This document shows positions 1 through 64,000 of a stretch of DNA of 64,000 nucleotides, in pieces. The number at the start of each line of letters is the position of its first letter. Positions within the stretch are counted from its first letter, which is position 1. Made by a program: the position numbers and the translations under genes. Location: sequence record NC_042136.1; one strand, 5' to 3'. The notes beneath the pieces are model-generated. The model made no database searches, had not been told where the DNA came from, and saw nothing but the letters and a program-made list of their open reading frames with translations.

Positions 1-8
1 TATTTTTT

Positions 9-536
9 ATGTTTTTCTCTAAATTATTTTACCCACGTACCGTAGAAACTTTTGCTGGCAAACTTGAACTTCGCTTAGCCGAACTTGCTCGCACTAATAA
101 ACCGGGTTATTACGATAACTTATTTAGTATCCTTACGGAAGAATATAAGAAGTGGGTAGATTACCGTGTTAGTGGTAAATCGGATGAAGTACGACTTATT
201 AACGTTGGCATTCCGTTGAACAACCGCAGCCGAGAAGTTCTCTTTTTCCGTTTACCTGTCCCAGTGAATACTCGTTTAGATAGTTCTACTGATCGAACCG
301 ATCTTGCTTATTGTCGTGGTTTGAACGAACAAGCTCTAAAGAACGATGATCGTCGTCGTCCTACTAACACGAGTTATGCAGACACTCCACTGAGCGCGTC
401 TAAAATGAACTACACGTCGTTTTTCTACGCCCATGTTGGCTTTGCCTTGCTTCGACGCAATGGCGCGGTACAACGCACTGTGGATCAAGCTCGTTTATGG
501 GATTACTTAACCCCTAACTTTAAGAAGGTAAAATAA
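9..536 (+). CDS. hypothetical protein
   Basis: 175 aa ORF whose stop overlaps the next start (TAATG at 533-538); no recognisable motif. Confidence 0.7.
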   Translation: MFFSKLFYPRTVETFAGKLELRLAELARTNKPGYYDNLFSILTEEYKKWVDYRVSGKSDEVRLINVGIPLNNRSREVLFFRLPVPVNTRLDSSTDRTDLAYCRGLNEQALKNDDRRRPTNTSYADTPLSASKMNYTSFFYAHVGFALLRRNGAVQRTVDQARLWDYLTPNFKKVK

Positions 537-1507
537 TGGATCCTTTCATCTTTGATTTAGACGAATTAGTTACGGCTATTCGTTATCGTCTACAATGTAC
601 TTTAGGTGGTAAAACCACTGACCAAACTTCGGACATTATACGCGGTATTTATGAGTCATATCCCTTCACCAGTGATATGATTGATTTACCGGATATGTGT
701 ATTGGTTTAGACGATGCTTGGTTAGTGATTAAGTTCCCTAAGAACGAAGTAGAACTACGTTTGTTCAATAAAGAACCACAGGTCTACTTTACCGCACCTA
801 ACAACAACCTTGTTATTTGTTCAGGGGATTGCCCTATTGAGCCATTAGCTCCGACATGGGTGGTAACTAAATATATGTTCACTCGTCTATACCTTGGTCA
901 GAAACTCCCTGATCAACCATGGCAGGAACAATACGCTCGTTATCCATTCAAAGGGGTGTTGCGTTTCAATAGTGGTGAATTTGATCACCCTCAGACTTAC
1001 TACATGCTGCTACCGTCTGAAGAAGTACGTTACCGTGGCAATCAATCTTTGAAACCATACAACGTCATGTTCCCTAGTGTGAAACACGAACCGGACTTCA
1101 TGCAGATCGCTAAACTAGAAGCCTACCGCTTAGCAGAACTGTTGAATGACGCTGAGACGTCCGGAGAGGCTTATGAGACGTTCGTTGACTGGTTTAATGC
1201 ACCACGTTACCCATTATACAAAACAACGCCTGAAGCACGTTTTGGGAACGTTACGGTTCAATACCCATTCGATCAACGTGTGTTGTACCGTATCCTTGCG
1301 CACCCAGATAAGTACTTCTTATCATCTATCGATTTTGAGAACCCTTTACCAAAGTCAATAGAAGCTGAGGAAATCCGAACACTGGATCCCAAGATAGTCA
1401 ACACGGTAAGAAAGATTAACGAACTGCGTTCGGAACTCGGTCTACCTAAACAACGCCCTGTGTGGGCTTCTAACGACACCATAGCTCGACTCGTTGATGA
1501 GGAATAA
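536..1507 (+). CDS. hypothetical protein
   Basis: 323 aa ORF translationally coupled to the upstream gene; AAGG RBS-like sequence upstream. Confidence 0.8.
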   Translation: MDPFIFDLDELVTAIRYRLQCTLGGKTTDQTSDIIRGIYESYPFTSDMIDLPDMCIGLDDAWLVIKFPKNEVELRLFNKEPQVYFTAPNNNLVICSGDCPIEPLAPTWVVTKYMFTRLYLGQKLPDQPWQEQYARYPFKGVLRFNSGEFDHPQTYYMLLPSEEVRYRGNQSLKPYNVMFPSVKHEPDFMQIAKLEAYRLAELLNDAETSGEAYETFVDWFNAPRYPLYKTTPEARFGNVTVQYPFDQRVLYRILAHPDKYFLSSIDFENPLPKSIEAEEIRTLDPKIVNTVRKINELRSELGLPKQRPVWASNDTIARLVDEE

Positions 1508-1510
1508 AGA

Positions 1511-2275
1511 ATGTCAAAATCATTGAAAGTAGAACCTACGGTCCAAGATAAAGTTTTAAAGGAGCTCCAGTCTTACGCAACTAAGATCAAAACGATTCGT
1601 CTTAATGCTGAGCAAGAAATGGCCGAATGGTTAAATGGATTAACACCAAAGGAATTCAGTTATCTTCCTGAGTCTGTGGGTTGGGAGGTATTAGGTGGTC
1701 GCCGTACAATACTGCTCCCTACCACCAAAGCCCAATTAGAGTGGGTTAATGATTTTGGGTTGATTGCGGTTAAATCTAAGACTCAGCAAGAACTCGATTT
1801 AGAAGAGTTATTGAAACTCCACGTTTTAGAATCCTACGTCATTCACGGATCAATGCAAACCAAAACCCGCATGGCGATTGTTGCTTGGTCTAAAGGTGAT
1901 TACCCGTACATCTTCGAAGCGGTACGTGGTAAAGAGCGAATGACCGTATCGATCATATCTCCGGAAGTCTTAGACCTAGATGCAGAGGAGTTTAATAAAC
2001 TCTACGTTAATTTCGCTCCTGTCGAGTCTGAACCTTATGACCGTAAAGAGCTCGATGAGCGTTACGAGGAAGGTCCTACTAATTCAACGGACGAGATGTT
2101 CGAAGAAGTCTCTAACGCTGTTCAGGAAGCCGCACGCGAACAAATAGAACCGGTTATGGGTGAACGTTGTCAATTAGCGACAATGGACAATGGTCGCTAC
2201 GGTGTTGAGCTGTTTCGAGAGTTCCCTGACCGTGAAGCCGCGGTTGCGTTTATGAAAGCCCAATTAGAACTATAA
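1511..2275 (+). CDS. hypothetical protein (acidic)
   Basis: 254 aa ORF starting 3 nt after the previous stop; GAGGA RBS; followed by a terminator hairpin. Confidence 0.8.
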   Translation: MSKSLKVEPTVQDKVLKELQSYATKIKTIRLNAEQEMAEWLNGLTPKEFSYLPESVGWEVLGGRRTILLPTTKAQLEWVNDFGLIAVKSKTQQELDLEELLKLHVLESYVIHGSMQTKTRMAIVAWSKGDYPYIFEAVRGKERMTVSIISPEVLDLDAEEFNKLYVNFAPVESEPYDRKELDERYEEGPTNSTDEMFEEVSNAVQEAAREQIEPVMGERCQLATMDNGRYGVELFREFPDREAAVAFMKAQLEL

Positions 2276-2281
2276 GTTAAT

Positions 2282-2334
2282 CTTACCATCCTCCCCTAAG
2301 CGGGAGGATGGTAAGTATCTCTGCTTTATTTTTT
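2282..2334 (+). terminator. intrinsic terminator-like hairpin
   Basis: perfect 14-bp stem CTTACCATCCTCCC/GGGAGGATGGTAAG (2282-2315), then TTTATTTTTT at 2325-2334. Confidence 0.8.
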
Positions 2335-2355
2335 AACATACAGTTTATTTCAGAT

Positions 2356-2383
2356 CTATATAGTCTAGGTGTATAAGTATACA
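2356..2383 (+). promoter_or_regulatory. putative early (virion RNAP) promoter, degenerate copy, with overlapping hairpin
   Basis: CTATATAGT-CTAG-GTGTA resembles five other intergenic copies and the phiKZ early TATATTAC consensus; TGTAT-aagt-ATACA hairpin at 2370-2383. Confidence 0.55.
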
Positions 2384-2420
2384 AGTATTTAATCTACCAA
2401 CTTTTATTAAGGATACTATT

Positions 2421-2867
2421 ATGTCAAACGAAGCTATGAACAAAATCCCAGCTAAATTACCACAAGAGCTACGCAACCTTATGAATGAAGACCAACTTAA
2501 AACCATGGATGAACTCGATGCTGAAATTGAAAAAGCTCGTGAGACTCTAAACAATGAACGTAAAGGCTACAACTCTGCTACTCTACTAGGCGGTCTAGTT
2601 GGTGCAGCTGGTGTTGCTATTACAACTCGCAGCATCGAAGCAGCGGTAACAGGTACCGTAGCCGCAGTAGCTGCTTCTTACCTAACTTCAGAAACCAACC
2701 GCGAAATCCAAACACTAAAAGACACTGGTATTGGTCTAGCGTCTGGTGCTACTGGCGCAGGTCTAGGTTTCCTAGGTTCTAAACTTCTTACTCACTTACT
2801 AGACGGTACTGGTGAGACTGAAACAACTGACGTTCCAGTAACCACTACTGTTACTGAAGAACAATAA
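2421..2867 (+). CDS. glycine-zipper membrane protein, paralog 1
   Basis: acidic/coiled N-terminus then Gly/Ala-rich hydrophobic segments (LLGGLVGAAGVA; GIGLASGATGAGLGFLG); AAGGA RBS. Confidence 0.75.
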   Translation: MSNEAMNKIPAKLPQELRNLMNEDQLKTMDELDAEIEKARETLNNERKGYNSATLLGGLVGAAGVAITTRSIEAAVTGTVAAVAASYLTSETNREIQTLKDTGIGLASGATGAGLGFLGSKLLTHLLDGTGETETTDVPVTTTVTEEQ

Positions 2868-2908
2868 TTAAATCCCTTTAACATCCCCACAACAGAGAGA
2901 TATTCATC

Positions 2909-3391
2909 ATGTCAAACAAAGCAAACAACAACCAAGAAATCGAACGTGTAGAAGCAGCAGTAATGGGTGAAAACACTCAATCATCAGAAGTCGTTTACTC
3001 AACTGAACTCGCCGACGAGAACGGTGGACCTACTGAAGCTGAACTTAACGATTTCCAAGAGAAACTTAAAGAAGCTGTAGAAACACAAGAAGCAAACGCT
3101 AAGGAAGCAAAAGAAACCGTGGAAGCTCTACGTGTTCGTGTAAACCTTAATCGTGTAGCGGGTGGTCTAGTAGGAACTTTAGCATCCGCTTTAGTAACAC
3201 GCAACTACAGTGCAGTTGCTAGTGGCGTATGCGCAACCATCGCAGTAAGTGCTTCGATGGACAATGGACCTAGTGAAGAAGGTGCGTTATACAACACCGG
3301 TGTAGGATTCGCAGCTGGATTCACAACAGGTCTATTAGGTGGTACACTAACTAACTTCCTAACAGGTTCTGATGAATCTGAAGAAGCATAA
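2909..3391 (+). CDS. glycine-zipper membrane protein, paralog 2
   Basis: same layout as the upstream ORF (VAGGLVGTLA; TGVGFAAGFTTGLLGG). Confidence 0.75.
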   Translation: MSNKANNNQEIERVEAAVMGENTQSSEVVYSTELADENGGPTEAELNDFQEKLKEAVETQEANAKEAKETVEALRVRVNLNRVAGGLVGTLASALVTRNYSAVASGVCATIAVSASMDNGPSEEGALYNTGVGFAAGFTTGLLGGTLTNFLTGSDESEEA

Positions 3392-3406
3392 AAGTTGGGT
3401 GGGGAT

Positions 3407-3451
3407 GTTATGGGTCTACGGACTCATAACTCCATCCTCTTTATTTTTTTT
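3407..3451 (+). terminator. intrinsic terminator
   Basis: GTTATGGGTC-tacg-GACTCATAAC stem (one G-U pair) followed by TTTATTTTTTTT. Confidence 0.75.
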
Positions 3452-3471
3452 GTTTAAATCAAGGTTATGAC

Positions 3472-3834
3472 ATGTGTGACGTTTTAAATCATTCAGTTCC
3501 TTTTTTATCACTAGCGTTAGATCTAAGTGAGTTGGATGACTTCAAAGCTAAGCTGCAACAGATCCACGATATGGAGAACCTTCCTTTGGACATCCCGGAC
3601 GATGTAGGTGAACTTTGTAAACACATACTGTACGGGAAACAATGGTACCGAGGTGACTCGGAACTCCCAACCTTAGTGAGTGTCGTGTTCTGGTCTTGGT
3701 TATCGATCGATGGAACCATTAAAGGTATACTAGATCGTGCTCGACGTTATTTCTATTTGTTAGGGGAACTTAACTTTAAGTTCTTTGAACATCTTAATGT
3801 GTTGTACCACGACTATAACAAACACAAACAATAA
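3472..3834 (+). CDS. hypothetical protein
   Basis: 120 aa ORF with AAGG RBS, lying between two terminators. Confidence 0.7.
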   Translation: MCDVLNHSVPFLSLALDLSELDDFKAKLQQIHDMENLPLDIPDDVGELCKHILYGKQWYRGDSELPTLVSVVFWSWLSIDGTIKGILDRARRYFYLLGELNFKFFEHLNVLYHDYNKHKQ

Positions 3835-3836
3835 TA

Positions 3837-3888
3837 CTTACCTACCGCCCTAGTGGACGGTAGGTAAGCTATGTTATTTATTTTTTTT
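3837..3888. terminator. terminator between convergent genes
   Basis: CTTACCTACCG/CGGTAGGTAAG stem (3837-3868), then TTTATTTTTTTT. Confidence 0.75.
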
Positions 3889-6766
3889 ATTCTAAATCAT
3901 CTTCTTCTTCTTCGGTTTCTTCCTCTTGCTCAGATTCTTCAGACTCACCGTCTTTTTCTTCTTCGCTAGGTTCTTCCTCAGATTCTTCAGATTCTTCAGA
4001 CTCACCTTCCGGTGTTTCTTCTTCGTTGAAGTCGTCCTCGAATTCAGGTTGTTCTTCTTCCGCAGGAGCGTCACCGATTGGATCCCCCTCACCATCAGGA
4101 TTGTCTTGGAACTCGTCTTCTAACTCCCCTTTCGGTTGTGGCATCATCTTGACCAGTTTCTCTGAACGCTTATCGAATTGTTTCTTGTATTCCACCATGA
4201 ACAACGACAAGTTTTCATTGAAGTAATCCAGATCATTAAGCAGTGAGTACATGCCACCTTCACGACCTTTGTTGATGATGTCATCGAATGGTGTAGGTAC
4301 GTTGAACAATTTAAAGGCACGGAAACGAATTACCGCAGCAAACTGTCTAGCGATTTCATCAGCGTCAATTTCTTCGACATCAACCCCAGCACGTTTCAGT
4401 AACGGTTCCATCAAGCCCTTCGTTGCTGACATCTCAATCACTTTCTCAGCCCAGTCTTCCGCTAATTCCATTTTCTCTTTAATCTTAGTTACAGACTCCA
4501 TAGTGGTAGGAGCTGGCAACATAACAAAGAAGTTCTGGATAAAGTCATTTAAGATAGTCATGACTTTAGTACGATCATCACCTTCAATAGTCGTTTTAGA
4601 ATCTGGAACCCAAAGGTTCTTAGGTGTATCCATGATGGTGTCGATCAAGAGGTTCATTACGACTTCGTTTACCATCAAGTTTTTACGGATACAATCAGTT
4701 AAGAAATCCCCGAGTTGAGATTGATACATGATCGTTTGGTTACGTAATGTTTCTTGTTCTGCTAACGCTTCTACTTGGAAGTTGTTACCGTTCTCATCTC
4801 GTTCGTCCAGCCAGCTACGCGGTAAACCAAAGAAGTTAGCGATAGAACTTAACAAGTATTGACGAGAATCATCATCCACTCGACGGAAGTTAGTGCGATC
4901 CATTTGGTTCAACTGCATTTGAGGTGCGGTGATGAATTTGTTATCACCAGCTTCCACACGTACTAACAGTGACTGTTCTTTCAACGCATCTACAATCATC
5001 GGCATAGATAACGTCCCAGTGGAGATCAAGTTGTGGACGGTAGGGTTCGATTTAAAGAACTCATAACGAGCCATACTGATGGTAGAGTCTGGATCCGTAT
5101 CTTGGGACTCTAACGCTACCACTAACTCATTACGAGTTTGAGCGTTATCGAGCTGAGCTAGAGCATCCGCAATATCCAATGCCGCCAGACGAGCGATGAA
5201 GTCTTTGGCTTGAGTAGTTAGAGACTCACCGATACCTAAACGGTTATGTTGGAACGCCATGTACGTGAAGTAACATTCTGGAATGTACAACACCCGAGTA
5301 CGTTGTTGTTGGAATGCACGTTCTAGGAACAGTTTCAGTACCGATTCTTCTAGATCGATAGAGATATCTTCTCCATCACCACCAGAATAAATAGACTGAT
5401 ACAATTCTTTCTCAATCTGAGTTTTCGCCAACATTGCGAATTCAGACATGTCGAAGTCACACTCACCACCTTGTTGAACTTTACGTAGATTAGAAATCAA
5501 CATGTTGGTAGTCGTACCACCCGGCTTCTCATCGATCTTGCTGTTTTGTTTAGACAGCGACTGATAGAACTGGTAGTCCTTAGACATTTTCAAGAACTCA
5601 CCGTTATCATCGATCAACGCATAAGCTCCGCGTAGACGTTTAACGTCACCGTGAACGTGAATAGGGATGAAACACTCACTAGGAGGATGATAACCCAACG
5701 GAGTACCCCAAGGTGCTTGAGTGTAAACATTAGGCTTACGAATCGACTGAGTGTGTTTCGTAGCAAAGTTACGAGCACCCGGCATGATTTGTTGTAACGC
5801 TTCTTGTTGAGCTAAGTTCAAGTTCTTGGTTTTAGCACCCGGGTTAGGTTGTTTCTTCCCTTTCTTAAGATCCGCGTTATCTTTGGAATCCAATACATCA
5901 CTTTTCTCGAATCGGTTAGAAATGTAATTCTTTAACGACTCGTTACCTTGGATACGCTCCATGTTAACTTTTAGACGCTGGGTGACGTTACGCATCGCCA
6001 AACAACTCACGTTATCCGTTACCGTGATTCCAAAAGATTTGTCAATGATAGGAAACTCGTAGTTATCTTCGTCCCCTGCACCCCAAATCGATTCCATACC
6101 ACCAACTTTAGAAGCATTAGGATTACGAACAAACCCAACGTTCTTAGCCAGCAATTGTTTGGTTTCTTGATCTTCTTTGAATTCTTTGCGAATACCAGCA
6201 TCTACTTCTTTACGGTAAGTCTCTGCACTAAAAGCTTCATTACCTTCAACTAACTGGTTGCCGTTAATCAGGTTATCCAAAGCAGGACGAGTAATGTTTA
6301 GCTTAACGTAACTACCACTACCCACCAAAAGGTCTCTAACGATGTCAGGGAGTTCCTGCTCGATTTTATAGTCGTTAGTGTAGTATTCACTTAAGATCTT
6401 TAAAAGACTTTCGTGCATTTTGGTGTTTTTGAATTTAGACGAATTCGAATCGTACTCTAAGACATTTTTTCTAGCACCGTTAGGGTGTAAGATTAACGTC
6501 TTCCAAATGATCTCCGCTTTACTAATGTACGGTGTGATTTTCTTTAAGTCTACCGTCGCATTAATTGAGTTAGCGATTATATCGCCTAAGCTTTTGAGCT
6601 TACGGTTCTGAATACGGCGAAGTTGTTCGTCTTCGTCCCCTCTACCAGCGGGACGTTCTTCTTCAACTCGTACATTCAAAATAGCTTCTACTGACTTAGG
6701 TATTTTCTTCACGTTCTTCCGCAACTCGGTGCGGTCGACACGTGTGTTACCTCTGTTTCCTGACAT
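3887..6766 (-). CDS. putative portal protein (phiKZ-like), with long Glu/Asp-rich C-terminal tail
   Basis: 959 aa; the size, acidic C-terminus and head-to-head position opposite conserved virion genes and ruvC match the phiKZ-like portal locus as I recall it; no search run. Confidence 0.7.
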   Translation of the reverse strand: MSGNRGNTRVDRTELRKNVKKIPKSVEAILNVRVEEERPAGRGDEDEQLRRIQNRKLKSLGDIIANSINATVDLKKITPYISKAEIIWKTLILHPNGARKNVLEYDSNSSKFKNTKMHESLLKILSEYYTNDYKIEQELPDIVRDLLVGSGSYVKLNITRPALDNLINGNQLVEGNEAFSAETYRKEVDAGIRKEFKEDQETKQLLAKNVGFVRNPNASKVGGMESIWGAGDEDNYEFPIIDKSFGITVTDNVSCLAMRNVTQRLKVNMERIQGNESLKNYISNRFEKSDVLDSKDNADLKKGKKQPNPGAKTKNLNLAQQEALQQIMPGARNFATKHTQSIRKPNVYTQAPWGTPLGYHPPSECFIPIHVHGDVKRLRGAYALIDDNGEFLKMSKDYQFYQSLSKQNSKIDEKPGGTTTNMLISNLRKVQQGGECDFDMSEFAMLAKTQIEKELYQSIYSGGDGEDISIDLEESVLKLFLERAFQQQRTRVLYIPECYFTYMAFQHNRLGIGESLTTQAKDFIARLAALDIADALAQLDNAQTRNELVVALESQDTDPDSTISMARYEFFKSNPTVHNLISTGTLSMPMIVDALKEQSLLVRVEAGDNKFITAPQMQLNQMDRTNFRRVDDDSRQYLLSSIANFFGLPRSWLDERDENGNNFQVEALAEQETLRNQTIMYQSQLGDFLTDCIRKNLMVNEVVMNLLIDTIMDTPKNLWVPDSKTTIEGDDRTKVMTILNDFIQNFFVMLPAPTTMESVTKIKEKMELAEDWAEKVIEMSATKGLMEPLLKRAGVDVEEIDADEIARQFAAVIRFRAFKLFNVPTPFDDIINKGREGGMYSLLNDLDYFNENLSLFMVEYKKQFDKRSEKLVKMMPQPKGELEDEFQDNPDGEGDPIGDAPAEEEQPEFEDDFNEEETPEGESEESEESEEEPSEEEKDGESEESEQEEETEEEEDDLE

Positions 6767-6786
6767 AACACCCTCTTGGATAAATT

Positions 6787-8895
6787 ATGGAAAATATTGA
6801 ATTTAACGCCCACGTGGAGAGCGTATTCAGTCTGGTGCGAACACTTGTTATTAAATGTGAAGCCATTGGTGACACGGATAACAAGTTATTAGCAGACGCG
6901 GGTTATCCGGTATCTGAAGATAAACGCCAGTGGCGTTATTATCTCAATATGACCGGTGAGTACCACGCGACAGACACCCCGATGTACGTTACCTCTATCG
7001 ATAACGGTGAATTGATATTGTTCAACAAAAAGAACTTAGACATACACTTGGCTACACGCCGGGCGTATCAACCGGGTTCTTATTGGTACAAACAACTATC
7101 AGAACAACATCCGGGTCAAATCGACTTAATCAACGGGATTATGGATCCCATCGATATGGAATACGCCATTGGAGCCGAAGACTATAAGATCCTTCGTTAC
7201 AACAAAGATCTCATAGAAGACAACGAGGACCAGTTAATCCCTAGCTTACAACGCTGGATTAATGCGTACACTCAACGTCACTTCGAATCCGATTACATCC
7301 ATACCGAAAACTTACAACTCCCTATTGATCTAGCCACGTTATATGGCTTAATGATTCCCCTTATATTGATCATACGGTTAGAAGCCTTCGGAACTCGTAA
7401 TGTTTCAGATTACCATATTTGGAATCGATTGAACTCTTACGGGGATTTCCGTGTCTATCGTAACGGGATTTCAGATCAACAAAAAATGTGGTTGTATCGT
7501 AACATCGAATACATCACCAACAACCTAGGTAAAAATTTCACCCTAGAACAACTCATCGAAAACTTATTGACACCAGAGTCCATTCCTATTTTCCACTACC
7601 GTACTTTGATTAATACGGAAGAAATGGAGAACGCGGGTCAACCTACTGGTTTGTTCATCAAAGAACGTTTGAACTTTAAAGAACTCGATTACGATACCGG
7701 TGAACGATTTACCAACCGTCAGATCATCAACTTAGAAAAACGTATGGCACGAGATAACGATTTGCTAGCGGATTACTATGAAGAGATCACGACTCCGGAT
7801 TCTAAAGAGTCCACGCACAATAATCTTTCTACGAAGATCTTAGACTCTACCATGGAAGATTACACCAACCGTCACGCTGACACGCTCATGAAGACGTTGT
7901 ATCACGAATGGATATACATGAGTAAGCATGGTCTCTATGACGCCGTGGTGGACTTCATAGACCCGTTAAACGGGAACCACATTCGTTTGAATACTCGAGA
8001 CGCGTTGATCTACTGGCAGCTACTAACCCGTAAGCTGCGGGATGAACCTTTGGAAGCCATTGACCCGTTTTGGTTCCAAGACGTCATGACTAAGAAACTC
8101 CGTTCACATGAAGTCTTCCAAGAAGCAGGTCCGACAGACATCCTTCACCACGAAACCGTAGTGGGAATACGCAAACAGTGGCAACCTACCTTAAAGGTTA
8201 TTTCTCCAGATAAATTCTTCGAGCAATCTTTTGGTATTCACCAAGCTAAATGGCGAGCTAAGAAGATTTACTCTCAGTTTGATGAATTGCACGAACACGC
8301 TTATACCAAAGAGTGTGTGCGCCGTTTGTACGATCACGGACTTTACTGGTTGCACGATCCTGAACAATTCCCTACGGTCGATGCTTGGTTAGAATCACAA
8401 GAACTCAACCTCCATAAATACGGGGAAACGGAACTGATCGAACTGAGCTGGGATATTTTCTCCAAAGCTACCGGTTGGGACGTTAAGGGAATAGTGTCAC
8501 TTCGTCAAATCCAAAGTAATCTAGTTTCTTTAATGTCGGAATTAAGTTCTTACACCATCCAGTTTATCAAAGATATTGATGATGGTAACGAGACCGCAGA
8601 AAACACTGACGTTGTTCATCTAGGATTAACCAAAGGCAATAAGGTTAGTAACAGTGGTGACTATTTATTAACTCCATCTCTACCGGTGTTAATAAAGGCT
8701 AGACCGGAACCCGCTTTAGTCACTTCCGTAAAAGCTGAGGATGTACGCAACCATTTAGAAACGCTAGAGTTCCATATGGCGGGTACGGTGAAAGGTGACG
8801 TAGACATTAAACTTAACGAAGTTGTTGCTGATCGAGCAAGTACGATTCGCATTCCTATTACCGTAGGAGTAAGAGAAGCAACGTGGGCTTATTAA
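6787..8895 (+). CDS. virion structural protein (phiKZ-like, probable baseplate component)
   Basis: 702 aa, divergent from the portal; N-terminal region (WRYYLNMTGEYH...YQPGSYWY) resembles a conserved phiKZ-like virion family. Confidence 0.6.
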   Translation: MENIEFNAHVESVFSLVRTLVIKCEAIGDTDNKLLADAGYPVSEDKRQWRYYLNMTGEYHATDTPMYVTSIDNGELILFNKKNLDIHLATRRAYQPGSYWYKQLSEQHPGQIDLINGIMDPIDMEYAIGAEDYKILRYNKDLIEDNEDQLIPSLQRWINAYTQRHFESDYIHTENLQLPIDLATLYGLMIPLILIIRLEAFGTRNVSDYHIWNRLNSYGDFRVYRNGISDQQKMWLYRNIEYITNNLGKNFTLEQLIENLLTPESIPIFHYRTLINTEEMENAGQPTGLFIKERLNFKELDYDTGERFTNRQIINLEKRMARDNDLLADYYEEITTPDSKESTHNNLSTKILDSTMEDYTNRHADTLMKTLYHEWIYMSKHGLYDAVVDFIDPLNGNHIRLNTRDALIYWQLLTRKLRDEPLEAIDPFWFQDVMTKKLRSHEVFQEAGPTDILHHETVVGIRKQWQPTLKVISPDKFFEQSFGIHQAKWRAKKIYSQFDELHEHAYTKECVRRLYDHGLYWLHDPEQFPTVDAWLESQELNLHKYGETELIELSWDIFSKATGWDVKGIVSLRQIQSNLVSLMSELSSYTIQFIKDIDDGNETAENTDVVHLGLTKGNKVSNSGDYLLTPSLPVLIKARPEPALVTSVKAEDVRNHLETLEFHMAGTVKGDVDIKLNEVVADRASTIRIPITVGVREATWAY

Positions 8896-9224
8896 TACTC
8901 ATATCACAATGGTATGGTTAACTCATTTATTAGAACAGCAAGTACGATTNAGCAAGTACGATTATCTCTACCGGTGTTAATAAAGGCTAGACCGGAACCC
9001 GCTTTAGTCACTTCCGTAAAAGCTGAGGATGTACGCAACCATTTAGAAACGCTAGAGTTCCATATGGCGGGTACGGTGAAAGGTGACGTAGACATTAAAC
9101 TTAACGAAGTTGTTGCTGATCGAGCAAGTACGATTCGCATTCCTATTACCGTAGGAGTAAGAGAAGCAACGTGGGCTTATTAATACTCATATCACAATGG
9201 TATGGTTAACTCATTTATTAGAAC
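8676..9224. repeat. exact 261-bp tandem duplication flanking an N (probable assembly artefact)
   Basis: 8676-8936 equals 8964-9224; the 27-nt junction is AGCAAGTACGATT-N-AGCAAGTACGATT, and that 13-mer is copied from inside the unit (8835-8847). Confidence 0.9.
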
Positions 9225-9242
9225 GTAAAGGATTCCTTTAAC

Positions 9243-10157
9243 ATGGCAACCGAAAACGATATTATCAGAGAATCTGATAACTCCCGCGTGCCTGCGCAGA
9301 TGGTCAGTATTCAGCCAATGGGTACAAACATCATGATCGCTAAGGCGTGTGACAAACCACTGAACATTCCACCTAACACCACCCTTAACGAACATCACGA
9401 AGTAGAAGCTACCAAATCACTCGGCATGAAAAACGGTGGTGACTTCCGTCTAGGTTACTTCGGTGTGGGGATCAAAGGTTATCAAATCGTAGGTAATCAC
9501 CCGGTAACACAAATCCCGGTAAACTACACGAACCAACACCAACCGTTTGACCAAAACTTGTTCTACTCGATTCCGATGTGCGCTCGTCCTTTGGATGACG
9601 ACTTGACGGAACAAGAACGTGAACCTTACCGTATGCGTACGGTTAAGATCATCGATGGTGTTCCTACCGCGTTCTACTGGTTACACACCGTAGGTAGTGA
9701 TGAATTCATTCCTAAGACCAAACGTGGTTATCGTAACCCATCAACCGGTAACGAAGTTCCTGAAGATTACGTGTATCGTCCAGAGTCCCTAAACCCGACT
9801 CCGATTGCGTTGAACTCTGACGGTACAGTTCCGCTATCTAACTCTTTCTTGATGTCTTCAGGTTTGTTAGATCTTTCTTTAACAGGTAGTCAGCTAGAAG
9901 AACTTCGTAACGTATGTCGTTTGCTGTTCGGTGATCCTAGCTTAGCGGCAGTCAGCGAATACCAGATCGTGTGGGGAATCGAATCCACTACCGAAGGTCA
10001 AGGTGCAGGTGGTACGACTTTCCGTTACAAAGAACTTATCTCAGCAGTTACTCAATACGTAGTATCAGAACGCCATGCGCGCGACGCCAACGCGAACGGT
10101 GAGATCGTATTGAAATTCGACCTAGGCGGAGCATACCCAATGCTCTTGGAAGAATGA
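9243..10157 (+). CDS. virion structural protein (phiKZ-like)
   Basis: 304 aa in the structural operon; AAGGA RBS; FRLGYFGVGIKG segment typical of a conserved jumbo-phage virion family (recall). Confidence 0.55.
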   Translation: MATENDIIRESDNSRVPAQMVSIQPMGTNIMIAKACDKPLNIPPNTTLNEHHEVEATKSLGMKNGGDFRLGYFGVGIKGYQIVGNHPVTQIPVNYTNQHQPFDQNLFYSIPMCARPLDDDLTEQEREPYRMRTVKIIDGVPTAFYWLHTVGSDEFIPKTKRGYRNPSTGNEVPEDYVYRPESLNPTPIALNSDGTVPLSNSFLMSSGLLDLSLTGSQLEELRNVCRLLFGDPSLAAVSEYQIVWGIESTTEGQGAGGTTFRYKELISAVTQYVVSERHARDANANGEIVLKFDLGGAYPMLLEE

Positions 10158-10753
10158 TTGTATTACCTTTAAGCGAAGGCTGGGTACGATCAATAGCGAT
10201 AGACCCATCTACTAAACGGATGGGTATATCGGTTATCGACATTAACTTAACGGAATGTGCGAAGTTTAAACTACAATGGGTGGAAACCATCCATGGTGAG
10301 AAACTGGAACATTACGGATCAGTTAACTATGATGACGACGGTGCGGTACAATCTCGTATCCACGGTCTCTCTAAGAGCTATCGCCAACTCTTAGAGTTCT
10401 TTAAACCAACGATAGCGGTGTGTGAGGATAACTTCTTAGGAGCGTCCCCAGATACCTTTAAACGGTTAATAGAAGCTGTGTCTCTCTTACGTATGGAAAC
10501 GGAATCCTACGGTGAAGGGTTGTACATGGTCAACGTTCCTCCTCGAGTTGCCAAAGAAACTGTTGGCGCTAACTTCAAAGGAACACAAAAAGAAGACGTG
10601 ACCAAAGGGATCAAGAAGTACGAGGCGATTGATCTTAACGGACACGACTTGGATGTACTCGATGAACACTCTATCGATGCTATAGCGATAAACTTAACGG
10701 TGTGTGAAAGAATCGCTAAAGATAGAGGAAAGTTCTATGAGTCAAAAAAATAA
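10154..10753 (+). CDS. ruvC: RuvC-like Holliday junction resolvase
   Basis: RNase H-fold catalytic motifs IAIDPS...MGISV, VCED and DEHSIDAIAI. Confidence 0.85.
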   Translation: MIVLPLSEGWVRSIAIDPSTKRMGISVIDINLTECAKFKLQWVETIHGEKLEHYGSVNYDDDGAVQSRIHGLSKSYRQLLEFFKPTIAVCEDNFLGASPDTFKRLIEAVSLLRMETESYGEGLYMVNVPPRVAKETVGANFKGTQKEDVTKGIKKYEAIDLNGHDLDVLDEHSIDAIAINLTVCERIAKDRGKFYESKK

Positions 10754-11102
10754 AGAACAACCTCAAACTTCCACTGAAGGCATCGTCCTAGGTAAATGGG
10801 GGACACGATTCCGTACGTTGTGTGGGATCGTCGCTGTACTTACTACTTGCTGGGTATCTTACTCTGGCATGAGTTCTATAGTAGCGTCTGTTAATGCTGG
10901 GAAAGGTTGGCCGAGTGACATGACTGTATTCCTTATTACGTTTGGCCCTGTGGCTATAGCGTGGCAATACATGAGTGTTAACAAACTGTTGTCCTTGTTA
11001 TTCAGTTCTAATGATCCAACCGCGATCAATCTTAAAGATCGTTTGCGTGGGTTCTTGGATCCGAATGCGAAACCGGAAGGGAAGACCACAGGTTCTTCTT
11101 AA
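10737..11102 (+). CDS. small two-TM membrane protein, holin candidate
   Basis: start moved to ATG 10737 (AGAGGA RBS); two hydrophobic helices and a charged C-terminus; converges on the spanin pair. Confidence 0.45.
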   Translation: MSQKNKEQPQTSTEGIVLGKWGTRFRTLCGIVAVLTTCWVSYSGMSSIVASVNAGKGWPSDMTVFLITFGPVAIAWQYMSVNKLLSLLFSSNDPTAINLKDRLRGFLDPNAKPEGKTTGSS

Positions 11103-11115
11103 TTAAAAAGTAATA

Positions 11116-11149
11116 AAACTCCCTACCTCCTTTCGGGGGTAGGGAGTTT
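11116..11149. terminator. hairpin between convergent genes
   Basis: AAACTCCCTACCTCC-tttc-GGGGGTAGGGAGTTT; nearly identical to the hairpin at 23896. Confidence 0.75.
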
Positions 11150-11165
11150 CTATGCAATTTGCGGA

Positions 11166-11663
11166 TTACTTGCTATCATCCGGGGGTTGTGCTTCTAAGA
11201 TAGCATAGATGCGATTTAGCGTTTTAATCAATTGGTTAACGGTGGTCTTGGCTCCGTGGAGCTGTTCATTCCCGTCATCCGCTCGGTTAGCTAATTCGAT
11301 CGAATAAATAACGGTGGTTAACAAGCAACTCTTAGGAACTGGGTCACCCTCACACTGATGAGAGTCCAAGAACACTTTAAGTGCTTCCAGTTCACTCGGT
11401 GGGAAGACAGGCGGATCTTCCTTTAGATACGGTGGAATGTCAACCACACTGCTTCTTAACGAACCAATGTTTGCCCGGATGACATCCATCTTTGCTATTT
11501 CTGTTTCAGCTTTAAGTTGAGCTGAGCCTTCTACAAAACTCGGTTGGTTACTACACCCCGTCATGAAATAAATCGCGACGAGAACCAAGATAGCGGTTAT
11601 CCCTAATTTACTTATCAGGAATCTCAGTATCCCCAACCAACGGAACAGGGTCAATAGGTACAC
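11166..11663 (-). CDS. putative o-spanin (lipoprotein)
   Basis: hydrophobic signal ending in a lipobox-like FMTG/C; Pro-rich segment (PPYLKEDPPVFPP); overlaps the 3' end of the i-spanin candidate; true start uncertain. Confidence 0.6.
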   Translation of the reverse strand: MYLLTLFRWLGILRFLISKLGITAILVLVAIYFMTGCSNQPSFVEGSAQLKAETEIAKMDVIRANIGSLRSSVVDIPPYLKEDPPVFPPSELEALKVFLDSHQCEGDPVPKSCLLTTVIYSIELANRADDGNEQLHGAKTTVNQLIKTLNRIYAILEAQPPDDSK

Positions 11664-11994
11664 TAGGTATTACTCCTTCCATTTCATTTTGATATTTTGA
11701 CATTAACTCATTGTACGTCTCATTTCGGTTCGTTCTTTTTTCTTGTAAGAACTGACTGAGAGCTAAGTTACTGGCACGGTTCTGGTTCACTAGGTCACGA
11801 GACTCTTTATTGAGCGCTTGAAGTGATTCCACCACTTGTTCCATGCGACCAATAGTTTCGTCGGACATTCCCTTAGAACGACCAGAAAAAACGTTAGCGG
11901 TACTTAATAAAACGATTACTATCAGTAACCCCACGACGGTACCGAATTGTACGGTACTCCATGCCATGTTTTTGTCACGATCAGGCATAATCAT
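11608..11994 (-). CDS. putative i-spanin
   Basis: single N-terminal TM helix followed by a coiled-coil region; immediately upstream of and overlapping a lipoprotein gene. Confidence 0.6.
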   Translation of the reverse strand: MIMPDRDKNMAWSTVQFGTVVGLLIVIVLLSTANVFSGRSKGMSDETIGRMEQVVESLQALNKESRDLVNQNRASNLALSQFLQEKRTNRNETYNELMSKYQNEMEGVIPSVPIDPVPLVGDTEIPDK

Positions 11995-13226
11995 AGATCC
12001 TTGAATATCGAATAGATTTTGAAGTGATAAGCTTCGACCAAAGTATGAGGATGAGACCAGTTCACTTTATCATGGTACAGATCACCCCCGTTATCGGGAC
12101 CCGTGGAATAATCCATCGGCACATCTAGTAAACGAACATCAAAATCTAACAGTCTACGTCCTGCTCCCTCGCGATGTCGGTACGTTGGGAAACGTCCGTC
12201 CGAAAACATCACTGGATGATGGAAACGATCTTCCGTTGCGAAAGTCGTTGGAAACGTATATTGTTCCAGTGGAGAAATGTCAACGCCGATATACGGGTTG
12301 GATAGCACCACTAAGAAACTATTAAAGTTAGTGAATAGTTCCTCGATGACCTTAGGGTTATCTAAGAGTCCAGCTTCGACAATACCGCTTTTACAATTAG
12401 CGATGTTGTCCAAGTCAATGTGCTTCGCTGATTGGATCAGTAAACGACCTAAGTCCAAAGCACGTAAATCTATACGGATAGTGTTATGTCCTGTTTTAGC
12501 CACCGCAGGAGCACCACAAATCAGTTTGCCTGCTACTACGAACCAAATGGTCTCATGTAAAACATCGCGATCTAGCGTGACGTATACGGCGTGTTTCTTG
12601 AGATCGATGTCCATGGACTCGGCTTTAAATGGAAGAGTCTCTACACTAGATATTCCTTTAAAGTCCAATGCACCGACGTGACCTTGATCATTTATCTGGA
12701 AATTCTTACCTGCACCTTCCAAATAAATGCCTTCTGGACGTCCGTGCGCTCGAACAAAATAACCGTTATAAGTAAACAACGTCGTTTGTACGAACAAAGG
12801 ATAATTAGGATTAGCGACCTCGATATGTTTTACCAAGATATCTTTCGCACCCACGGCGGTGACTTGGGGTTGTCGTCCTCCGGCGAGTTCCATGCGAGCT
12901 GGGAGTAGTTTGTATCCCATGAGTTGTAAGTCTTCAGCACGGACATAATAAAACTGTTCACCGATCTTCCCGGTGAAGGTTTTTAAAGGTACTTTTTCTT
13001 TGGTGTCTAACCAATCTTGAACTGAGCCTTTAAAGTCAATGGTTTCTGTGCGGTAATCCGACATATCAATCGTTGACTCTTTGAGTAAAAGCTTATCGTA
13101 AACCGTAATGAACAAAGCACGTGTCTTACTAACCACGTCACCGAGCTTGGCGTTTTCTATGTTCAACGGTTGCAGACCAGCCAAGTCTCCTTGGAAGGCC
13201 CCGATAGCTCGTCTGTAAAGATACAT
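11991..13226 (-). CDS. virion structural protein (phiKZ-like)
   Basis: 411 aa; AGGAG RBS; located in the structural block; resembles a conserved jumbo-phage virion family (recall). Confidence 0.5.
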   Translation of the reverse strand: MYLYRRAIGAFQGDLAGLQPLNIENAKLGDVVSKTRALFITVYDKLLLKESTIDMSDYRTETIDFKGSVQDWLDTKEKVPLKTFTGKIGEQFYYVRAEDLQLMGYKLLPARMELAGGRQPQVTAVGAKDILVKHIEVANPNYPLFVQTTLFTYNGYFVRAHGRPEGIYLEGAGKNFQINDQGHVGALDFKGISSVETLPFKAESMDIDLKKHAVYVTLDRDVLHETIWFVVAGKLICGAPAVAKTGHNTIRIDLRALDLGRLLIQSAKHIDLDNIANCKSGIVEAGLLDNPKVIEELFTNFNSFLVVLSNPYIGVDISPLEQYTFPTTFATEDRFHHPVMFSDGRFPTYRHREGAGRRLLDFDVRLLDVPMDYSTGPDNGGDLYHDKVNWSHPHTLVEAYHFKIYSIFKDL

Positions 13227-13304
13227 TATAGATTGTCTCCTAGGTGAATTCTATAGAATCGTATCGATACTTGGACGATTTGACACTAACATAAGGCCTT
13301 TGTT

Positions 13305-15743
13305 ATGAGTTACCTAAATTATCCTTGGAACCCCTTTGGGGACAATCCAGAATGTTTGGTACCGAACGAGTCTGTTACTGCTTTAGGTGACGAGCGTGAT
13401 CTATTGGTCCCTCGCTACGGCCCGTTCTTTGAGAAAGATTTCATTCTTAAAGATGCGCAAACGGGTGCCGTACTAAAGCCGGGACGAGACTTTGTATTCG
13501 TGTACCCATTCGTGGAGTTCATTAAGCAATACAGCCGTACCGTTTACGGCGGTTTAACGTTACTAAGTAGTGGTAAGAACCGACAGCTCACGATCGAGTC
13601 TTACAAAACACTTGGTGAACCGTTTACGATGTCTGACCAAGACTTCATCAATTTGTCTGCCAGCATCATCCACACCGATCGCATCGCGAACTGGAGTCAA
13701 GTCGTTAACCTTCCTATGGAAGGCTTCCCACCGGACCCGCACGCTCACGAACCTGATCTTACTTACAACTATCAAGCATTGATCGATGTTCTTACCCGAC
13801 TTGATCAGGGACAACGTGACGAGTTCAATAACCCTACCGTGGCGTCTGAACTCGTAGAACACATCAACAAAGCCTTTAAGTTAGCTCACCCTAGTGCTTC
13901 AGCGGAAGACTTTAACCTAGGTAAAGTGGCTAACTTTGCCCCGGCTACGGATGCTGACTTAGCGGGTAACTCCGATCAGTTATACTTAACCCTTGCTAAA
14001 GGTCGTAAACTAACGGAACAAATCCTAGATGACTTAGGATTAACTCCTGATACGGATCCCGTTGCACCGGGTGACACTGAAGATCTCGATGCCCCTATCA
14101 CGCTTAAAGAAGCCCTAGCGTTGTTCTTATCTAAAGAAGGACTCTTGGGGGAAGTGCATGTCGAAGGCAGTGCTGCTCAGCGTGAGGCTCGTTTAAACTT
14201 AGGTCTTAAGTCGGGTGCTGTGGCAGAAGTTGTACAAGCGTTAGGCACGTCTATTCGTGACGTGGTTTCTCAAAAGTTATTAACTGAAGAACTGGCTAAG
14301 AAAGTTCCTGAAACCCGTAAGATCAACGGTAAACCATTAACATCTGACATTACCATTGATTCAGACTCAGCAGGTACTTATCCTAAGAAATACATCGATG
14401 ATGAGCTGAATAAAAAGTTCGATAAAGCGAACGTCGTTCAAGCCACAGGTTCTGCGACAGATAAAGTCATCTCTCAAAAAGTGGTGACGGATGAGTTGAG
14501 CACCAAAGTCCCGAATAGTCGCAAGGTCAATGGTAAGCCGTTGACTTCGGATATTTCTTTAGGTCCAGCGGATGTCGGTACTTATTCTAAATCAGAGATC
14601 GATGCTAACGACAAAGCAATTCGTGATGCGGCGGTATTGAAAGCACAACTATCGGAGTCTACTGGTAATAACACCGAGATAGCAATGTCTCAAAAAGGTG
14701 TGACTAACGCTATCAATACTCGTGTGCCTAATGGTCGAAGAGTTAACGGTAAACCCCTATCGTCTGATATCACTCTTAATGCTGGTGACGTAGGTGCTTA
14801 CTCTAAATCAGAAGCAGACAATCGTTACAACAATTACATCTTGAAATCTCGTATGACGAACTCTACTGGGTCGTCAACAAATTACGTGATGACTCAAAAA
14901 GGTGTAACTGACCAGCTTAATGATAAAGTACCACGTTCTCGTAAGGTAAATGGTAAGGTCTTAACCTCAGACATCACTTTGAATGCATCTGACGTAGGGG
15001 CTTATACCAAAGCGGAAGTAGACGCTCGAGATAAGAACTACATTCCTAAGTCAGCAATGACGAATTACATGGGAACATCGACTAACCACGTCGTGACTCA
15101 AAAAGGGGTGTATGACGCCATCTTGGGTCGTGTACCTACTAACCGTACGGTGAACGGGAAAGCACTAACTGGTAACATCACGTTATCCGCAGGGGATGTG
15201 GGCGCTTACACTAAGTCCGAGGTAAATGCTCGAGATAATAATAAGCTCGATAAATCTAAACTCGTTCAAGGTGTTGGTCCTTATTCTGATAATATCATGT
15301 CGCAAAAAGCGGTGACAGACGAACTCTATAAACGAGTCCCTACGTCCCGTAAAGTGAACGGGAAAGCACTAACTGGTAACATCACACTGACCGCTTCCGA
15401 CATTGGTTTATCTAATGTAGAAAACAAAAAGTGGACGAAGATCAAAACTGGTACCGCTTCTTGGAACTTAGCAAACGGACGAGACGTATACCGTGGTGAG
15501 TTCTACACCGGGGTAATTAACGGCGGTCGTCGTTTTGATGAAGCTCGTTATAAACTGGTGTTAGAAACCGATAGTCGAGTAGAAAGTTCTAACCCGAATG
15601 CGTGTTGGTGGTCTTGTTGGCACCGTCTAGAGTTCCGTCAATACTGGAATAAAGGTAACCAACTATGGGGTCGTGTTTACTGTTCTGGTAACGCGATTAC
15701 CTCTGGTAAGGTTGACGGCTGGCAGCTTTGGGAATGGCGTTAA
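13305..15743 (+). CDS. tail fibre protein with six ~68-aa repeats
   Basis: N-terminal anchor shared with the downstream tail proteins; repeated VPxxRKVNGKxLTxxITL...SQKxVTD units; aromatic-rich C-terminal tip domain. Confidence 0.8.
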   Translation: MSYLNYPWNPFGDNPECLVPNESVTALGDERDLLVPRYGPFFEKDFILKDAQTGAVLKPGRDFVFVYPFVEFIKQYSRTVYGGLTLLSSGKNRQLTIESYKTLGEPFTMSDQDFINLSASIIHTDRIANWSQVVNLPMEGFPPDPHAHEPDLTYNYQALIDVLTRLDQGQRDEFNNPTVASELVEHINKAFKLAHPSASAEDFNLGKVANFAPATDADLAGNSDQLYLTLAKGRKLTEQILDDLGLTPDTDPVAPGDTEDLDAPITLKEALALFLSKEGLLGEVHVEGSAAQREARLNLGLKSGAVAEVVQALGTSIRDVVSQKLLTEELAKKVPETRKINGKPLTSDITIDSDSAGTYPKKYIDDELNKKFDKANVVQATGSATDKVISQKVVTDELSTKVPNSRKVNGKPLTSDISLGPADVGTYSKSEIDANDKAIRDAAVLKAQLSESTGNNTEIAMSQKGVTNAINTRVPNGRRVNGKPLSSDITLNAGDVGAYSKSEADNRYNNYILKSRMTNSTGSSTNYVMTQKGVTDQLNDKVPRSRKVNGKVLTSDITLNASDVGAYTKAEVDARDKNYIPKSAMTNYMGTSTNHVVTQKGVYDAILGRVPTNRTVNGKALTGNITLSAGDVGAYTKSEVNARDNNKLDKSKLVQGVGPYSDNIMSQKAVTDELYKRVPTSRKVNGKALTGNITLTASDIGLSNVENKKWTKIKTGTASWNLANGRDVYRGEFYTGVINGGRRFDEARYKLVLETDSRVESSNPNACWWSCWHRLEFRQYWNKGNQLWGRVYCSGNAITSGKVDGWQLWEWR
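14301..15420 (+). repeat. intragenic tail-fibre repeat array (period ~204 nt)
   Basis: five full units and one partial; exact 32-nt identity between 15150-15181 and 15354-15385. Confidence 0.9.
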
Positions 15744-15752
15744 TTTAAACTT

Positions 15753-15790
15753 ATTAAGTCTGGGGGTTCGAGAGAACCCCCGGGCTTAAT
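15753..15790 (+). terminator. GAGA-tetraloop hairpin after the tail fibre gene
   Basis: ATTAAGTCTGGGGGTTC-gaga-GAACCCCCGGGCTTAAT, followed by ATTTTATT. Confidence 0.7.
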
Positions 15791-15897
15791 ATTTTATTAC
15801 TCCCCTTAGGATTTTATGATATTGACCAAAGAGGTTACCCCATTATTCATTTCCTTCCACCTTACGGTGTGACAGGAACTACCCGTAAGGACAGATT

Positions 15898-18800
15898 ATG
15901 AATCTACCTGAAATTAAACAGTTCCGAGTAGACGTCTCCGGTAAGTCACCAGAGAACCTCGTCCCTCGTGAACGTATCCCAGCTAATGACGAACGCAGTG
16001 CGATCATCATCGTTCCCCGCCATGCGCCTTTCTTTATCTTATCTTTAAACGTGTATGCGGTCGGTAACCCCAACCCGTTGGTAAAAGGTGAAGATTACGA
16101 TTTTACCAGTATCGATGACGAACTGTCAGAGTTCGCTGGAGCACCAGTAGGTTGGACCATCCGTAAACTAAAACCTAATCTACCGGATTTAGAAATTACG
16201 TACCAAACCTTGGGTACGGTCCCTGCTTTAACTAAGACCACGAAGTCTTGGTATGAATCCGCTGCCATCGACCAACGACCAGTATGGTTCGACCAACTTA
16301 TCGATCGTCCTAGTCATTTCATTCCTAAGCTCCACGGACACGATCTCGAACAAGGTTTCTATTACTTCCAACGTTTGGTTCGTTTTTATGAAGAACGTTT
16401 AGAAACGTTGTTTGGGACTTCTGAAATGATCCCTTATCGTGATTGGTTCTTAGCTCAACTCAGTAACCTCGGGTCTTACATGATCCCGTTCCGTACGTTG
16501 TTGAACTATTACACTAATAAACACTACGCTCATGAGAACGACCCTCATCGTACTACATCTCGTAAGGTACCGGGACTAGACCTGATTGATCCGGTTAAGA
16601 CAGCTACCGTCAGCGAAGCTCTAGCGGGACACTCAGATAAACTCCGTACGTTATCAGCCCACGCTGCTGAGGTCATCGCGGATCAAGGTATTGTTGTAGA
16701 AGACCATGTGGTTCCTCAATTTAATCAATTGGAATTAGTAGGTGATACGGAATCATTACGAGTCGATCGCATCGCTACTGGGTTGGGTGATATTAAAGCA
16801 AGTTGTTGGATCGGTACCGATGGACAAGGTTATGGTTTAGCGGAGTTTTGGGATAAAGACGGTTCAGTCATCAATCGTATCTTTAACCCTAATCCATTGG
16901 ACTTGAATTCAAAGTTCGAACCGTGTCAATGGAAAAACACTCATCTCCCATTCCATTTAGAATCGATCGACGAACCTGTTACTCGTATGATTCCGGGTGG
17001 TAACGGGAAGTGTCATATCGTAGGGACTAAAGACCGTTGGTATTGTCGTGTGGCGGACTCTCATCGACCAGATGGTGTAGCTCGTGAAGTAGAACTTACC
17101 GTTTCAGGTGACTTCGCTAAAAACTGGAGTGAATACCAACTTACCATTATCGGTCAACATATTTGGTTAACTCGCACTACCGATTATAACACCACTCCCA
17201 CGTTGTTGTGGTACGTGGTTAAGTTAAATGAATCTAGTACGGCAGTGCTCAGTGAATACCAGATTGTCTACAAAACTATTAACGATGGAACGGCTCGTAG
17301 TGACTATGGTAAAATGGTGTTGTTCCCTCGTGGTTTCACCGGAGGTAAATATACTTCAGGTGATATCGTGCTATCCAAAGGGGTAGATGTCGTAGAAGAA
17401 CGTCAACGAGTGGTTTTATTACCTACGTTGGTTGACAACGAACTTCACGTCGAGTTCATGTTACCAGAAGTCTTCATGTACAACGGTATCGTCCGACGTT
17501 ACACTCACACCCATATGGCGAAGTGTGTCGTGGATCCCACCGGTCGTAAGATTACGTTGACATACACCGATCAACGTCCTCGTCCTTATGTTCAAACCGA
17601 TTTGCTATTCCGTCCTAATCCGGAAGCCAACACTTACTTTAATCAAATTGCTACCCAGTTCCCTACCACAATGGGGAATCTATCTGGTTCCGTGGTCATG
17701 ATGGATCGTGAAGGTTTCTTTGGTTTTGGTTACACTGATTATGAAGAATGTGGTACATACGGTTATTCGTTCATGCCAGAGCTTTATACAGTGACTAAAG
17801 AGGGGAGAGAATGGTACTTGGATGTCGGTACTCCTTGGGGGACTGATCGTCGAGGAACAGTACCGGTGAGTCCGGTGTTGCCACTTGATGTGAATCATCC
17901 AAATGGTGTTCAACCTTACTTCGGTGTCATGGGAGTATCGGAACAACAACCTCGCACTATGTTGGTAAAGGGTTGGAACAAAGAAGGACGCCGCGTGTGG
18001 TTTGTGAAAACGGACTTTGATGACGTTGATTCTCGTAGTGTGTTAGGTAATAAATACCACACTTCAGGTTACGGTGGTGAGATCACCATGGCGACGGACT
18101 TACATCCTGATGTTTGTGTCGGGACCTATTTAACTGTAGCCGGTAGCGATTTCTTCATGGCCGCACTAAACAGTAGTAATCCTGAACCTTACTTACCAAG
18201 TCTGAGCGCAGTCTCTACTAAAGGTAACATTGTTAAACATTGGTTAAAACCCACCACGGAGTTCTTAGCTAAGTTTAACGTGTCACCGGAAGACCATTGG
18301 ACGTTAGTAAGTGGTCACGCTCACGGATTCCCTGATTTGTTGTACGTTGATCGTATCAATGGTGTGGAACTCCGTACTACCGTGCACGTGTTCACTATGT
18401 CAGACGAAACCTATTGTCGTGTGGATGATTACCATAAACGTAAATCAGTAACGGTACTAGGTGATGAAGAACTTACGGTTCACGCCACTCAAATCGTACT
18501 ACACACCCTCCCGTATGGTATCCTAAACGATTTAGTGGACTTACCTGAACTCAGCCTACACTCCGGGTCTATTAACCTTTACCGAGATCCACAAGGTGAA
18601 TTAACCGTATTGTTGTGTCCTAAGACGCAAGCCGGCGACCTTTACGAACACGTTAATTTGAATACCGTATTAACTTTAAACCCGGATAATACGATCAAAA
18701 CCTTTATCAGTCCGGTGAATAAGAAAGAGCGTCAAAACTTCTATCTTACTGACGATTTAGGTTGGGTGTCGAGTTCGATGTCTCAACAACGTAAAGTAAA

Positions 18801-19140
18801 AGGGTTGGTTAACGTTGGGACTAAAATAGATGGTCTACCGGTTATCCCGGGTAGCGTAACTAAGGGTAAGTTAGGCGCATTCAATCCGATATTGGATACT
18901 CAACACATCACCTATTACCCGCCGAACATCATGTTAGGGGATCACCAACAACTCATTGCCTTAGATTGGTTGAGTTATGATTTCCGTTCTCATACTCCCG
19001 CGTCTGGTGAAATCACATACACTGTAGTGATGGAGATCGGTTATCAAGGTCCTTATTTGTGGGCGGTGAAAGGTAATGTGATTAACGATGGGATTGTGGT
19101 CGTTGATACGGTAACCTTAAACGGTAACGGTATTAAGTAA
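15898..19140 (+). CDS. tail/baseplate-associated protein (phiKZ gp131-like paralog family)
   Basis: 1080 aa; N-terminal domain alignable with the neighbouring tail genes (WFDQLIDRPSHFIPKLHGHD); beta-rich C-terminal region. Confidence 0.65.
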   Translation: MNLPEIKQFRVDVSGKSPENLVPRERIPANDERSAIIIVPRHAPFFILSLNVYAVGNPNPLVKGEDYDFTSIDDELSEFAGAPVGWTIRKLKPNLPDLEITYQTLGTVPALTKTTKSWYESAAIDQRPVWFDQLIDRPSHFIPKLHGHDLEQGFYYFQRLVRFYEERLETLFGTSEMIPYRDWFLAQLSNLGSYMIPFRTLLNYYTNKHYAHENDPHRTTSRKVPGLDLIDPVKTATVSEALAGHSDKLRTLSAHAAEVIADQGIVVEDHVVPQFNQLELVGDTESLRVDRIATGLGDIKASCWIGTDGQGYGLAEFWDKDGSVINRIFNPNPLDLNSKFEPCQWKNTHLPFHLESIDEPVTRMIPGGNGKCHIVGTKDRWYCRVADSHRPDGVAREVELTVSGDFAKNWSEYQLTIIGQHIWLTRTTDYNTTPTLLWYVVKLNESSTAVLSEYQIVYKTINDGTARSDYGKMVLFPRGFTGGKYTSGDIVLSKGVDVVEERQRVVLLPTLVDNELHVEFMLPEVFMYNGIVRRYTHTHMAKCVVDPTGRKITLTYTDQRPRPYVQTDLLFRPNPEANTYFNQIATQFPTTMGNLSGSVVMMDREGFFGFGYTDYEECGTYGYSFMPELYTVTKEGREWYLDVGTPWGTDRRGTVPVSPVLPLDVNHPNGVQPYFGVMGVSEQQPRTMLVKGWNKEGRRVWFVKTDFDDVDSRSVLGNKYHTSGYGGEITMATDLHPDVCVGTYLTVAGSDFFMAALNSSNPEPYLPSLSAVSTKGNIVKHWLKPTTEFLAKFNVSPEDHWTLVSGHAHGFPDLLYVDRINGVELRTTVHVFTMSDETYCRVDDYHKRKSVTVLGDEELTVHATQIVLHTLPYGILNDLVDLPELSLHSGSINLYRDPQGELTVLLCPKTQAGDLYEHVNLNTVLTLNPDNTIKTFISPVNKKERQNFYLTDDLGWVSSSMSQQRKVKGLVNVGTKIDGLPVIPGSVTKGKLGAFNPILDTQHITYYPPNIMLGDHQQLIALDWLSYDFRSHTPASGEITYTVVMEIGYQGPYLWAVKGNVINDGIVVVDTVTLNGNGIK

Positions 19141-19178
19141 TAACACGGGTGGGGAAACCCACCCTAACAGAGGTTTCT

Positions 19179-21371
19179 ATGGAAAAGGTAAAATTGTTGG
19201 AACTGGATTTGTTAGGCACAAACCCAGACAACTATATAGACGAGACCCAACCGGTCACCGTCCGGACGCGTGATTGGTACCGACCTGACTACGCACCTTT
19301 CTTTGAAGATGATTTTGAACTTTACGACGGTAACGGTATGTTGCTTCGTAAGAACAAAGACTATGTGTTTGAATCATTGAGTGACGTTTTACTTACCAAA
19401 ACAGGTAAACCGGTTCACTTGTTTTTCCGTATACTTAACACGACGTTAAATAATAAAAAGTCGTTTCGTATCAAATACCGTAGTGTCGGTAATACCGGGT
19501 TCCCCCGTTCACTGATTCAGAAAATGACGAATGAACTCATCCACAGTGAATACTGGGTGGATTGGGAGACACAAGTTCTAGGTAAGCCAGAGACTTACCC
19601 AGCTTATCAACACTGGCACGACATTGCTACCGAAGTCGCTAACTGGGATCAATTCATCAATTTTGCTCAGACCACTTTGGAAATGGTGGTGCGTGGTCGT
19701 AAAGACCATTGGGTGGAAAACGAAACTAAGATCGATCGTGCGGAGCGTGATTTCACTAATCGACATCGTGCTTTCTGGGCTGCGTTAGATGATCATGATC
19801 AAAACTACCAAAACCCGCATAAGTTAGTACGCGGAGATTTTGAGTTACAACACATCCCTAATTACCCGTTAAGTACGTTGTCAGAAGACTTAGCTGGGAT
19901 TCGTCCAACGAGTTTCACCACCCCTAAAGGGTTAAAAGAAACCGTGAGTCAAAAACGTCGTATTAGTCCGGGGCATGTAGCGGCAGGTCGTGTGGATTAC
20001 ACGGTACCACCAAACACCATTGGGGTAACACGCCAGCAAAATATCGATGAGTTGTCCCTAGGTGGCATTCGTAAGTATTTGAATGGCGATATGGCTTATG
20101 TGGTGGCTGGGAGTGATGAACAACCCCCTACTAGCATTTGGTTGACTGACACTGACGCTGAACTCCAACAGATCAGTTATGACTTGGCACCGGTCTATCC
20201 ACCAATTGCAGGTAAAGATCTGGTCATGGACCGTACGTTGAGAGTCTTAGGTAAAGGTTATGCGGTTTCTCATCATTCGGATAATTTGAGTGCATTGTTC
20301 TATTTAGACCCTGACTCCGTCCATCTGGCTGGTCAGAAAAATTGTGTGAGACTCGACCTTAGTAACGTTAATACTCGTTTGGGTGGAGACTGGGTAAATA
20401 ACAGTTGGTTGTTCACTATTTCGAATACCGTTTTCCTGTTAGGCACTAAACCCGACTCACTCGGTGTAGAGTACGAACTATACTCAGCTAAGATTACCGC
20501 TTTATCCCCAGCGACGACCTTGGTTCTTAAACCCCATGAAGTTTCAGTGGAAGATAAAGATGGGATAGTGGGTAATCCATCTAGCACACTGCCTTTGATT
20601 GATGTCATCAAGACCGGTGCTGATACTTACCGCCAGTTCCACCACTTATTCGCAAGTGATGTGAAACCGGTCTTTAACCAACACATGACGTTGGTGACTG
20701 GTGATGACGATCTGCGTGGGGAGCACCATTTCTTCTTAAAGATCATTAAAACGATCTTAGTGAATGGTGAAGCTTTACCGATAGAAATGTCTTGGTCTTT
20801 TGATGTAAACCAGAACGTACTGTATCGCAACCTAAGCGGTTCTAACGCTAAGACGTACAAATCATTAAGTGATGTGTCTAGCTTTGATCCTGCGATCGTA
20901 GAGCTCGTTAAACACATGGGTGTGGACTACGGTGACACGCACTTTAGTTTAACGGGAGTTATCCACGTATTAACCAAAGGTTCTAAAGTAAGACGTTTAG
21001 TCACCCATTACGATACTTTAGAGCAACTCTACTTAAATCGCATCGGGGTTAATCTAAAACGTTCACCAACGGATCAACGTTTGGTGGGGATTCCTACCGC
21101 CGTATCAGATTGGCACTTTGGGATTCTAGCGGATTCTAAGATGGTTTATTTGGGTAAGCGTGTGTTGGTTAAACGTAATATCTGGGATCTTCGCGATCAT
21201 ATTACGCCGGGGACTGGCGGGGTGCATTACATCCACGTAGGGTTCGTAGGAGGGAAGACACGAACTTGGCTTAGTTCGGACGCACAAGCAAAGGGACGAT
21301 CTGTTGTTATTGCTAAGGTGAACTATACGAGTGCGGGGATTAGTTCTATTGTACAGAGCGGAGACATTTAA
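19179..21371 (+). CDS. tail/baseplate-associated protein, paralog
   Basis: start moved to ATG 19179 (GAGGT RBS; the GTG at 19149 lies inside a hairpin); shares the N-terminal motif DWETQVLGKPETYPAYQHWHD. Confidence 0.65.
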   Translation: MEKVKLLELDLLGTNPDNYIDETQPVTVRTRDWYRPDYAPFFEDDFELYDGNGMLLRKNKDYVFESLSDVLLTKTGKPVHLFFRILNTTLNNKKSFRIKYRSVGNTGFPRSLIQKMTNELIHSEYWVDWETQVLGKPETYPAYQHWHDIATEVANWDQFINFAQTTLEMVVRGRKDHWVENETKIDRAERDFTNRHRAFWAALDDHDQNYQNPHKLVRGDFELQHIPNYPLSTLSEDLAGIRPTSFTTPKGLKETVSQKRRISPGHVAAGRVDYTVPPNTIGVTRQQNIDELSLGGIRKYLNGDMAYVVAGSDEQPPTSIWLTDTDAELQQISYDLAPVYPPIAGKDLVMDRTLRVLGKGYAVSHHSDNLSALFYLDPDSVHLAGQKNCVRLDLSNVNTRLGGDWVNNSWLFTISNTVFLLGTKPDSLGVEYELYSAKITALSPATTLVLKPHEVSVEDKDGIVGNPSSTLPLIDVIKTGADTYRQFHHLFASDVKPVFNQHMTLVTGDDDLRGEHHFFLKIIKTILVNGEALPIEMSWSFDVNQNVLYRNLSGSNAKTYKSLSDVSSFDPAIVELVKHMGVDYGDTHFSLTGVIHVLTKGSKVRRLVTHYDTLEQLYLNRIGVNLKRSPTDQRLVGIPTAVSDWHFGILADSKMVYLGKRVLVKRNIWDLRDHITPGTGGVHYIHVGFVGGKTRTWLSSDAQAKGRSVVIAKVNYTSAGISSIVQSGDI

Positions 21372-23893
21372 TGAAAGTCATTAACGGTGGTATTCCGGGT
21401 AAACCGGAAGTACCTGTAGAAATCGGTAACGTTTATAACCAGTTAGCGTTGATCAATATCAAGCGATCGGAACAACTACGACAAACCGATTTAAAAGTAA
21501 ACGAAATCGTCACCCGTATTCATGAACAACAAGAACGTGATTACGGGAACTTAGAACGACAACTCAAACACCACTTCGAATCACCGGGGTTAAAACACGG
21601 AGAAAACCTACACACCTTAGGGTTACAAATGGTTAACGACTTTCCATTTGGTACGGTGGACGATGTTGTCGTTAATAAAGACTGGCACACTTATTTGAAC
21701 CCAGAGTCATTAAGCGATGCCTTGCAACAATGGCGTTATGCAGACGATGATCGTGTGCTAGCTCGTGGTAACGTGTTCTATACAAAAAATGATTTACGTT
21801 TGGATGCGTTGTTTGACAGTCGTGGTATCATCCCTGACGATTTAGTGGAAGGCTGGTATGATGTCTCCCCAGTAACGTACTACGGGGGTGTGCTGGCTCC
21901 TTTGAACACCAAACCTGACACGACCGGATTAGCGATACTACCCTACATCCAAAACCACACTTCTACCGTAGGAGTGAGTTTAGGAACGACTACAAAAGAA
22001 GTCGTTGTCTACGGATGGGGAAGTGGAACTGTCAAAGACGAAACTCGTGGTGAGTATTACTTGTTGGATGATTATCATCGTGACACCGCACTATCTTTCA
22101 CTGACCTAGGTGATGAGGGTGATTTAATCCACGACGCGGTATGGTTAGGAGTGGACGGTGACTTCACCACAGGTTATGCTGCTACGTGCTACGCCCACGC
22201 CGAAGGGATTACTGTAGGGTTAGGAAAAGTGAGCTACGGTTCAACGATGTCGTTAGATTCAACTTACCTTTACCAACTGGATGATGAGACACTGGGTAAT
22301 AAACTCATCACGCTACAATGGGATGAATGGTTTACTGGTAAGACGGTAACGTTAGATCATGAACAACCTAAGGTTTATGGTGGGGTGGAAACACTAAGTG
22401 ACGATGCTCAATTAATGTTGTTCGTCATGGTTCATCTGATCGTGGATGGGGAATCAGGACTTTATGTATTCCGCTGGTTAGGTGATCGTGGTGATAACCA
22501 GTGCCTATTAAAGTTAGTGGAATCCCCAGTAACCGGGAAACTGGATCCTCTACCTGACAACCATCCTTTCCATCCGGTTTATGGTCGTGGGGTGTTTAAA
22601 CCGACCGGTGGACACATCAGTGCACGACATTACGGAAATCGTACGTTTTTCTTAGAACACCAACATGACTTTACCACCATGCATAGTTTCTTAGAACAAC
22701 GCGGTAACTTAATCAGTCATCCGATTACGACGGAACAGCGTGTCGTGACTCACCGTCATTACTCCCCACTAGGTGCTGACTTAGGACGAATGTTGTTAAC
22801 GAATGATCATACCGTGATTAACGCCCAACAACACGTTGATGGAGACTGGTCACATTATTTGTGTCATTACGACGGCCCAGTAGGGGTTAAGCATACCACC
22901 TTTAACTTCAATCACCCTAAGACGGTTTGTCCTATGGCGGAACGCACTACGTTAAGTAGAGAGTTCGTTAATACACTACAGTCTGATGGGAAAGTGGGGT
23001 TAACAGGTACCGTATGGTCTAATAAAAACCATTATCAAGGTATCCTAGATGCTCGTGGTAAAGTGGGTGGTCCGATCTACGGTAAACCCGTAGCCATAGC
23101 GGAAGAAGACTTAACTCGTTTTAAAGGTGAACACCAAGAGTGGTTAGACTTCCGTGGTGGTTTAGGTTACACCGCCTTGGTGGTGTTCAACAACGGTGGT
23201 AAGCTGGAAGGTCTGGAAATTCGCACTGATCATTACCAATACATCGATGTTGCTTATTTAGAAGTCAAACTCAACGTAGCGGGTGAGTATCGTTTAACTC
23301 GTTTAGGTGATCGTGTGATCGTGGTTGAGTCTTCGGAACAAATTGATTTGGTGAGCAACACACGTCGTTGGTTAGTGACCGACTACTACGCTCATTATCG
23401 TGATGGTGAGTGTCATGTGATGATACAAAACCCTTACCAACATCGACCAGCAATCGTGGAGCTGCGTTTACGTAATGAGAAAGTAGAAACGTTATCGACT
23501 TATATCCCTGTTCCCGATGTGACGGGTGTGGTGGATTACGCGCCAGTAATCATGACGTTGGATGGACCGTGTAAACCTGACCAAGCTAATCCAGTTAGCG
23601 GGGAATACACTAACCATTACGGTTTACGAACTCATCGTTACGCAGGTAATGTGCAGGGTGCTGGGTATTTGGTGATCGAACGTGGGACCCAACTCGTAGT
23701 GAATGGTGACCCGTTTGATATCCCACCGGGTTTAGTAGCTCGTGTTACACCAAACAAGAAACAATACGTTTACTTGGCTTTGGTTAACGGTGTGGTGGAA
23801 ACCTTAGTGAGTAGTAATCCCCTCACTCGTGGTCAACTCTACGCCGTAGTAGAATCCGATGGTACGGTCGACCTTAAAATAACCGAAATGTAA
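21371..23893 (+). CDS. tail/baseplate-associated protein, paralog with shortened N-terminus
   Basis: 840 aa, coupled to the previous gene; retains the H...H...GL..V.NFP motif seen in the other three. Confidence 0.6.
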   Translation: MKVINGGIPGKPEVPVEIGNVYNQLALINIKRSEQLRQTDLKVNEIVTRIHEQQERDYGNLERQLKHHFESPGLKHGENLHTLGLQMVNDFPFGTVDDVVVNKDWHTYLNPESLSDALQQWRYADDDRVLARGNVFYTKNDLRLDALFDSRGIIPDDLVEGWYDVSPVTYYGGVLAPLNTKPDTTGLAILPYIQNHTSTVGVSLGTTTKEVVVYGWGSGTVKDETRGEYYLLDDYHRDTALSFTDLGDEGDLIHDAVWLGVDGDFTTGYAATCYAHAEGITVGLGKVSYGSTMSLDSTYLYQLDDETLGNKLITLQWDEWFTGKTVTLDHEQPKVYGGVETLSDDAQLMLFVMVHLIVDGESGLYVFRWLGDRGDNQCLLKLVESPVTGKLDPLPDNHPFHPVYGRGVFKPTGGHISARHYGNRTFFLEHQHDFTTMHSFLEQRGNLISHPITTEQRVVTHRHYSPLGADLGRMLLTNDHTVINAQQHVDGDWSHYLCHYDGPVGVKHTTFNFNHPKTVCPMAERTTLSREFVNTLQSDGKVGLTGTVWSNKNHYQGILDARGKVGGPIYGKPVAIAEEDLTRFKGEHQEWLDFRGGLGYTALVVFNNGGKLEGLEIRTDHYQYIDVAYLEVKLNVAGEYRLTRLGDRVIVVESSEQIDLVSNTRRWLVTDYYAHYRDGECHVMIQNPYQHRPAIVELRLRNEKVETLSTYIPVPDVTGVVDYAPVIMTLDGPCKPDQANPVSGEYTNHYGLRTHRYAGNVQGAGYLVIERGTQLVVNGDPFDIPPGLVARVTPNKKQYVYLALVNGVVETLVSSNPLTRGQLYAVVESDGTVDLKITEM

Positions 23894-23895
23894 AT

Positions 23896-23929
23896 ATAAC
23901 TCCTACCTCCTTTCGGGGGTAGGAGTTAT
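23896..23929. terminator. hairpin between convergent genes
   Basis: ATAACTCCTACCTCC-tttc-GGGGGTAGGAGTTAT. Confidence 0.75.
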
Positions 23930-23943
23930 TACTGTTTTCATTA

Positions 23944-25065
23944 TTAACCGATAGGTGGGGAAGTAGGTGCCCCTTTGTTACCGGTGTGTTTATGGGACTT
24001 CAGTGAAATCCCTGCTGCCACCACATCTACTTTAGACTCTACAATCTTATCTGCAACGATACCACCTGATGTTGCTAAGGTGCCACCACTACCACCCGGT
24101 CCAGCAGAACAACTCATCCCGCCTGCTACCCCCAAGTTACCTTGGATCCCCACATTACCTTTGATGCTGTTGGTAGGACACGTGATATTAATAGAGTCAG
24201 ACTTCCAATCCGCTGTTTTAGACTTAATGTCCAACTTACTCGTATCGACTGACATCGATTCCGATTTCATTACGGTGTTGGTCGTAGTTAATGAATAGTC
24301 TTTAGTCGTCAGTTTCATGAAGTCTCTAGCGTGCATAGTTAACTCATTACAAGTTACGTACATTTTATCCGTCTTCATGTTGATCGACTCATCGGCCTCG
24401 AATAATTGTGTTCCTTTGTTAATCATCGAAATGTTCTTACGATGAATGTTGAAAATAGACCCTTCCCAGTTACGCATCACCCACGAGTGTTTCAACGAAT
24501 CCAAAGCAAAGGCGTTTTTCTCCGTATCAGTTAACGCCCACGTACCGTTCTTGGTATTAAACCCTAAACGGTATGCCACCGGTTCATCGTTTGCTTGGGT
24601 GGTCTTAAACACGATCTCTTTATGACGAGTCGAAACCACTAACGTGTAATAGTCTTCAAAACTAAACGGGGCGTTTTTATCGAAGTTAGGATTCGCGTTC
24701 CAAGCATAGAGTACGTGTTCTAAACGGAAAGATTCGTTACCGATCCCCCACGTGGTCCAGTAAAACTGGTCATCGTCGGCAAACTTATAAATCGCTACTT
24801 TAGAACCTACGCGAACGTCCGGTGCAGTAATACGGTTAGGTGTAAACGGCATCCACTTCGGCATATAGAAGTTAGACTTTAATACGTTACTGGTTTGGTA
24901 ACCACCGTCAGCGGTAGGGATGGAGACCGATTCTTGGACGGCGTTAGCCAAACCCGCACCATCGGCTTGAGGAAATTGTCGCTTAAGGAAAACTTTAATA
25001 AAATAAGATTTCTCAGGCTTGTTTTCTACCACCGTTCCTACGCCGACAAAATTCAGTAAATTCAT
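23944..25065 (-). CDS. baseplate central spike (gpV/gp5/VgrG-like)
   Basis: N-terminal OB-fold-like segment (PNRITAPDVRVGSKVAIY), beta-helix-like repeats, and a C-terminal SLKSHKH HxH metal-binding apex motif. Confidence 0.8.
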   Translation of the reverse strand: MNLLNFVGVGTVVENKPEKSYFIKVFLKRQFPQADGAGLANAVQESVSIPTADGGYQTSNVLKSNFYMPKWMPFTPNRITAPDVRVGSKVAIYKFADDDQFYWTTWGIGNESFRLEHVLYAWNANPNFDKNAPFSFEDYYTLVVSTRHKEIVFKTTQANDEPVAYRLGFNTKNGTWALTDTEKNAFALDSLKHSWVMRNWEGSIFNIHRKNISMINKGTQLFEADESINMKTDKMYVTCNELTMHARDFMKLTTKDYSLTTTNTVMKSESMSVDTSKLDIKSKTADWKSDSINITCPTNSIKGNVGIQGNLGVAGGMSCSAGPGGSGGTLATSGGIVADKIVESKVDVVAAGISLKSHKHTGNKGAPTSPPIG

Positions 25066-25120
25066 ACGACAGAACCTATTTGATTAGAGATGAATACTTA
25101 CACTGTAAAGAGTAAATAAG

Positions 25121-27598
25121 ATGATTGCAGAATTACGTTTAAAAAATAACGTGGGATTGTTGACCAAAGGTACCAAGTCAGTCACGTTAGACTTAGCCGA
25201 CCTAGTGAACATCTTCATGGGTCGGAATGGGTTTGGTAAAACCAGTATTTTGAAAGAGTGCCACCCCTTACCACCGGATAACAGCGATTACGTAAAAGGT
25301 GGTTACAAATACGTGAAGTGGATTGTGTCTCCACAAGAGTTCTACATTATGGAATCTCATACCGGTTCGAGTTCAACACACTCCTTTAAAAAGAATGGGG
25401 TAGAAGAACTCAACACTGGTGGAACACTAACGGTTCAACGTGATTTGTGTTTACAATACTTCGGTCTGACACCAAACATGGTAAAATACATGTCTGGTTT
25501 GAAGGTCAATAATTTATTCACGACGCTGTCTACCGCAACTCGTAAACAGTTGTTCATGGATATTTATCCTAACGACACTCGTTACGCGTTAAATGTCTAC
25601 AATAAAATCAAAGCAGAGTTACGTAACTGTATTGGTGCGATTAAAAACCAACACAAACGCTTAGCGGAAGAAAACCAACGAGCTGCGACATTAAGCTCAA
25701 CCAGCATACCGGAGTTAGAACAAAAAATCGGAGATCTGGATAACCGCATTAAAGAAGCGATGGTGTTAAGCGGGATGTTGGCTAATGAACAAAACGTTCA
25801 GCAACAAACTCGGGATTTGATTCATAAGTTCATTAAGTTAACTAAAGATTTAGTTATCGGTAACGTGACTACCTTAGAAGGCCCAAATGAGTTGATGGCG
25901 AAGCACGACCAGTGTAAACGCATCATGGAGAAATGTCAGCATCGTATTACGGTGACTCGCACTAAGTTAACAACTTTAATGGAAACGTTATCTGGACTTA
26001 ACTACGTTAATGACACTCCGGAGGTTTTAGAACAACAGCAACAACACTTGATTACTGTACAAAAACATGATCAGGGTATATTCAATGATGCTGATCGTTT
26101 GGTGCGTAACTTGTTCCCAAACCTCACTGAAGAACAACTCGACATCATTGCACGTTCAGCAGACTCTTTGTGTCCTAAGTTAGAACAAGTTGTGCAAGCG
26201 TCCAGTGAGTCCATGACGTTATTGGATTACAGATTACTCCAAGAACAAATGGAGAAAAACATCAGCCACGGTCGTACTTTGAAATACGAGGTTGAAGAAC
26301 TTCGTCATGCGTTGAAACACTTTGATATGACTGAGGACATGAAGTGTCCAGAATGTAAGACGGAATTTAAGCCCGGGTTTGATCTTAAAGACGTAGAACA
26401 AAAGCGTAAGGACTTACAACGTTTAGAACAACAACTTAAAAACGTGGTATCGGAATACCGTAGTTTGGATGCTAAGTTGAAAAACGATGAAGAGTTCTTT
26501 AATACGCTAACTCCGGTCGTGGAAGAAGCGAAGATGTTCAGGGACGAGGGAAACACGTTATTGAATGTACTTAAAGATTACGGAGTGGGTTACAAAGACT
26601 GTTCTCCGTTAGTAAACGTATTCCGTGCTGCGGTAGAGCGTCGTACTCGTGGTAAGTTGATCAAAGAACACCAAGACGAAATCGAATCCTTAGGGAGACG
26701 TATCGCATCTCTGCGTCGTAATGACGTGGAAGAGTTAACTCGTCAACTGACCGAATACGAAACCATCCTAGCAAGTGAACAACGTACTTTACGTCACTTT
26801 AACGAACAACTGGAAACCATTGACTATCGTTTAGAATCTATTAATGCTCGTGAACTCAAAGTCGACCAATTGGTTGAAATGAGAGATGAGATATTGGATT
26901 CATTTCGAGATCAAGGTCGTTGGTTGTTAAAGCAAGCAACCGATCACGCGGTAGCTGAATGGGTACCAGCTAAAGATAACTTCATGCAGATGTTGATTCG
27001 TGGTCGCAGTCTAGCGTCGGTAATTGAATCTATCGAGTTGGACATTCAACGCTTAGAGTCACGTAAAGCAAAACTCCAAGTGCTCCAAGACAACGTGTGT
27101 CCTAATAAAGGTTTGATCGGTAAAATGATGCAAGACTTCATTAAAACCGTGACTGCTAATATGAACGCAACGATTAGACAAGTCTTCACCACACCTTTAT
27201 TCGTTTTACCTTGTATTAATAAGAAAGGTGATTTGGATTACAACTTCCCAGTCATTAACTCTATTGATGGTAAACCTTCAAAAGATGTGAGTGATTGTAG
27301 TGGCGGTGAGCAAGACATGATTAACTTAGCGTTCCGTATGATTTTGTTACGGTATAAAGCGAAGAATCGTTTTCCTTTGATGTTGGATGAAGTCGGGGTT
27401 AAACTCGATGCTTATCACCAACAGCGTTTGTTCGACTATATCCTTAACTTATCTACTTCGGGTGAGGTTAATCAAATCTTAATGGTCTCTCATTTCTTTT
27501 CACACACTAGTATGTTTAAAAATGCTAACGTCATTGCATTGAACTCCGAAGGGATTACGGTCCCAACCGACGCTAACCAGAAAGCCGTTTTCAAATAA
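25121..27598 (+). CDS. sbcC: SbcC/Rad50-like SMC-family ATPase
   Basis: Walker A GRNGFGKTS, long coiled coil with a CPEC zinc hook, signature CSGGE, Walker B LMLDE, H-loop VSH. Confidence 0.9.
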   Translation: MIAELRLKNNVGLLTKGTKSVTLDLADLVNIFMGRNGFGKTSILKECHPLPPDNSDYVKGGYKYVKWIVSPQEFYIMESHTGSSSTHSFKKNGVEELNTGGTLTVQRDLCLQYFGLTPNMVKYMSGLKVNNLFTTLSTATRKQLFMDIYPNDTRYALNVYNKIKAELRNCIGAIKNQHKRLAEENQRAATLSSTSIPELEQKIGDLDNRIKEAMVLSGMLANEQNVQQQTRDLIHKFIKLTKDLVIGNVTTLEGPNELMAKHDQCKRIMEKCQHRITVTRTKLTTLMETLSGLNYVNDTPEVLEQQQQHLITVQKHDQGIFNDADRLVRNLFPNLTEEQLDIIARSADSLCPKLEQVVQASSESMTLLDYRLLQEQMEKNISHGRTLKYEVEELRHALKHFDMTEDMKCPECKTEFKPGFDLKDVEQKRKDLQRLEQQLKNVVSEYRSLDAKLKNDEEFFNTLTPVVEEAKMFRDEGNTLLNVLKDYGVGYKDCSPLVNVFRAAVERRTRGKLIKEHQDEIESLGRRIASLRRNDVEELTRQLTEYETILASEQRTLRHFNEQLETIDYRLESINARELKVDQLVEMRDEILDSFRDQGRWLLKQATDHAVAEWVPAKDNFMQMLIRGRSLASVIESIELDIQRLESRKAKLQVLQDNVCPNKGLIGKMMQDFIKTVTANMNATIRQVFTTPLFVLPCINKKGDLDYNFPVINSIDGKPSKDVSDCSGGEQDMINLAFRMILLRYKAKNRFPLMLDEVGVKLDAYHQQRLFDYILNLSTSGEVNQILMVSHFFSHTSMFKNANVIALNSEGITVPTDANQKAVFK

Positions 27599-27607
27599 AA
27601 TACAAAC

Positions 27608-27667
27608 CTATATTATCAGGGTGTTGTGAGTGAATCGTTACTCTAAGTGCGTTTCTATAGACACCCT
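27608..27667 (+). promoter_or_regulatory. putative early promoter with overlapping inverted repeat
   Basis: AAACCTATATTAT-CAGG-GTGT; AGGGTGT (27618-27624) is complementary to ACACCCT (27661-27667). Confidence 0.7.
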
Positions 27668-27691
27668 AAATTCGATTAAAGGAACCACATT

Positions 27692-27976
27692 ATGAGTCAC
27701 CATCAACCCCAATCAAAACCACCCGTCATTTTGCGAGGTACTTACGACCCTAACGGGATTATCCAACTGAGTCCTACTGGCACTGAGTTAATTAAGATCG
27801 AGTTCACCAAAGTCCATTACCAATGGCAAGCCGCGGTGTACGTGAATTCGATGTGTATCGGTTACGTGACCTTTGGGATGAACAACGAACGTGTAGTGAG
27901 TACCTTTGCCCAAGGTTTCGCTGATGATGGTCGAGCAGAAGCGTCCATCCACAACATCGTAGCAGGCATTCATTAA
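27692..27976 (+). CDS. hypothetical early protein
   Basis: 94 aa, AAGGA RBS, first gene after the promoter motif. Confidence 0.7.
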   Translation: MSHHQPQSKPPVILRGTYDPNGIIQLSPTGTELIKIEFTKVHYQWQAAVYVNSMCIGYVTFGMNNERVVSTFAQGFADDGRAEASIHNIVAGIH

Positions 27977-28031
27977 AATACGTGGGGTGATGTAAATCAT
28001 CCTGCGTCCTTTTTGTTTAGGAGACGACAGC

Positions 28032-28481
28032 ATGACTGAACCAACACTTACCCCTGTTCCTTTATTAGAAACCGGTGGGATGGTTAACCAAGGCAGGGAC
28101 TGGTTAAAGATAGACCTTAAAATGGGATACGACATCAACAACGATTGTTCTCATGCTGAAGCAAAGTATGCTTACGGTAAAGAGTCTGAGTCCTATTATA
28201 CCGGCACCCTTACTCGAGCTTTAGAACGTGGGTGGGTATCGAACCGAGATATCCCGGAAACCCCCTACCAGACCATCATCGATGACTTCATCGAACGAGT
28301 CACTAGCCCTAACGTGACTATCACGGATATTCCGCAAGAACAAAATGAGACGTTTAAGACGATCTTTAAATCATTAATGACGGAACTGCGTGATCATCAA
28401 ACCGAAGTCATTAACCAATCTATTCGTTTGGATTTGTACGACTGGGGTTGTCAATCCAAAACCTTAAAAACCTTTAACTAG
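28032..28481 (+). CDS. hypothetical protein
   Basis: 149 aa, AGGAG RBS. Confidence 0.75.
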   Translation: MTEPTLTPVPLLETGGMVNQGRDWLKIDLKMGYDINNDCSHAEAKYAYGKESESYYTGTLTRALERGWVSNRDIPETPYQTIIDDFIERVTSPNVTITDIPQEQNETFKTIFKSLMTELRDHQTEVINQSIRLDLYDWGCQSKTLKTFN

Positions 28482-28489
28482 GAAACCAT

Positions 28490-29128
28490 ATGTATCACAT
28501 CACTTTTGACATGGACGACACGCTAACCGCAACGCATGCGTTCATACGTAATAACCTTGTCCCTACCACCCAAGAAATCGCAGAAGAAATGGAAGAGTGT
28601 GATCGCAATGGTCTGGCCTACGTGTTGGCGTCAGAAGCATTGCAAGACGACATCTATAACCAGATCTTAGAACCTGAACGTTTCATGTTAGAGACAGCAG
28701 TAGCTACTTGGGTACAAAACCACATCGACGAGTTCCGTGAATTGATTCAAGAACTTAGAGACTTAGGTCACACGTTTAGTATCTGTACACACCGTGGTTG
28801 GTCAGATACCGGGTTTAGTAACACCATCAGTTGGTTGCGTGAAAATGACTTGGACTTGTTCAAAAATGTTCATTGTTTGAACTCCGAAGAATACCCTTGT
28901 AAACTTGCTTACTTGGAAAAGATCTATGGTAAGCGTTTTGTTATTGTAGACGATAACCCTTACCACGGTGTAAACCGTCAAAAAGAATTGGACTACCACG
29001 GGAATGTATTGCAGTGTGTGGGCGAGCATCTGGTGGACAACTACGTTCACTTTACTCGCTTCTCCTCATTTCCAGAATTTAAAGATTTCTTATATGAGAA
29101 ACTAGGGATGCTTAATGAACCTATTTAA
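28490..29128 (+). CDS. HAD-superfamily phosphatase (nucleotidase-like)
   Basis: motif I FDMDDTL, motif II ICTHR, conserved K, motif IV IVDD. Confidence 0.75.
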   Translation: MYHITFDMDDTLTATHAFIRNNLVPTTQEIAEEMEECDRNGLAYVLASEALQDDIYNQILEPERFMLETAVATWVQNHIDEFRELIQELRDLGHTFSICTHRGWSDTGFSNTISWLRENDLDLFKNVHCLNSEEYPCKLAYLEKIYGKRFVIVDDNPYHGVNRQKELDYHGNVLQCVGEHLVDNYVHFTRFSSFPEFKDFLYEKLGMLNEPI

Positions 29129-31082
29129 AGTAAGACTCGAAACCCTAGCAAAACAAATCCGTTATCACGCCGGTATTTACTATCGTCAAGATACGTCTGA
29201 GATCAGCGACGCGGATTATGATTTGTTAGTTCAAGAGTATAATCAAATCATCAACGACCATCCTGACTTACTTACGCCGGACGTGGATGTGTATCGTGAA
29301 CAAGCGGTTCCGATTGATGACGAAGAGTCTAAGTTCACCAAAGTGAAACACGACCCGGCGATGTTGTCTTTAGCAAACGTCTTTACCCCAGACCAACATG
29401 CGGACTGGGTATCGAAGCTACCGGAAGAAGCCCGAGACGATTTAGTTGATGAGTGGAAATACGATGGGGTCGCCTTACGTCTTGTTTACCTCGGTGGTAA
29501 GTTAGATAAAATCTTGACTCGTGGCACTGGGTTGATTGGTGAAGATGTCACAGAAGCGCTACCTTACTACGGGAACATCCCTAGCGAACTAGTTGGTACT
29601 TTTGTCGATGAAGACTCTAAAATCATTATTGATGGAGAAGGATTGATAGAACTGTCTATGTACGACCGCATCAATGATGTAGTCCCAATCCCATACATCA
29701 CACCTCGTCATGCAGCATCAGGGATTACCCGTAACCGTTCGTTAGGTGATGTGGTTAATGGGTCCTTAACTTTCATGGCTCATACGTTCCCAGTAGCGAT
29801 AGAACACGATTACGACATCACGATGCAAGCGCTACGAGATATCGGGTTTGCTACCGCAGCTGATTACCGAGTGGATGAAGTCGGTGTAGAACGTCCGATT
29901 CATATTCCTTTTGCCATTGATGGTATCGTAACTAAAATTAAGACACAGTCTGTCCGTAACAAGTTAGGTTCCACCAACCACCACCCTCGTTGGGCGATTG
30001 CTTACAAATTCCCTACACTGAAAGAGTCTAGTAAACTCGAAGACGTGGTGTGGGAAACCGGTCGGACTGGGACAGTGACACCAGTGGCGGAATTCGCTCC
30101 AGTCCAAATAGCGGGTGTGACAGTACGTAGAGCGACGTTGCATAACTTCCGTGCTTTCCAACGTTCTAGCGAAGGGTTGCGAGTAGGGAGTGAAATCGTT
30201 GTCGGTATGGCGGGAGATATCATCCCTCAGTTCTTCGAAGTCACATCAGTAGGGAAAGGTCGTCAATGTAAGTCACCTAAAGAGTGTCCGAGTTGTGGTG
30301 AACCTTTGCATTACGAAGGAACTGATGAAGACCAAGTGTTCTTACGTTGTACTAACCATTCGGGATGTCCGGCACAAACCTTTGGTCGCTTGTTGAACTT
30401 CGGTGGGACTCACGGGATGAACATCATGGGTTTAGGTCCTGCTTCCATCAAACGTTTTTCTGACTTAGGTTATTTGAATAACTTTGTTGATTTGTATCGT
30501 CTTCGTACGGTATTAGGTCAACAGCCGTTAACCAAGGTCGAAGAGAAACTGTTGGATGCGATTGATGTAAGTCGTGAAACTAACTTAATTCGTTTCATCA
30601 CGGCTTTGGGGATTAATGGTGTGGCTAAAGGTACAGCTAAAATCTTAGTTGCTGAACTTAGTAACCCTGAGACGCTCTTAGACGACCTGTGTGACACGGA
30701 ACGCCTCGCATCGATAAAAGACATCGGTTGGGGTATAGCGTTGAACTGTGCGTCTTACGTAAAGACTCATCGTGCATCTTTAGAATCATTAATGAAAGAA
30801 CTCACTTTTGCTTCTTTGGATATCCCTAAAGACTTACGTCCAGTGTGTGTGACGGGTAATTTCCCTTTCCGTCGTAAAGCACTAGCACATGATTTATTGA
30901 GTCATGGAGTGGAGGTCACGGATAAGGTAAACTCTAAAACGGTCGCGTTAGTGTGTGGGGAATACCCAACTAAACACAAAGAAGAAACGGCTAAGGAACT
31001 GGATACTCCAGTCATTCATATTTTGACCCACCCAGAACTCACGGTAAGTGAAGTGGTGGAAGTTATTTTGCGCTGTGTATAA
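29115..31082 (+). CDS. ligA: NAD-dependent DNA ligase
   Basis: N-terminal Ia domain (YY..D...ISDADYD), EWKYDG adenylation motif, DGIVTK, WAIAYKF, OB fold, Cys4 zinc finger (CPSC...C...C), HhH region, BRCT-like C-terminus. Confidence 0.95.
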   Translation: MNLFKVRLETLAKQIRYHAGIYYRQDTSEISDADYDLLVQEYNQIINDHPDLLTPDVDVYREQAVPIDDEESKFTKVKHDPAMLSLANVFTPDQHADWVSKLPEEARDDLVDEWKYDGVALRLVYLGGKLDKILTRGTGLIGEDVTEALPYYGNIPSELVGTFVDEDSKIIIDGEGLIELSMYDRINDVVPIPYITPRHAASGITRNRSLGDVVNGSLTFMAHTFPVAIEHDYDITMQALRDIGFATAADYRVDEVGVERPIHIPFAIDGIVTKIKTQSVRNKLGSTNHHPRWAIAYKFPTLKESSKLEDVVWETGRTGTVTPVAEFAPVQIAGVTVRRATLHNFRAFQRSSEGLRVGSEIVVGMAGDIIPQFFEVTSVGKGRQCKSPKECPSCGEPLHYEGTDEDQVFLRCTNHSGCPAQTFGRLLNFGGTHGMNIMGLGPASIKRFSDLGYLNNFVDLYRLRTVLGQQPLTKVEEKLLDAIDVSRETNLIRFITALGINGVAKGTAKILVAELSNPETLLDDLCDTERLASIKDIGWGIALNCASYVKTHRASLESLMKELTFASLDIPKDLRPVCVTGNFPFRRKALAHDLLSHGVEVTDKVNSKTVALVCGEYPTKHKEETAKELDTPVIHILTHPELTVSEVVEVILRCV

Positions 31083-31113
31083 CAGCGCTTTATTTTTATA
31101 AGGATACTTTCTT

Positions 31114-31434
31114 ATGCGTCAAATCTATCTAGTCACGGTTCACGTTGGTGAACTCGATGGTAAAGAAATACTACGTCGTTTAAAAGCTCGTGAAACACCA
31201 GCTTATCGCATCCATTCGGTGGACCATAGCTCAGTGACGATTTATTCGATCAGTGACGATGAGAACGCCATTCTACGTGATACTGCGAAGCTCACGGATT
31301 CTGAACACACCAACTACGAAGTGTCTAAACTGACCAACTCTCATTTTGTTGTTTGGTTAAAAGACGAAACCGATGGCGACATTCGTTACTCTGATAAAGA
31401 TCACCAATTAGCCGGCTCTTTGTTTAACCGTTAA
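31114..31434 (+). CDS. hypothetical protein
   Basis: 106 aa, AAGGA RBS. Confidence 0.7.
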   Translation: MRQIYLVTVHVGELDGKEILRRLKARETPAYRIHSVDHSSVTIYSISDDENAILRDTAKLTDSEHTNYEVSKLTNSHFVVWLKDETDGDIRYSDKDHQLAGSLFNR

Positions 31435-31466
31435 CCAACCACCTACAGTAAAAAGGAAAGACTATC

Positions 31467-32702
31467 ATGTCTAAGAAAGCAACTAAAGTTAAAGTTCCAG
31501 AAGTTAAAGAAGAAACCGTCGTTACGGAAACCGCGGTACCTGTGTCATCTGTTCCTGAAAACGGTCTTAAACTCGCGCACGCTCATGGTGTGGTAGTCCT
31601 AGCAGACGGAACCATCCACCGTGTCGATGCTAAAACACAAGACGCTATCACGCTCAAAGACCTAAGACTGAACAATTACCGTATTACCGGGATTTTGTCT
31701 GAGATCGATAAAGCCAAAGCAATAGGTTACCCTTACAAAACTGCGGAAACAACCCTAGGTGAAGAGAAACTTTACAAAGTCGTAGACTCTGACGAATATC
31801 AAATCTGGATGGATGAAAGTTCAGTTGTTGATTTATCCACTAGTGCGGATGATTGTTGGGGAGGTTTCATTAGTAAAGAACACAAACAGAAAGTCGTCTT
31901 ATACGCACTTAACTCCAAAGTCGAAGTAGAAAACTTGGATGTGGATACTACGATTGCCTCACCGGAAACAGTAGTGATTAACACGGACTTGAAAACCACT
32001 ACGTTGGTCAGTTCGGTGATTGGTGGTACATTACACCGTGCTAAGCTAACCGCGCGTAGTGTGAAAAACAGCGTGATGTTACTTAGCCATGGTACTTTGG
32101 AAGCCGACCATATCGAGAACTCAGATTTGACGTCGTGTTCCGGTAACATCCGAGGTAGCATCCGTGACTCCGAAATGACACGTTGTTACTTGAACACCAC
32201 CGGTTATTCTTCTATCTCGGGTTGTCGTTTAGATAACGTGAATATGTCAGCCCGTTCGATCACCCTAGGTAAACACATGGATAAGGGTTATTGGGCTCGT
32301 ATGCCGATGAAAGATTTCCATTTCTACGACGATGGTGTTGATATGGATATTAGTCGTGCATTCGAAACTGGTAAAACTGGTGCAGGTCTGGGTCGTTTTG
32401 AGATTCTGTTCTTCCCTGTACGTAAGAACAACAAAATTGAAATCTTGTTGCAATCGCAACAAAGCAATGACGAGTACACTACTCCGACTACTTACATTGG
32501 TCTGGATGAATCGCGTATGAGCATTCGTGAGAAAGTGACTGCGATTTTGTTCCCTAATAAAACCAAGAAACGTGATGAAGATGGTTTACACAATCGTGCT
32601 ATGCGCAACACTGTGGAGTCATCGATCATTGATGAGGCCGTAGGTGTCCTACACGGTCGTATATCGTTAATTAACCAAGCACGCTTAATGGCGTCTATCT
32701 AA
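31467..32702 (+). CDS. beta-solenoid repeat protein, paralog 1
   Basis: short [IVL]xNSx[LVM] repeats (VKNSVM, IENSDL, IRDSEM); related to the next two ORFs. Confidence 0.7.
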   Translation: MSKKATKVKVPEVKEETVVTETAVPVSSVPENGLKLAHAHGVVVLADGTIHRVDAKTQDAITLKDLRLNNYRITGILSEIDKAKAIGYPYKTAETTLGEEKLYKVVDSDEYQIWMDESSVVDLSTSADDCWGGFISKEHKQKVVLYALNSKVEVENLDVDTTIASPETVVINTDLKTTTLVSSVIGGTLHRAKLTARSVKNSVMLLSHGTLEADHIENSDLTSCSGNIRGSIRDSEMTRCYLNTTGYSSISGCRLDNVNMSARSITLGKHMDKGYWARMPMKDFHFYDDGVDMDISRAFETGKTGAGLGRFEILFFPVRKNNKIEILLQSQQSNDEYTTPTTYIGLDESRMSIREKVTAILFPNKTKKRDEDGLHNRAMRNTVESSIIDEAVGVLHGRISLINQARLMASI

Positions 32703-32758
32703 AACTTAAAGTCTGTTAGGGAGCCTTCACGGGCTCCCTAATGGATGAGGTAAAGATT

Positions 32759-33259
32759 ATGAATACTGAAATACCAACCACCATCAAAGAACTCACCATC
32801 AATGGTGAGACTAAGTCTTACGAAGTTAACATCGTCGGTACCGATAGTGAAACGGTTACTGCCGTAATCGCCATGAGTGCGATGGCAATGTGTGACAATG
32901 ACCCTTTTGTTCGTCTAGGGATCAACGATTGGGCAGAGACTCGTGATGAAGATCATCCGGTTTATTCTTACGAGTCACCAGACGGTCTGTTAAGCATCGA
33001 GTTCGACGATAACATTAATGTGGACCTGCACGTCGATTTAGATAAACCTACGTCTGTATGGCTGTTTAACAGCTCTGTAGAGGGTGCCTTGAAAGTAGAA
33101 GGTTACGGCGGGTTGTTTAATTGTGAACTCCAAGGTAAGAAAATCATCATGCGCGATTCTTTGTTGTTTAATCAAAACGATTTACCAGAAGGGAATCTGT
33201 TGATTAACACCACTATGATTCATCTCGCTAAATCAAAAGTAACTGCTGTGAAGGAGTAA
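32759..33259 (+). CDS. beta-solenoid repeat protein, short paralog 2
   Basis: start moved to ATG 32759 (GAGG RBS); LFNSSV, LFNCEL and IMRDSL repeats. Confidence 0.65.
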   Translation: MNTEIPTTIKELTINGETKSYEVNIVGTDSETVTAVIAMSAMAMCDNDPFVRLGINDWAETRDEDHPVYSYESPDGLLSIEFDDNINVDLHVDLDKPTSVWLFNSSVEGALKVEGYGGLFNCELQGKKIIMRDSLLFNQNDLPEGNLLINTTMIHLAKSKVTAVKE

Positions 33260-33267
33260 GTAATCAA

Positions 33268-34293
33268 ATGGCTAATAAGAAAGAACAACCTAAAGATGTA
33301 GAGATCACCGTAGTACTGGGTGGTAAAATTCAAGACTTGGTTGGCAAACCCTTCGATGGTAAGAAGGTCAAAGACATTTTGACCCAAGATCAATTGGAGA
33401 ACATCTCAGGGTTCGTAATTCGTGAAGAGTTAAGCAAACGAACACTTTACGAAGCAACCGCTAAAGATGAAAAAGGTCGTGAACTGAAGGTGATCTTTAC
33501 GGAAGGGGACCATGTCGTCAAAATCGAAGAGTTGATGTCTATGAGTACGCCAGCTGCGACGTTGTTCTTGGTAGGGCGTACTAAAGTCCACGCTCGTAGT
33601 ATAAATGGTTACGCAGTGGTATGGGATTCTGAAGTCGAAACCCAAATCATTTCGCGATCCACGTTCGTACAGTCAAATGTGGAAGCCTTTAGTGTAAGAT
33701 GTTCTTCGTTGCGAGAAGTCCGTTTAGAAACAGGTAGAGGCAGTGTCGTCATCAAATCTAACCTCATGGATTCTGAAATCAAAGCTGGTCAACAATGTCA
33801 TATTGCTAATTCAACGGTGAATGAATGTTATTTGACGGTGGTCGACACCATACGCTTGCGCAACACTCATATGAAGTCAGTGGAAGTAGATGCTAATGGC
33901 CTGTCTATCAATATGTCTGGGGATGTTAAGAGTTTCACAGAGTTCTCTATGAACGTCCCGGGTGACATTGACGTATTCCATCCGATGTGTCGTATGAGTA
34001 TGATGGGTGAGTGGTACAACCCATTCGGTATCACGCTCATCACGGGGTCTAAAGAGGGTGCGGTCGGTTATTGGTTAGGTAAGGTGGCTTCATTTAAAGA
34101 AGCAGTGTTCCTGAAGCCTGAGCAGCTTAATCAAGATACCCTGTACACCATTCTAGAAGAAATGTTGGCCGAGTACGAAAACCAAGACCTCGATGAGTTT
34201 ACGTTATCAGTGGTGAGTCACTACGCTGATGCGATCTCTGGTCGTGATGAAATCATCACTATGGCTCGTGCCGCTAATCGCATCCTAGGTTAA
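33268..34293 (+). CDS. beta-solenoid repeat protein, paralog 3
   Basis: VWDSEV, VIKSNL and IANSTV repeats; C-terminal GRDEIITMAR aligns with GRISLINQAR of paralog 1. Confidence 0.7.
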   Translation: MANKKEQPKDVEITVVLGGKIQDLVGKPFDGKKVKDILTQDQLENISGFVIREELSKRTLYEATAKDEKGRELKVIFTEGDHVVKIEELMSMSTPAATLFLVGRTKVHARSINGYAVVWDSEVETQIISRSTFVQSNVEAFSVRCSSLREVRLETGRGSVVIKSNLMDSEIKAGQQCHIANSTVNECYLTVVDTIRLRNTHMKSVEVDANGLSINMSGDVKSFTEFSMNVPGDIDVFHPMCRMSMMGEWYNPFGITLITGSKEGAVGYWLGKVASFKEAVFLKPEQLNQDTLYTILEEMLAEYENQDLDEFTLSVVSHYADAISGRDEIITMARAANRILG

Positions 34294-34301
34294 TCATAAA
34301 C

Positions 34302-34353
34302 TAACCCTACCTCCCGTTAAGGAGGTAGGGTTATTATGGTTGATTATTTTTTT
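34302..34353 (+). terminator. intrinsic terminator
   Basis: TAACCCTACCTCC-cgttaa-GGAGGTAGGGTTA, then TTATTTTTTT about 10 nt later. Confidence 0.75.
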
Positions 34354-34445
34354 ACTGGACACGCTATTATTTTGGGGGAGGGGGTCAAAGCTCAAATCCG
34401 TAGGATAATTTAAGATAATTATAAGAAAGATAAATAAATATAAAT

Positions 34446-34475
34446 CTATATTATCAGAGTGTAATGTCCAACACT
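34446..34475 (+). promoter_or_regulatory. putative early promoter with overlapping hairpin
   Basis: CTATATTAT-CAGA-GTGTA after an AT-rich tract; AGTGT (34458-34462) is complementary to ACACT (34471-34475). Confidence 0.7.
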
Positions 34476-34502
34476 TATTTAACCTTAATAGAGGAAATTA
34501 TT

Positions 34503-35447
34503 ATGAAGAACAAATATGCCAAAGACCTAGGCAAAGATATCGAAGCTTACATACAAGCCCATCCTGAGGCCAACCGCATTTCTCAGATATGTGAACACTT
34601 TGGTATTGGTCGTATGGTCTTTGCTCAAGCCATCAAAACCTTCACCCATTTGACCGGTAAAGAGTTTATCAACGTTCAACGTAGGAAAGCCGTGATCGAA
34701 CATCTTAAGAAAAAGAATGCAACGGTAGAGTCAGTAGCCGAAGTCATTGGGATGAAATGTTTGTTCAGCACACAATCTGTCATACGTAAATGGTTTGGTC
34801 AACCTTTAGGTCACTTAGTTCATCTGGCTAATATCAACCGCCTAGATAAATTCTTAAAGTGTGAACATCAAGTTTATCGTCAATTCCTAGCGGAAGAAAT
34901 GATGGACTACATTGATAACCATAATGGGAAGGTTAACATCAATTCTGATCTTACTGGAGAGTTCCAGATGGGACAAACCATGATCAATACGATATGGCGA
35001 GAATACAGTCCTGATGAGACGTTGGTGTTGTATATCCGTATGACTAAAGCGCAATACGTTCGTAACTCATTCCTTAAAGAACAATGTACCATGGAAGAAC
35101 TCCTTAAACGCACTGGGTTTAATCGTACGTTCATCGAGGCGCTCCATAAAGAGCTCTACGGTATCACGTTAGGAGCGTGGGTGAAAAAGAACTACAAACA
35201 TCCACAAATCCGTAATCCTGATGGCAAGGGATTTACGTTGGTTCCGGCAGACACCTTAGATCGCATAACTTCAGCGATTAAGGATGAGCACACTTCGTTA
35301 CAAGAAGTCAGTGACGCGGTAGGGTATTCCATTTACATCGTGTTACGTATTGTTCAGTTTTACACGGATAAGAACTTCGCCCAGTATCGTAAAGAGGTCA
35401 TCGAAAAGAAACTTCATTTGAATAAAACTGAGACGTACTATGTATGA
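34503..35447 (+). CDS. multi-AraC-domain HTH DNA-binding protein
   Basis: start moved to ATG 34503 (GAGGA RBS); two complete AraC/XylS-type double-HTH domains plus a further HTH, with no ligand-binding domain. Confidence 0.7.
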   Translation: MKNKYAKDLGKDIEAYIQAHPEANRISQICEHFGIGRMVFAQAIKTFTHLTGKEFINVQRRKAVIEHLKKKNATVESVAEVIGMKCLFSTQSVIRKWFGQPLGHLVHLANINRLDKFLKCEHQVYRQFLAEEMMDYIDNHNGKVNINSDLTGEFQMGQTMINTIWREYSPDETLVLYIRMTKAQYVRNSFLKEQCTMEELLKRTGFNRTFIEALHKELYGITLGAWVKKNYKHPQIRNPDGKGFTLVPADTLDRITSAIKDEHTSLQEVSDAVGYSIYIVLRIVQFYTDKNFAQYRKEVIEKKLHLNKTETYYV

Positions 35448-35471
35448 ACATAACTACAAGGAAATATTATC

Positions 35472-35996
35472 ATGTTGATAATCAATACCGATGGTTCATG
35501 CATCGGAAAATCAGGTCCCGGACCTTCGGGTTACGGAATCGTAGTCCGTGACGGGGATGTCACCGTAGAACTGTCTGATGGTTACGCTTGGTCTACCAAT
35601 AACCGTATGGAGCTCTTAGCACCTATCATCGCCTTAGAAGGGCTTACAGAGCCTCGTAAGGTGAGTGTTACCACTGACTCCCAATACGTTAAGCAAGGGA
35701 TCGAACAATGGGTGCACGGTTGGTTACGTCGAGGATGGAAACGAGCCGATGGTGGTCCGGTTAAGAACGAGGATTTGTGGCGTCGTCTTTATGACATGAC
35801 TCGTTATCATAATGTGAAATGGCATTGGGTAAAAGGTCACTCTGGTGATCCTGATAACGAACGTTGTGATACCATGGCGCAAGAAGCCGCTCGTGCTAAC
35901 CCGACCAAAATCGACCACGGGTATTATACCTACAACGAAAACCTACCTAAGTATGAATCGAAAGGTCATCAATGGTGGAAGTACAAAAAACGTTAA
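35472..35996 (+). CDS. rnhA: ribonuclease HI
   Basis: TDGSC...G.G, TNNRMEL, TDSQYVKQGI, WVKGHSG..DNERCD; all four acidic catalytic positions present. Confidence 0.95.
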   Translation: MLIINTDGSCIGKSGPGPSGYGIVVRDGDVTVELSDGYAWSTNNRMELLAPIIALEGLTEPRKVSVTTDSQYVKQGIEQWVHGWLRRGWKRADGGPVKNEDLWRRLYDMTRYHNVKWHWVKGHSGDPDNERCDTMAQEAARANPTKIDHGYYTYNENLPKYESKGHQWWKYKKR

Positions 35997-36005
35997 GGAC
36001 ACGTC

Positions 36006-36299
36006 ATGGCTCCTATATCGAACCAGACCATTAAGAAAATCTTAAAGAAAGTGAAGTCAGGTGGAACCATCAGCTGTAATGAAGAAGATGCCGTTTATCG
36101 TCATCCTTCGGTCGGCACTACCGTACGATGTAATTTACTCACACGCCCTAACTACAGTCCGTATTGCGGGAACTTTGGGGAGTGTGAGTCATTACCTAGG
36201 ACGAGTTATGATGGTGGGCAGTTTGTTTGTGGTGACTGCGGATGGCGTAGTCAATTCCCCGACGACTTCATGAAACTTTACCGCCTAGTAAGGAAATAA
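36006..36299 (+). CDS. small Cys-rich (zinc-finger-like) protein
   Basis: PYCG...C..LPRT...GQFVCGDCGW. Confidence 0.6.
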   Translation: MAPISNQTIKKILKKVKSGGTISCNEEDAVYRHPSVGTTVRCNLLTRPNYSPYCGNFGECESLPRTSYDGGQFVCGDCGWRSQFPDDFMKLYRLVRK

Positions 36300-36302
36300 C
36301 TC

Positions 36303-36830
36303 ATGGCTAAGAAATTGATCAGCGATATTCATATCGCGTTGTCTAAGGAAAGTGACTTAGATGATTTGGTGAACGCATTTAAGTCTAACTTAACTGAACG
36401 TCGTTCACCAACCATCAATCATAACTATTTGAACCACCATCCATTCTATCCGGGCATTTGGCATAAATTCAATGGTCGCGCTTACACACTCCCTTATTAC
36501 CTTCGTTTGAAAGACGGTACAGTGTTAGGTGGCGAACAAACAGAGTGTGGACTACATACCCGTTGGGACGGTCATCGTTTTAATGTTATCAGTAACACCG
36601 AACCTGATAGTACCCACGACCACCACATCACGGTAGCTCCTGAATCAGTGGACCACATTTACATCCCGACTAAAGAAGAACTCAGTTTCTGCCACAGCGC
36701 ACAATTGATGTTGGACGCCCACCAAGACCCAGACTGGTTAGAAAAAGTTTATGGTGACCTCCTACCAGAAATCGGGATTGGTGACCACGGGGATTTACTT
36801 TATTTAAAACCTAGGGAAAATGTGCAATGA
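36303..36830 (+). CDS. hypothetical protein
   Basis: 175 aa, in operon; overlaps the next start. Confidence 0.75.
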   Translation: MAKKLISDIHIALSKESDLDDLVNAFKSNLTERRSPTINHNYLNHHPFYPGIWHKFNGRAYTLPYYLRLKDGTVLGGEQTECGLHTRWDGHRFNVISNTEPDSTHDHHITVAPESVDHIYIPTKEELSFCHSAQLMLDAHQDPDWLEKVYGDLLPEIGIGDHGDLLYLKPRENVQ

Positions 36831-37309
36831 AAATTAATTTGGACCCTATTGTTACTGAACCTAAAGGTTACGTTTCAGTAGATTTAGCGTTTCACCAGTG
36901 TGAGCGCATTCGTGATATCTTAATCGAACAAGACATCACTCCTATCGACGATGGTAAGTTCCATTGCACGATCGCTTACGACAAAGATTTAGGTCACGTT
37001 ACGTTAGAACAAGAGATCGACCCGACTAGAGTCTACGAAGGCGAAGTCGTTAGCATCGAACTTATGGGACCGGTTAAAGACGGTAAGCAGTCCGCTTTAG
37101 CATTTGTTATGCGCAGTGACCAGCTTAAAGAAGAACACGAGTGTTGGTTAGCTGCTGGCTATGATCATAAGTGGGATGACTACGTCGCACACATGTCTGT
37201 GGCTTACGACATTGATGTAGAAGAAGGCGAACGTATGAAAGAGATCCTAAAACCTTTCATCGGTGAAACGTTCTATTTTGATAATTTGTCAGCCGCTCCG
37301 GTTAAGTAG
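36827..37309 (+). CDS. acb1: 2H phosphoesterase, anti-CBASS Acb1 (T4 gp57B)-like
   Basis: two HxT/S motifs, KFHCTIAY and YVAHMSVAY, with gp57B-like context (GYV at the N-terminus; L..EH...LAAGYDHKWDDY..H). Confidence 0.75.
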   Translation: MKINLDPIVTEPKGYVSVDLAFHQCERIRDILIEQDITPIDDGKFHCTIAYDKDLGHVTLEQEIDPTRVYEGEVVSIELMGPVKDGKQSALAFVMRSDQLKEEHECWLAAGYDHKWDDYVAHMSVAYDIDVEEGERMKEILKPFIGETFYFDNLSAAPVK

Positions 37310-37316
37310 TATTTGT

Positions 37317-37346
37317 ACCCGTCTTCTTAGGCGGGTTTATTTTTTT
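37317..37346 (+). terminator. intrinsic terminator closing the early AraC-RNase H-Acb1 unit
   Basis: ACCCGTCT-tctt-AGGCGGGT followed by TTATTTTTTT. Confidence 0.75.
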
Positions 37347-37360
37347 AGTTGGTATTTATT

Positions 37361-37990
37361 ATGTCTAGAAGAAACAGCACCACGGTCAGTCACACCTTAC
37401 AAGCTCGTCGTCAGAAAAAGCGTAATCAACGAACGATTGCTTTAGTGGTATCTAAGATCCGTGATCAACTTTATTTTTCAGGGTCTCACTATCACCAAAT
37501 GGATGGGAAACATTGGACACCTTATCTTAAGATGTTGAGTAGACCAGAAGATCGTAACACCGCCATCACCGTGGCGATCGATATCTTGATGGAAACTACC
37601 GATTGGCAGTTATTGCACTTCATAGCCGTTGATACCGGTGATGCTGTGGAGTTGTTTTCTTTCAACAACATCTTACGTCGGGTTACTTACTTAAGTGCAC
37701 CTAAGACGGTAATGGACCTGATCGATGGGACGTTGGATATGATGAAACAACAAATCGACGAGGAACAGATAGTAGAAGGGACTAAACTCAACAAACACAT
37801 GTCTATCGTGGGATTTGCTTATTACTTATTTAACTCCACGACCTATGATGTGAAAGGTTCCGAAGACACGATCGCTGATACCTTAGTAAACGATGGTACC
37901 TTCGAGCATCCTTTCAACCCTGACGAGTATCAACGTTTGAAACCGTCAGACTTCTCAGAATTCTTTACTCGTCAACAACAAACTAATTAG
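37361..37990 (+). CDS. hypothetical protein (basic N-terminus)
   Basis: ATG at 37361 preferred; ~209 aa. Confidence 0.7.
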   Translation: MSRRNSTTVSHTLQARRQKKRNQRTIALVVSKIRDQLYFSGSHYHQMDGKHWTPYLKMLSRPEDRNTAITVAIDILMETTDWQLLHFIAVDTGDAVELFSFNNILRRVTYLSAPKTVMDLIDGTLDMMKQQIDEEQIVEGTKLNKHMSIVGFAYYLFNSTTYDVKGSEDTIADTLVNDGTFEHPFNPDEYQRLKPSDFSEFFTRQQQTN

Positions 37991-37998
37991 AGGTTCTC

Positions 37999-39159
37999 AT
38001 GAACAGTTACATCCATAAACTTAAAGCCGTGATTAACCCACACCTACCAATAAACGGTCAAACTATCGTACCGGGGTTTCATCATCAGTTCTTACTTGCC
38101 GAAGAAAGTATCTTACCGCAATGGTCTAAAGTGTTGAAACAAGACGGGGTAATCAAAGCGGTAGCGGAGTTCAACTGGTTAACCGATGCTAAAGCAGATG
38201 TGGACACCCTGCACTCAATGGGATGTCATCATCGTGATGAGTTTATAGAAACTGAGAACGTGGTGGTTAAACAAACCCTAGACACAGATGGTAAGTTGAA
38301 CGTAGCGGCTGAGCGTTTCCGTGAAGCGGGTCTAGAAATCGAGTCTATCGAAGATCTACAACAAGCCTTTATCAACAACGGTATGATGACAAAACACCTT
38401 ACCATGGAAGCGTGTATAGAAGAAATGGGAATCGAAGATGAAGTTGAACATGTACTTATCGCGAAAGGTGAAACTGGACCTAACCACGGTGTCGCGTTCA
38501 GTCGTCCTGCTACTAACGGGTTACTGTTGTTCCAAGACCCGGAGCTGATCCCATCTAAAACGAATACCTTAGAAGAAAACCTAGAGATGGGGCGTCTGAA
38601 ATACACTCCGAAACAGATCATGATGTCTTTCATTAAGTTTCCTATTCCGTTCCGTAAACGTTTAGAATATTTCTTGAACGTATTCGAAGGTGACTTCGGT
38701 CCCGCTAAAGACGTGGTAAAACTCTTAGTGGAAGGTAAAGAGTACGGGGACATCCCAGACATCAATTATTTCTTCGATTACACCATGTATCAAAACATGG
38801 ACCACGAAGGCTGCATTACTTTAATCCTAGACGCGATTGATTGCCCTAAACATTATTTGACTGCACGTTTGCACATGGCGAATCTGTTCCCTATCACGGA
38901 ATACGCTCATGAGGTGCTCCCGTACGCTATTTACGGTCAGTTCGTAGCTACCCGCATGGGTGCGTTATACCACAGCTTCGTGTTAACGGTAGACGGTCTG
39001 GTGGTCGATGAAGAAGAACAACGTCTGGTTAATGAAGCGTGTGATACCGAAGACCTTAGTGCTAAGGTACCATCCATGTCCTTCAATCCAGATTTCCGTC
39101 CTGGGGAAACTCGTCTTTCACTCGACGACCTTAACATCCGTGATTACATTGGTAACTAA
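37999..39159 (+). CDS. hypothetical protein
   Basis: 386 aa, GAGG RBS, no motif recognised. Confidence 0.8.
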   Translation: MNSYIHKLKAVINPHLPINGQTIVPGFHHQFLLAEESILPQWSKVLKQDGVIKAVAEFNWLTDAKADVDTLHSMGCHHRDEFIETENVVVKQTLDTDGKLNVAAERFREAGLEIESIEDLQQAFINNGMMTKHLTMEACIEEMGIEDEVEHVLIAKGETGPNHGVAFSRPATNGLLLFQDPELIPSKTNTLEENLEMGRLKYTPKQIMMSFIKFPIPFRKRLEYFLNVFEGDFGPAKDVVKLLVEGKEYGDIPDINYFFDYTMYQNMDHEGCITLILDAIDCPKHYLTARLHMANLFPITEYAHEVLPYAIYGQFVATRMGALYHSFVLTVDGLVVDEEEQRLVNEACDTEDLSAKVPSMSFNPDFRPGETRLSLDDLNIRDYIGN

Positions 39160-39171
39160 ATTTATTCAAAC

Positions 39172-39203
39172 CTATATTACTCGGGTGTAACAATCCCGAG
39201 TAA
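39172..39203 (+). promoter_or_regulatory. putative early promoter overlapped by a perfect 9-N9-9 inverted repeat
   Basis: AAACCTATATTAC-TCGG-GTGTA; TTACTCGGG-tgtaacaat-CCCGAGTAA at 39177-39203. Confidence 0.75.
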
Positions 39204-39238
39204 ATAACTCATCTAACTTTTATATAAGGAATCTTTCC

Positions 39239-40798
39239 ATGTACGTAAATTACAAAGAAACACAAACACTAAAAGATGAAACGGTTCGCGAAGTATGTGG
39301 TGCTGTAAAATCCACTATGGGTCCGGATGGTAACATCGTAGTTTGTGATAAGTCGGGTAGACCACATCCTACTAAAGATGGGGTGACGGTGGCGAAAGCA
39401 ATGCGCTTCGATGACCCTACTAAAGATCTCATCTCAACAATGATCGCAGAATGTTGTTTGCGCACAGACCGAGTATGTGGTGACGGTACGACAACAACAG
39501 CTTTTCTGTTGAACGAGTTTTACACACGTTTCAAACACCAAATCAGTTTCCGTACCAAGAAACTACTTCGTCAGTACACCGATGAAGTATTAGAGGTACT
39601 GAAGATGATGTCTACTGAAGTGGATATTGATTCTACCTTATTGGCGGATGTGTTGCTGACCACGAGTAACAACGACGAAGTGATCGTGAACAAAATTCTG
39701 GAAGTGTACCGTGAAAACCCACACCTGCCAGATTTAGAGTTCCGTGATTCTGGTGATGATCAAGATCAAGTTCAATACCGTAACGGTTGTACTTGGCCGG
39801 GTGGGTTTAACTCTCCGGATATGTCTGATCTAGGAACTGGTCTAACCGAACAGTTCCATGGACGTGGGGATTACCGACCAATACTGGTAGCGGACAAAAT
39901 CCGTGGATTGGATTCTAAAGAAGAAGTCTTGAAATTCGTAGAACTTACCCAAGACTTCGTAAAAGCTGGTGGGACTTACTTGATCATTTGTCGTGGTGCG
40001 GATGAGTTAACAGAAGCAGCGATTAAGCAAATGAACTCTACGGTAGGTCGTAAAGCATTTAAGATCATTAAGATCAACGCAGCGGGTTCTTCAGGCATCT
40101 CTCTAGTAAACGACATCGCGTTGGTACTAGGTACTGAAATGATGACGGAGCTGATGTCTAATGAAAACGTTTATAAAGACGATCGTCAGTTCCCAATGGT
40201 TTCAGTCAACATCACACAGTTCTCAGTTCATGGTGTTCTGGGAGAGCACCAGATGAATCTGGATCGTGCTATTGATGCGGTTAAGAAACAAATTGCGGAA
40301 TTGGATGTTGAACAACGTAACTCTGCTTTAGGTAAGATCATTAATTCTCGCTTGAACATCCTATCGGGTGGTAGCGTGACGATCTACGTAGGTGGTGTAA
40401 CGGAGTCCGACATCAAAGAGCGTCGTGACCGTTTTGAAGACGTTGGTCGTGTATGTCGTTCAGCGTTGTCTAATGGTGTACTGCAAGGTTGTGGTTACTC
40501 ACTGGCGCAAGTTGCTAAAGTGTTAGAAACTAAATACCCTGAGTGTGACATCGCGGATACTTACGCGTCGGTATTACGTCAACAAACTGTTTACTTAATG
40601 CAGAAAGATTTCGACGACATCAAAGAGTACGTTAACTTAGCGACAGGTGAAGTGGGAGCTACTCCGGGTGAAATCAACGTGTGGGATGCGGCATTGGCTA
40701 CCTGTACAGCATTGGAAGCCGCGGTATCGATGGCGATCACTTTGATGGACACGGATTCCATTATCATGAACTCACGTTTGAGCGAAGTACATATCTAA
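39239..40798 (+). CDS. groEL: GroEL-like (group I) phage chaperonin
   Basis: STMGPDG, TKDGVTVAK, GDGTTT nucleotide-binding motif, GG..ESDIKERRDRFED, VWDA. Confidence 0.92.
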   Translation: MYVNYKETQTLKDETVREVCGAVKSTMGPDGNIVVCDKSGRPHPTKDGVTVAKAMRFDDPTKDLISTMIAECCLRTDRVCGDGTTTTAFLLNEFYTRFKHQISFRTKKLLRQYTDEVLEVLKMMSTEVDIDSTLLADVLLTTSNNDEVIVNKILEVYRENPHLPDLEFRDSGDDQDQVQYRNGCTWPGGFNSPDMSDLGTGLTEQFHGRGDYRPILVADKIRGLDSKEEVLKFVELTQDFVKAGGTYLIICRGADELTEAAIKQMNSTVGRKAFKIIKINAAGSSGISLVNDIALVLGTEMMTELMSNENVYKDDRQFPMVSVNITQFSVHGVLGEHQMNLDRAIDAVKKQIAELDVEQRNSALGKIINSRLNILSGGSVTIYVGGVTESDIKERRDRFEDVGRVCRSALSNGVLQGCGYSLAQVAKVLETKYPECDIADTYASVLRQQTVYLMQKDFDDIKEYVNLATGEVGATPGEINVWDAALATCTALEAAVSMAITLMDTDSIIMNSRLSEVHI

Positions 40799-40807
40799 CT
40801 AAGTACA

Positions 40808-40851
40808 GTGGACTCCTACGGGAGTCCACATACTTTAGTCTTTATTTTTTT
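40808..40851 (+). terminator. intrinsic terminator
   Basis: GTGGACTCC-tacg-GGAGTCCAC, then TTTATTTTTTT at 40841. Confidence 0.75.
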
Positions 40852-40861
40852 AAGGTAAACT

Positions 40862-41140
40862 ATGTTTAAGAAATTTTATCTTTGGTTGCGTGAAAAAGTA
40901 GCGGGTAAAGAACTCCGTGAACTTCGTGCAATTAAAATGCGGTTGCATGAACTCGAACATTGGTGTTCTTACGACCCGGCCATCGTTGCCTCTGCACGTT
41001 GGGTACAAGACCCTTCTAAACGCACTAAAGTAGGTGGGGACTTATGTACATCGATCGCTTCTTTTCGTACCCACTTGAAACGGACTTATACTAAAACCAG
41101 AGTGTTAGAGGAGGTGGATTATGAAGAAGGCGTTCGCTAA
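40862..41140 (+). CDS. hypothetical protein
   Basis: 92 aa, AAGG RBS. Confidence 0.7.
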   Translation: MFKKFYLWLREKVAGKELRELRAIKMRLHELEHWCSYDPAIVASARWVQDPSKRTKVGGDLCTSIASFRTHLKRTYTKTRVLEEVDYEEGVR

Positions 41141-41423
41141 AGTCGGATTAAGTAATACCTTCGATGTTCTTAATGACGACAAAGAACTTAAACGAATCAT
41201 CATTCTGTGTGGAGTCGGTGGTTTAGCGCATCTGTTCGGATGGCTTTGGTTACAAGGCACTATCGGCTTCGGTTTACTTTATCTTTTATTGATGGCTTCG
41301 GTTGGGGATATGTATCAACATTATTACCGATCAAAGAACCGTCTTTGGTTAAATAACGGAAGTCTACTGGTTAGCTTTACCCTAGGTTGGGTGTTATGGT
41401 TAATCGTAGGAGGGATGATATGA
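41121..41423 (+). CDS. small multi-TM membrane protein
   Basis: GGAGG RBS; about three hydrophobic helices. Confidence 0.7.
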   Translation: MKKAFAKVGLSNTFDVLNDDKELKRIIILCGVGGLAHLFGWLWLQGTIGFGLLYLLLMASVGDMYQHYYRSKNRLWLNNGSLLVSFTLGWVLWLIVGGMI

Positions 41424-41692
41424 TTACAGACTTAGAAGGTAACCCCTGTAACTGGTTACGTTGGACGCTCGTGAGTTGTCTATTGATTATCTCGATACTT
41501 TTCCAGCAATGGGAAATCAGTGCAGGTATCCTAGCAACGTACTGGTGTTATTTTTGTTTAAGTAAAACTACGACACCAGACGAAATTCGATTAGACCTCA
41601 GTGAAGATGTCTTTATCACGTTGAACACTACTGGGATATCAGCCGGTGTCGGGTTGATCGTTACATTCATATTACACTTAGCAGGACTATAA
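41420..41692 (+). CDS. small multi-TM membrane protein
   Basis: start moved to ATG 41420 (GGAGG RBS, ATGA overlap); about three hydrophobic helices. Confidence 0.65.
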   Translation: MITDLEGNPCNWLRWTLVSCLLIISILFQQWEISAGILATYWCYFCLSKTTTPDEIRLDLSEDVFITLNTTGISAGVGLIVTFILHLAGL

Positions 41693-42288
41693 TGAGTAAG
41701 ATCTATTTTTACACCAGTGCGATGAATTCTGGGAAAACGACTACCGCCATTCAAACTGCGTTCAACTACAAAGAACGCGGAATGTACCCTTACGTCCTTA
41801 AACCGGTCGTGGACACTCGTGACGGTTGTCCTCGTACTTTATCCAGCCGCAGTGGAGCTAAATGGGATAACTGTATTCCTTTCCCTAAAGAAGGGCTTGG
41901 TGAACTCGAACTTTGGCTACGTAATCCTGAACAATCTCCAGACGTGATCATCATTGACGAAGTTCAATTCATTAGTGTGGAGCAAATCGAGATGTTAAGT
42001 TTGATTTGTGCGGAACGTAATATCCCATTGTTATGTTACGGTTTACGTAATAACTTCCAAGGTGGTGGGTTCCCTGCTTCTGATTGGTTACTCCGTCATG
42101 CGTCGTCTATTAACATTGTAAAGGGTATGTGTTGGTGTGGTAAAAACGCGACCCATAACCTCATGGTGATTGACGGTAAACCGCATTATGGTAATCCCGG
42201 GGAATCGGCGGTGTCGGTAGGTGGGAACGAAACGTATCACGCGGTTTGTCTCACTCATTTCCGTAGCGGTGAGTTTGCTCGCAAATAA
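41692..42288 (+). CDS. tdk: thymidine kinase (type II)
   Basis: SAMNSGKTT P-loop, IIIDEVQF, YGLRNNFQ, zinc ligands CWC and YHAVC. Confidence 0.93.
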   Translation: MSKIYFYTSAMNSGKTTTAIQTAFNYKERGMYPYVLKPVVDTRDGCPRTLSSRSGAKWDNCIPFPKEGLGELELWLRNPEQSPDVIIIDEVQFISVEQIEMLSLICAERNIPLLCYGLRNNFQGGGFPASDWLLRHASSINIVKGMCWCGKNATHNLMVIDGKPHYGNPGESAVSVGGNETYHAVCLTHFRSGEFARK

Positions 42289-42342
42289 GCGATTTTATTA
42301 GGGCGAGGGCTCTCCTCCCCTAATTAACTTTAGGAACGTATT

Positions 42343-45300
42343 ATGAAACATATCAGACAGGTGCTGCTGGATAAAACCGGTAGTCACCGTATTGGTTATG
42401 CGATGTCCACCTCAGATCTCACGGCAGTGAATCTAGCCAAAGCGCGTTTTGAGGGATTGGACTACAACGAAACGACGTTCGGTGAGATCAAAGAGTCTTG
42501 GCCGAACACGAAGCGTTACGAGTGTGAAATCGAACTCACTGGCAGAGATGGATTTAAGTTCAAACAAGTTTGGTGTCCTGCTGATGTCAAAGCAGTGTTG
42601 AAAGACAAGGCGTCTTACCAACTACCGAACATGGATGAACTAAACATGGTGGTTCGTCCCGGTCTTTATTTCGTAACCGATGTTGCGGAACTTTGGGTCG
42701 TCGCACTGAGCGCAGACACCGTAGAAGAAATCAAAGCTCACTTAGGTTATATCTTTGAACAAAACGATCTAGTGATCGAAGACAACACACTTTCGTTTTC
42801 TTCTGAAATCGTGGAAGGTTCATTGCCGATGATAAAACTGGTTGCGGATGAACACGGTAAAGTGTCTGACGGCTCCCATATTCGATTCTACGCCCAAGGT
42901 ACACCCGTAGTGAACCCACACGACCAACCTATCCGTATCACGGTAGAACACTCTGGTCAAGAAACACTGGTCTCTAAAGACGTTAAAGTTACGTTCAAAG
43001 AAGGGCCGCTTAAAGATCAAGTTTTCCAAGGTACACTTGGTAACGACAACTTGTTTACATTCGAAGTTGAATTGGATTACGACTCCCTGAATAAAACGAG
43101 TTCAGCGTTGATCCAAGTTGGTTTGACTCATGATGAGTACGACGACTTCGGTGCGGCGGAAATCAAACCGGAATCATGGGAAATCACTTTAGACGGTGAT
43201 GTTTCACAAACCCAGACTATCCATGTCCGTGCCGCTGACCCAGATGTCTTTACTGGTAATGTTCAATCCAGTGTTGATCCAGAAATCAAACCTTGGGGTA
43301 CTTCTGATAAACCTACTGGGGTTTTCTTTAGTGATGATGGTGAACGTGTTGGGGACGTACTGGAAAACGGTAGTTGGGAATGTGATATCGGTCAAAACGT
43401 GATGTCACCTAACGAGAACCGTACTGTTGTGGTTCGCCCTAACCCAGTTACCGACGACCTAACGATCCAAGTGGTATCACACGGTCCAGTGTCTGTTGAA
43501 GAAGTCACCATCGAAACCCAACAACCAGACGTTGACATTGATCTAAACCAATCTTTGTCCACGGTAATCAGTGCTAAAGTAGAGAACCAAAATTTCCCTT
43601 ACGAATGGCCTGACGGTTTTAAAGTAGTGTTGCGTGACATTAACGACGACAGCACACGTCAATCACAAACCCCGGATGAATACGGTAATGTCGAGTTCAC
43701 GGTTAACTTTGACGAGAACACCCCAACGAAGACCACAACGTATCGTCTAGTATGTGGTAACGACTTCCAAGACTTCACCTTTAATATCACAGGTAAAGTT
43801 CCTCCAGCGCAACCTAGTGACATCGTAGTGGATGAAGCCGAAGGCGATGTCGTTAATGCTTGGATCGGTGAGACCAACACTTACCACGGTCATTTATCGC
43901 AAGCGGCAATTGATGCAGGTGCGACTCGTCCTGTGATCACCTTTGATGGTGTAGAACAACCAAACGACAGTGCGGACGATCATACGTTTGAATTCGTGAT
44001 TGATGGTACTCATCCTGATCAAATCGTTATCGATTGTGGCGTAACCCAACGTACACTTACTGTGGGTAGCAAAGAAGTTAAACTGGAGTTCACTAACGTT
44101 AGCTTCCCAGAAACCGCTGACCAAAACGTTGCCTTTACTGTAACAGGTAAAATCGTTTACACTGGTCCAGACGATCATGTTTACGAAGACGTAAGCGTAA
44201 CTGACGGTAATGGCGTCGAACTAGGTAAAGGTACCCCAACTGGGACTGACCACAGTTTCTCTATTCAAGCGACCGCGACCAAAGGTGGTGCTAACGCACT
44301 TTACCTAGAAACCGAATCAGTGAAAGCAGGTCCTTACACGGTCATCGTGCGTGAAACACCTAAAGTAACTACCGTCACGGCTACCGCGGATAAAGCCTCT
44401 GCAGAGACCGACACTAATGTGGTTATCACTGGTACGGTGAAAGACCAAACTGGTAAAGTGATGGCTGGTGAAAACCTATCGTTAATGTTAGCAGGTGAAG
44501 TCGTAGAAACGAAGGCGTCTAATGCGAGTGGTAAAGTTACCTTTACCGTAACGAGCGCAGATGCCGGTAAACTGGACTACACGGTTAAAGCCGGTGCCGT
44601 AACGAGTGCTGTAGTTAGTGTAACTTGGACTTTACCCGCACCTAAATATACCAAGATTGAAGTAGTGTCTGGAGCAACCACTGGTGAAACCGGTACCGAA
44701 GTTCTTATTAAAGTCGTGACTAAAGATCAGTACGGTAACCCGATGGCTAACCAAACTATCGTTTGGAACAATGGAGGTATTCCGTTCCCGGTCACACACT
44801 CCGATGCGAATGGTGAGTTAACGGTTCGCCCGACGTCTGAAACCGAAGGTAAAGTGACTTACACCTTCGCTGGTGACTCGGGTGTGACAAAAGCAGTCCA
44901 CGAGATAACTTGGACTGCACCTGCTCCAGTATTCAGTGATTTGGTAATCACTCACGGTGATTTGGAAGTAGAAGCTGGACAAGACGTTGCATTTACTGTT
45001 AAGACGGTAGACCAATACGGTGAACCTATGGCTGACCAAGAGGTTATCTACTACGACGGTAAATTAACTTACCCTGCTCGTCGTTCTGACCCTAACGGTA
45101 TCGTTAGCTACACGTTCAACGAAGCAGAAGCTAAGTCTATTACTTACGCCTTCATCGGCGGAGGTGCTCGTAAAGAGTACACCGTGACTTGGACAGCGGT
45201 AGTAGCGGACCCAGTTTACACTGCCTTAACTATTGTATCTGGTCCAACCGAAGGCACCGTAGGTACACCAGTGGAAGTAGTCGTGAGCACGGTTGATCAA

Positions 45301-45495
45301 AATGGTGATCCAATGCCTAACCAAACTATTGTTTGGGACGACGGTGGCATCCCATTCCCTGTGACGTCAAGTGGGGCAGACGGCACTAAGACTTTCCAAT
45401 TAAGTCGTGATGCCGCTGAATCGGTGACTTACGAGTTTGCAGGTGGTAACTCTGAAGTAATGAGTGTGACTCACACTATCAACTGGACTGCATAA
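42343..45495 (+). CDS. large Ig-like repeat protein, probable virion surface/decoration protein
   Basis: 1050 aa, acidic and beta-rich; four C-terminal invasin/Big-1-like repeats (TVKDQ.G.PMANQ.I...SD.NG). Confidence 0.75.
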   Translation: MKHIRQVLLDKTGSHRIGYAMSTSDLTAVNLAKARFEGLDYNETTFGEIKESWPNTKRYECEIELTGRDGFKFKQVWCPADVKAVLKDKASYQLPNMDELNMVVRPGLYFVTDVAELWVVALSADTVEEIKAHLGYIFEQNDLVIEDNTLSFSSEIVEGSLPMIKLVADEHGKVSDGSHIRFYAQGTPVVNPHDQPIRITVEHSGQETLVSKDVKVTFKEGPLKDQVFQGTLGNDNLFTFEVELDYDSLNKTSSALIQVGLTHDEYDDFGAAEIKPESWEITLDGDVSQTQTIHVRAADPDVFTGNVQSSVDPEIKPWGTSDKPTGVFFSDDGERVGDVLENGSWECDIGQNVMSPNENRTVVVRPNPVTDDLTIQVVSHGPVSVEEVTIETQQPDVDIDLNQSLSTVISAKVENQNFPYEWPDGFKVVLRDINDDSTRQSQTPDEYGNVEFTVNFDENTPTKTTTYRLVCGNDFQDFTFNITGKVPPAQPSDIVVDEAEGDVVNAWIGETNTYHGHLSQAAIDAGATRPVITFDGVEQPNDSADDHTFEFVIDGTHPDQIVIDCGVTQRTLTVGSKEVKLEFTNVSFPETADQNVAFTVTGKIVYTGPDDHVYEDVSVTDGNGVELGKGTPTGTDHSFSIQATATKGGANALYLETESVKAGPYTVIVRETPKVTTVTATADKASAETDTNVVITGTVKDQTGKVMAGENLSLMLAGEVVETKASNASGKVTFTVTSADAGKLDYTVKAGAVTSAVVSVTWTLPAPKYTKIEVVSGATTGETGTEVLIKVVTKDQYGNPMANQTIVWNNGGIPFPVTHSDANGELTVRPTSETEGKVTYTFAGDSGVTKAVHEITWTAPAPVFSDLVITHGDLEVEAGQDVAFTVKTVDQYGEPMADQEVIYYDGKLTYPARRSDPNGIVSYTFNEAEAKSITYAFIGGGARKEYTVTWTAVVADPVYTALTIVSGPTEGTVGTPVEVVVSTVDQNGDPMPNQTIVWDDGGIPFPVTSSGADGTKTFQLSRDAAESVTYEFAGGNSEVMSVTHTINWTA

Positions 45496-45530
45496 TAAAA
45501 GGGGTAAGTCTCCCCTATATTTTTACAAGT

Positions 45531-45567
45531 CTATATTACTAAGGTGTAAGAGTTCACATTTTTACAC
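45531..45567 (+). promoter_or_regulatory. putative early promoter with overlapping hairpin
   Basis: CTATATTAC-TAAG-GTGTA; GTGTAA (45544-45549) is complementary to TTACAC (45562-45567). Confidence 0.75.
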
Positions 45568-45578
45568 AAGGAGATACA

Positions 45579-46322
45579 ATGTCTAAAACTCTTAAAAGTT
45601 ATTGTCATGATTTCCAAGCTTTACTTAAAGATATCGTGTCATTAAGTGCAATTACCGGTACCATCAAAGAGTTTGATTCGTATCGTGAACGTCGTGTGCT
45701 CGCTACCGATGAAGAATCGTTCGTGTTCCTACAAGAACCGAACAAAGCTTCTTTGGTGATCAGTACACGTGATGGTAAAACTCATGAGATCGTATTAAAT
45801 GATAACGGTCGAGTTCCTAAAGTAAAGGTGTTGGGTAAATTGACACTTTTATTTAAAGACTATCCTGAGTTCTTCCATCTCATCATGGAACGTTTAGAAC
45901 CAACACGCACAGCAATTCGTATTATTTGTACTGAGTTTATTCGCAAATACGACGAACCTAGTGTGGGTTATCTGGACGACACCTTAGGTCATCCCGCTAA
46001 AGTAGTGGAAGATTACTTAACGACTTACAGTGGTCTCTACCTTACGTTTTTCGTTAACTACTTAGTGAGTAACGAAGTAGCAGCACGCTTCGAACTAGGA
46101 ATAGATCAAAGCGCGTTACTGGGTAAGAGTATTACGGATACGGGTACTCGTCACTACCGAGAAACAAAGTTGTATCTCACTCGTGGAATGACAGAAGATC
46201 ACTACATCGTTATTGATCACGAAACACTGGTGAATACCAGTAACGCGATCATGCACGATACCCATGATGAAACATGGTGGTACGATCAACGTGTAGATAC
46301 CGCACAATTCTTATTCAACTAA
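45579..46322 (+). CDS. hypothetical early protein
   Basis: 247 aa, AAGGAG RBS; partial similarity to the next ORF. Confidence 0.8.
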   Translation: MSKTLKSYCHDFQALLKDIVSLSAITGTIKEFDSYRERRVLATDEESFVFLQEPNKASLVISTRDGKTHEIVLNDNGRVPKVKVLGKLTLLFKDYPEFFHLIMERLEPTRTAIRIICTEFIRKYDEPSVGYLDDTLGHPAKVVEDYLTTYSGLYLTFFVNYLVSNEVAARFELGIDQSALLGKSITDTGTRHYRETKLYLTRGMTEDHYIVIDHETLVNTSNAIMHDTHDETWWYDQRVDTAQFLFN

Positions 46323-46324
46323 AC

Positions 46325-46357
46325 TATACCTAGAGCACGATGAGTGCTCTAGGTATA
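46325..46357 (+). terminator. perfect 14-bp hairpin
   Basis: TATACCTAGAGCAC-gatga-GTGCTCTAGGTATA followed by TTATTTT. Confidence 0.65.
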
Positions 46358-46390
46358 TTATTTTATCCAACTATTTAACTAGGAGTTATT

Positions 46391-47395
46391 ATGGAACTTT
46401 TATCTAAGACTATCTCGGAATGTCAACGCAAACTGGATTTAAAATTAAAACCATTTACTGTTTATTTACATCCGTTGTCTTTCCTTACCTTAAATGAAGA
46501 CCACACTTGGACCCTCAACATCCGTGATCATGGTAAGACCGAACAGATCCAACAAGACACCATCGAGTACCCTTTAGATACCGAAGCCTTTGAACTTTAC
46601 GAAGGTACTATGATGGATCGCATGGCGGCCACTTACGCTCATGTTCAATCGTTGGGTGAATGGGTACCTGAAGCTAACCCGATTTGGGCTAACAGTTACT
46701 TGGACTTCGTAATCACGTTAGAACAATGGTTAAGTTCTAAATGTGTGGAAACAGAGCCTGTCCACAAATTCATCTTAACTTATGGTGCTGGGGACTTCAT
46801 CTACTTTCACGTGAGCCGTATTGGTCGTGGAGAATACCAAATCGTTTTAAACGTAACTGGTCAAGATCCAATCACGGTTAAGTACACTAACCGTAACGGG
46901 ATGCAACATAACACGCTTTTAGTCTCATGGTTCCGTGACAACGAATCCTTAGGTACGAAGATGGTTCTAAAACTTCGTGAGGATCTCTCTTCGGTCTATA
47001 AAGAGGATATCCTAGCCTACCCTACACCTAAAGCCTTAGAAGCCCTGATAGAGTGTTTGGTGTCCGGTCCTACCGATTACCTCAACACTTACGGTCACCT
47101 ACCGGCACCTAACACGACAGTAAGTAAATCTAATGAGACTTATCGTGTTACCATCGAACGTCCTGACATGGATTTAGTGGTGGCGGTTAAGCGATACGAA
47201 GAAGATCTTTGGGTGTACAACATCCACACCAAAACTTTAAGTGGTCCTAAGGTTGATTTACTACCAAGTGATTACTTATTGATCCAGTTTGCGACTCACA
47301 AATGTTTTGGCCACTATCTAAAACATGTATCAGCAGAACCGGGTCAATCGGGTGTGTACTCTAAACGTTTCAACACATTAATGGGAGTGGACTAA
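46391..47395 (+). CDS. hypothetical protein
   Basis: 334 aa, AGGAG RBS. Confidence 0.8.
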   Translation: MELLSKTISECQRKLDLKLKPFTVYLHPLSFLTLNEDHTWTLNIRDHGKTEQIQQDTIEYPLDTEAFELYEGTMMDRMAATYAHVQSLGEWVPEANPIWANSYLDFVITLEQWLSSKCVETEPVHKFILTYGAGDFIYFHVSRIGRGEYQIVLNVTGQDPITVKYTNRNGMQHNTLLVSWFRDNESLGTKMVLKLREDLSSVYKEDILAYPTPKALEALIECLVSGPTDYLNTYGHLPAPNTTVSKSNETYRVTIERPDMDLVVAVKRYEEDLWVYNIHTKTLSGPKVDLLPSDYLLIQFATHKCFGHYLKHVSAEPGQSGVYSKRFNTLMGVD

Positions 47396-47718
47396 TGGAA
47401 AACGAGTTAAAGGCGTTTCTAGACAGTTGTGTTATGTTTGGGGAGCGACCTACCGGTAAATACATCCATGTGGGTGACCACGAGGTGTTGATCATTATCC
47501 GACACGTAGGTCAAGGAGAAGACCAATTACCTGTGGTGGAGTACGAGGAGCTTCCTGAGCACCTATCCAAGATACACGCTGACTTGTTAAATTATTTTGA
47601 CACTGGTATCGTGTTGAATGGGTCTGAGTTGATCCCGGAATCCAGCCCGTTTCAATACATGTGGGTGGTGGAAGACTACATCGTAGGACTTTCCGTAACT
47701 CCATTAAATAAAGAATAA
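47395..47718 (+). CDS. hypothetical protein
   Basis: 107 aa, coupled start (TAATG). Confidence 0.7.
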   Translation: MENELKAFLDSCVMFGERPTGKYIHVGDHEVLIIIRHVGQGEDQLPVVEYEELPEHLSKIHADLLNYFDTGIVLNGSELIPESSPFQYMWVVEDYIVGLSVTPLNKE

Positions 47719-47805
47719 ATTTTCACGGTGTGTGCCGATTTTATTGATCAAAAAACTCCACTTCTCTCAAGCAGAAAATCAATAAAAATCAGTAAGGTAC
47801 ACACT

Positions 47806-48261
47806 ATGAAAACTTCTTTAGTAGAATCAATCCGCGGTCTTGTTGGTAAACGTAACCCGGAGGTGTTAGAAGGTGACTTTGATGTTGACCTAGACACGAT
47901 CCAGCAAAATGTCGATTACCCGGACCGCTTCACTGCTGAAGGCTTTTTAAACGGCGTCCGTATTCCGTTGGCTTGGAAACGCGTAAGTTTTACGAATGCA
48001 TTAGACTCGGTGAGCGAAGGTACTATCAGTCGAGACGATGCTGACCAAGAAGGTGTCTACTACGATGGTAAGATCATGCATCATTACCTTGCAGTAAAAC
48101 CGAATCATGGTTTGGATGACGTTAACCGACTCTTAGGTACGAATTTTACCGACGAGCAATTGCTCTACAGACCAGAACGCATGGAAGCACGTTGGGTGTT
48201 GAACCACCCTTGCTACTATGGACGTATTTTTATTCAAGTATTGCTCCCTAAAGCGAGCTAA
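47806..48261 (+). CDS. hypothetical protein, possibly a phiKZ-like virion surface family
   Basis: start moved to ATG 47806 (TAAGG RBS); LDDVNRLLGTNFT...YYGRI pattern. Confidence 0.55.
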   Translation: MKTSLVESIRGLVGKRNPEVLEGDFDVDLDTIQQNVDYPDRFTAEGFLNGVRIPLAWKRVSFTNALDSVSEGTISRDDADQEGVYYDGKIMHHYLAVKPNHGLDDVNRLLGTNFTDEQLLYRPERMEARWVLNHPCYYGRIFIQVLLPKAS

Positions 48262-48275
48262 GTATGTAAGGTTGT

Positions 48276-48803
48276 ATGACCATGAAACAAGAACAGATTT
48301 TTAATAAAGTAATCTCTGATTTTTCAGCAGGTGTGTTGGGTTTCCGTAATAACGATCGTGCTCGACGTTTGAACAACCTAGCCAACCACCTTAAGTCTGC
48401 GCGTTATAATCTAAAGAACCAAATTCAACCGATGGCGGGTGGTCAGTCACTGTCGGTGAGTAATTACATTGAACTGGAAATTAACTTACACGAATTTAAA
48501 AGCAGTTTGTGCAGTAAGTTAACTTTAGGTCAAGGTAATCAAGAACGTGAAATGCCAATCAGACTTCCTTTAACTGATGTGATTCGAGAAGATTATTTCC
48601 GTCATTTGTGTATCGAAGCTTATCGTTTGGCAAAACAAGAAGAAGAACGTTACTTTACCGGAGATGAGTTACATGAACGTTTCGTAGAAGAACTTCATAA
48701 ACAACTCCCACCGGGAACAAAAATCGGGGTAAGTGGTGCTATCTATTTCCCTCACACACCGAAAGCTTCATTCATCCTAAAAATCACTGATCTAGGAAAA
48801 TAA
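48276..48803 (+). CDS. hypothetical protein
   Basis: 175 aa in operon. Confidence 0.75.
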   Translation: MTMKQEQIFNKVISDFSAGVLGFRNNDRARRLNNLANHLKSARYNLKNQIQPMAGGQSLSVSNYIELEINLHEFKSSLCSKLTLGQGNQEREMPIRLPLTDVIREDYFRHLCIEAYRLAKQEEERYFTGDELHERFVEELHKQLPPGTKIGVSGAIYFPHTPKASFILKITDLGK

Positions 48804-48806
48804 GAT

Positions 48807-49268
48807 ATGAACATCGTATTTGATCCTGCTAAAAGCCGTGACACTACGGTTTATGAGCGTGGTCAATACTGGTGCCGAGTATCTAATGAGAACGGTAAAT
48901 TAGTAGGTGTCGTTGGTTCCTCTGGAAAGGGGAACCAACTTATTAAAGCTATTCCATTTGAAATATCTCGACCTGTCAGTAAAGACCAGCTTATTTCTAT
49001 CTATTACGAATGGTTGACTAACGTAAAGTGTTATGAGCGCCATAGTCATCGGTCTTACCAATTCGTTATAACCGCCCTCAAAGCGCTTCTAAGCGATCAT
49101 AAACAGAAAGTCTGGGATTTACCTTACCGTAAGCGTATCGCGTCTCTGATACTGCGTGACGGTCGTTACGTAGTAATTCGTGTCAAAGGTAACAAACCCA
49201 TTATTAAACTCACCCAATTTTGGCAACCGAAGCTGCTAGAACAAAGCTTATTCCCGGTCGCCTTATAA
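48807..49268 (+). CDS. hypothetical protein (basic)
   Basis: 153 aa in operon. Confidence 0.7.
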   Translation: MNIVFDPAKSRDTTVYERGQYWCRVSNENGKLVGVVGSSGKGNQLIKAIPFEISRPVSKDQLISIYYEWLTNVKCYERHSHRSYQFVITALKALLSDHKQKVWDLPYRKRIASLILRDGRYVVIRVKGNKPIIKLTQFWQPKLLEQSLFPVAL

Positions 49269-49287
49269 CTCATAAAAGGATTATTCC

Positions 49288-49791
49288 ATGTCAGACAAAA
49301 TTCTAAATCCAGTTGAACCTTTCGTTGGTCGTATGTTCTCATTACAAACGATGACGGAATCTTCCATCCGATCCCATTACGATGGACTACGTGTTCACCT
49401 CACTATCGAGATGAACGACGGTAACGAATCTCGTACCATTCGTCGTCACTATGCTCGTAAGTTCCTAGATCAATTCGCAGGTTATGAAAACTGGAATGAG
49501 TCTAACTTAACGCAAATCGCATTAGGCATCTTTATCTTAGATCCTAAAGGTCTTTACCAATTAACTCGTGCGCCTCGTGTTTGTATCTCTACGTTAGTGG
49601 ACGTCTATCGTAAAGACTTTGTTGTCAGTGGTTCGTTGTTCTTCACTAAGTTAGATTTTAACGAAGATGGTCTAACCGTAACCAGTCAACGTGATCCAGA
49701 ATTAACCTTCACCACACGTGGTATCAAAGAAGTGACCACTACTGCTTTCAAGCCGATCATGGATCTAGGTGCAGGTTTCACCCGAAAATAA
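49288..49791 (+). CDS. hypothetical protein
   Basis: 167 aa, AAGGA RBS. Confidence 0.75.
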   Translation: MSDKILNPVEPFVGRMFSLQTMTESSIRSHYDGLRVHLTIEMNDGNESRTIRRHYARKFLDQFAGYENWNESNLTQIALGIFILDPKGLYQLTRAPRVCISTLVDVYRKDFVVSGSLFFTKLDFNEDGLTVTSQRDPELTFTTRGIKEVTTTAFKPIMDLGAGFTRK

Positions 49792-49792
49792 C

Positions 49793-49845
49793 ATAACTAC
49801 CCCTCCCTTTGCGGGGAGGGGTAGTTATTACGCTTTTTATTTTTT
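49793..49845. terminator. terminator between convergent genes
   Basis: ATAACTACCCCTCCC-tttgcg-GGGAGGGGTAGTTAT, then TTTTTATTTTTT. Confidence 0.8.
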
Positions 49846-52609
49846 AGAACATATCCATAATAGCGTTGACGGTTTCTCCGTAACCACTAGGTAATGAGTG
49901 TTCGTCCCACAAACTAAACTCATCATCGAACAGATCTTCCATACCTGCAACCCCTACCAGTGTGACGTCCTCACCGTGTTGCACTGCCATGATCTCAGCA
50001 ACTTGTTGTTTAGACCACGACATGATGTCGATGTTACGGCTGGTGACGTTTTCTCGTCCTTGAGTGTCGAGCTCAAAGATATAAGCAAACGTTGGTGCGG
50101 TTTGTCCTTGACGGTGAACACGAGCGATGGTTTGTGTTAAGATGTAATCACGCCATGGTGCGTTCATACATAACACTTGGTTAGCCATCAACAACGGATA
50201 ACCGGTGGACAATGATTTGAACGTAGTCACTAACGGGTTCTTAGATTCACGTTCATCGAACTCTTTTACGAGCTTATCACGTTCATTGGTATTATCACCG
50301 TGAACAAAGATCGTATCGTAACCTTGTTTGGTTAAGTAGTCGTCACATTCATAGACTACGTCGATGTGGTCAGTAAAGATCAACGTTTTCTTCTCTACGT
50401 GATCGATGTACTTAGGAAGGTCCGCGTATTCCACTAATCCCTTAACAGCTTCTATACGAGCTTTACCTAGCACGTTACCTAACGCTTCCCCTTGGATTTT
50501 TAACCCAACGTACTTAACGATAGACTTGGCGTTACGGAAATGTTTGCGTTCTTTAGGTGGCATCCATTCTTCGATATCCAGTTCTATTTCTTTAGCGCGT
50601 TTAGATAACTCCGCATCCGTGAAGTTGTTGTAACCATCTTTACGGAACTTATTAACAATACGTAAATACTCATCAAGTTCATTTAGTGATTGTTGATCAT
50701 TACGTGCTGTGCAGTGTTTACGGTAGTCATCGATGATCTGGTTAAAGTAACCGACGTACTTATCCATGTTTTTGTTATAGTACGAATAACGATCTTGAAT
50801 GTAAGTGCGCATCTGGTTACGAACTGAGTCTAAGGTAAAGTGTTCCGCATGAGGGACTTTAACTTTAACTCGTTCGGCCTCAGGGGCATCCCCTAATCCA
50901 CTCAATACCGAGATGGTATATTTTTCTGCACCAATACGGTGAGCGAGCAATTGGTTCAGTTTGTCACGAGAACGTCCGTAACCGTCTAGGAAGGCTTTTC
51001 TAACATTACCCTTGAAGAAGTTATCGATTAAACAGAACACGGCGTAGGATTCTTTACCGAGGCCTTTAATCGGTGTCCCTGACATGGGTAATGTATCAGT
51101 GAAACCTAACGTCTCATTAAACTCGATGAGTTTCTTAGTACGTTTAGAGTTCGGATCGTTGAAGTTGTGACATTCATCGATGATCATTTTAAACGCAGGG
51201 TTACCACGGTTCCATTGTTCAATTTGACGAAGGTATTTCTCACACAACGGGTTCAACATGAAATCGTAATGGAAAAAGTAATATTCATCATCTTTTGACG
51301 GTGGACGATCCATTTTGGTAGTCCAATACTTCGGTGGGGTATGCCATACTTCGTGCTTGATGTTGTTAGACATATGGTTAGCCCAAACTTCATCAATGAC
51401 GTTCAGTGGTACAAAACCAACGGTCTTACCTTTCGGTAATGACTCAGACCACATCAGAGACAAACTGGTATTGTGAGTCACGATGTAATCATCGGTGATG
51501 TACAGGTGTTCTTCGTGATCCACCATGATGCATTGAGTTTGTTCTTGCGCAACCGGTTCGATGGAAACAATCTTAAGTCGATTAAAACCAAAGTGTGCTT
51601 CTACTAACCAACGGTCACCGGATGGGAAAATACGACACTGATGTCCAAGTCCTCGGGTGATGTCTACGATCAAACGAGCTAAACGTTCATCATTGAAATA
51701 ACCATGTGTTTGACCCGGCTCTAAAATACCGCGTACCCAAGAGTACAATTCATCATTAGTACACTTGTGGTGGAAATCTGGATCGTAATGAGTACCCCCT
51801 ACTCGTAACATCATCCCTTGGTTGTACCAGCTTGGAATGAGTTCTTGTGGGATAACATGATCGATCATAGGGATGTAATAATCGGTCTCTGTCAAGGTAT
51901 CCATTAACTCGTGGGTTTCTTTTACTGACCACTCTTGACCATCGTAGACCTTCCATAAGTGTTCAGGGTTACACTTGGTTTTACGACCATCACGGAAAGT
52001 AATTTCTACGACGTCGGTAATACCTTGAGGATAAACACCGGTTACGGTAGTATAACCACCATCAGGTGTTTCAATCACTTTACCTACTCGCATGTCCCCC
52101 ATGGTCTCCCAACCTCCGGGTACTTTAATCTTAGCAGACAGCGGTTGAGCTTTACCAGACCCTGCACGACCATCCAACAGCAATCCTTTAAGGTGATACG
52201 ACGCTTTACGAGATGGGTACGTTTCTAAAAAGCGTAACTGTGGTTCTAATGGTTTGAGTTTAACGCGCTTTTGCATGGCTTTAAAATCAAACGTAGAAGG
52301 TTTAGGAACGATGGTATCACGGATCCATGTTTCTTGTTGAATTAATTCTAATAACTTGGTGAGGTCACGACGATTAGTACGTGTGGTTTTTAACTGTAGT
52401 AACTTAGTTATTAGGTGATTAAGTTCCAAAAGGAAAAAAGACTTAACTTCAAACTTACGAGAATTGATACGGCTCAGCATGTACTTCGAGATCGTCGTCG
52501 TACCGTAAAGTCGGATTAAATCTTGTTCTAAGTGTCGCCAAGACACCCCACTTATTACGGCTCGGTTTTCTTCTACTTCTATTGCCGGACCGAATAATCC
52601 ACTAAACAT
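49844..52609 (-). CDS. SF2 (SNF2/DEAD-like) helicase interrupted by an intein
   Basis: Walker A GRAGSGK/T split by the intein; DECH, MSGTP, QTIARVHRQGQ. Confidence 0.88.
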   Translation of the reverse strand: MFSGLFGPAIEVEENRAVISGVSWRHLEQDLIRLYGTTTISKYMLSRINSRKFEVKSFFLLELNHLITKLLQLKTTRTNRRDLTKLLELIQQETWIRDTIVPKPSTFDFKAMQKRVKLKPLEPQLRFLETYPSRKASYHLKGLLLDGRAGSGKAQPLSAKIKVPGGWETMGDMRVGKVIETPDGGYTTVTGVYPQGITDVVEITFRDGRKTKCNPEHLWKVYDGQEWSVKETHELMDTLTETDYYIPMIDHVIPQELIPSWYNQGMMLRVGGTHYDPDFHHKCTNDELYSWVRGILEPGQTHGYFNDERLARLIVDITRGLGHQCRIFPSGDRWLVEAHFGFNRLKIVSIEPVAQEQTQCIMVDHEEHLYITDDYIVTHNTSLSLMWSESLPKGKTVGFVPLNVIDEVWANHMSNNIKHEVWHTPPKYWTTKMDRPPSKDDEYYFFHYDFMLNPLCEKYLRQIEQWNRGNPAFKMIIDECHNFNDPNSKRTKKLIEFNETLGFTDTLPMSGTPIKGLGKESYAVFCLIDNFFKGNVRKAFLDGYGRSRDKLNQLLAHRIGAEKYTISVLSGLGDAPEAERVKVKVPHAEHFTLDSVRNQMRTYIQDRYSYYNKNMDKYVGYFNQIIDDYRKHCTARNDQQSLNELDEYLRIVNKFRKDGYNNFTDAELSKRAKEIELDIEEWMPPKERKHFRNAKSIVKYVGLKIQGEALGNVLGKARIEAVKGLVEYADLPKYIDHVEKKTLIFTDHIDVVYECDDYLTKQGYDTIFVHGDNTNERDKLVKEFDERESKNPLVTTFKSLSTGYPLLMANQVLCMNAPWRDYILTQTIARVHRQGQTAPTFAYIFELDTQGRENVTSRNIDIMSWSKQQVAEIMAVQHGEDVTLVGVAGMEDLFDDEFSLWDEHSLPSGYGETVNAIMDMF
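51470..52150 (-). mobile_element. 227-aa class-3-type intein with a degenerate endonuclease linker
   Basis: begins AQPL after GSGK; block B KCNPEHLW, block F TQCI, ends IVTHN followed by T(+1). Confidence 0.88.
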
Positions 52610-52651
52610 ATAGACCTCTTATTAAACATTAAAAAGTGAAAGGAAATTAAA

Positions 52652-54010
52652 ATGACTAAGTCAGTAAAACCTAATCATGAACTTTGGAAAATCTTCGCTC
52701 ATATCGCTGAAGGTCTAGGTAACATGACTTTCTTTATCCGTGGTGAAGACGAAGAAGGTAACCCGGGTCTTTATCATACCGGTGTTGCGTTGGAAGACAT
52801 GCAAGTCACGATTACTCCTCACGAGTATCTCCCAATGACACGCATTCGTTTCGACCTTAATCTACCGGCTGACCTTACGGACTACCTGCAATCAGACGAA
52901 GCTAAGAACGATTACAACGCCGTTCAGCTTACCAACTACCTAACCACACGCGGTGATATCGAGTACGTGATCTACAACGAGATGATGGGCAGCATTCTGG
53001 AAGAGTTGAAAGGTTGCCGTCAAGCACTACTAGCACAAACCCAAGAAGCTCGTAATGGTGCCACTCAAATGGTGAACTATCTGGGCAACTTGGAAATGAA
53101 CACCATGGATCCTAAAGTAGCGAAGAAAGCAAACCGCTACTACCCGTTGGTGATCAACCGTACTCCTAACGTTTTGGTTCACACCCCATCTGATGAGTGG
53201 ATTGATGAACACTTTGGTGACATGACCTCAGGTGACATCACACGAGCGGAGTCTATCGTAACACGCAACGCTAAGCTCATCGGTAAACGTTTGGAGAACA
53301 TCGCTCACCTCATTAACGATTGGGGTAAAACAACAGAAATTCCTAAAGACCACGATTTATGGTTCTCTCTTAACATCGAAGATCATAAAATCTCTCTCGG
53401 TCTAGATCGTCAACCTTACCGCTCGGCAGAATCGTTTATGATTGAGCGTTCACCGGTGGATTACGATGAATGGGATGATGCAGCAGACATCGCTATTATT
53501 GATTTAGTGAATTCTGAAATCGATGAAATGAACATCATTGTGGCGAATTTGCTAAACCACAACACAGGCTACGTGTCACTGAACAAAGATATCGAGCAGA
53601 TGTACATTCGTGCGATTCACCATCCGATTGCTAAACATACAGTTCGTGTTTGGGAATTCGATGACGTGTGTCCAGCAGGTCGTAAGTTGATCGATGAAGA
53701 GATCTCTGAGATCATGCAATTGGTTGATGGTAAAGCGAAAGAACTCGAAGCGGATGTGAAACTGGATATTTCTAATATGTATCTTCATCAAGCTGCGGAA
53801 GGTCAAAACTTCATCCTCACTAAAGACCATCAAGTGGTGGCTGATCGTTGTCAGACTTATTCTGGTAGCTTCTTCGATTCACTTCAACAACATTTGTTTG
53901 ATGTGGAAACTCCATTGTTCGGTCCTTATACACACGTTACTCCAGCGGACCTAGCTAACGAAAAATTCATTAGTGAAGAAGATCTACTAAACCCACCGAC
54001 AGTACATTAA
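52652..54010 (+). CDS. hypothetical protein (acidic)
   Basis: 452 aa, AAGGA RBS, divergent from the helicase. Confidence 0.8.
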   Translation: MTKSVKPNHELWKIFAHIAEGLGNMTFFIRGEDEEGNPGLYHTGVALEDMQVTITPHEYLPMTRIRFDLNLPADLTDYLQSDEAKNDYNAVQLTNYLTTRGDIEYVIYNEMMGSILEELKGCRQALLAQTQEARNGATQMVNYLGNLEMNTMDPKVAKKANRYYPLVINRTPNVLVHTPSDEWIDEHFGDMTSGDITRAESIVTRNAKLIGKRLENIAHLINDWGKTTEIPKDHDLWFSLNIEDHKISLGLDRQPYRSAESFMIERSPVDYDEWDDAADIAIIDLVNSEIDEMNIIVANLLNHNTGYVSLNKDIEQMYIRAIHHPIAKHTVRVWEFDDVCPAGRKLIDEEISEIMQLVDGKAKELEADVKLDISNMYLHQAAEGQNFILTKDHQVVADRCQTYSGSFFDSLQQHLFDVETPLFGPYTHVTPADLANEKFISEEDLLNPPTVH

Positions 54011-54062
54011 TCGATTTTATGGGGTCGTAGACCTTACGACCTCCTAATCATAGGAGATAAAA

Positions 54063-54353
54063 ATGTCAGCGGTTTTAGAAGAAATTCAATCAGCGGGTAA
54101 AGTGAGTCGTGGTGAAACAGTCTTGCTTCGTGGTAAATTTAAAGGCTTAGCGCAACCAACTTTGGTTAAAGTTCGCTTTAACGGTGAGTCGGTTGATGCA
54201 GATGTTTACACAGACCAACAAGGTTACTTCGTGACTGAATTCCCAGCTAACGTGACTAAGGTCGGCATGTACCCTATTACCGTAGAACTAAAAGAGTCTA
54301 CGGAAGCGGGTACCGTAGTGACAGGCGAAACTGAAGTTCGCATCACTCGCTAA
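54063..54353 (+). CDS. small single Ig-like beta-sandwich protein (putative)
   Basis: 96 aa, all-beta pattern; TDQQGYF resembles the xD.NG.F turn of Ig-like repeats. Confidence 0.55.
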   Translation: MSAVLEEIQSAGKVSRGETVLLRGKFKGLAQPTLVKVRFNGESVDADVYTDQQGYFVTEFPANVTKVGMYPITVELKESTEAGTVVTGETEVRITR

Positions 54354-54362
54354 CATGAAGTG

Positions 54363-54408
54363 GTAACTGGTATCCTACGGGGTACCAGTTACTTCTTTAT
54401 TTTTTTTT
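54363..54408 (+). terminator. intrinsic terminator
   Basis: GTAACTGGTATCC-tacg-GGGTACCAGTTAC, then TTTATTTTTTTTT. Confidence 0.8.
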
Positions 54409-54431
54409 GCTTTTAGTAAATTTTTACAAAC

Positions 54432-54465
54432 CTATATTACTTATGTGTATGAGCGTCATACATAA
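54432..54465 (+). promoter_or_regulatory. putative early promoter with overlapping hairpin
   Basis: AAACCTATATTAC-TTAT-GTGTA; TGTATGA-gcg-TCATACA at 54446-54462. Confidence 0.75.
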
Positions 54466-54494
54466 ATTTTTTATTCAACAGAAGGACAAACATC

Positions 54495-55277
54495 ATGTCA
54501 GCACAAATTAAAAATATCATCACCGAAGGTCAACACTTTGCTAAAGGTGACTCCATCAATATTCTTTACACCGTCACCGGTGGTAAAGGATGCACCAACA
54601 CGGTTTATGTGGATGACGAGGTCATCTCAACAAGCGAGATCGTCGACCAATGTACCGAGTACAACTTTAGCATCGACGTTACTGGTAACCCGACCGTCTT
54701 TATTTACGTCAATAAAGGTGAGGAGACGATTGCTAAGAAAAGTTTGGGCTTTAAAGAAGTCGAGCCAAACATTATTAAGTCACAACAAATACTGGACATG
54801 GGTACACACTTAGAACGAGGTAATCATGTCCTCTCTATTCTAAGTAAGCTTGCCTTTGATTCAAACATTGAGACACCACTTTATCGAGGTGAACAACGTA
54901 AAGTGTTTGAATTCACCACTCCTCGTTGGACCCATGTGGTGGAGATCGATCATGTCGGTAGTGAACCTATGATGACGATCGTGATGTTAGGACATAAGGG
55001 TGAAGTCAACCGCGTTAAATCTCCTCTGCGAGGTTGGGGTGTGGTTCCTCTTAATTTCTTGCGTCAGGTTTGCACTCATTCCGGTCAGACCTTACTCATT
55101 GATTATACATCCGAACATGGATTAAAATCCATTCTTCGTATGAGTAAAGATCCCGTGTATGGTGAGCAAGTCAAAGACGCCATCATTTCTACTTGCACTA
55201 GCGTCGTTTTTGAACCTATCTCTAATGATAAGAAAATGACAAAATTTGATGAAAGATTCTGTAACTTGTACCGTTAA
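54495..55277 (+). CDS. hypothetical early protein, N-terminal beta-sandwich (array member)
   Basis: 260 aa, AAGGA RBS, first gene after the promoter motif. Confidence 0.75.
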   Translation: MSAQIKNIITEGQHFAKGDSINILYTVTGGKGCTNTVYVDDEVISTSEIVDQCTEYNFSIDVTGNPTVFIYVNKGEETIAKKSLGFKEVEPNIIKSQQILDMGTHLERGNHVLSILSKLAFDSNIETPLYRGEQRKVFEFTTPRWTHVVEIDHVGSEPMMTIVMLGHKGEVNRVKSPLRGWGVVPLNFLRQVCTHSGQTLLIDYTSEHGLKSILRMSKDPVYGEQVKDAIISTCTSVVFEPISNDKKMTKFDERFCNLYR

Positions 55278-55287
55278 GGAAAAGAAA

Positions 55288-56805
55288 ATGGATAAGCATA
55301 CTAAAGTATTTTTTGAACACTTGATTGGCTTTTGTGAAATGATGCAACACCATACTGGTCAAAACTCTGGGTTCATCGACCAAATGCGTAAGGTAGTGAC
55401 GGACTCACGTCTTCCTGAAGAGTTCCAATGTGTGGGTGATGTAAACCGTGTCGGTTACATTAACCAAGGGTTCAACCAAGGTGGTGTATTAGAGTGGGGT
55501 GAGAAAACCCTTCCTAGAGATAAAGAAGGTTGGGGTACCTTGATTTTTGATCGCGGCTCGGAAGGTTGGTCGTTAGATCAAGAACACGTGATGTTAGATT
55601 TGGGCTGGTGTGTTGCTCGTCGTCCTTATGGTCACAATGGTTGGTCTTTCGCCTTACCTAAGGAAGAGGGTAGTTACACCATTGGGCAAAAATGGTTGGA
55701 ACCTAACCCTAAACTACTAAACTACCTCAATCAACGCATAGCAGGTCTTCTAGGTATCCTGCCGGGGTTCTTTGAGGAAGACGCTAAGAACGAACATAAC
55801 ACTGCGGTTAAAGCGTTTAAGAACAGCCTAAACGGTATGTTAAAGACACTTAAAGATCGTGACCAACATCCGTTCATGATTCGAGGTAAAGTGGATGCTT
55901 GTTATGGTTGGTTTGATACGTTGTTCGATAGCGAACCTGAACACGCATCACCGCTCAATCGCGATGCGTACTTCCTAACGTTGTCTCGTGGTTGTTGGCG
56001 AGTGTATGTTTGCGTGAACCGTCCTATCAAAGTTTACCGTCGTGTGGGTTCAAAGTGGGAAGAGTTTAACTTTGAAGATATTCATGTATGTAAACGTAAG
56101 GTCATGGAAGATTTGATGTTGGTGCTGGACAACGGTATCGATCTTAAATCCACCGAAGTTCATCCTACAGTGACTGCACTGAAGGCAGTGAGCGGCATGC
56201 GTCCAGATTTTGGTCTGTTCCCTATTACGGATTTCACGGTCCGTGTTAGTGATCAAACCGGAACTTGTATTTCACGTGCTTATGAGATCTTCAGTAAAGG
56301 TGTCATGCCGTACCCTAGACTGTCGGAACTTAAAAAGGTCACTCGAGACTTAGGAACTCAATCTAACCTGAAAGGAAAGTCAGCTGCGAAACTATTCGAA
56401 GGTGCGGCACGGGTAAGTACTGAGCACGTGAAACTGTTTGCGGCTGATCACGGTCTGGAGTTTGAGATCAACGAACCTCATTTCGTGAGTGTCTATTTAC
56501 CTACTGGTGAACAAGTCTACTTGGATTTCAGTGCTAATGTTAGTAATGTTCCAGTGTTGGTTAGAATCCTAGAAACACTAGGCGGTTACAAGCTGAATAA
56601 CCTACACACATACGAAGGGGAATTAGCAGAGAAGCTCGTTAATTTGCGAGCTAACGAGGATGACCGTAACACTCGACTCATCCTTACTGACCTTACGGGA
56701 AGTGTAGACCACTTCCAAATCATGAACGTGCTGGAACGTTTATGTGATAAAGGCAACATCGTGGATAATCATCTTTATCACATTTTCTCCAACACTAATT
56801 ACTAA
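55288..56805 (+). CDS. hypothetical protein (array member)
   Basis: start moved to ATG 55288 (AAGGA RBS); HPTVTALKAVS matches HPVVSAIRGVS in the next ORF. Confidence 0.8.
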   Translation: MDKHTKVFFEHLIGFCEMMQHHTGQNSGFIDQMRKVVTDSRLPEEFQCVGDVNRVGYINQGFNQGGVLEWGEKTLPRDKEGWGTLIFDRGSEGWSLDQEHVMLDLGWCVARRPYGHNGWSFALPKEEGSYTIGQKWLEPNPKLLNYLNQRIAGLLGILPGFFEEDAKNEHNTAVKAFKNSLNGMLKTLKDRDQHPFMIRGKVDACYGWFDTLFDSEPEHASPLNRDAYFLTLSRGCWRVYVCVNRPIKVYRRVGSKWEEFNFEDIHVCKRKVMEDLMLVLDNGIDLKSTEVHPTVTALKAVSGMRPDFGLFPITDFTVRVSDQTGTCISRAYEIFSKGVMPYPRLSELKKVTRDLGTQSNLKGKSAAKLFEGAARVSTEHVKLFAADHGLEFEINEPHFVSVYLPTGEQVYLDFSANVSNVPVLVRILETLGGYKLNNLHTYEGELAEKLVNLRANEDDRNTRLILTDLTGSVDHFQIMNVLERLCDKGNIVDNHLYHIFSNTNY

Positions 56806-56812
56806 CCAACTT

Positions 56813-56840
56813 AGGGTGGCTTCGGTCACCCTCTTTATTT
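56813..56840 (+). terminator. UUCG-tetraloop hairpin
   Basis: AGGGTGGC-ttcg-GTCACCCT, then CTTTATTT. Confidence 0.7.
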
Positions 56841-56862
56841 AACCTTTTTTAGAGATTTAATT

Positions 56863-57963
56863 ATGAAAAACTTTCACGTAGATGTGGATTACACAGAACA
56901 CGGTTTCAAAATACCTAACGCGGTAGATTTCTATGCAGACCGTTGTTGGTTCGGTAAACGTCTTTCTATCACAGTCCACGATATGCAGATGGATATGGAA
57001 GACGAAGAAAATGGTTGTGCGGGACCAGATACTGGTGTGACGATTTACGATGAGATCTTAGAATCAGAAATCGTCACGGCTAACATCCTCCCTCAACATC
57101 TCCGTAAGATGAAAGGTGATTACTATGTCAAAGCTCGTCTTTACAATCAAGACGATCAGTTAGTCGATGCAGAGTCCCCTATTCACATTATCCGTTCTAC
57201 CGAATTGGACATAGCGGGTATTACGGAAGAACGTAAACTCAAATCGCTGCGTCGCTTGTCCACCATGATAGGACCATTAGATCTTCTTATGGGGTCAGGT
57301 AGTTACAAAGTCATGGAGACTTACATTGCAGGATGTTTCTTACAAATCGAATGCACGGGAGGAGTGTGTTCGGCGATACTTCGTGATGAATTAGATATGG
57401 TGGTCACTACGATCAGATCAGTAACGATGAATGACTTAATCGCTAAGATTATGATTTCTGAAGATTTTGGACGTGTGTTGGATTCCGGTAAGTTGTTTGA
57501 GCGTTTCATGGATCCGGTTAAGTTTACGAAAGATGAAACCATTGCCACGCGACTACGTTTGAAAGACGATTTCATTTTCCGTAATGTGGATAACGTGTAC
57601 AACGGTAAGCCGGTCAAAATGAATCGTAAACCTCATCCGGTGGTGAGTGCCATCCGTGGTGTATCTCGACCTAAGGTAAAACCTACAGTCAATGTTAGTG
57701 TGGAAAAACCGCTCACTAAAGAACTCTTCACAACGTTCTACAAGAAGTTCTTAGATGAAAATCCGTGTGATATCCAAACCAAAACCGGTCGTGGTTTCTT
57801 GAGTTGTATGTTTGGTACTGAGTTCCGCAAGCTATTACGTTCTCTAAACAAACCTGAATCGATCACGGGAGAACGTTACGGTTTGTATTTCCAGTACGAT
57901 GGTAAAACATGGACCGTGACACCTGACGAAAAGACTAAGGAGTTCCTCGGTTATGAGTTGTAA
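56863..57963 (+). CDS. hypothetical protein, N-terminal beta-sandwich (array member)
   Basis: 366 aa. Confidence 0.8.
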   Translation: MKNFHVDVDYTEHGFKIPNAVDFYADRCWFGKRLSITVHDMQMDMEDEENGCAGPDTGVTIYDEILESEIVTANILPQHLRKMKGDYYVKARLYNQDDQLVDAESPIHIIRSTELDIAGITEERKLKSLRRLSTMIGPLDLLMGSGSYKVMETYIAGCFLQIECTGGVCSAILRDELDMVVTTIRSVTMNDLIAKIMISEDFGRVLDSGKLFERFMDPVKFTKDETIATRLRLKDDFIFRNVDNVYNGKPVKMNRKPHPVVSAIRGVSRPKVKPTVNVSVEKPLTKELFTTFYKKFLDENPCDIQTKTGRGFLSCMFGTEFRKLLRSLNKPESITGERYGLYFQYDGKTWTVTPDEKTKEFLGYEL

Positions 57964-58270
57964 TAAAGAGTTTTGTTTTATCGAACTGAAAGCATTCTTG
58001 GAAAAAGAAATCGCTTTGTTAAACGAACCATCTAAACATACCCGGGTACACGAGCTGTATGAAGAGTATTCGGTCCCATTTGGTAAAAGGCTACTAGCGT
58101 ACCTAAAAACCACTAACATCGATTCTCGTTACTTACACGACGCTTACGGTTTAGACTTCCGTAAGAACGACGAAGGTGGATGGGAAGTGTTGTTAAATGA
58201 GATGGTGTGTGAGTTGCTTCATTTTAAAGACTCGGGAAGAGTTGTACTCGATTTGAAGCCAAAAGTATGA
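57953..58270 (+). CDS. hypothetical protein
   Basis: 105 aa, AAGGAG RBS, overlaps the upstream stop. Confidence 0.7.
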   Translation: MSCNKEFCFIELKAFLEKEIALLNEPSKHTRVHELYEEYSVPFGKRLLAYLKTTNIDSRYLHDAYGLDFRKNDEGGWEVLLNEMVCELLHFKDSGRVVLDLKPKV

Positions 58271-58279
58271 TAAACTTTT

Positions 58280-58320
58280 ATGGGATGATCAATTAATAGG
58301 TCGTCCCATTTTTTTATTTA
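58280..58320 (+). terminator. intrinsic terminator
   Basis: ATGGGATGATC/GGTCGTCCCAT stem (with G-U pairs) followed by a T-run. Confidence 0.6.
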
Positions 58321-58335
58321 AAGGAATTTATTTTT

Positions 58336-58860
58336 ATGCAAGTAGATTTACAACCCGCAGAAGATTTGTTTTTGACTCTGCATCAAGCTATGGGTTTCTT
58401 AACCACTCCTACTAAGGAGTTAGAAGAACAAGCTAAAAATAGCAAACGTCATAAGTTCGAGTTAGTCCTAGTGGATTGCTTTAACCCTAGTGAATGTTGG
58501 TATCGTGAGTTTACCGTTGCTCTTACCGTAGCGTGGGATGCAACACGAGGTGAACGCCTTGCCTTCTTAACCGTTATCGACGAAGACCTAGGGAATCTAA
58601 GAAACATCGTTTCCATTGACCTCACGGACATCACCAAGCCGATCAGTGAACACTGGGAGTCACTCATTCGTTTAATCGCTGTTTCTCATCCAGAGACCTT
58701 GGGACGCATTGCCGTGGCCGGTTCACATATTGAACGATCTCGCACGATTCCATTAAAGGACCGTACCGCTGGACTTCACAAGTTTTGTGACTTCCAACGT
58801 AACCAATTTATTTCATTAGTAAAATCTTTCGCAGACTTAGAGGTGTCAGAAAATGAATGA
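58336..58860 (+). CDS. hypothetical protein (array member, lacks the N-terminal beta-sandwich)
   Basis: 174 aa; LEEQ and RNIV...ESLIRLI match the ORF at 59658. Confidence 0.75.
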   Translation: MQVDLQPAEDLFLTLHQAMGFLTTPTKELEEQAKNSKRHKFELVLVDCFNPSECWYREFTVALTVAWDATRGERLAFLTVIDEDLGNLRNIVSIDLTDITKPISEHWESLIRLIAVSHPETLGRIAVAGSHIERSRTIPLKDRTAGLHKFCDFQRNQFISLVKSFADLEVSENE

Positions 58861-59647
58861 GCGTTTATTCTCTTTACAAATCAGCAAACAAATTCACTCC
58901 GTAGGTGATACTATTAAAGTTTTCCCTTACCAACAACACTTAGCTAGTTTAACAGACCAGCACGAACTTAGTGCTGAAGTGCTGATCAACGGTATCACGT
59001 TATACACCAACTTACCATTGAACCAAATCTCTTACTCTCTGGTAGACCATGAAGAGAATCTGGTCGGTAAAGAGTACGAGCTCAACATCCGTATTAAGCG
59101 TGCTGAAGAAATCGTCATGGAGTCAGAAACCATGAAAGTGGAATGTGGTACCCGTCTGGCAACCGAAACCCATGATGCGATGGCTGTAGCAGCTGGGTGG
59201 GATTGGATAGGTAAACTTGCTCGTATACTTGCGATTATCCACGAGAATTATGTTGGTCGTGAACATCCAGAAGAACGCACTAAGTTGTTTGGTTGGTCGG
59301 TAGGTCCTTCTTACTATGAGTTGTACTGGGTGGAGAACGAAGAACGTTTTCCGACCATGGAACTTAACGTTTGCCCGACCAATGACTTGGACGATATCAA
59401 ATCGTACGAAATCAAAACCGAAAGCACACTGGGTGCAGCTCGTGGGTTAGCTAAAGCCGTGGAAGAAAACGAATGGATGTTATCTCCTGCTTTCCGTGTC
59501 ATGATGATTGAACAGCCTATTGGACGTGATCTCATGCACCATTATCAGTTCTTGTTGGCGTATGCTATTGGTGACGCTCCTGCGTTGTCTCTTCCTAATG
59601 GTTTACGACTCGTTAACCGTGCGGCGACAACACCCAGTCGCCGTTGA
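58853..59647 (+). CDS. hypothetical protein, N-terminal beta-sandwich (array member)
   Basis: 264 aa, GAGGTG RBS. Confidence 0.8.
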   Translation: MNERLFSLQISKQIHSVGDTIKVFPYQQHLASLTDQHELSAEVLINGITLYTNLPLNQISYSLVDHEENLVGKEYELNIRIKRAEEIVMESETMKVECGTRLATETHDAMAVAAGWDWIGKLARILAIIHENYVGREHPEERTKLFGWSVGPSYYELYWVENEERFPTMELNVCPTNDLDDIKSYEIKTESTLGAARGLAKAVEENEWMLSPAFRVMMIEQPIGRDLMHHYQFLLAYAIGDAPALSLPNGLRLVNRAATTPSRR

Positions 59648-59657
59648 GTGAGGATAT

Positions 59658-60347
59658 ATGAAAATCATCCATCATAAAAGTGTCGTTGAACCCGACACCT
59701 ACTTTACCTTTCAAGCCATCGACTTTCAAAGTAACCCTAAGTCTACCATTAACGTGGGGATAGCGAATGAGAGTCAAGCTCGACATCGTGCTTGTAGTGT
59801 TCATCGTTATCCTACGGCTAATGGTTCTTACACGTGTTTCTTAGACACTCGTGGTTTAAAGAAAGGGGATTACTCTTTACAAATCTGGCCGAGCAGTAGC
59901 ATCCGTGAATCCCAATACATCGGATTTACTATCGGGGATGCCCCTGACACTTACCCGGGGTTAACGAAAGAGTTGAGTCATTTCTACGCTTATTTGTTGA
60001 AATGGTGTGCTAACTTAGAAGAACAGGAAACCACCCTAGTGACGAGTCATTTGAAGTTTACTCCGACCGTGGTGTCCGACGTAAACACATTACTCGTGTC
60101 TCCGTCGTTGTCACGTAACTTTGTAGAGTTATCGGTGGATAGCTTCAATGACGACTTTGAATCACTGCTACGGTTGTTGTCAGCTCACTACGGCGAGTTC
60201 CGTAATATGTTTGATAAACCTGACTTTAAAGAGTTGAGTTCACACTTAACCATACTGGGTAAAATCAACACTGATCCCCTACCCGCTATCGAACGCTTTG
60301 TTTCTATATTCCCTAACGTCGCTGTGCCGAAGGAGACAGCATGCTAA
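59658..60347 (+). CDS. hypothetical protein, N-terminal Ig-like domain (array member)
   Basis: 229 aa; FLDTRGLKKGDYSLQI is typical of Ig-like strands. Confidence 0.75.
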   Translation: MKIIHHKSVVEPDTYFTFQAIDFQSNPKSTINVGIANESQARHRACSVHRYPTANGSYTCFLDTRGLKKGDYSLQIWPSSSIRESQYIGFTIGDAPDTYPGLTKELSHFYAYLLKWCANLEEQETTLVTSHLKFTPTVVSDVNTLLVSPSLSRNFVELSVDSFNDDFESLLRLLSAHYGEFRNMFDKPDFKELSSHLTILGKINTDPLPAIERFVSIFPNVAVPKETAC

Positions 60348-60967
60348 TCAAGAAAATCAACAGTATCGCAGATTTACCTAAAGACATAGAAAACTATCGA
60401 CGCGGCATGATCACTCGTCAAAACGATGGTGAGACTAACCGCATCCTTATCACTATGGTGTCGGGTAAGGAGAAGCCGTATTTCCATTTAGATAATAAAA
60501 CGTGTGGTGATCCAGAAGAAGCGTTAGCGTTTTTACTGGCGATCAAGGGTGATTATTCTAGCGCGGAAGTCTACGGGACCTTTACACCAGAAGTAGTGGG
60601 TTTCTTACGTGAACATGGATTCTACGCCAACTTATTACCGTGTAATCTTTTCCACTCGTTTAAATCATTGAGAATCGTTCGTGTGAAAGATGTTGAAGAC
60701 ATCGAGTTCCAAGAGCACGTTAAAGTAGGTTCGGTCTTTAAGAAAGAAGATACGCTGACTTATCAATGCTCGACCGATAAACCGGAAGATGTTCCTGTTG
60801 TCATCCTAGTCAGCATCGGTAACATTGAAACGATTAACGAACTCACTAATGTGCTGTCGTTGATCAAGCTGCATGAGAAAACCGCTAACGTTTACATCGA
60901 GTGTGGTGATGGCTTTTCTAAATTAATGACTGAAAAAGGGATACGACACGTTGGCTACCGACATTAA
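60341..60967 (+). CDS. hypothetical protein with two degenerate GNAT-like repeats (putative)
   Basis: 208 aa, AAGGAG RBS; internal two-fold pattern, the first repeat ending FLREHGF. Confidence 0.65.
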   Translation: MLIKKINSIADLPKDIENYRRGMITRQNDGETNRILITMVSGKEKPYFHLDNKTCGDPEEALAFLLAIKGDYSSAEVYGTFTPEVVGFLREHGFYANLLPCNLFHSFKSLRIVRVKDVEDIEFQEHVKVGSVFKKEDTLTYQCSTDKPEDVPVVILVSIGNIETINELTNVLSLIKLHEKTANVYIECGDGFSKLMTEKGIRHVGYRH

Positions 60968-61304
60968 AGAACCAGAACGCTGGAATGGTGTAGAAGTCTG
61001 GACCTACGATCCCGCTCGTCAAGATGACTACAGTGAGATCCGTAGTTTGGATACGTACTCTTTTGTTTACGTAGGGATGGAATACGACACTCACGCGGAA
61101 TGTTCGTATTTGTACGCGCATGAAGATAATCGCGTCCCAGTAGTGATTATGGAGTATATGTCTAGAGACTGTTTGGTTTCTCATTTCCAGTGCTTAGAGA
61201 AAGCCAACAAGAAACGCATTTTGGTGTTCATCCCTAATAACCTTGATTTACTCAATATCTTGGATGAATTAGAGATACCTTATCAATCTGCATCCGGCGA
61301 ATAA
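60951..61304 (+). CDS. hypothetical protein, paralog of the upstream repeat
   Basis: 117 aa; EDNRVPVVI matches EDVPVVI. Confidence 0.65.
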   Translation: MATDIKEPERWNGVEVWTYDPARQDDYSEIRSLDTYSFVYVGMEYDTHAECSYLYAHEDNRVPVVIMEYMSRDCLVSHFQCLEKANKKRILVFIPNNLDLLNILDELEIPYQSASGE

Positions 61305-61312
61305 ACATAATC

Positions 61313-61362
61313 CTATCCTCTCCTCCTTTCGGGGGAGAGGATAGTTATGTCTTTATTTTTTT
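61313..61362. terminator. terminator between convergent genes
   Basis: CTATCCTCTCCTCC-tttc-GGGGGAGAGGATAG, then TTTATTTTTTT. Confidence 0.8.
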
Positions 61363-61993
61363 ATTGCAAAGCTCTTAAACGTTCTTCTAAGATCGCGATG
61401 TATTTACGATCTTCGATTTGTTCTTTTTCAAGCTCTTTAATACGGATAGCATCTGCGGCTGACTTTTTGATTTTCTCTTTACGAGTGTTCTCAAACACTT
61501 CGGCTTGTTCTCGACTCACGTACGCTTTAGTAGGTACGGTACCGACGTAAACCTCCGGTGTATCAATACCGGTGATCGCTTTCGTCTGGTCTTTCAAAAA
61601 GTTACGATAAGTGTTGAGTTGATCTTTAAGAGATGGTGGGACAGCACCGAGATCGATGATGTAACACAAATGCTCATACAACACACCATCCACTAATGGG
61701 AACGATTTGAAGTGTGTCGAAGGAATGTGTAAGGTCGGTAATCCCGGACCTACCAAAGTGACAATAACCCCTTGGCTGGCATCCACATCATCCATTAATG
61801 TTGCGGACTCGTCTGAACTTAATCCTACCGGAGCACCGACTAATTGGTGGGTGTTTACTTTAGCAATATTAAGTTCGTCAACCGTACGCAGTGCTTCTAC
61901 TACGTAGACCAGCTTAGGATCACATATCTGGTCAAAGGGTTCTAAGGCGACAAAGGAACCTTCAGCACCCATTTCTGGAATGACGTTATTCAT
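61361..61993 (-). CDS. conserved phiKZ-like protein, probable virion component
   Basis: 210 aa, C-terminal coiled coil, coupled to the upstream gene; assignment from recall. Confidence 0.5.
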   Translation of the reverse strand: MNNVIPEMGAEGSFVALEPFDQICDPKLVYVVEALRTVDELNIAKVNTHQLVGAPVGLSSDESATLMDDVDASQGVIVTLVGPGLPTLHIPSTHFKSFPLVDGVLYEHLCYIIDLGAVPPSLKDQLNTYRNFLKDQTKAITGIDTPEVYVGTVPTKAYVSREQAEVFENTRKEKIKKSAADAIRIKELEKEQIEDRKYIAILEERLRALQ

Positions 61994-63317
61994 TAATTAC
62001 TCCGTCTTGTACCATTTGCCAATACGTTGGGCATAAGTAGTTGACTTTATCAATACGTTTGGTAACATAAAGAATATCGTTACGCTCAAGACGTTTTACA
62101 CCAGCTGGAGGAATGCCATCTGGTCGTACAATTTCAGCAGCAGATAACAAGGTTTCCATTTGACGGATAAAGTCAAAAGTTTCCGGCTCCATACGACCGT
62201 TATCGTAATCGAGCGTACTCATGATCTGGTAATCTGGGTACAGTTCACGGATTTTGATCTTACCACCGTAGTTCTTCGCTTTAGCAACAAAAGCGACTAA
62301 GGTGTTGTTGTACATGAACGGAACCGTCTGCAAAGATTTTATGAGATCTTGACTATTAATGGTCGGACAGTATTTAGTTGGAAGCGGTAACATGTCAGCG
62401 TAATCGCCGATAGGAGAATACGTGCTAGACGATTTCGTCTCGTTGATCATACCGACTGTATTCCAATAAGGGACACAAGTAAACTCTAGCGGGTTGAACA
62501 AATCCGGTAAATGAGGTTCCCAAACCACTTCATCGAAAACTGAGTTATTCAGAATTTCTTCTTTGATGGTTTCGTACAATTGCTCATCAACGTCAGAGGC
62601 ATTTCCGTAAATAATGGCTGTGAAATAGATCGGGACCGTTTGATCGTTAGTCGTATCGATGAACTCGAACTTCACAGACTTACGTGCGGTGTACGGGTAC
62701 TTTTGTCCTTCTGTCAGTTCATTAATGCGTTCTTGAATGACGTCGGGAGTTTCTTTTTCCAAACGTGCTTGGATTTCCAAGTGGTTGTGGTTAATGAGAT
62801 AATCGATGTCTTCACGAGGAAGAGGTAGATCGATCAGGATTTCACGGAACGGGTATTCTGCTGCGAAGTAACCAGTAGCGTACCAAATACGGGCAGTGAT
62901 TTTGTCTTCGGTGGTCACAAAAACCATCTCAACAAAGGACGGCATGTATAACGTACCGTTAGTCACCATTTCACCGACGCTAACAATTTCGACATCTTTC
63001 GTGAAAGTAGCGCGTAACTGCTGTAAACAGTCCTGTGCGTTTTGTGTTAAGTTGCCACGTTTAGCTTGATCCAATAACCATATAGTGATTTCGTTTTGAC
63101 GATCAATGGTCGCCTGATCAATCGTTACTTCTGTGTCTTCTGTGTCACGGGAATAAAAGTTGATAAGGGTGGTCGTGCCCTCTTTACTAGTGTAATAGTT
63201 TGGATCTTTACTAAAAGTAAGTTCTGACCCCGTTGGTTCACCAATGGGAGACGTTACCAAGGGGTGGTGATCATGTAGTTCCGGAATGCTTCCGAACGAT
63301 AAGAAGTTAACAAGCAT
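61986..63317 (-). CDS. conserved phiKZ-like virion structural protein (putative)
   Basis: start moved to ATG 63317 (GTGGGA upstream), which removes the overlap with the divergent gene; 443 aa. Confidence 0.55.
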   Translation of the reverse strand: MLVNFLSFGSIPELHDHHPLVTSPIGEPTGSELTFSKDPNYYTSKEGTTTLINFYSRDTEDTEVTIDQATIDRQNEITIWLLDQAKRGNLTQNAQDCLQQLRATFTKDVEIVSVGEMVTNGTLYMPSFVEMVFVTTEDKITARIWYATGYFAAEYPFREILIDLPLPREDIDYLINHNHLEIQARLEKETPDVIQERINELTEGQKYPYTARKSVKFEFIDTTNDQTVPIYFTAIIYGNASDVDEQLYETIKEEILNNSVFDEVVWEPHLPDLFNPLEFTCVPYWNTVGMINETKSSSTYSPIGDYADMLPLPTKYCPTINSQDLIKSLQTVPFMYNNTLVAFVAKAKNYGGKIKIRELYPDYQIMSTLDYDNGRMEPETFDFIRQMETLLSAAEIVRPDGIPPAGVKRLERNDILYVTKRIDKVNYLCPTYWQMVQDGVINE

Positions 63318-63357
63318 AATAGTTTCCCACTTATAAAAACAATAAGGTGTGTTAGCG

Positions 63358-63783
63358 ATGTTTATAGTTCTAAAAGAACTGGCGGACAGATTCATAGAAT
63401 CCATAGTCCCAAAGGTTCAAGGAGAGACATACGAAGAAAAGATTCGAGTGGTATTAAGATGGACCATTTTCTATGCAACTATCGTGACGTGGTTAGTATT
63501 CGGGCTAGGCTTGCAGTACACACACGCTATGTTAAGCAAAAAAGAATGGGAAGAGACCAGTGAGGTTATACAACAAATCTTTGCGGTGGACGATAACCCG
63601 TTAAAGTCCTTCGTTACGATTAACCGTGGCCTTACGGCTCGCTTAGAGACTATTCAGGATGAGCACATCGCCGTATTAAAAGAGCGAGCACTCCTCATCA
63701 GAGATATCGAAAGGTTGACTCAAGACAACTTGGAACTGAAGCAGTTCATTGAAACGGCTCAGTGTGAAAAACAATCAGAATAA
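63358..63783 (+). CDS. membrane-anchored coiled-coil protein
   Basis: start moved to ATG 63358 (TAAGG RBS); one TM helix, then heptad repeats. Confidence 0.65.
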   Translation: MFIVLKELADRFIESIVPKVQGETYEEKIRVVLRWTIFYATIVTWLVFGLGLQYTHAMLSKKEWEETSEVIQQIFAVDDNPLKSFVTINRGLTARLETIQDEHIAVLKERALLIRDIERLTQDNLELKQFIETAQCEKQSE

Positions 63784-63791
63784 TGGCTATA

Positions 63792-63824
63792 ACTAAGGTT
63801 ACTCCTTATGGGGGTAACCTTAGT
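63792..63824 (+). terminator. hairpin
   Basis: ACTAAGGTTACTCC-ttatg-GGGGTAACCTTAGT. Confidence 0.65.
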
Positions 63825-63879
63825 ATATTATTACCGGAAGTGTTATATATAGGTAATCAAAATAACTAGTGGTAAAACA

Positions 63880-64000
63880 ATGGCGACTCTAAAAAGAAAC
63901 ATGGTAGTCTACATCGGGATGGGTGTAACTACTTTTAAAGCGACACGTGTCAAACCGGAACACAAAGAGTTTTATACCGCACTGCATGGCTATACTTACG
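63880..64000 (+). CDS. partial CDS truncated by the window end
   Basis: ATG at 63880, open to the end (MATLKRNMVVYIGMG...). Confidence 0.5.
   Translation, partial: MATLKRNMVVYIGMGVTTFKATRVKPEHKEFYTALHGYTY

What the first reader, a model, noticed from the sequence alone, without database searches (positions are those of the whole stretch)
2356..54465. Six bipartite early-promoter motifs, each overlapped by an inverted repeat at the conserved GTGT(A)
Seen: CTATATWRY-N4-GTGT(A) occurs at 2356, 27608, 34446, 39172, 45531 and 54432, always intergenic and upstream of accessory-gene clusters. Established: the phiKZ early (virion RNAP) promoter consensus is TATATTAC. Also seen: in five copies the GTGT/TGTA element pairs with a downstream complement (TGTAT/ATACA, AGGGTGT/ACACCCT, AGTGT/ACACT, GTGTAA/TTACAC, TGTATGA/TCATACA) while loops and outer arms differ completely; the sixth has a 9-bp inverted repeat across the same position. 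Structure conserved without sequence conservation suggests selection. Inference: early mRNAs start with a GUGUA-initiated stem-loop that protects against RppH/RNase E or tags the mRNA for exit from the early infection vesicle or phage nucleus, or the DNA extrudes a hairpin read by the virion RNAP, as in N4.
Basis: partly seen in the sequence, partly recalled or inferred. Interest (0 to 1): 0.72.

Follow-up and report, generated by a model that had tools for sequence, protein, structure and literature searches.

The report
Jumbo-phage early promoters with start-site hairpins
The six motifs are early promoters of the giant, nucleus-forming Vibrio phage VP4B, read by the RNA polymerase it carries in its particle; several are followed by small, evolutionarily maintained stem-loops at the predicted start of the mRNA, an extra not seen in the model phage phiKZ.

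Summary
The window is the last 64 kb of Vibrio phage VP4B, a chimallin-encoding phiKZ-type jumbo phage. The six CTATATWRY-N4-GTGT sites are six of 24 sharply defined sites in the genome, all on the + strand.

They are not truly bipartite. Each is one ~33-bp conserved element (-30..+3) that matches the phiKZ/AR9 virion-RNAP early promoter. GTGTA is the initiator: T-1/G+1 lies 6 nt after TATATWAY, as in phiKZ and AR9.

Structure is concentrated in the first ~30 nt (mean z about -1; 8 of 24 sites below -1.64).

Across six related phages, pairing is kept more often than expected:
- 54432: 100% paired, three covarying pairs.
- 27608: covariation present.
- The 2356 family and the chimallin leader also keep pairing.
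- 34446 is not conserved.
- 39172 is kept only in close relatives.

phiKZ itself shows no enrichment. Some covarying pairs lie upstream of the predicted start, which is unexplained without TSS data.

Most likely these are 5'-proximal mRNA stem-loops, possibly stabilisers. An N4-like DNA hairpin promoter is not supported.

The parts
2341..2373 (+). Early promoter 1 (-30..+3). Predicted TSS is G at 2371. Upstream of gp150-152.
   Evidence: Motif hit. PWM score 39.8 bits. Orthologous promoter present in pTD1, Aphrodite1, USC-1 and 2 TSL-2019.
2370..2383 (+). Stem-loop TGTAT-aagt-ATACA. From +1 it is GUAU/AUAC.
   Evidence: In the paralogue/orthologue family the consensus hairpin starts at +1, with both-sided changes at two inner pairs.
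27593..27625 (+). Early promoter 2. Predicted TSS is G at 27623. It abuts the stop of the Rad50-like gene gp167 (27598). Upstream of gp168 through the DNA ligase cluster.
   Evidence: 35.7 bits. No terminator-like site lies upstream.
27617..27668 (+). Leader helix: -6/-5..+2 (AGGGTGT) pairs with +39..+45 (ACACCCT), enclosing inner stems.
   Evidence: RNAalifold on six lineages: 95.5% of cells paired. Position -5 is AU:3/UA:3; position -3 is AU:3/GC:2/GU:1. Covariation score 0.303 versus 0.181 in shuffles (3/500 reach it).
34431..34463 (+). Early promoter 3. Predicted TSS is G at 34461. Upstream of gp176 / RNase H / RNA ligase.
   Evidence: 38.1 bits.
34458..34475 (+). Inverted repeat AGTGT-aatgtcca-ACACT. 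Probably chance.
   Evidence: Present in VP4B. Kept in pTD1 only through a G.U pair. No consensus structure across four lineages (0 pairs).
39157..39189 (+). Early promoter 4. Predicted TSS is G at 39187. Starts 13 nt after gp181 ends. Upstream of GroEL through thymidine kinase.
   Evidence: 42.8 bits.
39177..39203 (+). 9-bp inverted repeat TTACTCGGG / CCCGAGTAA. The 5' arm is -10..-2, which is untranscribed by the predicted TSS.
   Evidence: Arms are intact and the loop has changed in pTD1. G:C becomes A:U at -4 in phiKT1028. Not kept in Aphrodite1/USC-1. A paralogous 11-bp version exists at genome position 38910.
45500..45516 (+). Intrinsic-terminator-like hairpin plus T-run, directly upstream of promoter 5.
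45516..45548 (+). Early promoter 5. Predicted TSS is G at 45546. Upstream of gp188-194.
   Evidence: 41.8 bits.
45544..45567 (+). Stem-loop GTGTAA-N12-TTACAC. From +1 it forms an 8-bp hairpin that includes G.U pairs.
   Evidence: z = -2.65. Stem kept and loop changed in pTD1. An equivalent hairpin exists in phiKT1028. No compensatory change was seen.
54362..54393 (+). Strong terminator-like hairpin (14 bp) plus T-run, upstream of promoter 6.
54417..54449 (+). Early promoter 6. Predicted TSS is G at 54447. Upstream of gp198-206.
   Evidence: 42.4 bits.
54444..54464 (+). Stem-loop -3..+6 with +10..+18. The core is TGTATGA-gcg-TCATACA.
   Evidence: Six lineages: 8 pairs, 100% of cells paired. Both-sided changes at -3, +3 and +5. 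Covariation score 0.508 versus 0.308 (0/500 shuffles reach it). Loops differ: gcg, atg, cca, aatc, atgt.

Best explanation
The six sites are early promoters of Vibrio phage VP4B. They are recognised by the virion-packaged multisubunit RNA polymerase that a phiKZ-type (chimallin-encoding) jumbo phage injects with its DNA.

Each promoter is one ~33-bp element: T/A-rich -30..-24, TTTCA at -23..-19, CTATATWAY at -15..-7, YwRG at -6..-3, and GTG at -2..+1. By homology with AR9 and phiKZ, transcription starts at the second G of GTGTA, with T at -1. This start is inferred, not shown.

About a third to a half of the 24 promoters in the genome carry a short stem-loop that begins at or a few bases before that start. 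Four or five of the six in this window do.

The pairing is maintained by selection at several of them. The most likely role is a 5'-proximal mRNA stem-loop that slows 5'-end-dependent decay of early messages (RppH/RNase E type). This role is inferred. Where the promoter abuts the upstream gene (27608, 39172), the structure may instead form in read-through polycistronic RNA. The hairpins are not part of promoter recognition.
For: Identity of the phage:
- The window is 100% identical to VP4B 172054-236053.
- Chimallin and split RNAP genes are annotated.
- gp017 matches phiKZ gp178 at E = 8e-139, and gp094 matches phiKZ gp74 at E = 3e-41.

The promoter:
- 6 hits against 0 expected.
- The PWM finds 24 sites at 24.9 bits or more, all on the + strand. 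Nothing scores between 10 and 24.9, and the - strand maximum is 1.9.
- Conservation is continuous from -30 to +3. T-1 is 22/23 and G+1 is 22/23.
- Sites precede chimallin and the nvRNAP subunit gp093.
- The AR9 consensus is AAATATATATTAT-(6N)-G+1, and phiKZ has a conserved TSS 6 nt downstream.
- 22 phiKZ TATATTAC sites show the same T then purine at positions 6 and 7.
- The same motif is present in five related vibriophages.

The hairpins:
- Fold z-scores: -5..+30 gives mean -1.01 (p = 0.001) and +1..+30 gives -1.10, with 8 of 24 below -1.64. The +31..+90 control is not significant.
- Pairs of the VP4B 5' hairpin kept in relatives: pTD1 82/87 versus 71.1+-3.0 (p = 0.0005); Aphrodite1 50/66 versus 43.0 (p = 0.026); 2 TSL-2019 32/42 versus 26.4 (p = 0.029).
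- Coding-region controls for the same test are not significant.
- Covariation at 54432, at 27608 and in the 2356 family.
Against: - No transcript data exist for this clade, so the start site is an inference.
- Half the promoters have no hairpin.
- The 34446 hairpin is not conserved.
- Some promoters are paralogous cassettes, which inflates the counts.
- Only about 4-6 lineages are available, and they are related to one another.
- Several covarying pairs (-3, -5 at 27608; -3 at 54432; -4 at 39172) lie upstream of the predicted start. They cannot be part of a primary transcript that begins at +1.
- phiKZ early leaders show no enrichment (mean z = -0.03), so any function is specific to this clade.
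- The stabiliser role is entirely inferred.
Confidence: 0.6

Rival explanations
1. The promoters are real, but the hairpins have no function. They would be chance complements to a G/T-rich initiator, plus sequence inherited through promoter-cassette duplication and recent common ancestry.
For: - The independent 17 sites are not enriched.
- Hairpins flush with +1 are not above shuffles.
- -5..+60 is not significant.
- 34446 is not conserved.
- phiKZ shows nothing.
- Paralogous cassettes exist.
Against: - The pair-maintenance tests exceed a null that the coding-region controls do not exceed.
- Loops change while stems stay.
- There are both-sided changes with G.U intermediates.
- 8 of 24 sites have z below -1.64, against about 1.2 expected.
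Confidence: 0.2
2. The helices that span the promoter (27608, 39172, and the outer pairs of 54432) form in read-through polycistronic RNA made from upstream promoters. There they would act as intercistronic processing, stabilising or insulating structures. Their overlap with the early promoter would be incidental.
For: - Covarying pairs lie at -6..-2, upstream of the predicted start, with G.U only in the coding sense.
- 27608 and 39172 directly abut the upstream gene with no terminator between them.
- In Aphrodite1 and 2 TSL-2019 the 27608 helix is followed by a T-run.
Against: - 54432 has a strong terminator-like hairpin about 40 nt upstream, yet it still shows upstream pairing.
- The GroEL repeat is lost in the Aphroditevirus lineage.
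- There is no evidence of read-through or of processing.
Confidence: 0.25
3. The stem-loops are 5'UTR attenuators, or premature terminators that release short RNAs just after the promoter. Such elements have been reported for many phiKZ 5'UTRs.
For: - phiKZ has many terminators inside 5'UTRs that give short abundant RNAs (PMC10914365).
- The 54432 hairpin is followed by TAAATTTTTT.
- Its phiKT1019 orthologue is followed directly by a T7 run.
Against: - The terminator scan did not flag any of the six start-site hairpins.
- The stems are short and AT-rich.
- Most lack a U-tract, and the U-tracts that exist are not conserved among orthologues.
Confidence: 0.08
4. An N4-like mechanism: the inverted repeat extrudes as a DNA hairpin, and the virion RNAP reads that hairpin as part of the promoter.
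For: Inverted repeats straddle the start site at 27608, 39172 and genome position 38910. Their arms are conserved in close relatives.
Against: - The polymerase is a multisubunit phiKZ-type enzyme, not an N4-type single-subunit one.
- 11-13 of 23 promoters have no such repeat.
- Loop length ranges from 3 to 36 nt, and the position ranges from -12 to +1.
- G.U-type intermediates would be mismatches in duplex-derived DNA hairpins.
- The 33-bp linear sequence is itself highly conserved, which is enough for recognition.
Confidence: 0.03
5. The motifs are host sigma-70 promoters, or promoters of the non-virion RNAP (middle or late).
For: TATATT/TATTAT resembles a -10 hexamer. Two weak sigma-70-like matches overlap the sites.
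Against: - There is no conserved -35 at the right spacing.
- Sigma-70-like matches are fewer than in shuffles (27 versus 36).
- The motif matches the vRNAP consensus of phiKZ/AR9, not their late motifs (TATG; AACA-N6-TA/G).
- The sites precede nvRNAP and chimallin genes, which must be made before nvRNAP exists.
Confidence: 0.03

Closest known systems
phiKZ early (virion RNAP) promoters
   Same: - AT-rich extended element with a TATATTAC core.
- T then purine start 6-7 nt downstream.
- Conserved -10/-20/-30 regions.
- One strand only, in front of early genes including chimallin.
- About 20-30 per genome.
   Different: - VP4B has a fixed C before TATAT.
- It has a TTTCA box at -23..-19.
- It has extra conservation at -4..-2 (RGG).
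- A subset carries conserved start-site stem-loops, whereas 22 phiKZ sites show none above chance.
Bacillus phage AR9 early promoters, AAATATATATTAT-(6N)-G+1
   Same: Same TATATTAT core and the same 6-nt spacing to a conserved G start.
   Different: AR9 has a uracil-containing, very AT-rich genome. No start-site hairpins are reported for it. Its upstream half also differs.
5'-terminal stem-loop mRNA stabilisers of bacteria and phages (ompA-type leaders; cited from general knowledge, not tested here)
   Same: Short hairpin at or within a few nt of the 5' end. The structure rather than the sequence is conserved. Loops are free to vary.
   Different: No half-life data exist here. Several helices include bases upstream of the predicted start. 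Only a subset of the early mRNAs carries one.
Coliphage N4 virion-RNAP hairpin promoters
   Same: Virion-carried polymerase, early genes, and inverted repeats at the promoter.
   Different: - The N4 enzyme is a single-subunit polymerase that needs a defined small hairpin at every promoter (one search list; PMC4496689 abstract).
- Here the enzyme is multisubunit.
- Here the repeats are optional and variable.
phiKZ 5'UTR premature terminators / 5'UTR-derived small RNAs
   Same: Structured elements immediately downstream of phage promoters.
   Different: The phiKZ elements are GC-rich terminators with a conserved motif and a TTAT tail. The VP4B hairpins are short, AT-rich and mostly lack a U-tract.

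Membership tests
phiKZ-type early (virion RNAP) promoter | The phage encodes a virion-type multisubunit RNAP, plus a non-virion RNAP and chimallin. | tested here: met
   gp017 versus phiKZ gp178: E = 8e-139, 31% identity over 955 aa. gp094 versus phiKZ gp74: E = 3e-41. 'Nuclear shell protein' gp077 is annotated.
phiKZ-type early (virion RNAP) promoter | Extended AT-rich consensus with a TATATTAC/TATATTAT core, highly conserved among copies. | tested here: met
   24 copies score 24.9-44.1 bits and nothing else scores above 10. Position matrix. phiKZ sites for comparison.
phiKZ-type early (virion RNAP) promoter | Transcription starts at a conserved purine 6 nt downstream of the core. | not testable with these tools
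   Sequence only: T is 22/23 at the sixth position after the core and G is 22/23 at the seventh, as at phiKZ sites and in the AR9 consensus. No transcript data exist for this clade.
phiKZ-type early (virion RNAP) promoter | Sits in front of early genes, including nvRNAP subunits and the nuclear shell gene. | tested here: met
   Copies lie 88 nt upstream of chimallin gp077 and 48 nt upstream of nvRNAP gp093. All are intergenic and co-oriented with the downstream genes.
phiKZ-type early (virion RNAP) promoter | Active immediately after infection, without host RNAP or new protein synthesis. | not testable with these tools
   Needs infection experiments.
N4-type hairpin promoter | Every promoter carries a small hairpin of defined size at a fixed position, which the polymerase recognises. 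| tested here: not met
   Only 10-12 of 23 copies have an inverted repeat near the start. Loops are 3-36 nt, and the 5' arms start anywhere from -12 to +1.
N4-type hairpin promoter | Giant single-subunit virion RNAP. | tested here: not met
   [quoted passage not shown] I did not search specifically for an N4-type enzyme.
5'-terminal stem-loop mRNA stabiliser | The stem begins within about 0-2 nt of the mRNA 5' end. | tested here: inconclusive
   With the predicted +1, 7-8 of 24 leaders fold into a hairpin flush with the end. This is not above shuffles (p = 0.2), and the true 5' ends are unknown.
5'-terminal stem-loop mRNA stabiliser | Pairing is maintained in evolution while the sequence and loops change. 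| tested here: met
   (maintenance above the null; coding controls negative). (both-sided changes). Not met for 34446.
5'-terminal stem-loop mRNA stabiliser | Lengthens mRNA half-life by blocking 5'-end-dependent decay. | not testable with these tools
   Needs half-life measurements with stem mutants.
Intrinsic terminator / 5'UTR attenuator | G+C-rich stem immediately followed by a U-tract. | tested here: not met
   None of the six start-site hairpins is listed by the terminator scan, whereas true terminator-like sites upstream of 45531 and 54432 are. Only the phiKT1019 orthologue of 54432 has a directly adjacent T7 run.

The most novel reading that the evidence does not exclude
The helices that straddle the start site, with covariation at positions upstream of the homology-predicted +1, would be a cis-acting part of early initiation by a sigma-less multisubunit virion RNAP. 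One version: a coding-strand (non-template DNA or nascent RNA) structure keeps the start region open or controls re-initiation. Another: this clade starts transcription several bases closer to the -10-like element than any characterised multisubunit polymerase.
Probability: 0.07. Interest if true: 0.8.

Novelty: new variant of a known kind. Interest (0 to 1): 0.4.

Why it matters
Early transcription of nucleus-forming jumbo phages happens before the phage nucleus exists, and a polymerase with no known promoter-specificity factor carries it out.

A crisp set of 24 promoters in a Vibrio clade, with six genomes to compare, gives a defined ~33-bp recognition element and a predicted initiator. These can be tested in vitro. 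No promoter description for these vibriophages turned up in the papers I read.

If the start-site stem-loops do stabilise or mark early mRNAs, they would be a clade-specific layer of control over messages such as chimallin, GroEL and DNA-metabolism genes. They would also be useful parts for engineering these aquaculture-relevant phages.

If the hairpins are neutral, the result is still a clean promoter annotation that corrects two start codons.

Tried and rejected
- A full-text search for TATATTAC returned only unrelated primer hits.
- A single-protein search of IMG/VR found only VP4B itself. Alignment-based searches returned the same six known genomes plus two distant contigs.
- Both metagenome scans found nothing, so alignments stay at 3-6 lineages.
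- Rfam and tRNA scans of the window were empty.
- My first phiKZ site regex was too strict, finding 7 sites. I redid it and found 22.
- The test for hairpins flush with +1 was not significant.
- The 34446 hairpin was rejected as conserved structure.
- The alignment for 45531 was distorted by an insertion in phiKT1028, so it gives no covariation evidence.
- An N4-like DNA hairpin, a sigma-70 promoter and a classical attenuator were each considered and judged unlikely (see rival explanations).
- The AACCTT..AGGA motif over the ribosome-binding site is only weakly enriched, 5 versus 1.4, and I did not pursue it.

Full report
**What the window is.** A 21-kb stretch is 100% identical to Vibrio phage VP4B (NC_042136.1), and the window is the last 64 kb of that record. 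VP4B belongs to Gorgonvirinae/Tidunavirus. Its record annotates a nuclear shell protein (chimallin) and many split RNAP beta-type genes. gp017 is homologous to the phiKZ virion-RNAP subunit gp178 (E = 8e-139), and gp094 to the non-virion subunit gp74 (E = 3e-41).

**Checking the observation.**
- CTATATWRY-N4-GTGT occurs six times, at the stated coordinates, all on the + strand, with 0 expected.
- The bare 9-mer is less special: 7 observed versus 3.2 expected.
- All six sites are intergenic.
- All six inverted repeats exist as described.
- Against shuffles of the downstream 45 nt, five of the six have a repeat of at least 5 bp over GTGTA, versus 1.5 expected (p about 0.003).

**What the motif is.**
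- I assembled the whole genome and found 25 CTATATWRY sites on the + strand and 1 on the - strand. Of these, 23 are intergenic with a shared extended context.
- Their position matrix shows unbroken conservation from -30 to +3: T-30, A-29, TTTCA (-23..-19), C-15 TATAT, W, A, Y, then Y-w-R-G, then G-2 T-1 G+1 T A.
- A PWM built from this finds 24 sites at 24.9 bits or more. Nothing scores between 10 and 24.9, and the - strand maximum is 1.9 bits. So this is one long promoter, not a bipartite motif.
- AR9 early promoters are AAATATATATTAT-(6N)-G+1, and phiKZ and phiR1-37 have a conserved start 6 nt downstream of the core (PMC5312081).
- phiKZ and 201phi2-1 early promoters are conserved at -10, -20 and -30.
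- In 200 kb of phiKZ I found 22 TATATTAC sites with AT-rich upstream sequence. Position 6 after the core is T at 21 of them and position 7 is a purine at the same 21; the one exception reads C then T.
- VP4B fits this exactly. TATATWAY, then four bases, then G-T, then G. The second G of GTGTA is the predicted start, and GTGTA is the initiator (-2..+3).
- Copies precede chimallin and the nvRNAP subunit gp093, as early promoters should.
- The same motif is present in pTD1, Aphrodite1, USC-1, 2 TSL-2019, an unnamed 237.5-kb genome, phiKT1028 and phiKT1019.
- The papers I read on these vibriophages do not describe promoters.

**Are the hairpins more than chance within VP4B?** The evidence is mixed.
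- Inverted repeats of at least 5 bp over GTGTA: all 23 sites, 10 versus 4.7 expected (p = 0.01).
- Fold energies against dinucleotide shuffles:
  - -5..+30: mean z = -1.01 (p = 0.001); the other 18 sites give -0.58 (p = 0.04).
  - +1..+30: mean z = -1.10, with 8 of 24 below -1.64.
  - +31..+90 control: -0.22, not significant.
- Hairpins exactly flush with the predicted +1 occur at 7 of 23 sites, versus 4.9 expected (p = 0.2).
- phiKZ early leaders show nothing: mean z = -0.03, flush hairpins 4/22 versus 3.0 expected.

**Comparative evidence.** I took the VP4B 5'-proximal structure and asked how many of its pairs survive in relatives. The null re-places the observed differences at random within +4..+50.
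- Hairpins starting by +3:
  - pTD1: 82/87 kept versus 71.1+-3.0 (p = 0.0005).
  - Aphrodite1: 50/66 versus 43.0 (p = 0.026).
  - 2 TSL-2019: 32/42 versus 26.4 (p = 0.029).
- The same test on three coding windows is not significant (p = 0.14-0.97), so the test is calibrated.

Site by site:
- **54432.** Six lineages, 8 pairs, every cell paired. Both-sided changes at -3, +3 and +5, and five different loops. Covariation score 0.508 versus 0.308 (0/500 shuffles reach it).
- **27608.** A long-range helix pairs -6..+2 with +38..+45. Position -5 is AU:3/UA:3; position -3 is GC/GU/AU. 3/500 shuffles reach the observed score.
- **2356 family.** The consensus hairpin starts at +1, with both-sided changes at two inner pairs.
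- **45531.** The stem is kept and the loop has changed in pTD1. phiKT1028 has an equivalent hairpin. No compensatory change was seen.
- **39172.** The 8-9-bp repeat is kept in three Tidunavirus lineages with one compensatory change, but is lost in the Aphroditevirus lineage.
- **34446.** No conserved structure.
- **Outside the window.** The chimallin leader and the leaders at genome positions 153629 and 166694 keep hairpins from +1 in all lineages, with compensatory changes.

**What does not fit.** Several covarying pairs lie upstream of the predicted start: -3 and -5 at 27608, -3 at 54432, -4 at 39172. The intermediates are G.U only in the coding sense, which points to RNA, or possibly to non-template DNA. 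A primary transcript from +1 cannot contain those 5' arms.
- 27608 and 39172 abut the upstream gene with no terminator, so read-through RNA could carry the full helix.
- 54432, however, has a strong terminator-like hairpin 40 nt upstream.
- In the pooled test, pairs with a 5' partner in -6..-1 are maintained in pTD1 (75/77 versus 65.6) but not in the more distant lineages (p about 0.4). Pairs from +1 onward are still maintained in Aphrodite1 (p = 0.02).
- I cannot resolve this without TSS data.

**Mechanism.** The step from motif to virion-RNAP early promoter rests on homology and placement, and is strong. The start at the second G is inferred from AR9/phiKZ geometry and the T-1/G+1 conservation. 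Selection on pairing is shown for some sites, weak for others and absent for one.

The function is inferred. A stem-loop at or near the 5' end is the classical way to slow 5'-end-dependent decay (general knowledge, not tested here). That suits messages made in the cytoplasm-exposed early phase. Rivals are listed separately with their weights.

The N4 analogy fails for three reasons. The enzyme is multisubunit. Half the promoters lack a repeat. The repeats vary in size and position.

**Verdict.** It is wrong about the RNA starting with GUGUA, about the hairpins being universal and about an N4-like mechanism.

The promoters are new members of a known class. The clade-specific, partly conserved start-site stem-loops make this a modest new variant of that class.

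Noticed in passing
window 34464-34503: The annotated start of gp176 (ATG 34464) lies 3 nt after the predicted transcription start. An in-frame ATG at 34503 has a GAGGA ribosome-binding site and corresponds to the GTG start used in pTD1. The annotated start is probably 13 codons too long.
   Followed up: partly
window 27692-27731: gp168 is annotated from 27731. An upstream in-frame ATG at 27692 has an AAGGA ribosome-binding site and matches the start of the Aphrodite1 orthologue (82 nt after the motif).
   Followed up: partly
window 34302-34333, 46325-46357, 3836-3869: Long (13-15 bp), nearly perfect hairpins are flagged as terminator-like on both strands. They are probably bidirectional terminators between gene blocks.
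   Followed up: no
VP4B genome position 116714 (outside the window; L005:16685-16717): A 24th promoter copy with a variant core (CGATATTAT) was found only by the PWM (27.7 bits). It lies upstream of gp096.
   Followed up: no
window 2316-2378 and VP4B genome 124324-124386 (L005): An almost identical ~60-bp cassette (T-run, aacatacagtttatttcagat, CTATATAGT ctag GTGTA taag) is repeated in VP4B. It is present three times in pTD1. Some copies have a TTGACA-like hexamer near -41. Promoter modules appear to have been duplicated.
   Followed up: partly
window 34481-34495 and several early 5'UTRs elsewhere in the genome: Leaders often contain AACCTT, a few bases, then AGGA. CCTT can therefore pair with the AAGG of the ribosome-binding site. 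In the window there are 5 matches versus 1.4 expected.
   Followed up: partly
phiKZ NC_004629.1 45568-45620 (L060): The phiKZ early promoter in front of chimallin (PHIKZ054) is followed by a hairpin flush with the mapped-type start (-8.8 kcal/mol, z = -2.4). The VP4B chimallin promoter has one too. Most other phiKZ early leaders have none.
   Followed up: partly
VP4B genome position 38307 onward (outside the window; L003): The deposited VP4B record contains a run of 167 N, consistent with its 'partial genome' description.
   Followed up: no
whole VP4B genome, - strand: No sequence on the - strand scores above 1.9 bits with the promoter PWM, and CTATATWRY occurs 25 times on + versus once on -. 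Promoter-like sequences may be avoided on the non-coding strand.
   Followed up: no

Follow-up and report, generated by a model that had tools for sequence, protein, structure and literature searches.

Proteins with AraC-type domains, such as MarA, SoxS, Rob and AraC, typically bind DNA sequence-specifically, and the activators among them act by touching the alpha-CTD or region 4 of sigma70 in the bacterial enzyme, both of which phage polymerases lack. phiKZ-like phages have no need of host transcription, and gene-specific regulators are, to our knowledge, almost unexplored in nucleus-forming jumbo phages, whose own polymerases transcribe the genome. The DNA-binding domain of the AraC/XylS family comprises about 100 residues and seven helices, a long helix connecting its two HTH motifs. 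The classical AraC/XylS proteins (AraC, XylS, ToxT, Rns) possess an N-terminal ligand/dimerisation domain. MarA, SoxS and RamA of Enterobacteria (1bl0, 7w5w, 7bef) consist of the DNA-binding domain only, i.e., one domain of 107–129 aa with a seven-helix, bipartite HTH fold, and in N-Ada of E. coli (1u8b) a single AraC-type HTH subdomain, located after a Zn methyl-acceptor domain, serves for DNA binding. Erwinia phage RAY, a nucleus-forming member of the Chimalliviridae, encodes the XRE-type protein gp094, described as H-NS-like, which was shown to associate with the host chromosome and thus to lie outside the phage nucleus. Iyer et al. (2021; PMC7824862) predicted AraC-like HTH activators for group 1 jumbo phages.

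The stretch of DNA analysed here (64 kb of record NC_042136.1, referred to as the window) belongs to Vibrio phage VP4B (Chimalliviridae, Tidunavirus), a nucleus-forming jumbo phage, which supports the phiKZ-like origin implied in an initial annotation made from the sequence. RefSeq lists gp176 as "hypothetical" with the bounds 34464–35447, corresponding to the longest open reading frame (327 aa). A start at ATG 34503, giving a coding sequence at 34503–35447 (+ strand; 314 aa plus stop), fits better than the RefSeq start, because a GAGGA motif is located 7 nt upstream, because the orthologues from pTD1 and from metagenomes also comprise 314 aa and begin at the equivalent ATG, and because the 13-codon N-terminal extension of the RefSeq model contains an in-frame stop in pTD1. 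The start codon chosen in the initial annotation is thus supported, and all peptide strings it cited from gp176 are present in the translation.

The AlphaFold2 model of gp176 (pLDDT 90.7, pTM 0.73) comprises 7 + 7 + 4 helices. Domain D1 (aa 1–118; 34503–34856, + strand), harboring HTH1 and HTH2, is a complete AraC/XylS DNA-binding domain, with seven helices spanning residues 2–110 of the predicted model. It matched Pfam HTH_18 with an E value of 4.5e-7 and 30.5 bits, which places the VP4B protein just below the gathering score of 33.6; the orthologues P0005, P0006 and P0012 scored 39.1, 37.1 and 59.3 bits, respectively, and in the latter two the best HTH_18 stretch is D2. Among PDB entries, the profile of the gp176 family matched MarA, SoxS, AraT and XylR with E values ranging from 2e-9 (best match) to 1e-4, MarA, SoxS and RamA being the best sequence matches, and MarA and SoxS matched the family profile at about 2e-8 to 7e-8, i.e., the AraC/XylS match is significant at the level of the family. 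Structural comparison with VIA-align gave Z scores of 9.5–11.7 over about 105 residues for D1; those for MarA, SoxS and RamA were 9.5–10.8 (rmsd 2.1–2.8, about 105–109 residues), with an rmsd of 2.1 over 109 aa for MarA 1bl0. Domain D2 (aa 119–232; 34857–35198, + strand), containing HTH3 and HTH4, is a second complete AraC/XylS domain, the helices of which span residues 125–229. Its relationship to D1 is indicated by hhalign (probability 97.9%, E 4e-13, 101 columns) and by the match of a D1-only HMM (i-E 3.5e-6). The D2 model aligned with AraC domains at Z scores of 10–11.2 over 100–106 aa (MarA residues 9–114, rmsd 2.6), those for the MarA/SoxS/RamA group being 9.6–10.2, and the AraC signature core (F/Y-G-x-T...W/Y) is kept in both D1 and D2.

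D2 is followed by a basic beta-hairpin linker (aa 233–248; 35199–35246, + strand; strands at 235–237 and 244–246 in the model), in which G241 is invariant, and by D3 (aa 249–314; 35247–35444, + strand), a half AraC domain consisting of HTH5, a long helix and the C-terminal tail. The tail has low model confidence and ends in YV in phage isolates. D3 resembles the first half of D1 (hhalign probability 78%, E 2e-5), is matched by positions 14–59 of the NCBIfam MarA profile, and aligns at a Z score of 6.9 with residues 76–138 of 1u8b, which form the HTH subdomain of N-Ada. Taken together with the helix pattern of the model, the profile, hhalign and fold matches of D1, D2 and D3 place the arrangement of 2 + 2 + 1 = five HTH modules, with two full copies and a half copy of the AraC/XylS fold related by internal duplication, far beyond chance. 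No sensor or ligand domain was found in gp176, as the HTH modules and the beta-hairpin account for all 314 aa, and the Pfam scan detected no domain other than the AraC type; gp176 is thus not a classical AraC/XylS protein. The initial description of a sensor-less protein with two full AraC domains and an additional HTH is borne out by Pfam, hhalign, AlphaFold2 and fold comparison, the AlphaFold domain parsing and AraC HTH profile match suggested with it both being positive.

Compared with MarA, SoxS and RamA, which likewise consist of the DNA-binding domain only, gp176 has two and a half domains instead of one, and stems from a phage with its own, sigma70-independent polymerases rather than from Enterobacteria. 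Its scores against the NCBIfam equivalogs MarA_TF (19.4 bits; cutoff, 250) and SoxS (17.9 bits; cutoff, 174) are far below the cutoffs, so it is not a MarA or SoxS orthologue. D3, although similar to the half domain of Ada, comes after two complete AraC domains rather than after a methyl-acceptor domain. Tandem AraC domains are also predicted for cellular proteins (AFDB clusters A0A1E5GLQ7 and A0A4R2H9X3, and an ESM Atlas cluster of 222-aa proteins from Bacillota), models of which align to at least two consecutive gp176 domains (residues 10–231 and 7–274; TM 0.55 by the 222-aa model); however, these are predicted structures only, their inter-domain geometry differs (rmsd 10–19), they lack a sequence relationship to gp176, and none is characterised. 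Homeodomain-like arrays such as c-Myb R1R2R3 place consecutive three-helix HTHs in successive major-groove positions; the Myb repeats, being eukaryotic and unrelated in sequence, serve as a working analogy. A literature search for tandem AraC domains and for the phage annotation "Msm operon regulatory protein" retrieved nothing relevant. The novelty proposed in the initial annotation therefore holds insofar as no characterised protein with the gp176 layout was found, but is qualified by the predicted cellular proteins, by the factors of Iyer et al. 2021, and by gp065–067 of VP4B itself.

The latter proteins, encoded outside the window, are sensor-less and poly-AraC as well (3, 2 and 2 HTH_18 stretches in gp065, gp066 and gp067, respectively), so that VP4B has four sensor-less multi-domain AraC proteins in total. 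Together with QGZ14568–14570 of PDCC-1, gp065–067 are the factors that Iyer et al. (2021; PMC7824862) listed as "AraC-like HTH activators". This set and gp176 have in common that they are basic, sensor-less, composed of two or more tandem AraC domains and nothing else, and restricted to one clade of Vibrionaceae phages. Nevertheless, gp065–067 form a separate family, which shares domain-level HMM matches but no BLAST-level similarity with gp176 and is neither orthologous nor closely homologous to it; tblastn located gp176 at a single place in VP4B. They consist of whole domains, without the half domain or the beta-hairpin, and their Pfam scores clearly exceed the threshold, gp176 being the more diverged protein; their locus differs from that of gp176, and the TATATTAY promoter is not directly upstream of gp065. 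AraC-like factors as such had already been noted in these phages; the layout of gp176 is unusual and uncharacterised. The four concatenated proteins offer a handle on whether the VP4B lineage steers host transcription within minutes of infection or regulates its own programme, and the 2.5-domain, five-HTH array of gp176 would provide a natural test of how far MarA-type two-groove reading extends along DNA.

The gp176 family is small and confined to Gorgonvirinae infecting Vibrio and Photobacterium (Vibrionaceae) and related metagenome contigs; a profile search of a further sequence database revealed no additional relatives. In every member, the gene is immediately 5' of an RNase HI gene (gp177 in VP4B; 35472–35996, + strand; Pfam RNase_H, E 2e-42), with which it sometimes overlaps. 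Identities within the family are 22–34%, as compared to 76–89% for RNase H. Downstream of gp177, a conserved 97-aa Cys4 ORF (36006–36299, + strand; invariant C54, C60, C75 and C78 in alignment A5), left out of the VP4B and pTD1 annotations, is followed by gp178 of unknown function (36303–36830, + strand) and by gp179 (36827–37309, + strand), which is annotated as "RNA ligase" but is an Acb1-type 2H phosphodiesterase of the anti-CBASS family (Pfam PF23474, E 4.4e-12; 46.4 bits, cutoff 27). The Acb1 family also occurs in the loci L009, L015 and L016. The next + strand terminator (37317–37336) is the probable end of the unit; the terminator scan found none on the + strand between gp176 and gp179. 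Upstream of gp176, an intrinsic-terminator hairpin (34302–34333, + strand) with a 13–14 bp stem and a T-rich tail ends the preceding transcription unit; a hairpin at the matching position but of differing sequence, followed by ATTATTTTTT, is present in 9/9 orthologous loci. A PADLOC search of gp176 and its neighbors gave no match, a paralogy of the upstream genes gp173 and gp175 was not significant (E 0.38), and a preprint on Rhc (RNase H-clamp) deals with another RNase H protein of larger size and mentions no HTH partner.

The early-promoter-like element upstream of gp176 (34404–34462, + strand) has an AT-rich upstream part, CTATATTAT at 34446–34454 and GTGT at 34459–34462. It fits the phiKZ-type early-promoter consensus CTATATTAT-N4-GTGT, with CTATATTATcagaGTGT at 34446–34462, and shows the features of Chimalliviridae early-gene promoters (AT-rich, TATATTAC/T, downstream GTG) directly 5' of the gene; the consensus was compiled for phiKZ, 201phi2-1, EL and OBP (PMC7058600, table 2). 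The window contains five exact copies of CTATATTAYNNNNGTGT, all on the + strand and all between called ORFs. Judged by the promoter motif alone, gp176 is probably made very early in infection, and it probably heads a terminator-bounded, early operon together with RNase HI, the Cys4 ORF, gp178 and the Acb1 homologue; a poly-AraC protein would thus lead an operon also encoding an anti-CBASS enzyme. Its designation as the first gene of an early unit applies to VP4B, where a terminator precedes the promoter consensus, but is not universal, since in divergent relatives the gene abuts its upstream neighbor. The sequencing runs in which VP4B sequence was detected derive from DNA or metagenomes, with a single RNA metagenome giving a weak match (share, 0.06). 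The 5'UTR contains another conserved element, TTAACCTTAATAGAGGA (34479–34495, + strand), which is unique in the window and includes the Shine-Dalgarno sequence GAGGA (34491–34495); AACCTT and the Shine-Dalgarno sequence are invariant in nine loci. A CCUU/AGGx hairpin predicted at this element is weak and not significant (z -0.8).

Members of the gp176 family are basic (pI about 9.2; net charge +4 to +17), which, together with the fold, makes DNA binding of gp176 likely. D1 and HTH4 are basic, HTH4 being the most conserved of the modules, while HTH3 is acidic in most members (-3 to -8), which renders DNA contact by all five modules doubtful; the recognition helices vary strongly between genera. 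As predicted from the model, gp176 is best explained as a sensor-less, transcription-factor-type DNA-binding protein with five homeodomain-like HTHs in AraC arrangement. In the mechanism we favor, the virion RNA polymerase would, once injected, transcribe gp176 within the first minutes after infection, and the protein would bind DNA in monomeric form. As in MarA, two recognition helices of each full domain would enter adjacent major grooves, so that an extended or composite site of about 30–50 bp would be recognised by D1 plus D2b, possibly together with D3 and the hairpin. Lacking a ligand domain, gp176 would be controlled through its abundance, like MarA and SoxS. The acidic HTH3 may contact other proteins instead of reading DNA. 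The most speculative step concerns the target, for which we slightly favor the chromosome and the sigma70 RNA polymerase of the host, in the context of early takeover or counter-defence, because AraC activators contact alpha-CTD or sigma70 region 4, which are absent from phage polymerases, and because the gp176 gene is non-core, clade-specific and fast-evolving.

We assign this whole chain of an early gp176 directed at the host a probability of about 0.4. It is consistent with fold, homology and charge of the protein and the conservation of HTH4, with the early-promoter consensus, the flanking terminators and the Acb1 homologue in the unit, and with the restriction to Vibrio/Photobacterium Gorgonvirinae and the fast evolution relative to the neighbors. 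The AraC-like activators of Iyer et al. 2021 and the host-chromosome location of RAY gp094 provide precedents, the latter a functional one: gp094 is, like gp176, an accessory HTH regulator of a nucleus-forming phage, but it has an XRE fold and no HTH array, is not homologous to gp176, and RAY leaves the host chromosome undegraded. Two relatives, Ariel and Eric, appear to destroy the chromosome of their host (PMC10587174), which would limit a long-lasting host-directed role. The sub-threshold Pfam score of gp176, the acidic HTH3, the variable recognition helices and the independence of phiKZ-like phages from host transcription also argue against it, and the strongly conserved non-coding DNA just upstream of the gene points to a target on the phage side.

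This non-coding stretch of 169 nt between terminator and ATG is 88% identical to that of pTD1 and 80% to that of phiKT1028, i.e., its conservation equals that of the RNase H gene and by far exceeds that of the coding part of gp176 (75% and 64%, respectively). It contains a G-box, TTTTGGGGGAGGGGGTC (34370–34386, + strand), with invariant G columns in a nine-locus alignment (A4) despite 20–35% protein identity; this candidate operator or other cis-acting site occurs once per genome (IMG/VR), with one exact copy in the window. As a genome-wide motif the G-box was rejected because of its single occurrence, and as a general promoter or terminator element because it is not within a hairpin. It is possible, if somewhat doubtful, that the target is phage DNA, gp176 entering the compartment that holds it or associating with this compartment. 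The prime candidate for a binding site would be the conserved ~110 bp that include the G-box and separate the upstream terminator from the early promoter of gp176. The protein could then act in autoregulation of its early unit, as a roadblock or switch for phage polymerases, or in marking a single-copy, replication-linked cis site; the last option is suggested by its neighbors, i.e., the invariably adjacent RNase HI, a DNA ligase close by, and a 5'-3' exonuclease nearby in one relative. The four poly-AraC paralogues of VP4B, which look like a regulatory toolkit, and the loss of the host chromosome in related infections would also agree with a phage target. However, the loci L015 and L016 lack the G-box and the intergenic region and yet retain the gp176 homologue, no repeated candidate operator was found in the 3.8 kb of intergenic DNA of the window (k-mer enrichment yielded terminator T-runs only), and AraC activators normally need the sigma70/alpha-CTD contacts that phage polymerases do not offer. 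A more specific proposal, namely that gp176 and gp065–067 are an HTH-array family private to the Vibrionaceae-infecting Gorgonvirinae, acting as specificity or timing factors for the sigma-less multisubunit phage RNA polymerases or as initiators at, or markers of, a single-copy cis site, with gp176 binding the G-box region, seems unlikely; if true, these would be the first dedicated transcription/replication site-recognition factors described for nucleus-forming phages. An Rfam search of the gp176 upstream region and of the non-coding unit after gp067 gave nothing credible.

The basic charge, the many HTH modules and the poor conservation of the recognition helices between genera would also suit a low-specificity architectural binder, similar to a nucleoid-associated protein, that silences, compacts or shields DNA by coating or bending it, be it the host nucleoid or the incoming phage genome, for which the H-NS-like gp094 of RAY on host DNA is a parallel; we regard this as improbable, since AraC-type domains typically are sequence-specific, the strongly conserved HTH4 suggests a defined partner, and the gene is single-copy without a detected signal of high expression, its Shine-Dalgarno sequence being ordinary and perhaps partly sequestered. 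That the duplicated HTHs form a protein scaffold or adaptor (with, e.g., the co-transcribed RNase HI, a polymerase or some host factor as its partner) or a decoy, as might be read from the acidic HTH3, the tightly adjacent and sometimes overlapping RNase HI gene, the conserved low-confidence tail as a potential docking peptide, and a relatively high pTM suggesting fixed inter-domain packing, is very unlikely given the basic overall charge with basic D1 and HTH4, the AraC signature core retained in both domains, and the fact that we know of no precedent for an AraC domain that does not bind DNA.

An orthologue of gp176 (UVD32144.1) is present in phage Ariel (phiKT1028), for which fluorescence microscopy of infected cells is already established.

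The window stems from Vibrio phage VP4B (NC_042136/KC131130; its position 34000 is position 206053 of the record), classified as Chimalliviridae, Gorgonvirinae, Tidunavirus, that is, among the nucleus-forming phiKZ-like phages. The multi-HTH protein gp176 is listed as "hypothetical protein" in RefSeq (YP_009626152.1) and falls in PHROG 27247, an entry without function label. RefSeq adopts the longest ORF at the locus, 34464–35447 (327 aa). However, the orthologues in databases comprise 314 aa, starting with the residue encoded at 34503; a Shine-Dalgarno sequence, GAGGA, is located 7 nt 5' of the ATG at 34503, and in the relative pTD1 a stop breaks the 13-codon extension upstream of the 314-aa start. 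For these reasons the start at 34503, as proposed in the initial annotation, is preferred, and the RefSeq start probably lies 13 codons 5' of the true one. Only 10 nt separate the promoter box from the ATG at 34464.

The initial annotation had described two full AraC domains plus another HTH. Pfam HTH_18 matched residues 42–116 of the 327-aa ORF (E 4.5e-7) with 30.5 bits, slightly below the gathering score of 33.6, and in the orthologues P0006 and P0012 the match was above the Pfam threshold, with the best stretch within the second domain. The FtrA, MarA, and SoxS profiles of NCBIfam matched weakly, the C-terminal part being weakly covered by positions 14–59 of the MarA profile. Used as a profile against the PDB, the alignment of 11 family members retrieved AraC domains, those of MarA, SoxS, AraT, and XylR among them (E 2e-9 to 1e-4), all within profile positions ~8–121. 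When the alignment was split into D1 (1–115), D2 (116–232), and D3 (233–314), D1 and D2 aligned in register over 101 columns (probability 97.9 %, E 4e-13), and the first half of D1 aligned with D3 over 47 columns (probability 78 %, E 2e-5). An HMM of D1 alone detected D2 (i-E 3.5e-6), and the D2 HMM detected D1 (3.9e-4); among the ORFs of the window, neither HMM matched any besides gp176.

The AlphaFold2 model built from the family alignment (pLDDT 90.7, pTM 0.73) comprises seven helices in residues 2–110, a short linker helix, seven helices in 125–229, a β-hairpin (235–246), and four helices in 250–313. Modelled D1 resembles YesN, AraT, MarA, SoxS, Rns, ToxT, and XylR with Z scores of 9–11.7. 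D2, compared together with D3 from a separate model of residues 113–314 (pLDDT 90), resembles the same set (Z 10–11.2 over 100–106 residues), with an rmsd of 2.6 to MarA residues 9–114. D3 resembles the HTH subdomain of N-Ada (Z 6.9) and TetR-type N-terminal HTHs (Z about 5.5). Profile, HMM, and model evidence thus agree on two full AraC domains followed by another HTH, and gp176, as judged from them, is made up of 2 + 2 + 1 HTH modules without other domains. The observation is thereby confirmed, and its interpretation is partly supported. In architecture, gp176 is a fresh variation on a well-known DNA-binding domain family, in a biologically interesting setting.

The whole protein is basic (pI about 9.2; net charge in the family +4 to +17), as are D1 and HTH4 (residues 173–232, +6). 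HTH3 (119–172) is acidic (–3 to –8) in 8 of 11 family members, and D3 is near neutral. With 94 % identity within four close sequences and 34 % versus distant ones, HTH4 is well above the other modules (66–77 % and 18–26 %, respectively). Invariant Y219, G220, T222, and W226 of D2 are counterparts of the "F-G-x-T-P-x-x-Y" core of the AraC signature; the recognition helices diverge strongly from genus to genus. DNA binding by gp176 is likely on these grounds, but it is doubtful that every one of the five modules makes contact.

The unit upstream of gp176 is closed by a strong hairpin and its T-rich tail (34302–34333, +), after which comes the promoter-like sequence CTATATTATcagaGTGT (34446–34462, +). 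Exact matches to the motif CTATATTAYNNNNGTGT number five within the 64 kb, at positions 27608, 34446, 39172, 45531, and 54432; all are on the + strand, between called ORFs, and preceded by an AT-rich "ttt(a/t)caaac", and one of them precedes GroEL. This pattern agrees with the consensus of early promoters listed for phiKZ (TATATTAC), 201phi2-1 (…TATATTACDWHDGTG), EL, and OBP (PMC7058600, table 2); in phiKZ, such promoters are used by the injected virion polymerase (2026 review). As the next + strand terminator lies at 37317–37336, a predicted early unit comprises gp176, RNase HI (Pfam E 2e-42), a conserved 97-aa ORF (36006–36299, +), gp178, and gp179. The 97-aa ORF, missing from the annotations of VP4B and pTD1 but annotated in phiKT1028, Aphrodite1, and PDCC-1, has four invariant cysteines (YCG..C...PRT...QFxCxxCGW) and looks like a zinc ribbon; a Pfam search gave no match. 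The product of gp179 (36827–37309, +), annotated as "RNA ligase", matches the anti-CBASS 2H phosphodiesterase family Acb1 (Pfam E 4.4e-12, 46.4 bits versus a cutoff of 27), and the metagenome relatives likewise have an Acb1 match in the corresponding place.

The 169-nt leader from terminator to ATG is 88 % (pTD1) and 80 % (phiKT1028) identical, about the level seen in the coding sequence of RNase H (86 % and 78 %) and well above that seen in the coding sequence of gp176 (75 % and 64 %). Two elements are invariant across nine loci, namely, a G-box, TTTTGGGGGAGGGGG (34370–34386, +), and a 5'UTR element, TTAACCTTnAnnAAGGA (34479–34495, +), which occurs once in the window. The G-box TTTTGGGGGAGGGGGTC is kept in the nine orthologous loci although protein identity is only 20–35 %. 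Present once per genome and once in the window, located outside any hairpin, and without a match in Rfam, it is a plausible candidate for an operator or other cis site. A CCUU/AGG mini-hairpin in the 5'UTR element could hide the Shine-Dalgarno sequence; with z –0.8, this fold falls short of significance.

By tblastn, the gene was seen only in 15 records of Vibrio or Photobacterium Gorgonvirinae. Exhaustive comparison by phmmer with 1.8 billion representative proteins yielded 13 matches, seven with E < 1e-10; P0012 (E 3e-5) is an additional full-length relative. In all loci inspected, three metagenome contigs among them, the gene is immediately 5' of RNase HI, with DNA ligase upstream and GroEL downstream wherever the contig reaches far enough; in the metagenome loci, an Acb1 homologue follows 2–5 genes 3'. 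In the most divergent relative (L015), a 5'–3' exonuclease gene just 5' of the multi-HTH gene and, farther upstream, a large SMC_N-like gene (L015:4815–5747 and L015:1–19) underline the replication/repair character of the neighbourhood. The gene is fast-evolving: identities to pTD1, phiKT1028, Aphrodite1, and PDCC-1 are 72, 34, 25, and 22 % for gp176, as compared to 97, 89, 76, and 78 % for RNase H and 94, 76, 55, and 57 % for Acb1. The initial annotation as first gene of its unit holds for Tidunavirus and Aphroditevirus, but not for the two most divergent loci, which lack the upstream intergenic region (in one, the promoter motif is one gene farther up); the unit-first position is therefore not universal.

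AraC-like factors of these phages were already on record: Iyer et al. 2021 (PMC7824862) named QGZ14570.1 as an example of "AraC-like HTH activators of group 1 jumbo phages". This protein, with two HTH_18 stretches, is encoded by a PDCC-1 gene different from the gp176 orthologue, and its family is found in the same 15 phage records. Its VP4B kin are the consecutive genes gp065–gp067, outside the window (NC_042136 85022–87596; L019:3107–5681), whose products of 382, 235, and 234 aa contain three, two, and two HTH_18 stretches (93.5, 92.5, and 81 bits); the gp176 D1 HMM found the same domain numbers. All three are basic and without sensor domain, and PDCC-1 has the same triad (QGZ14568–14570). 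Together with gp176, VP4B thus encodes four poly-AraC-domain proteins. At the end of gp067, a promoter-like CTATATAACTGGGGTGT is followed by ~480 nt without annotated gene, closed by a clean terminator hairpin (L019:5674–6167; NC_042136 about 87589–88082); this stretch, without a match in Rfam, could be an early non-coding RNA.

The gene would be transcribed early by the virion polymerase, and its product would bind DNA as a monomer in the manner of MarA, stretched over a composite site, its activity being set by its abundance. AraC activators canonically need bacterial sigma70 or alpha-CTD. This dependence, the non-core, clade-specific, and fast-evolving nature of the gene, its grouping with a counter-defence gene, and the precedent of RAY gp094 argue for a host target, to which we tentatively assign a probability of about 40 %. 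That gp176 is directed at phage DNA is somewhat less probable; strong conservation of the DNA upstream of the gene, the surrounding replication genes, the four poly-AraC paralogues, and the host chromosome loss reported in Ariel and Eric infections (PMC10587174) are consistent with it. A role as architectural DNA binder is improbable, and a scaffold not acting on DNA still more so.

Tandem AraC domains are not confined to phages, since AFDB and the ESM Atlas contain predicted cellular proteins which, like gp176, have at least two consecutive AraC domains; no characterised protein was found among these examples. Those of the other weak phmmer matches that were inspected proved to be a conventional AraC regulator, a single AraC domain, or HTH repeats of unrelated type. 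Three of the weak matches, the metagenome proteins P0013, P0014, and P0015 (281–321 aa), contain several short generic HTH repeats, in one protein four resolvase-type HTH_7 stretches; they are unrelated to AraC and look like further natural HTH arrays.
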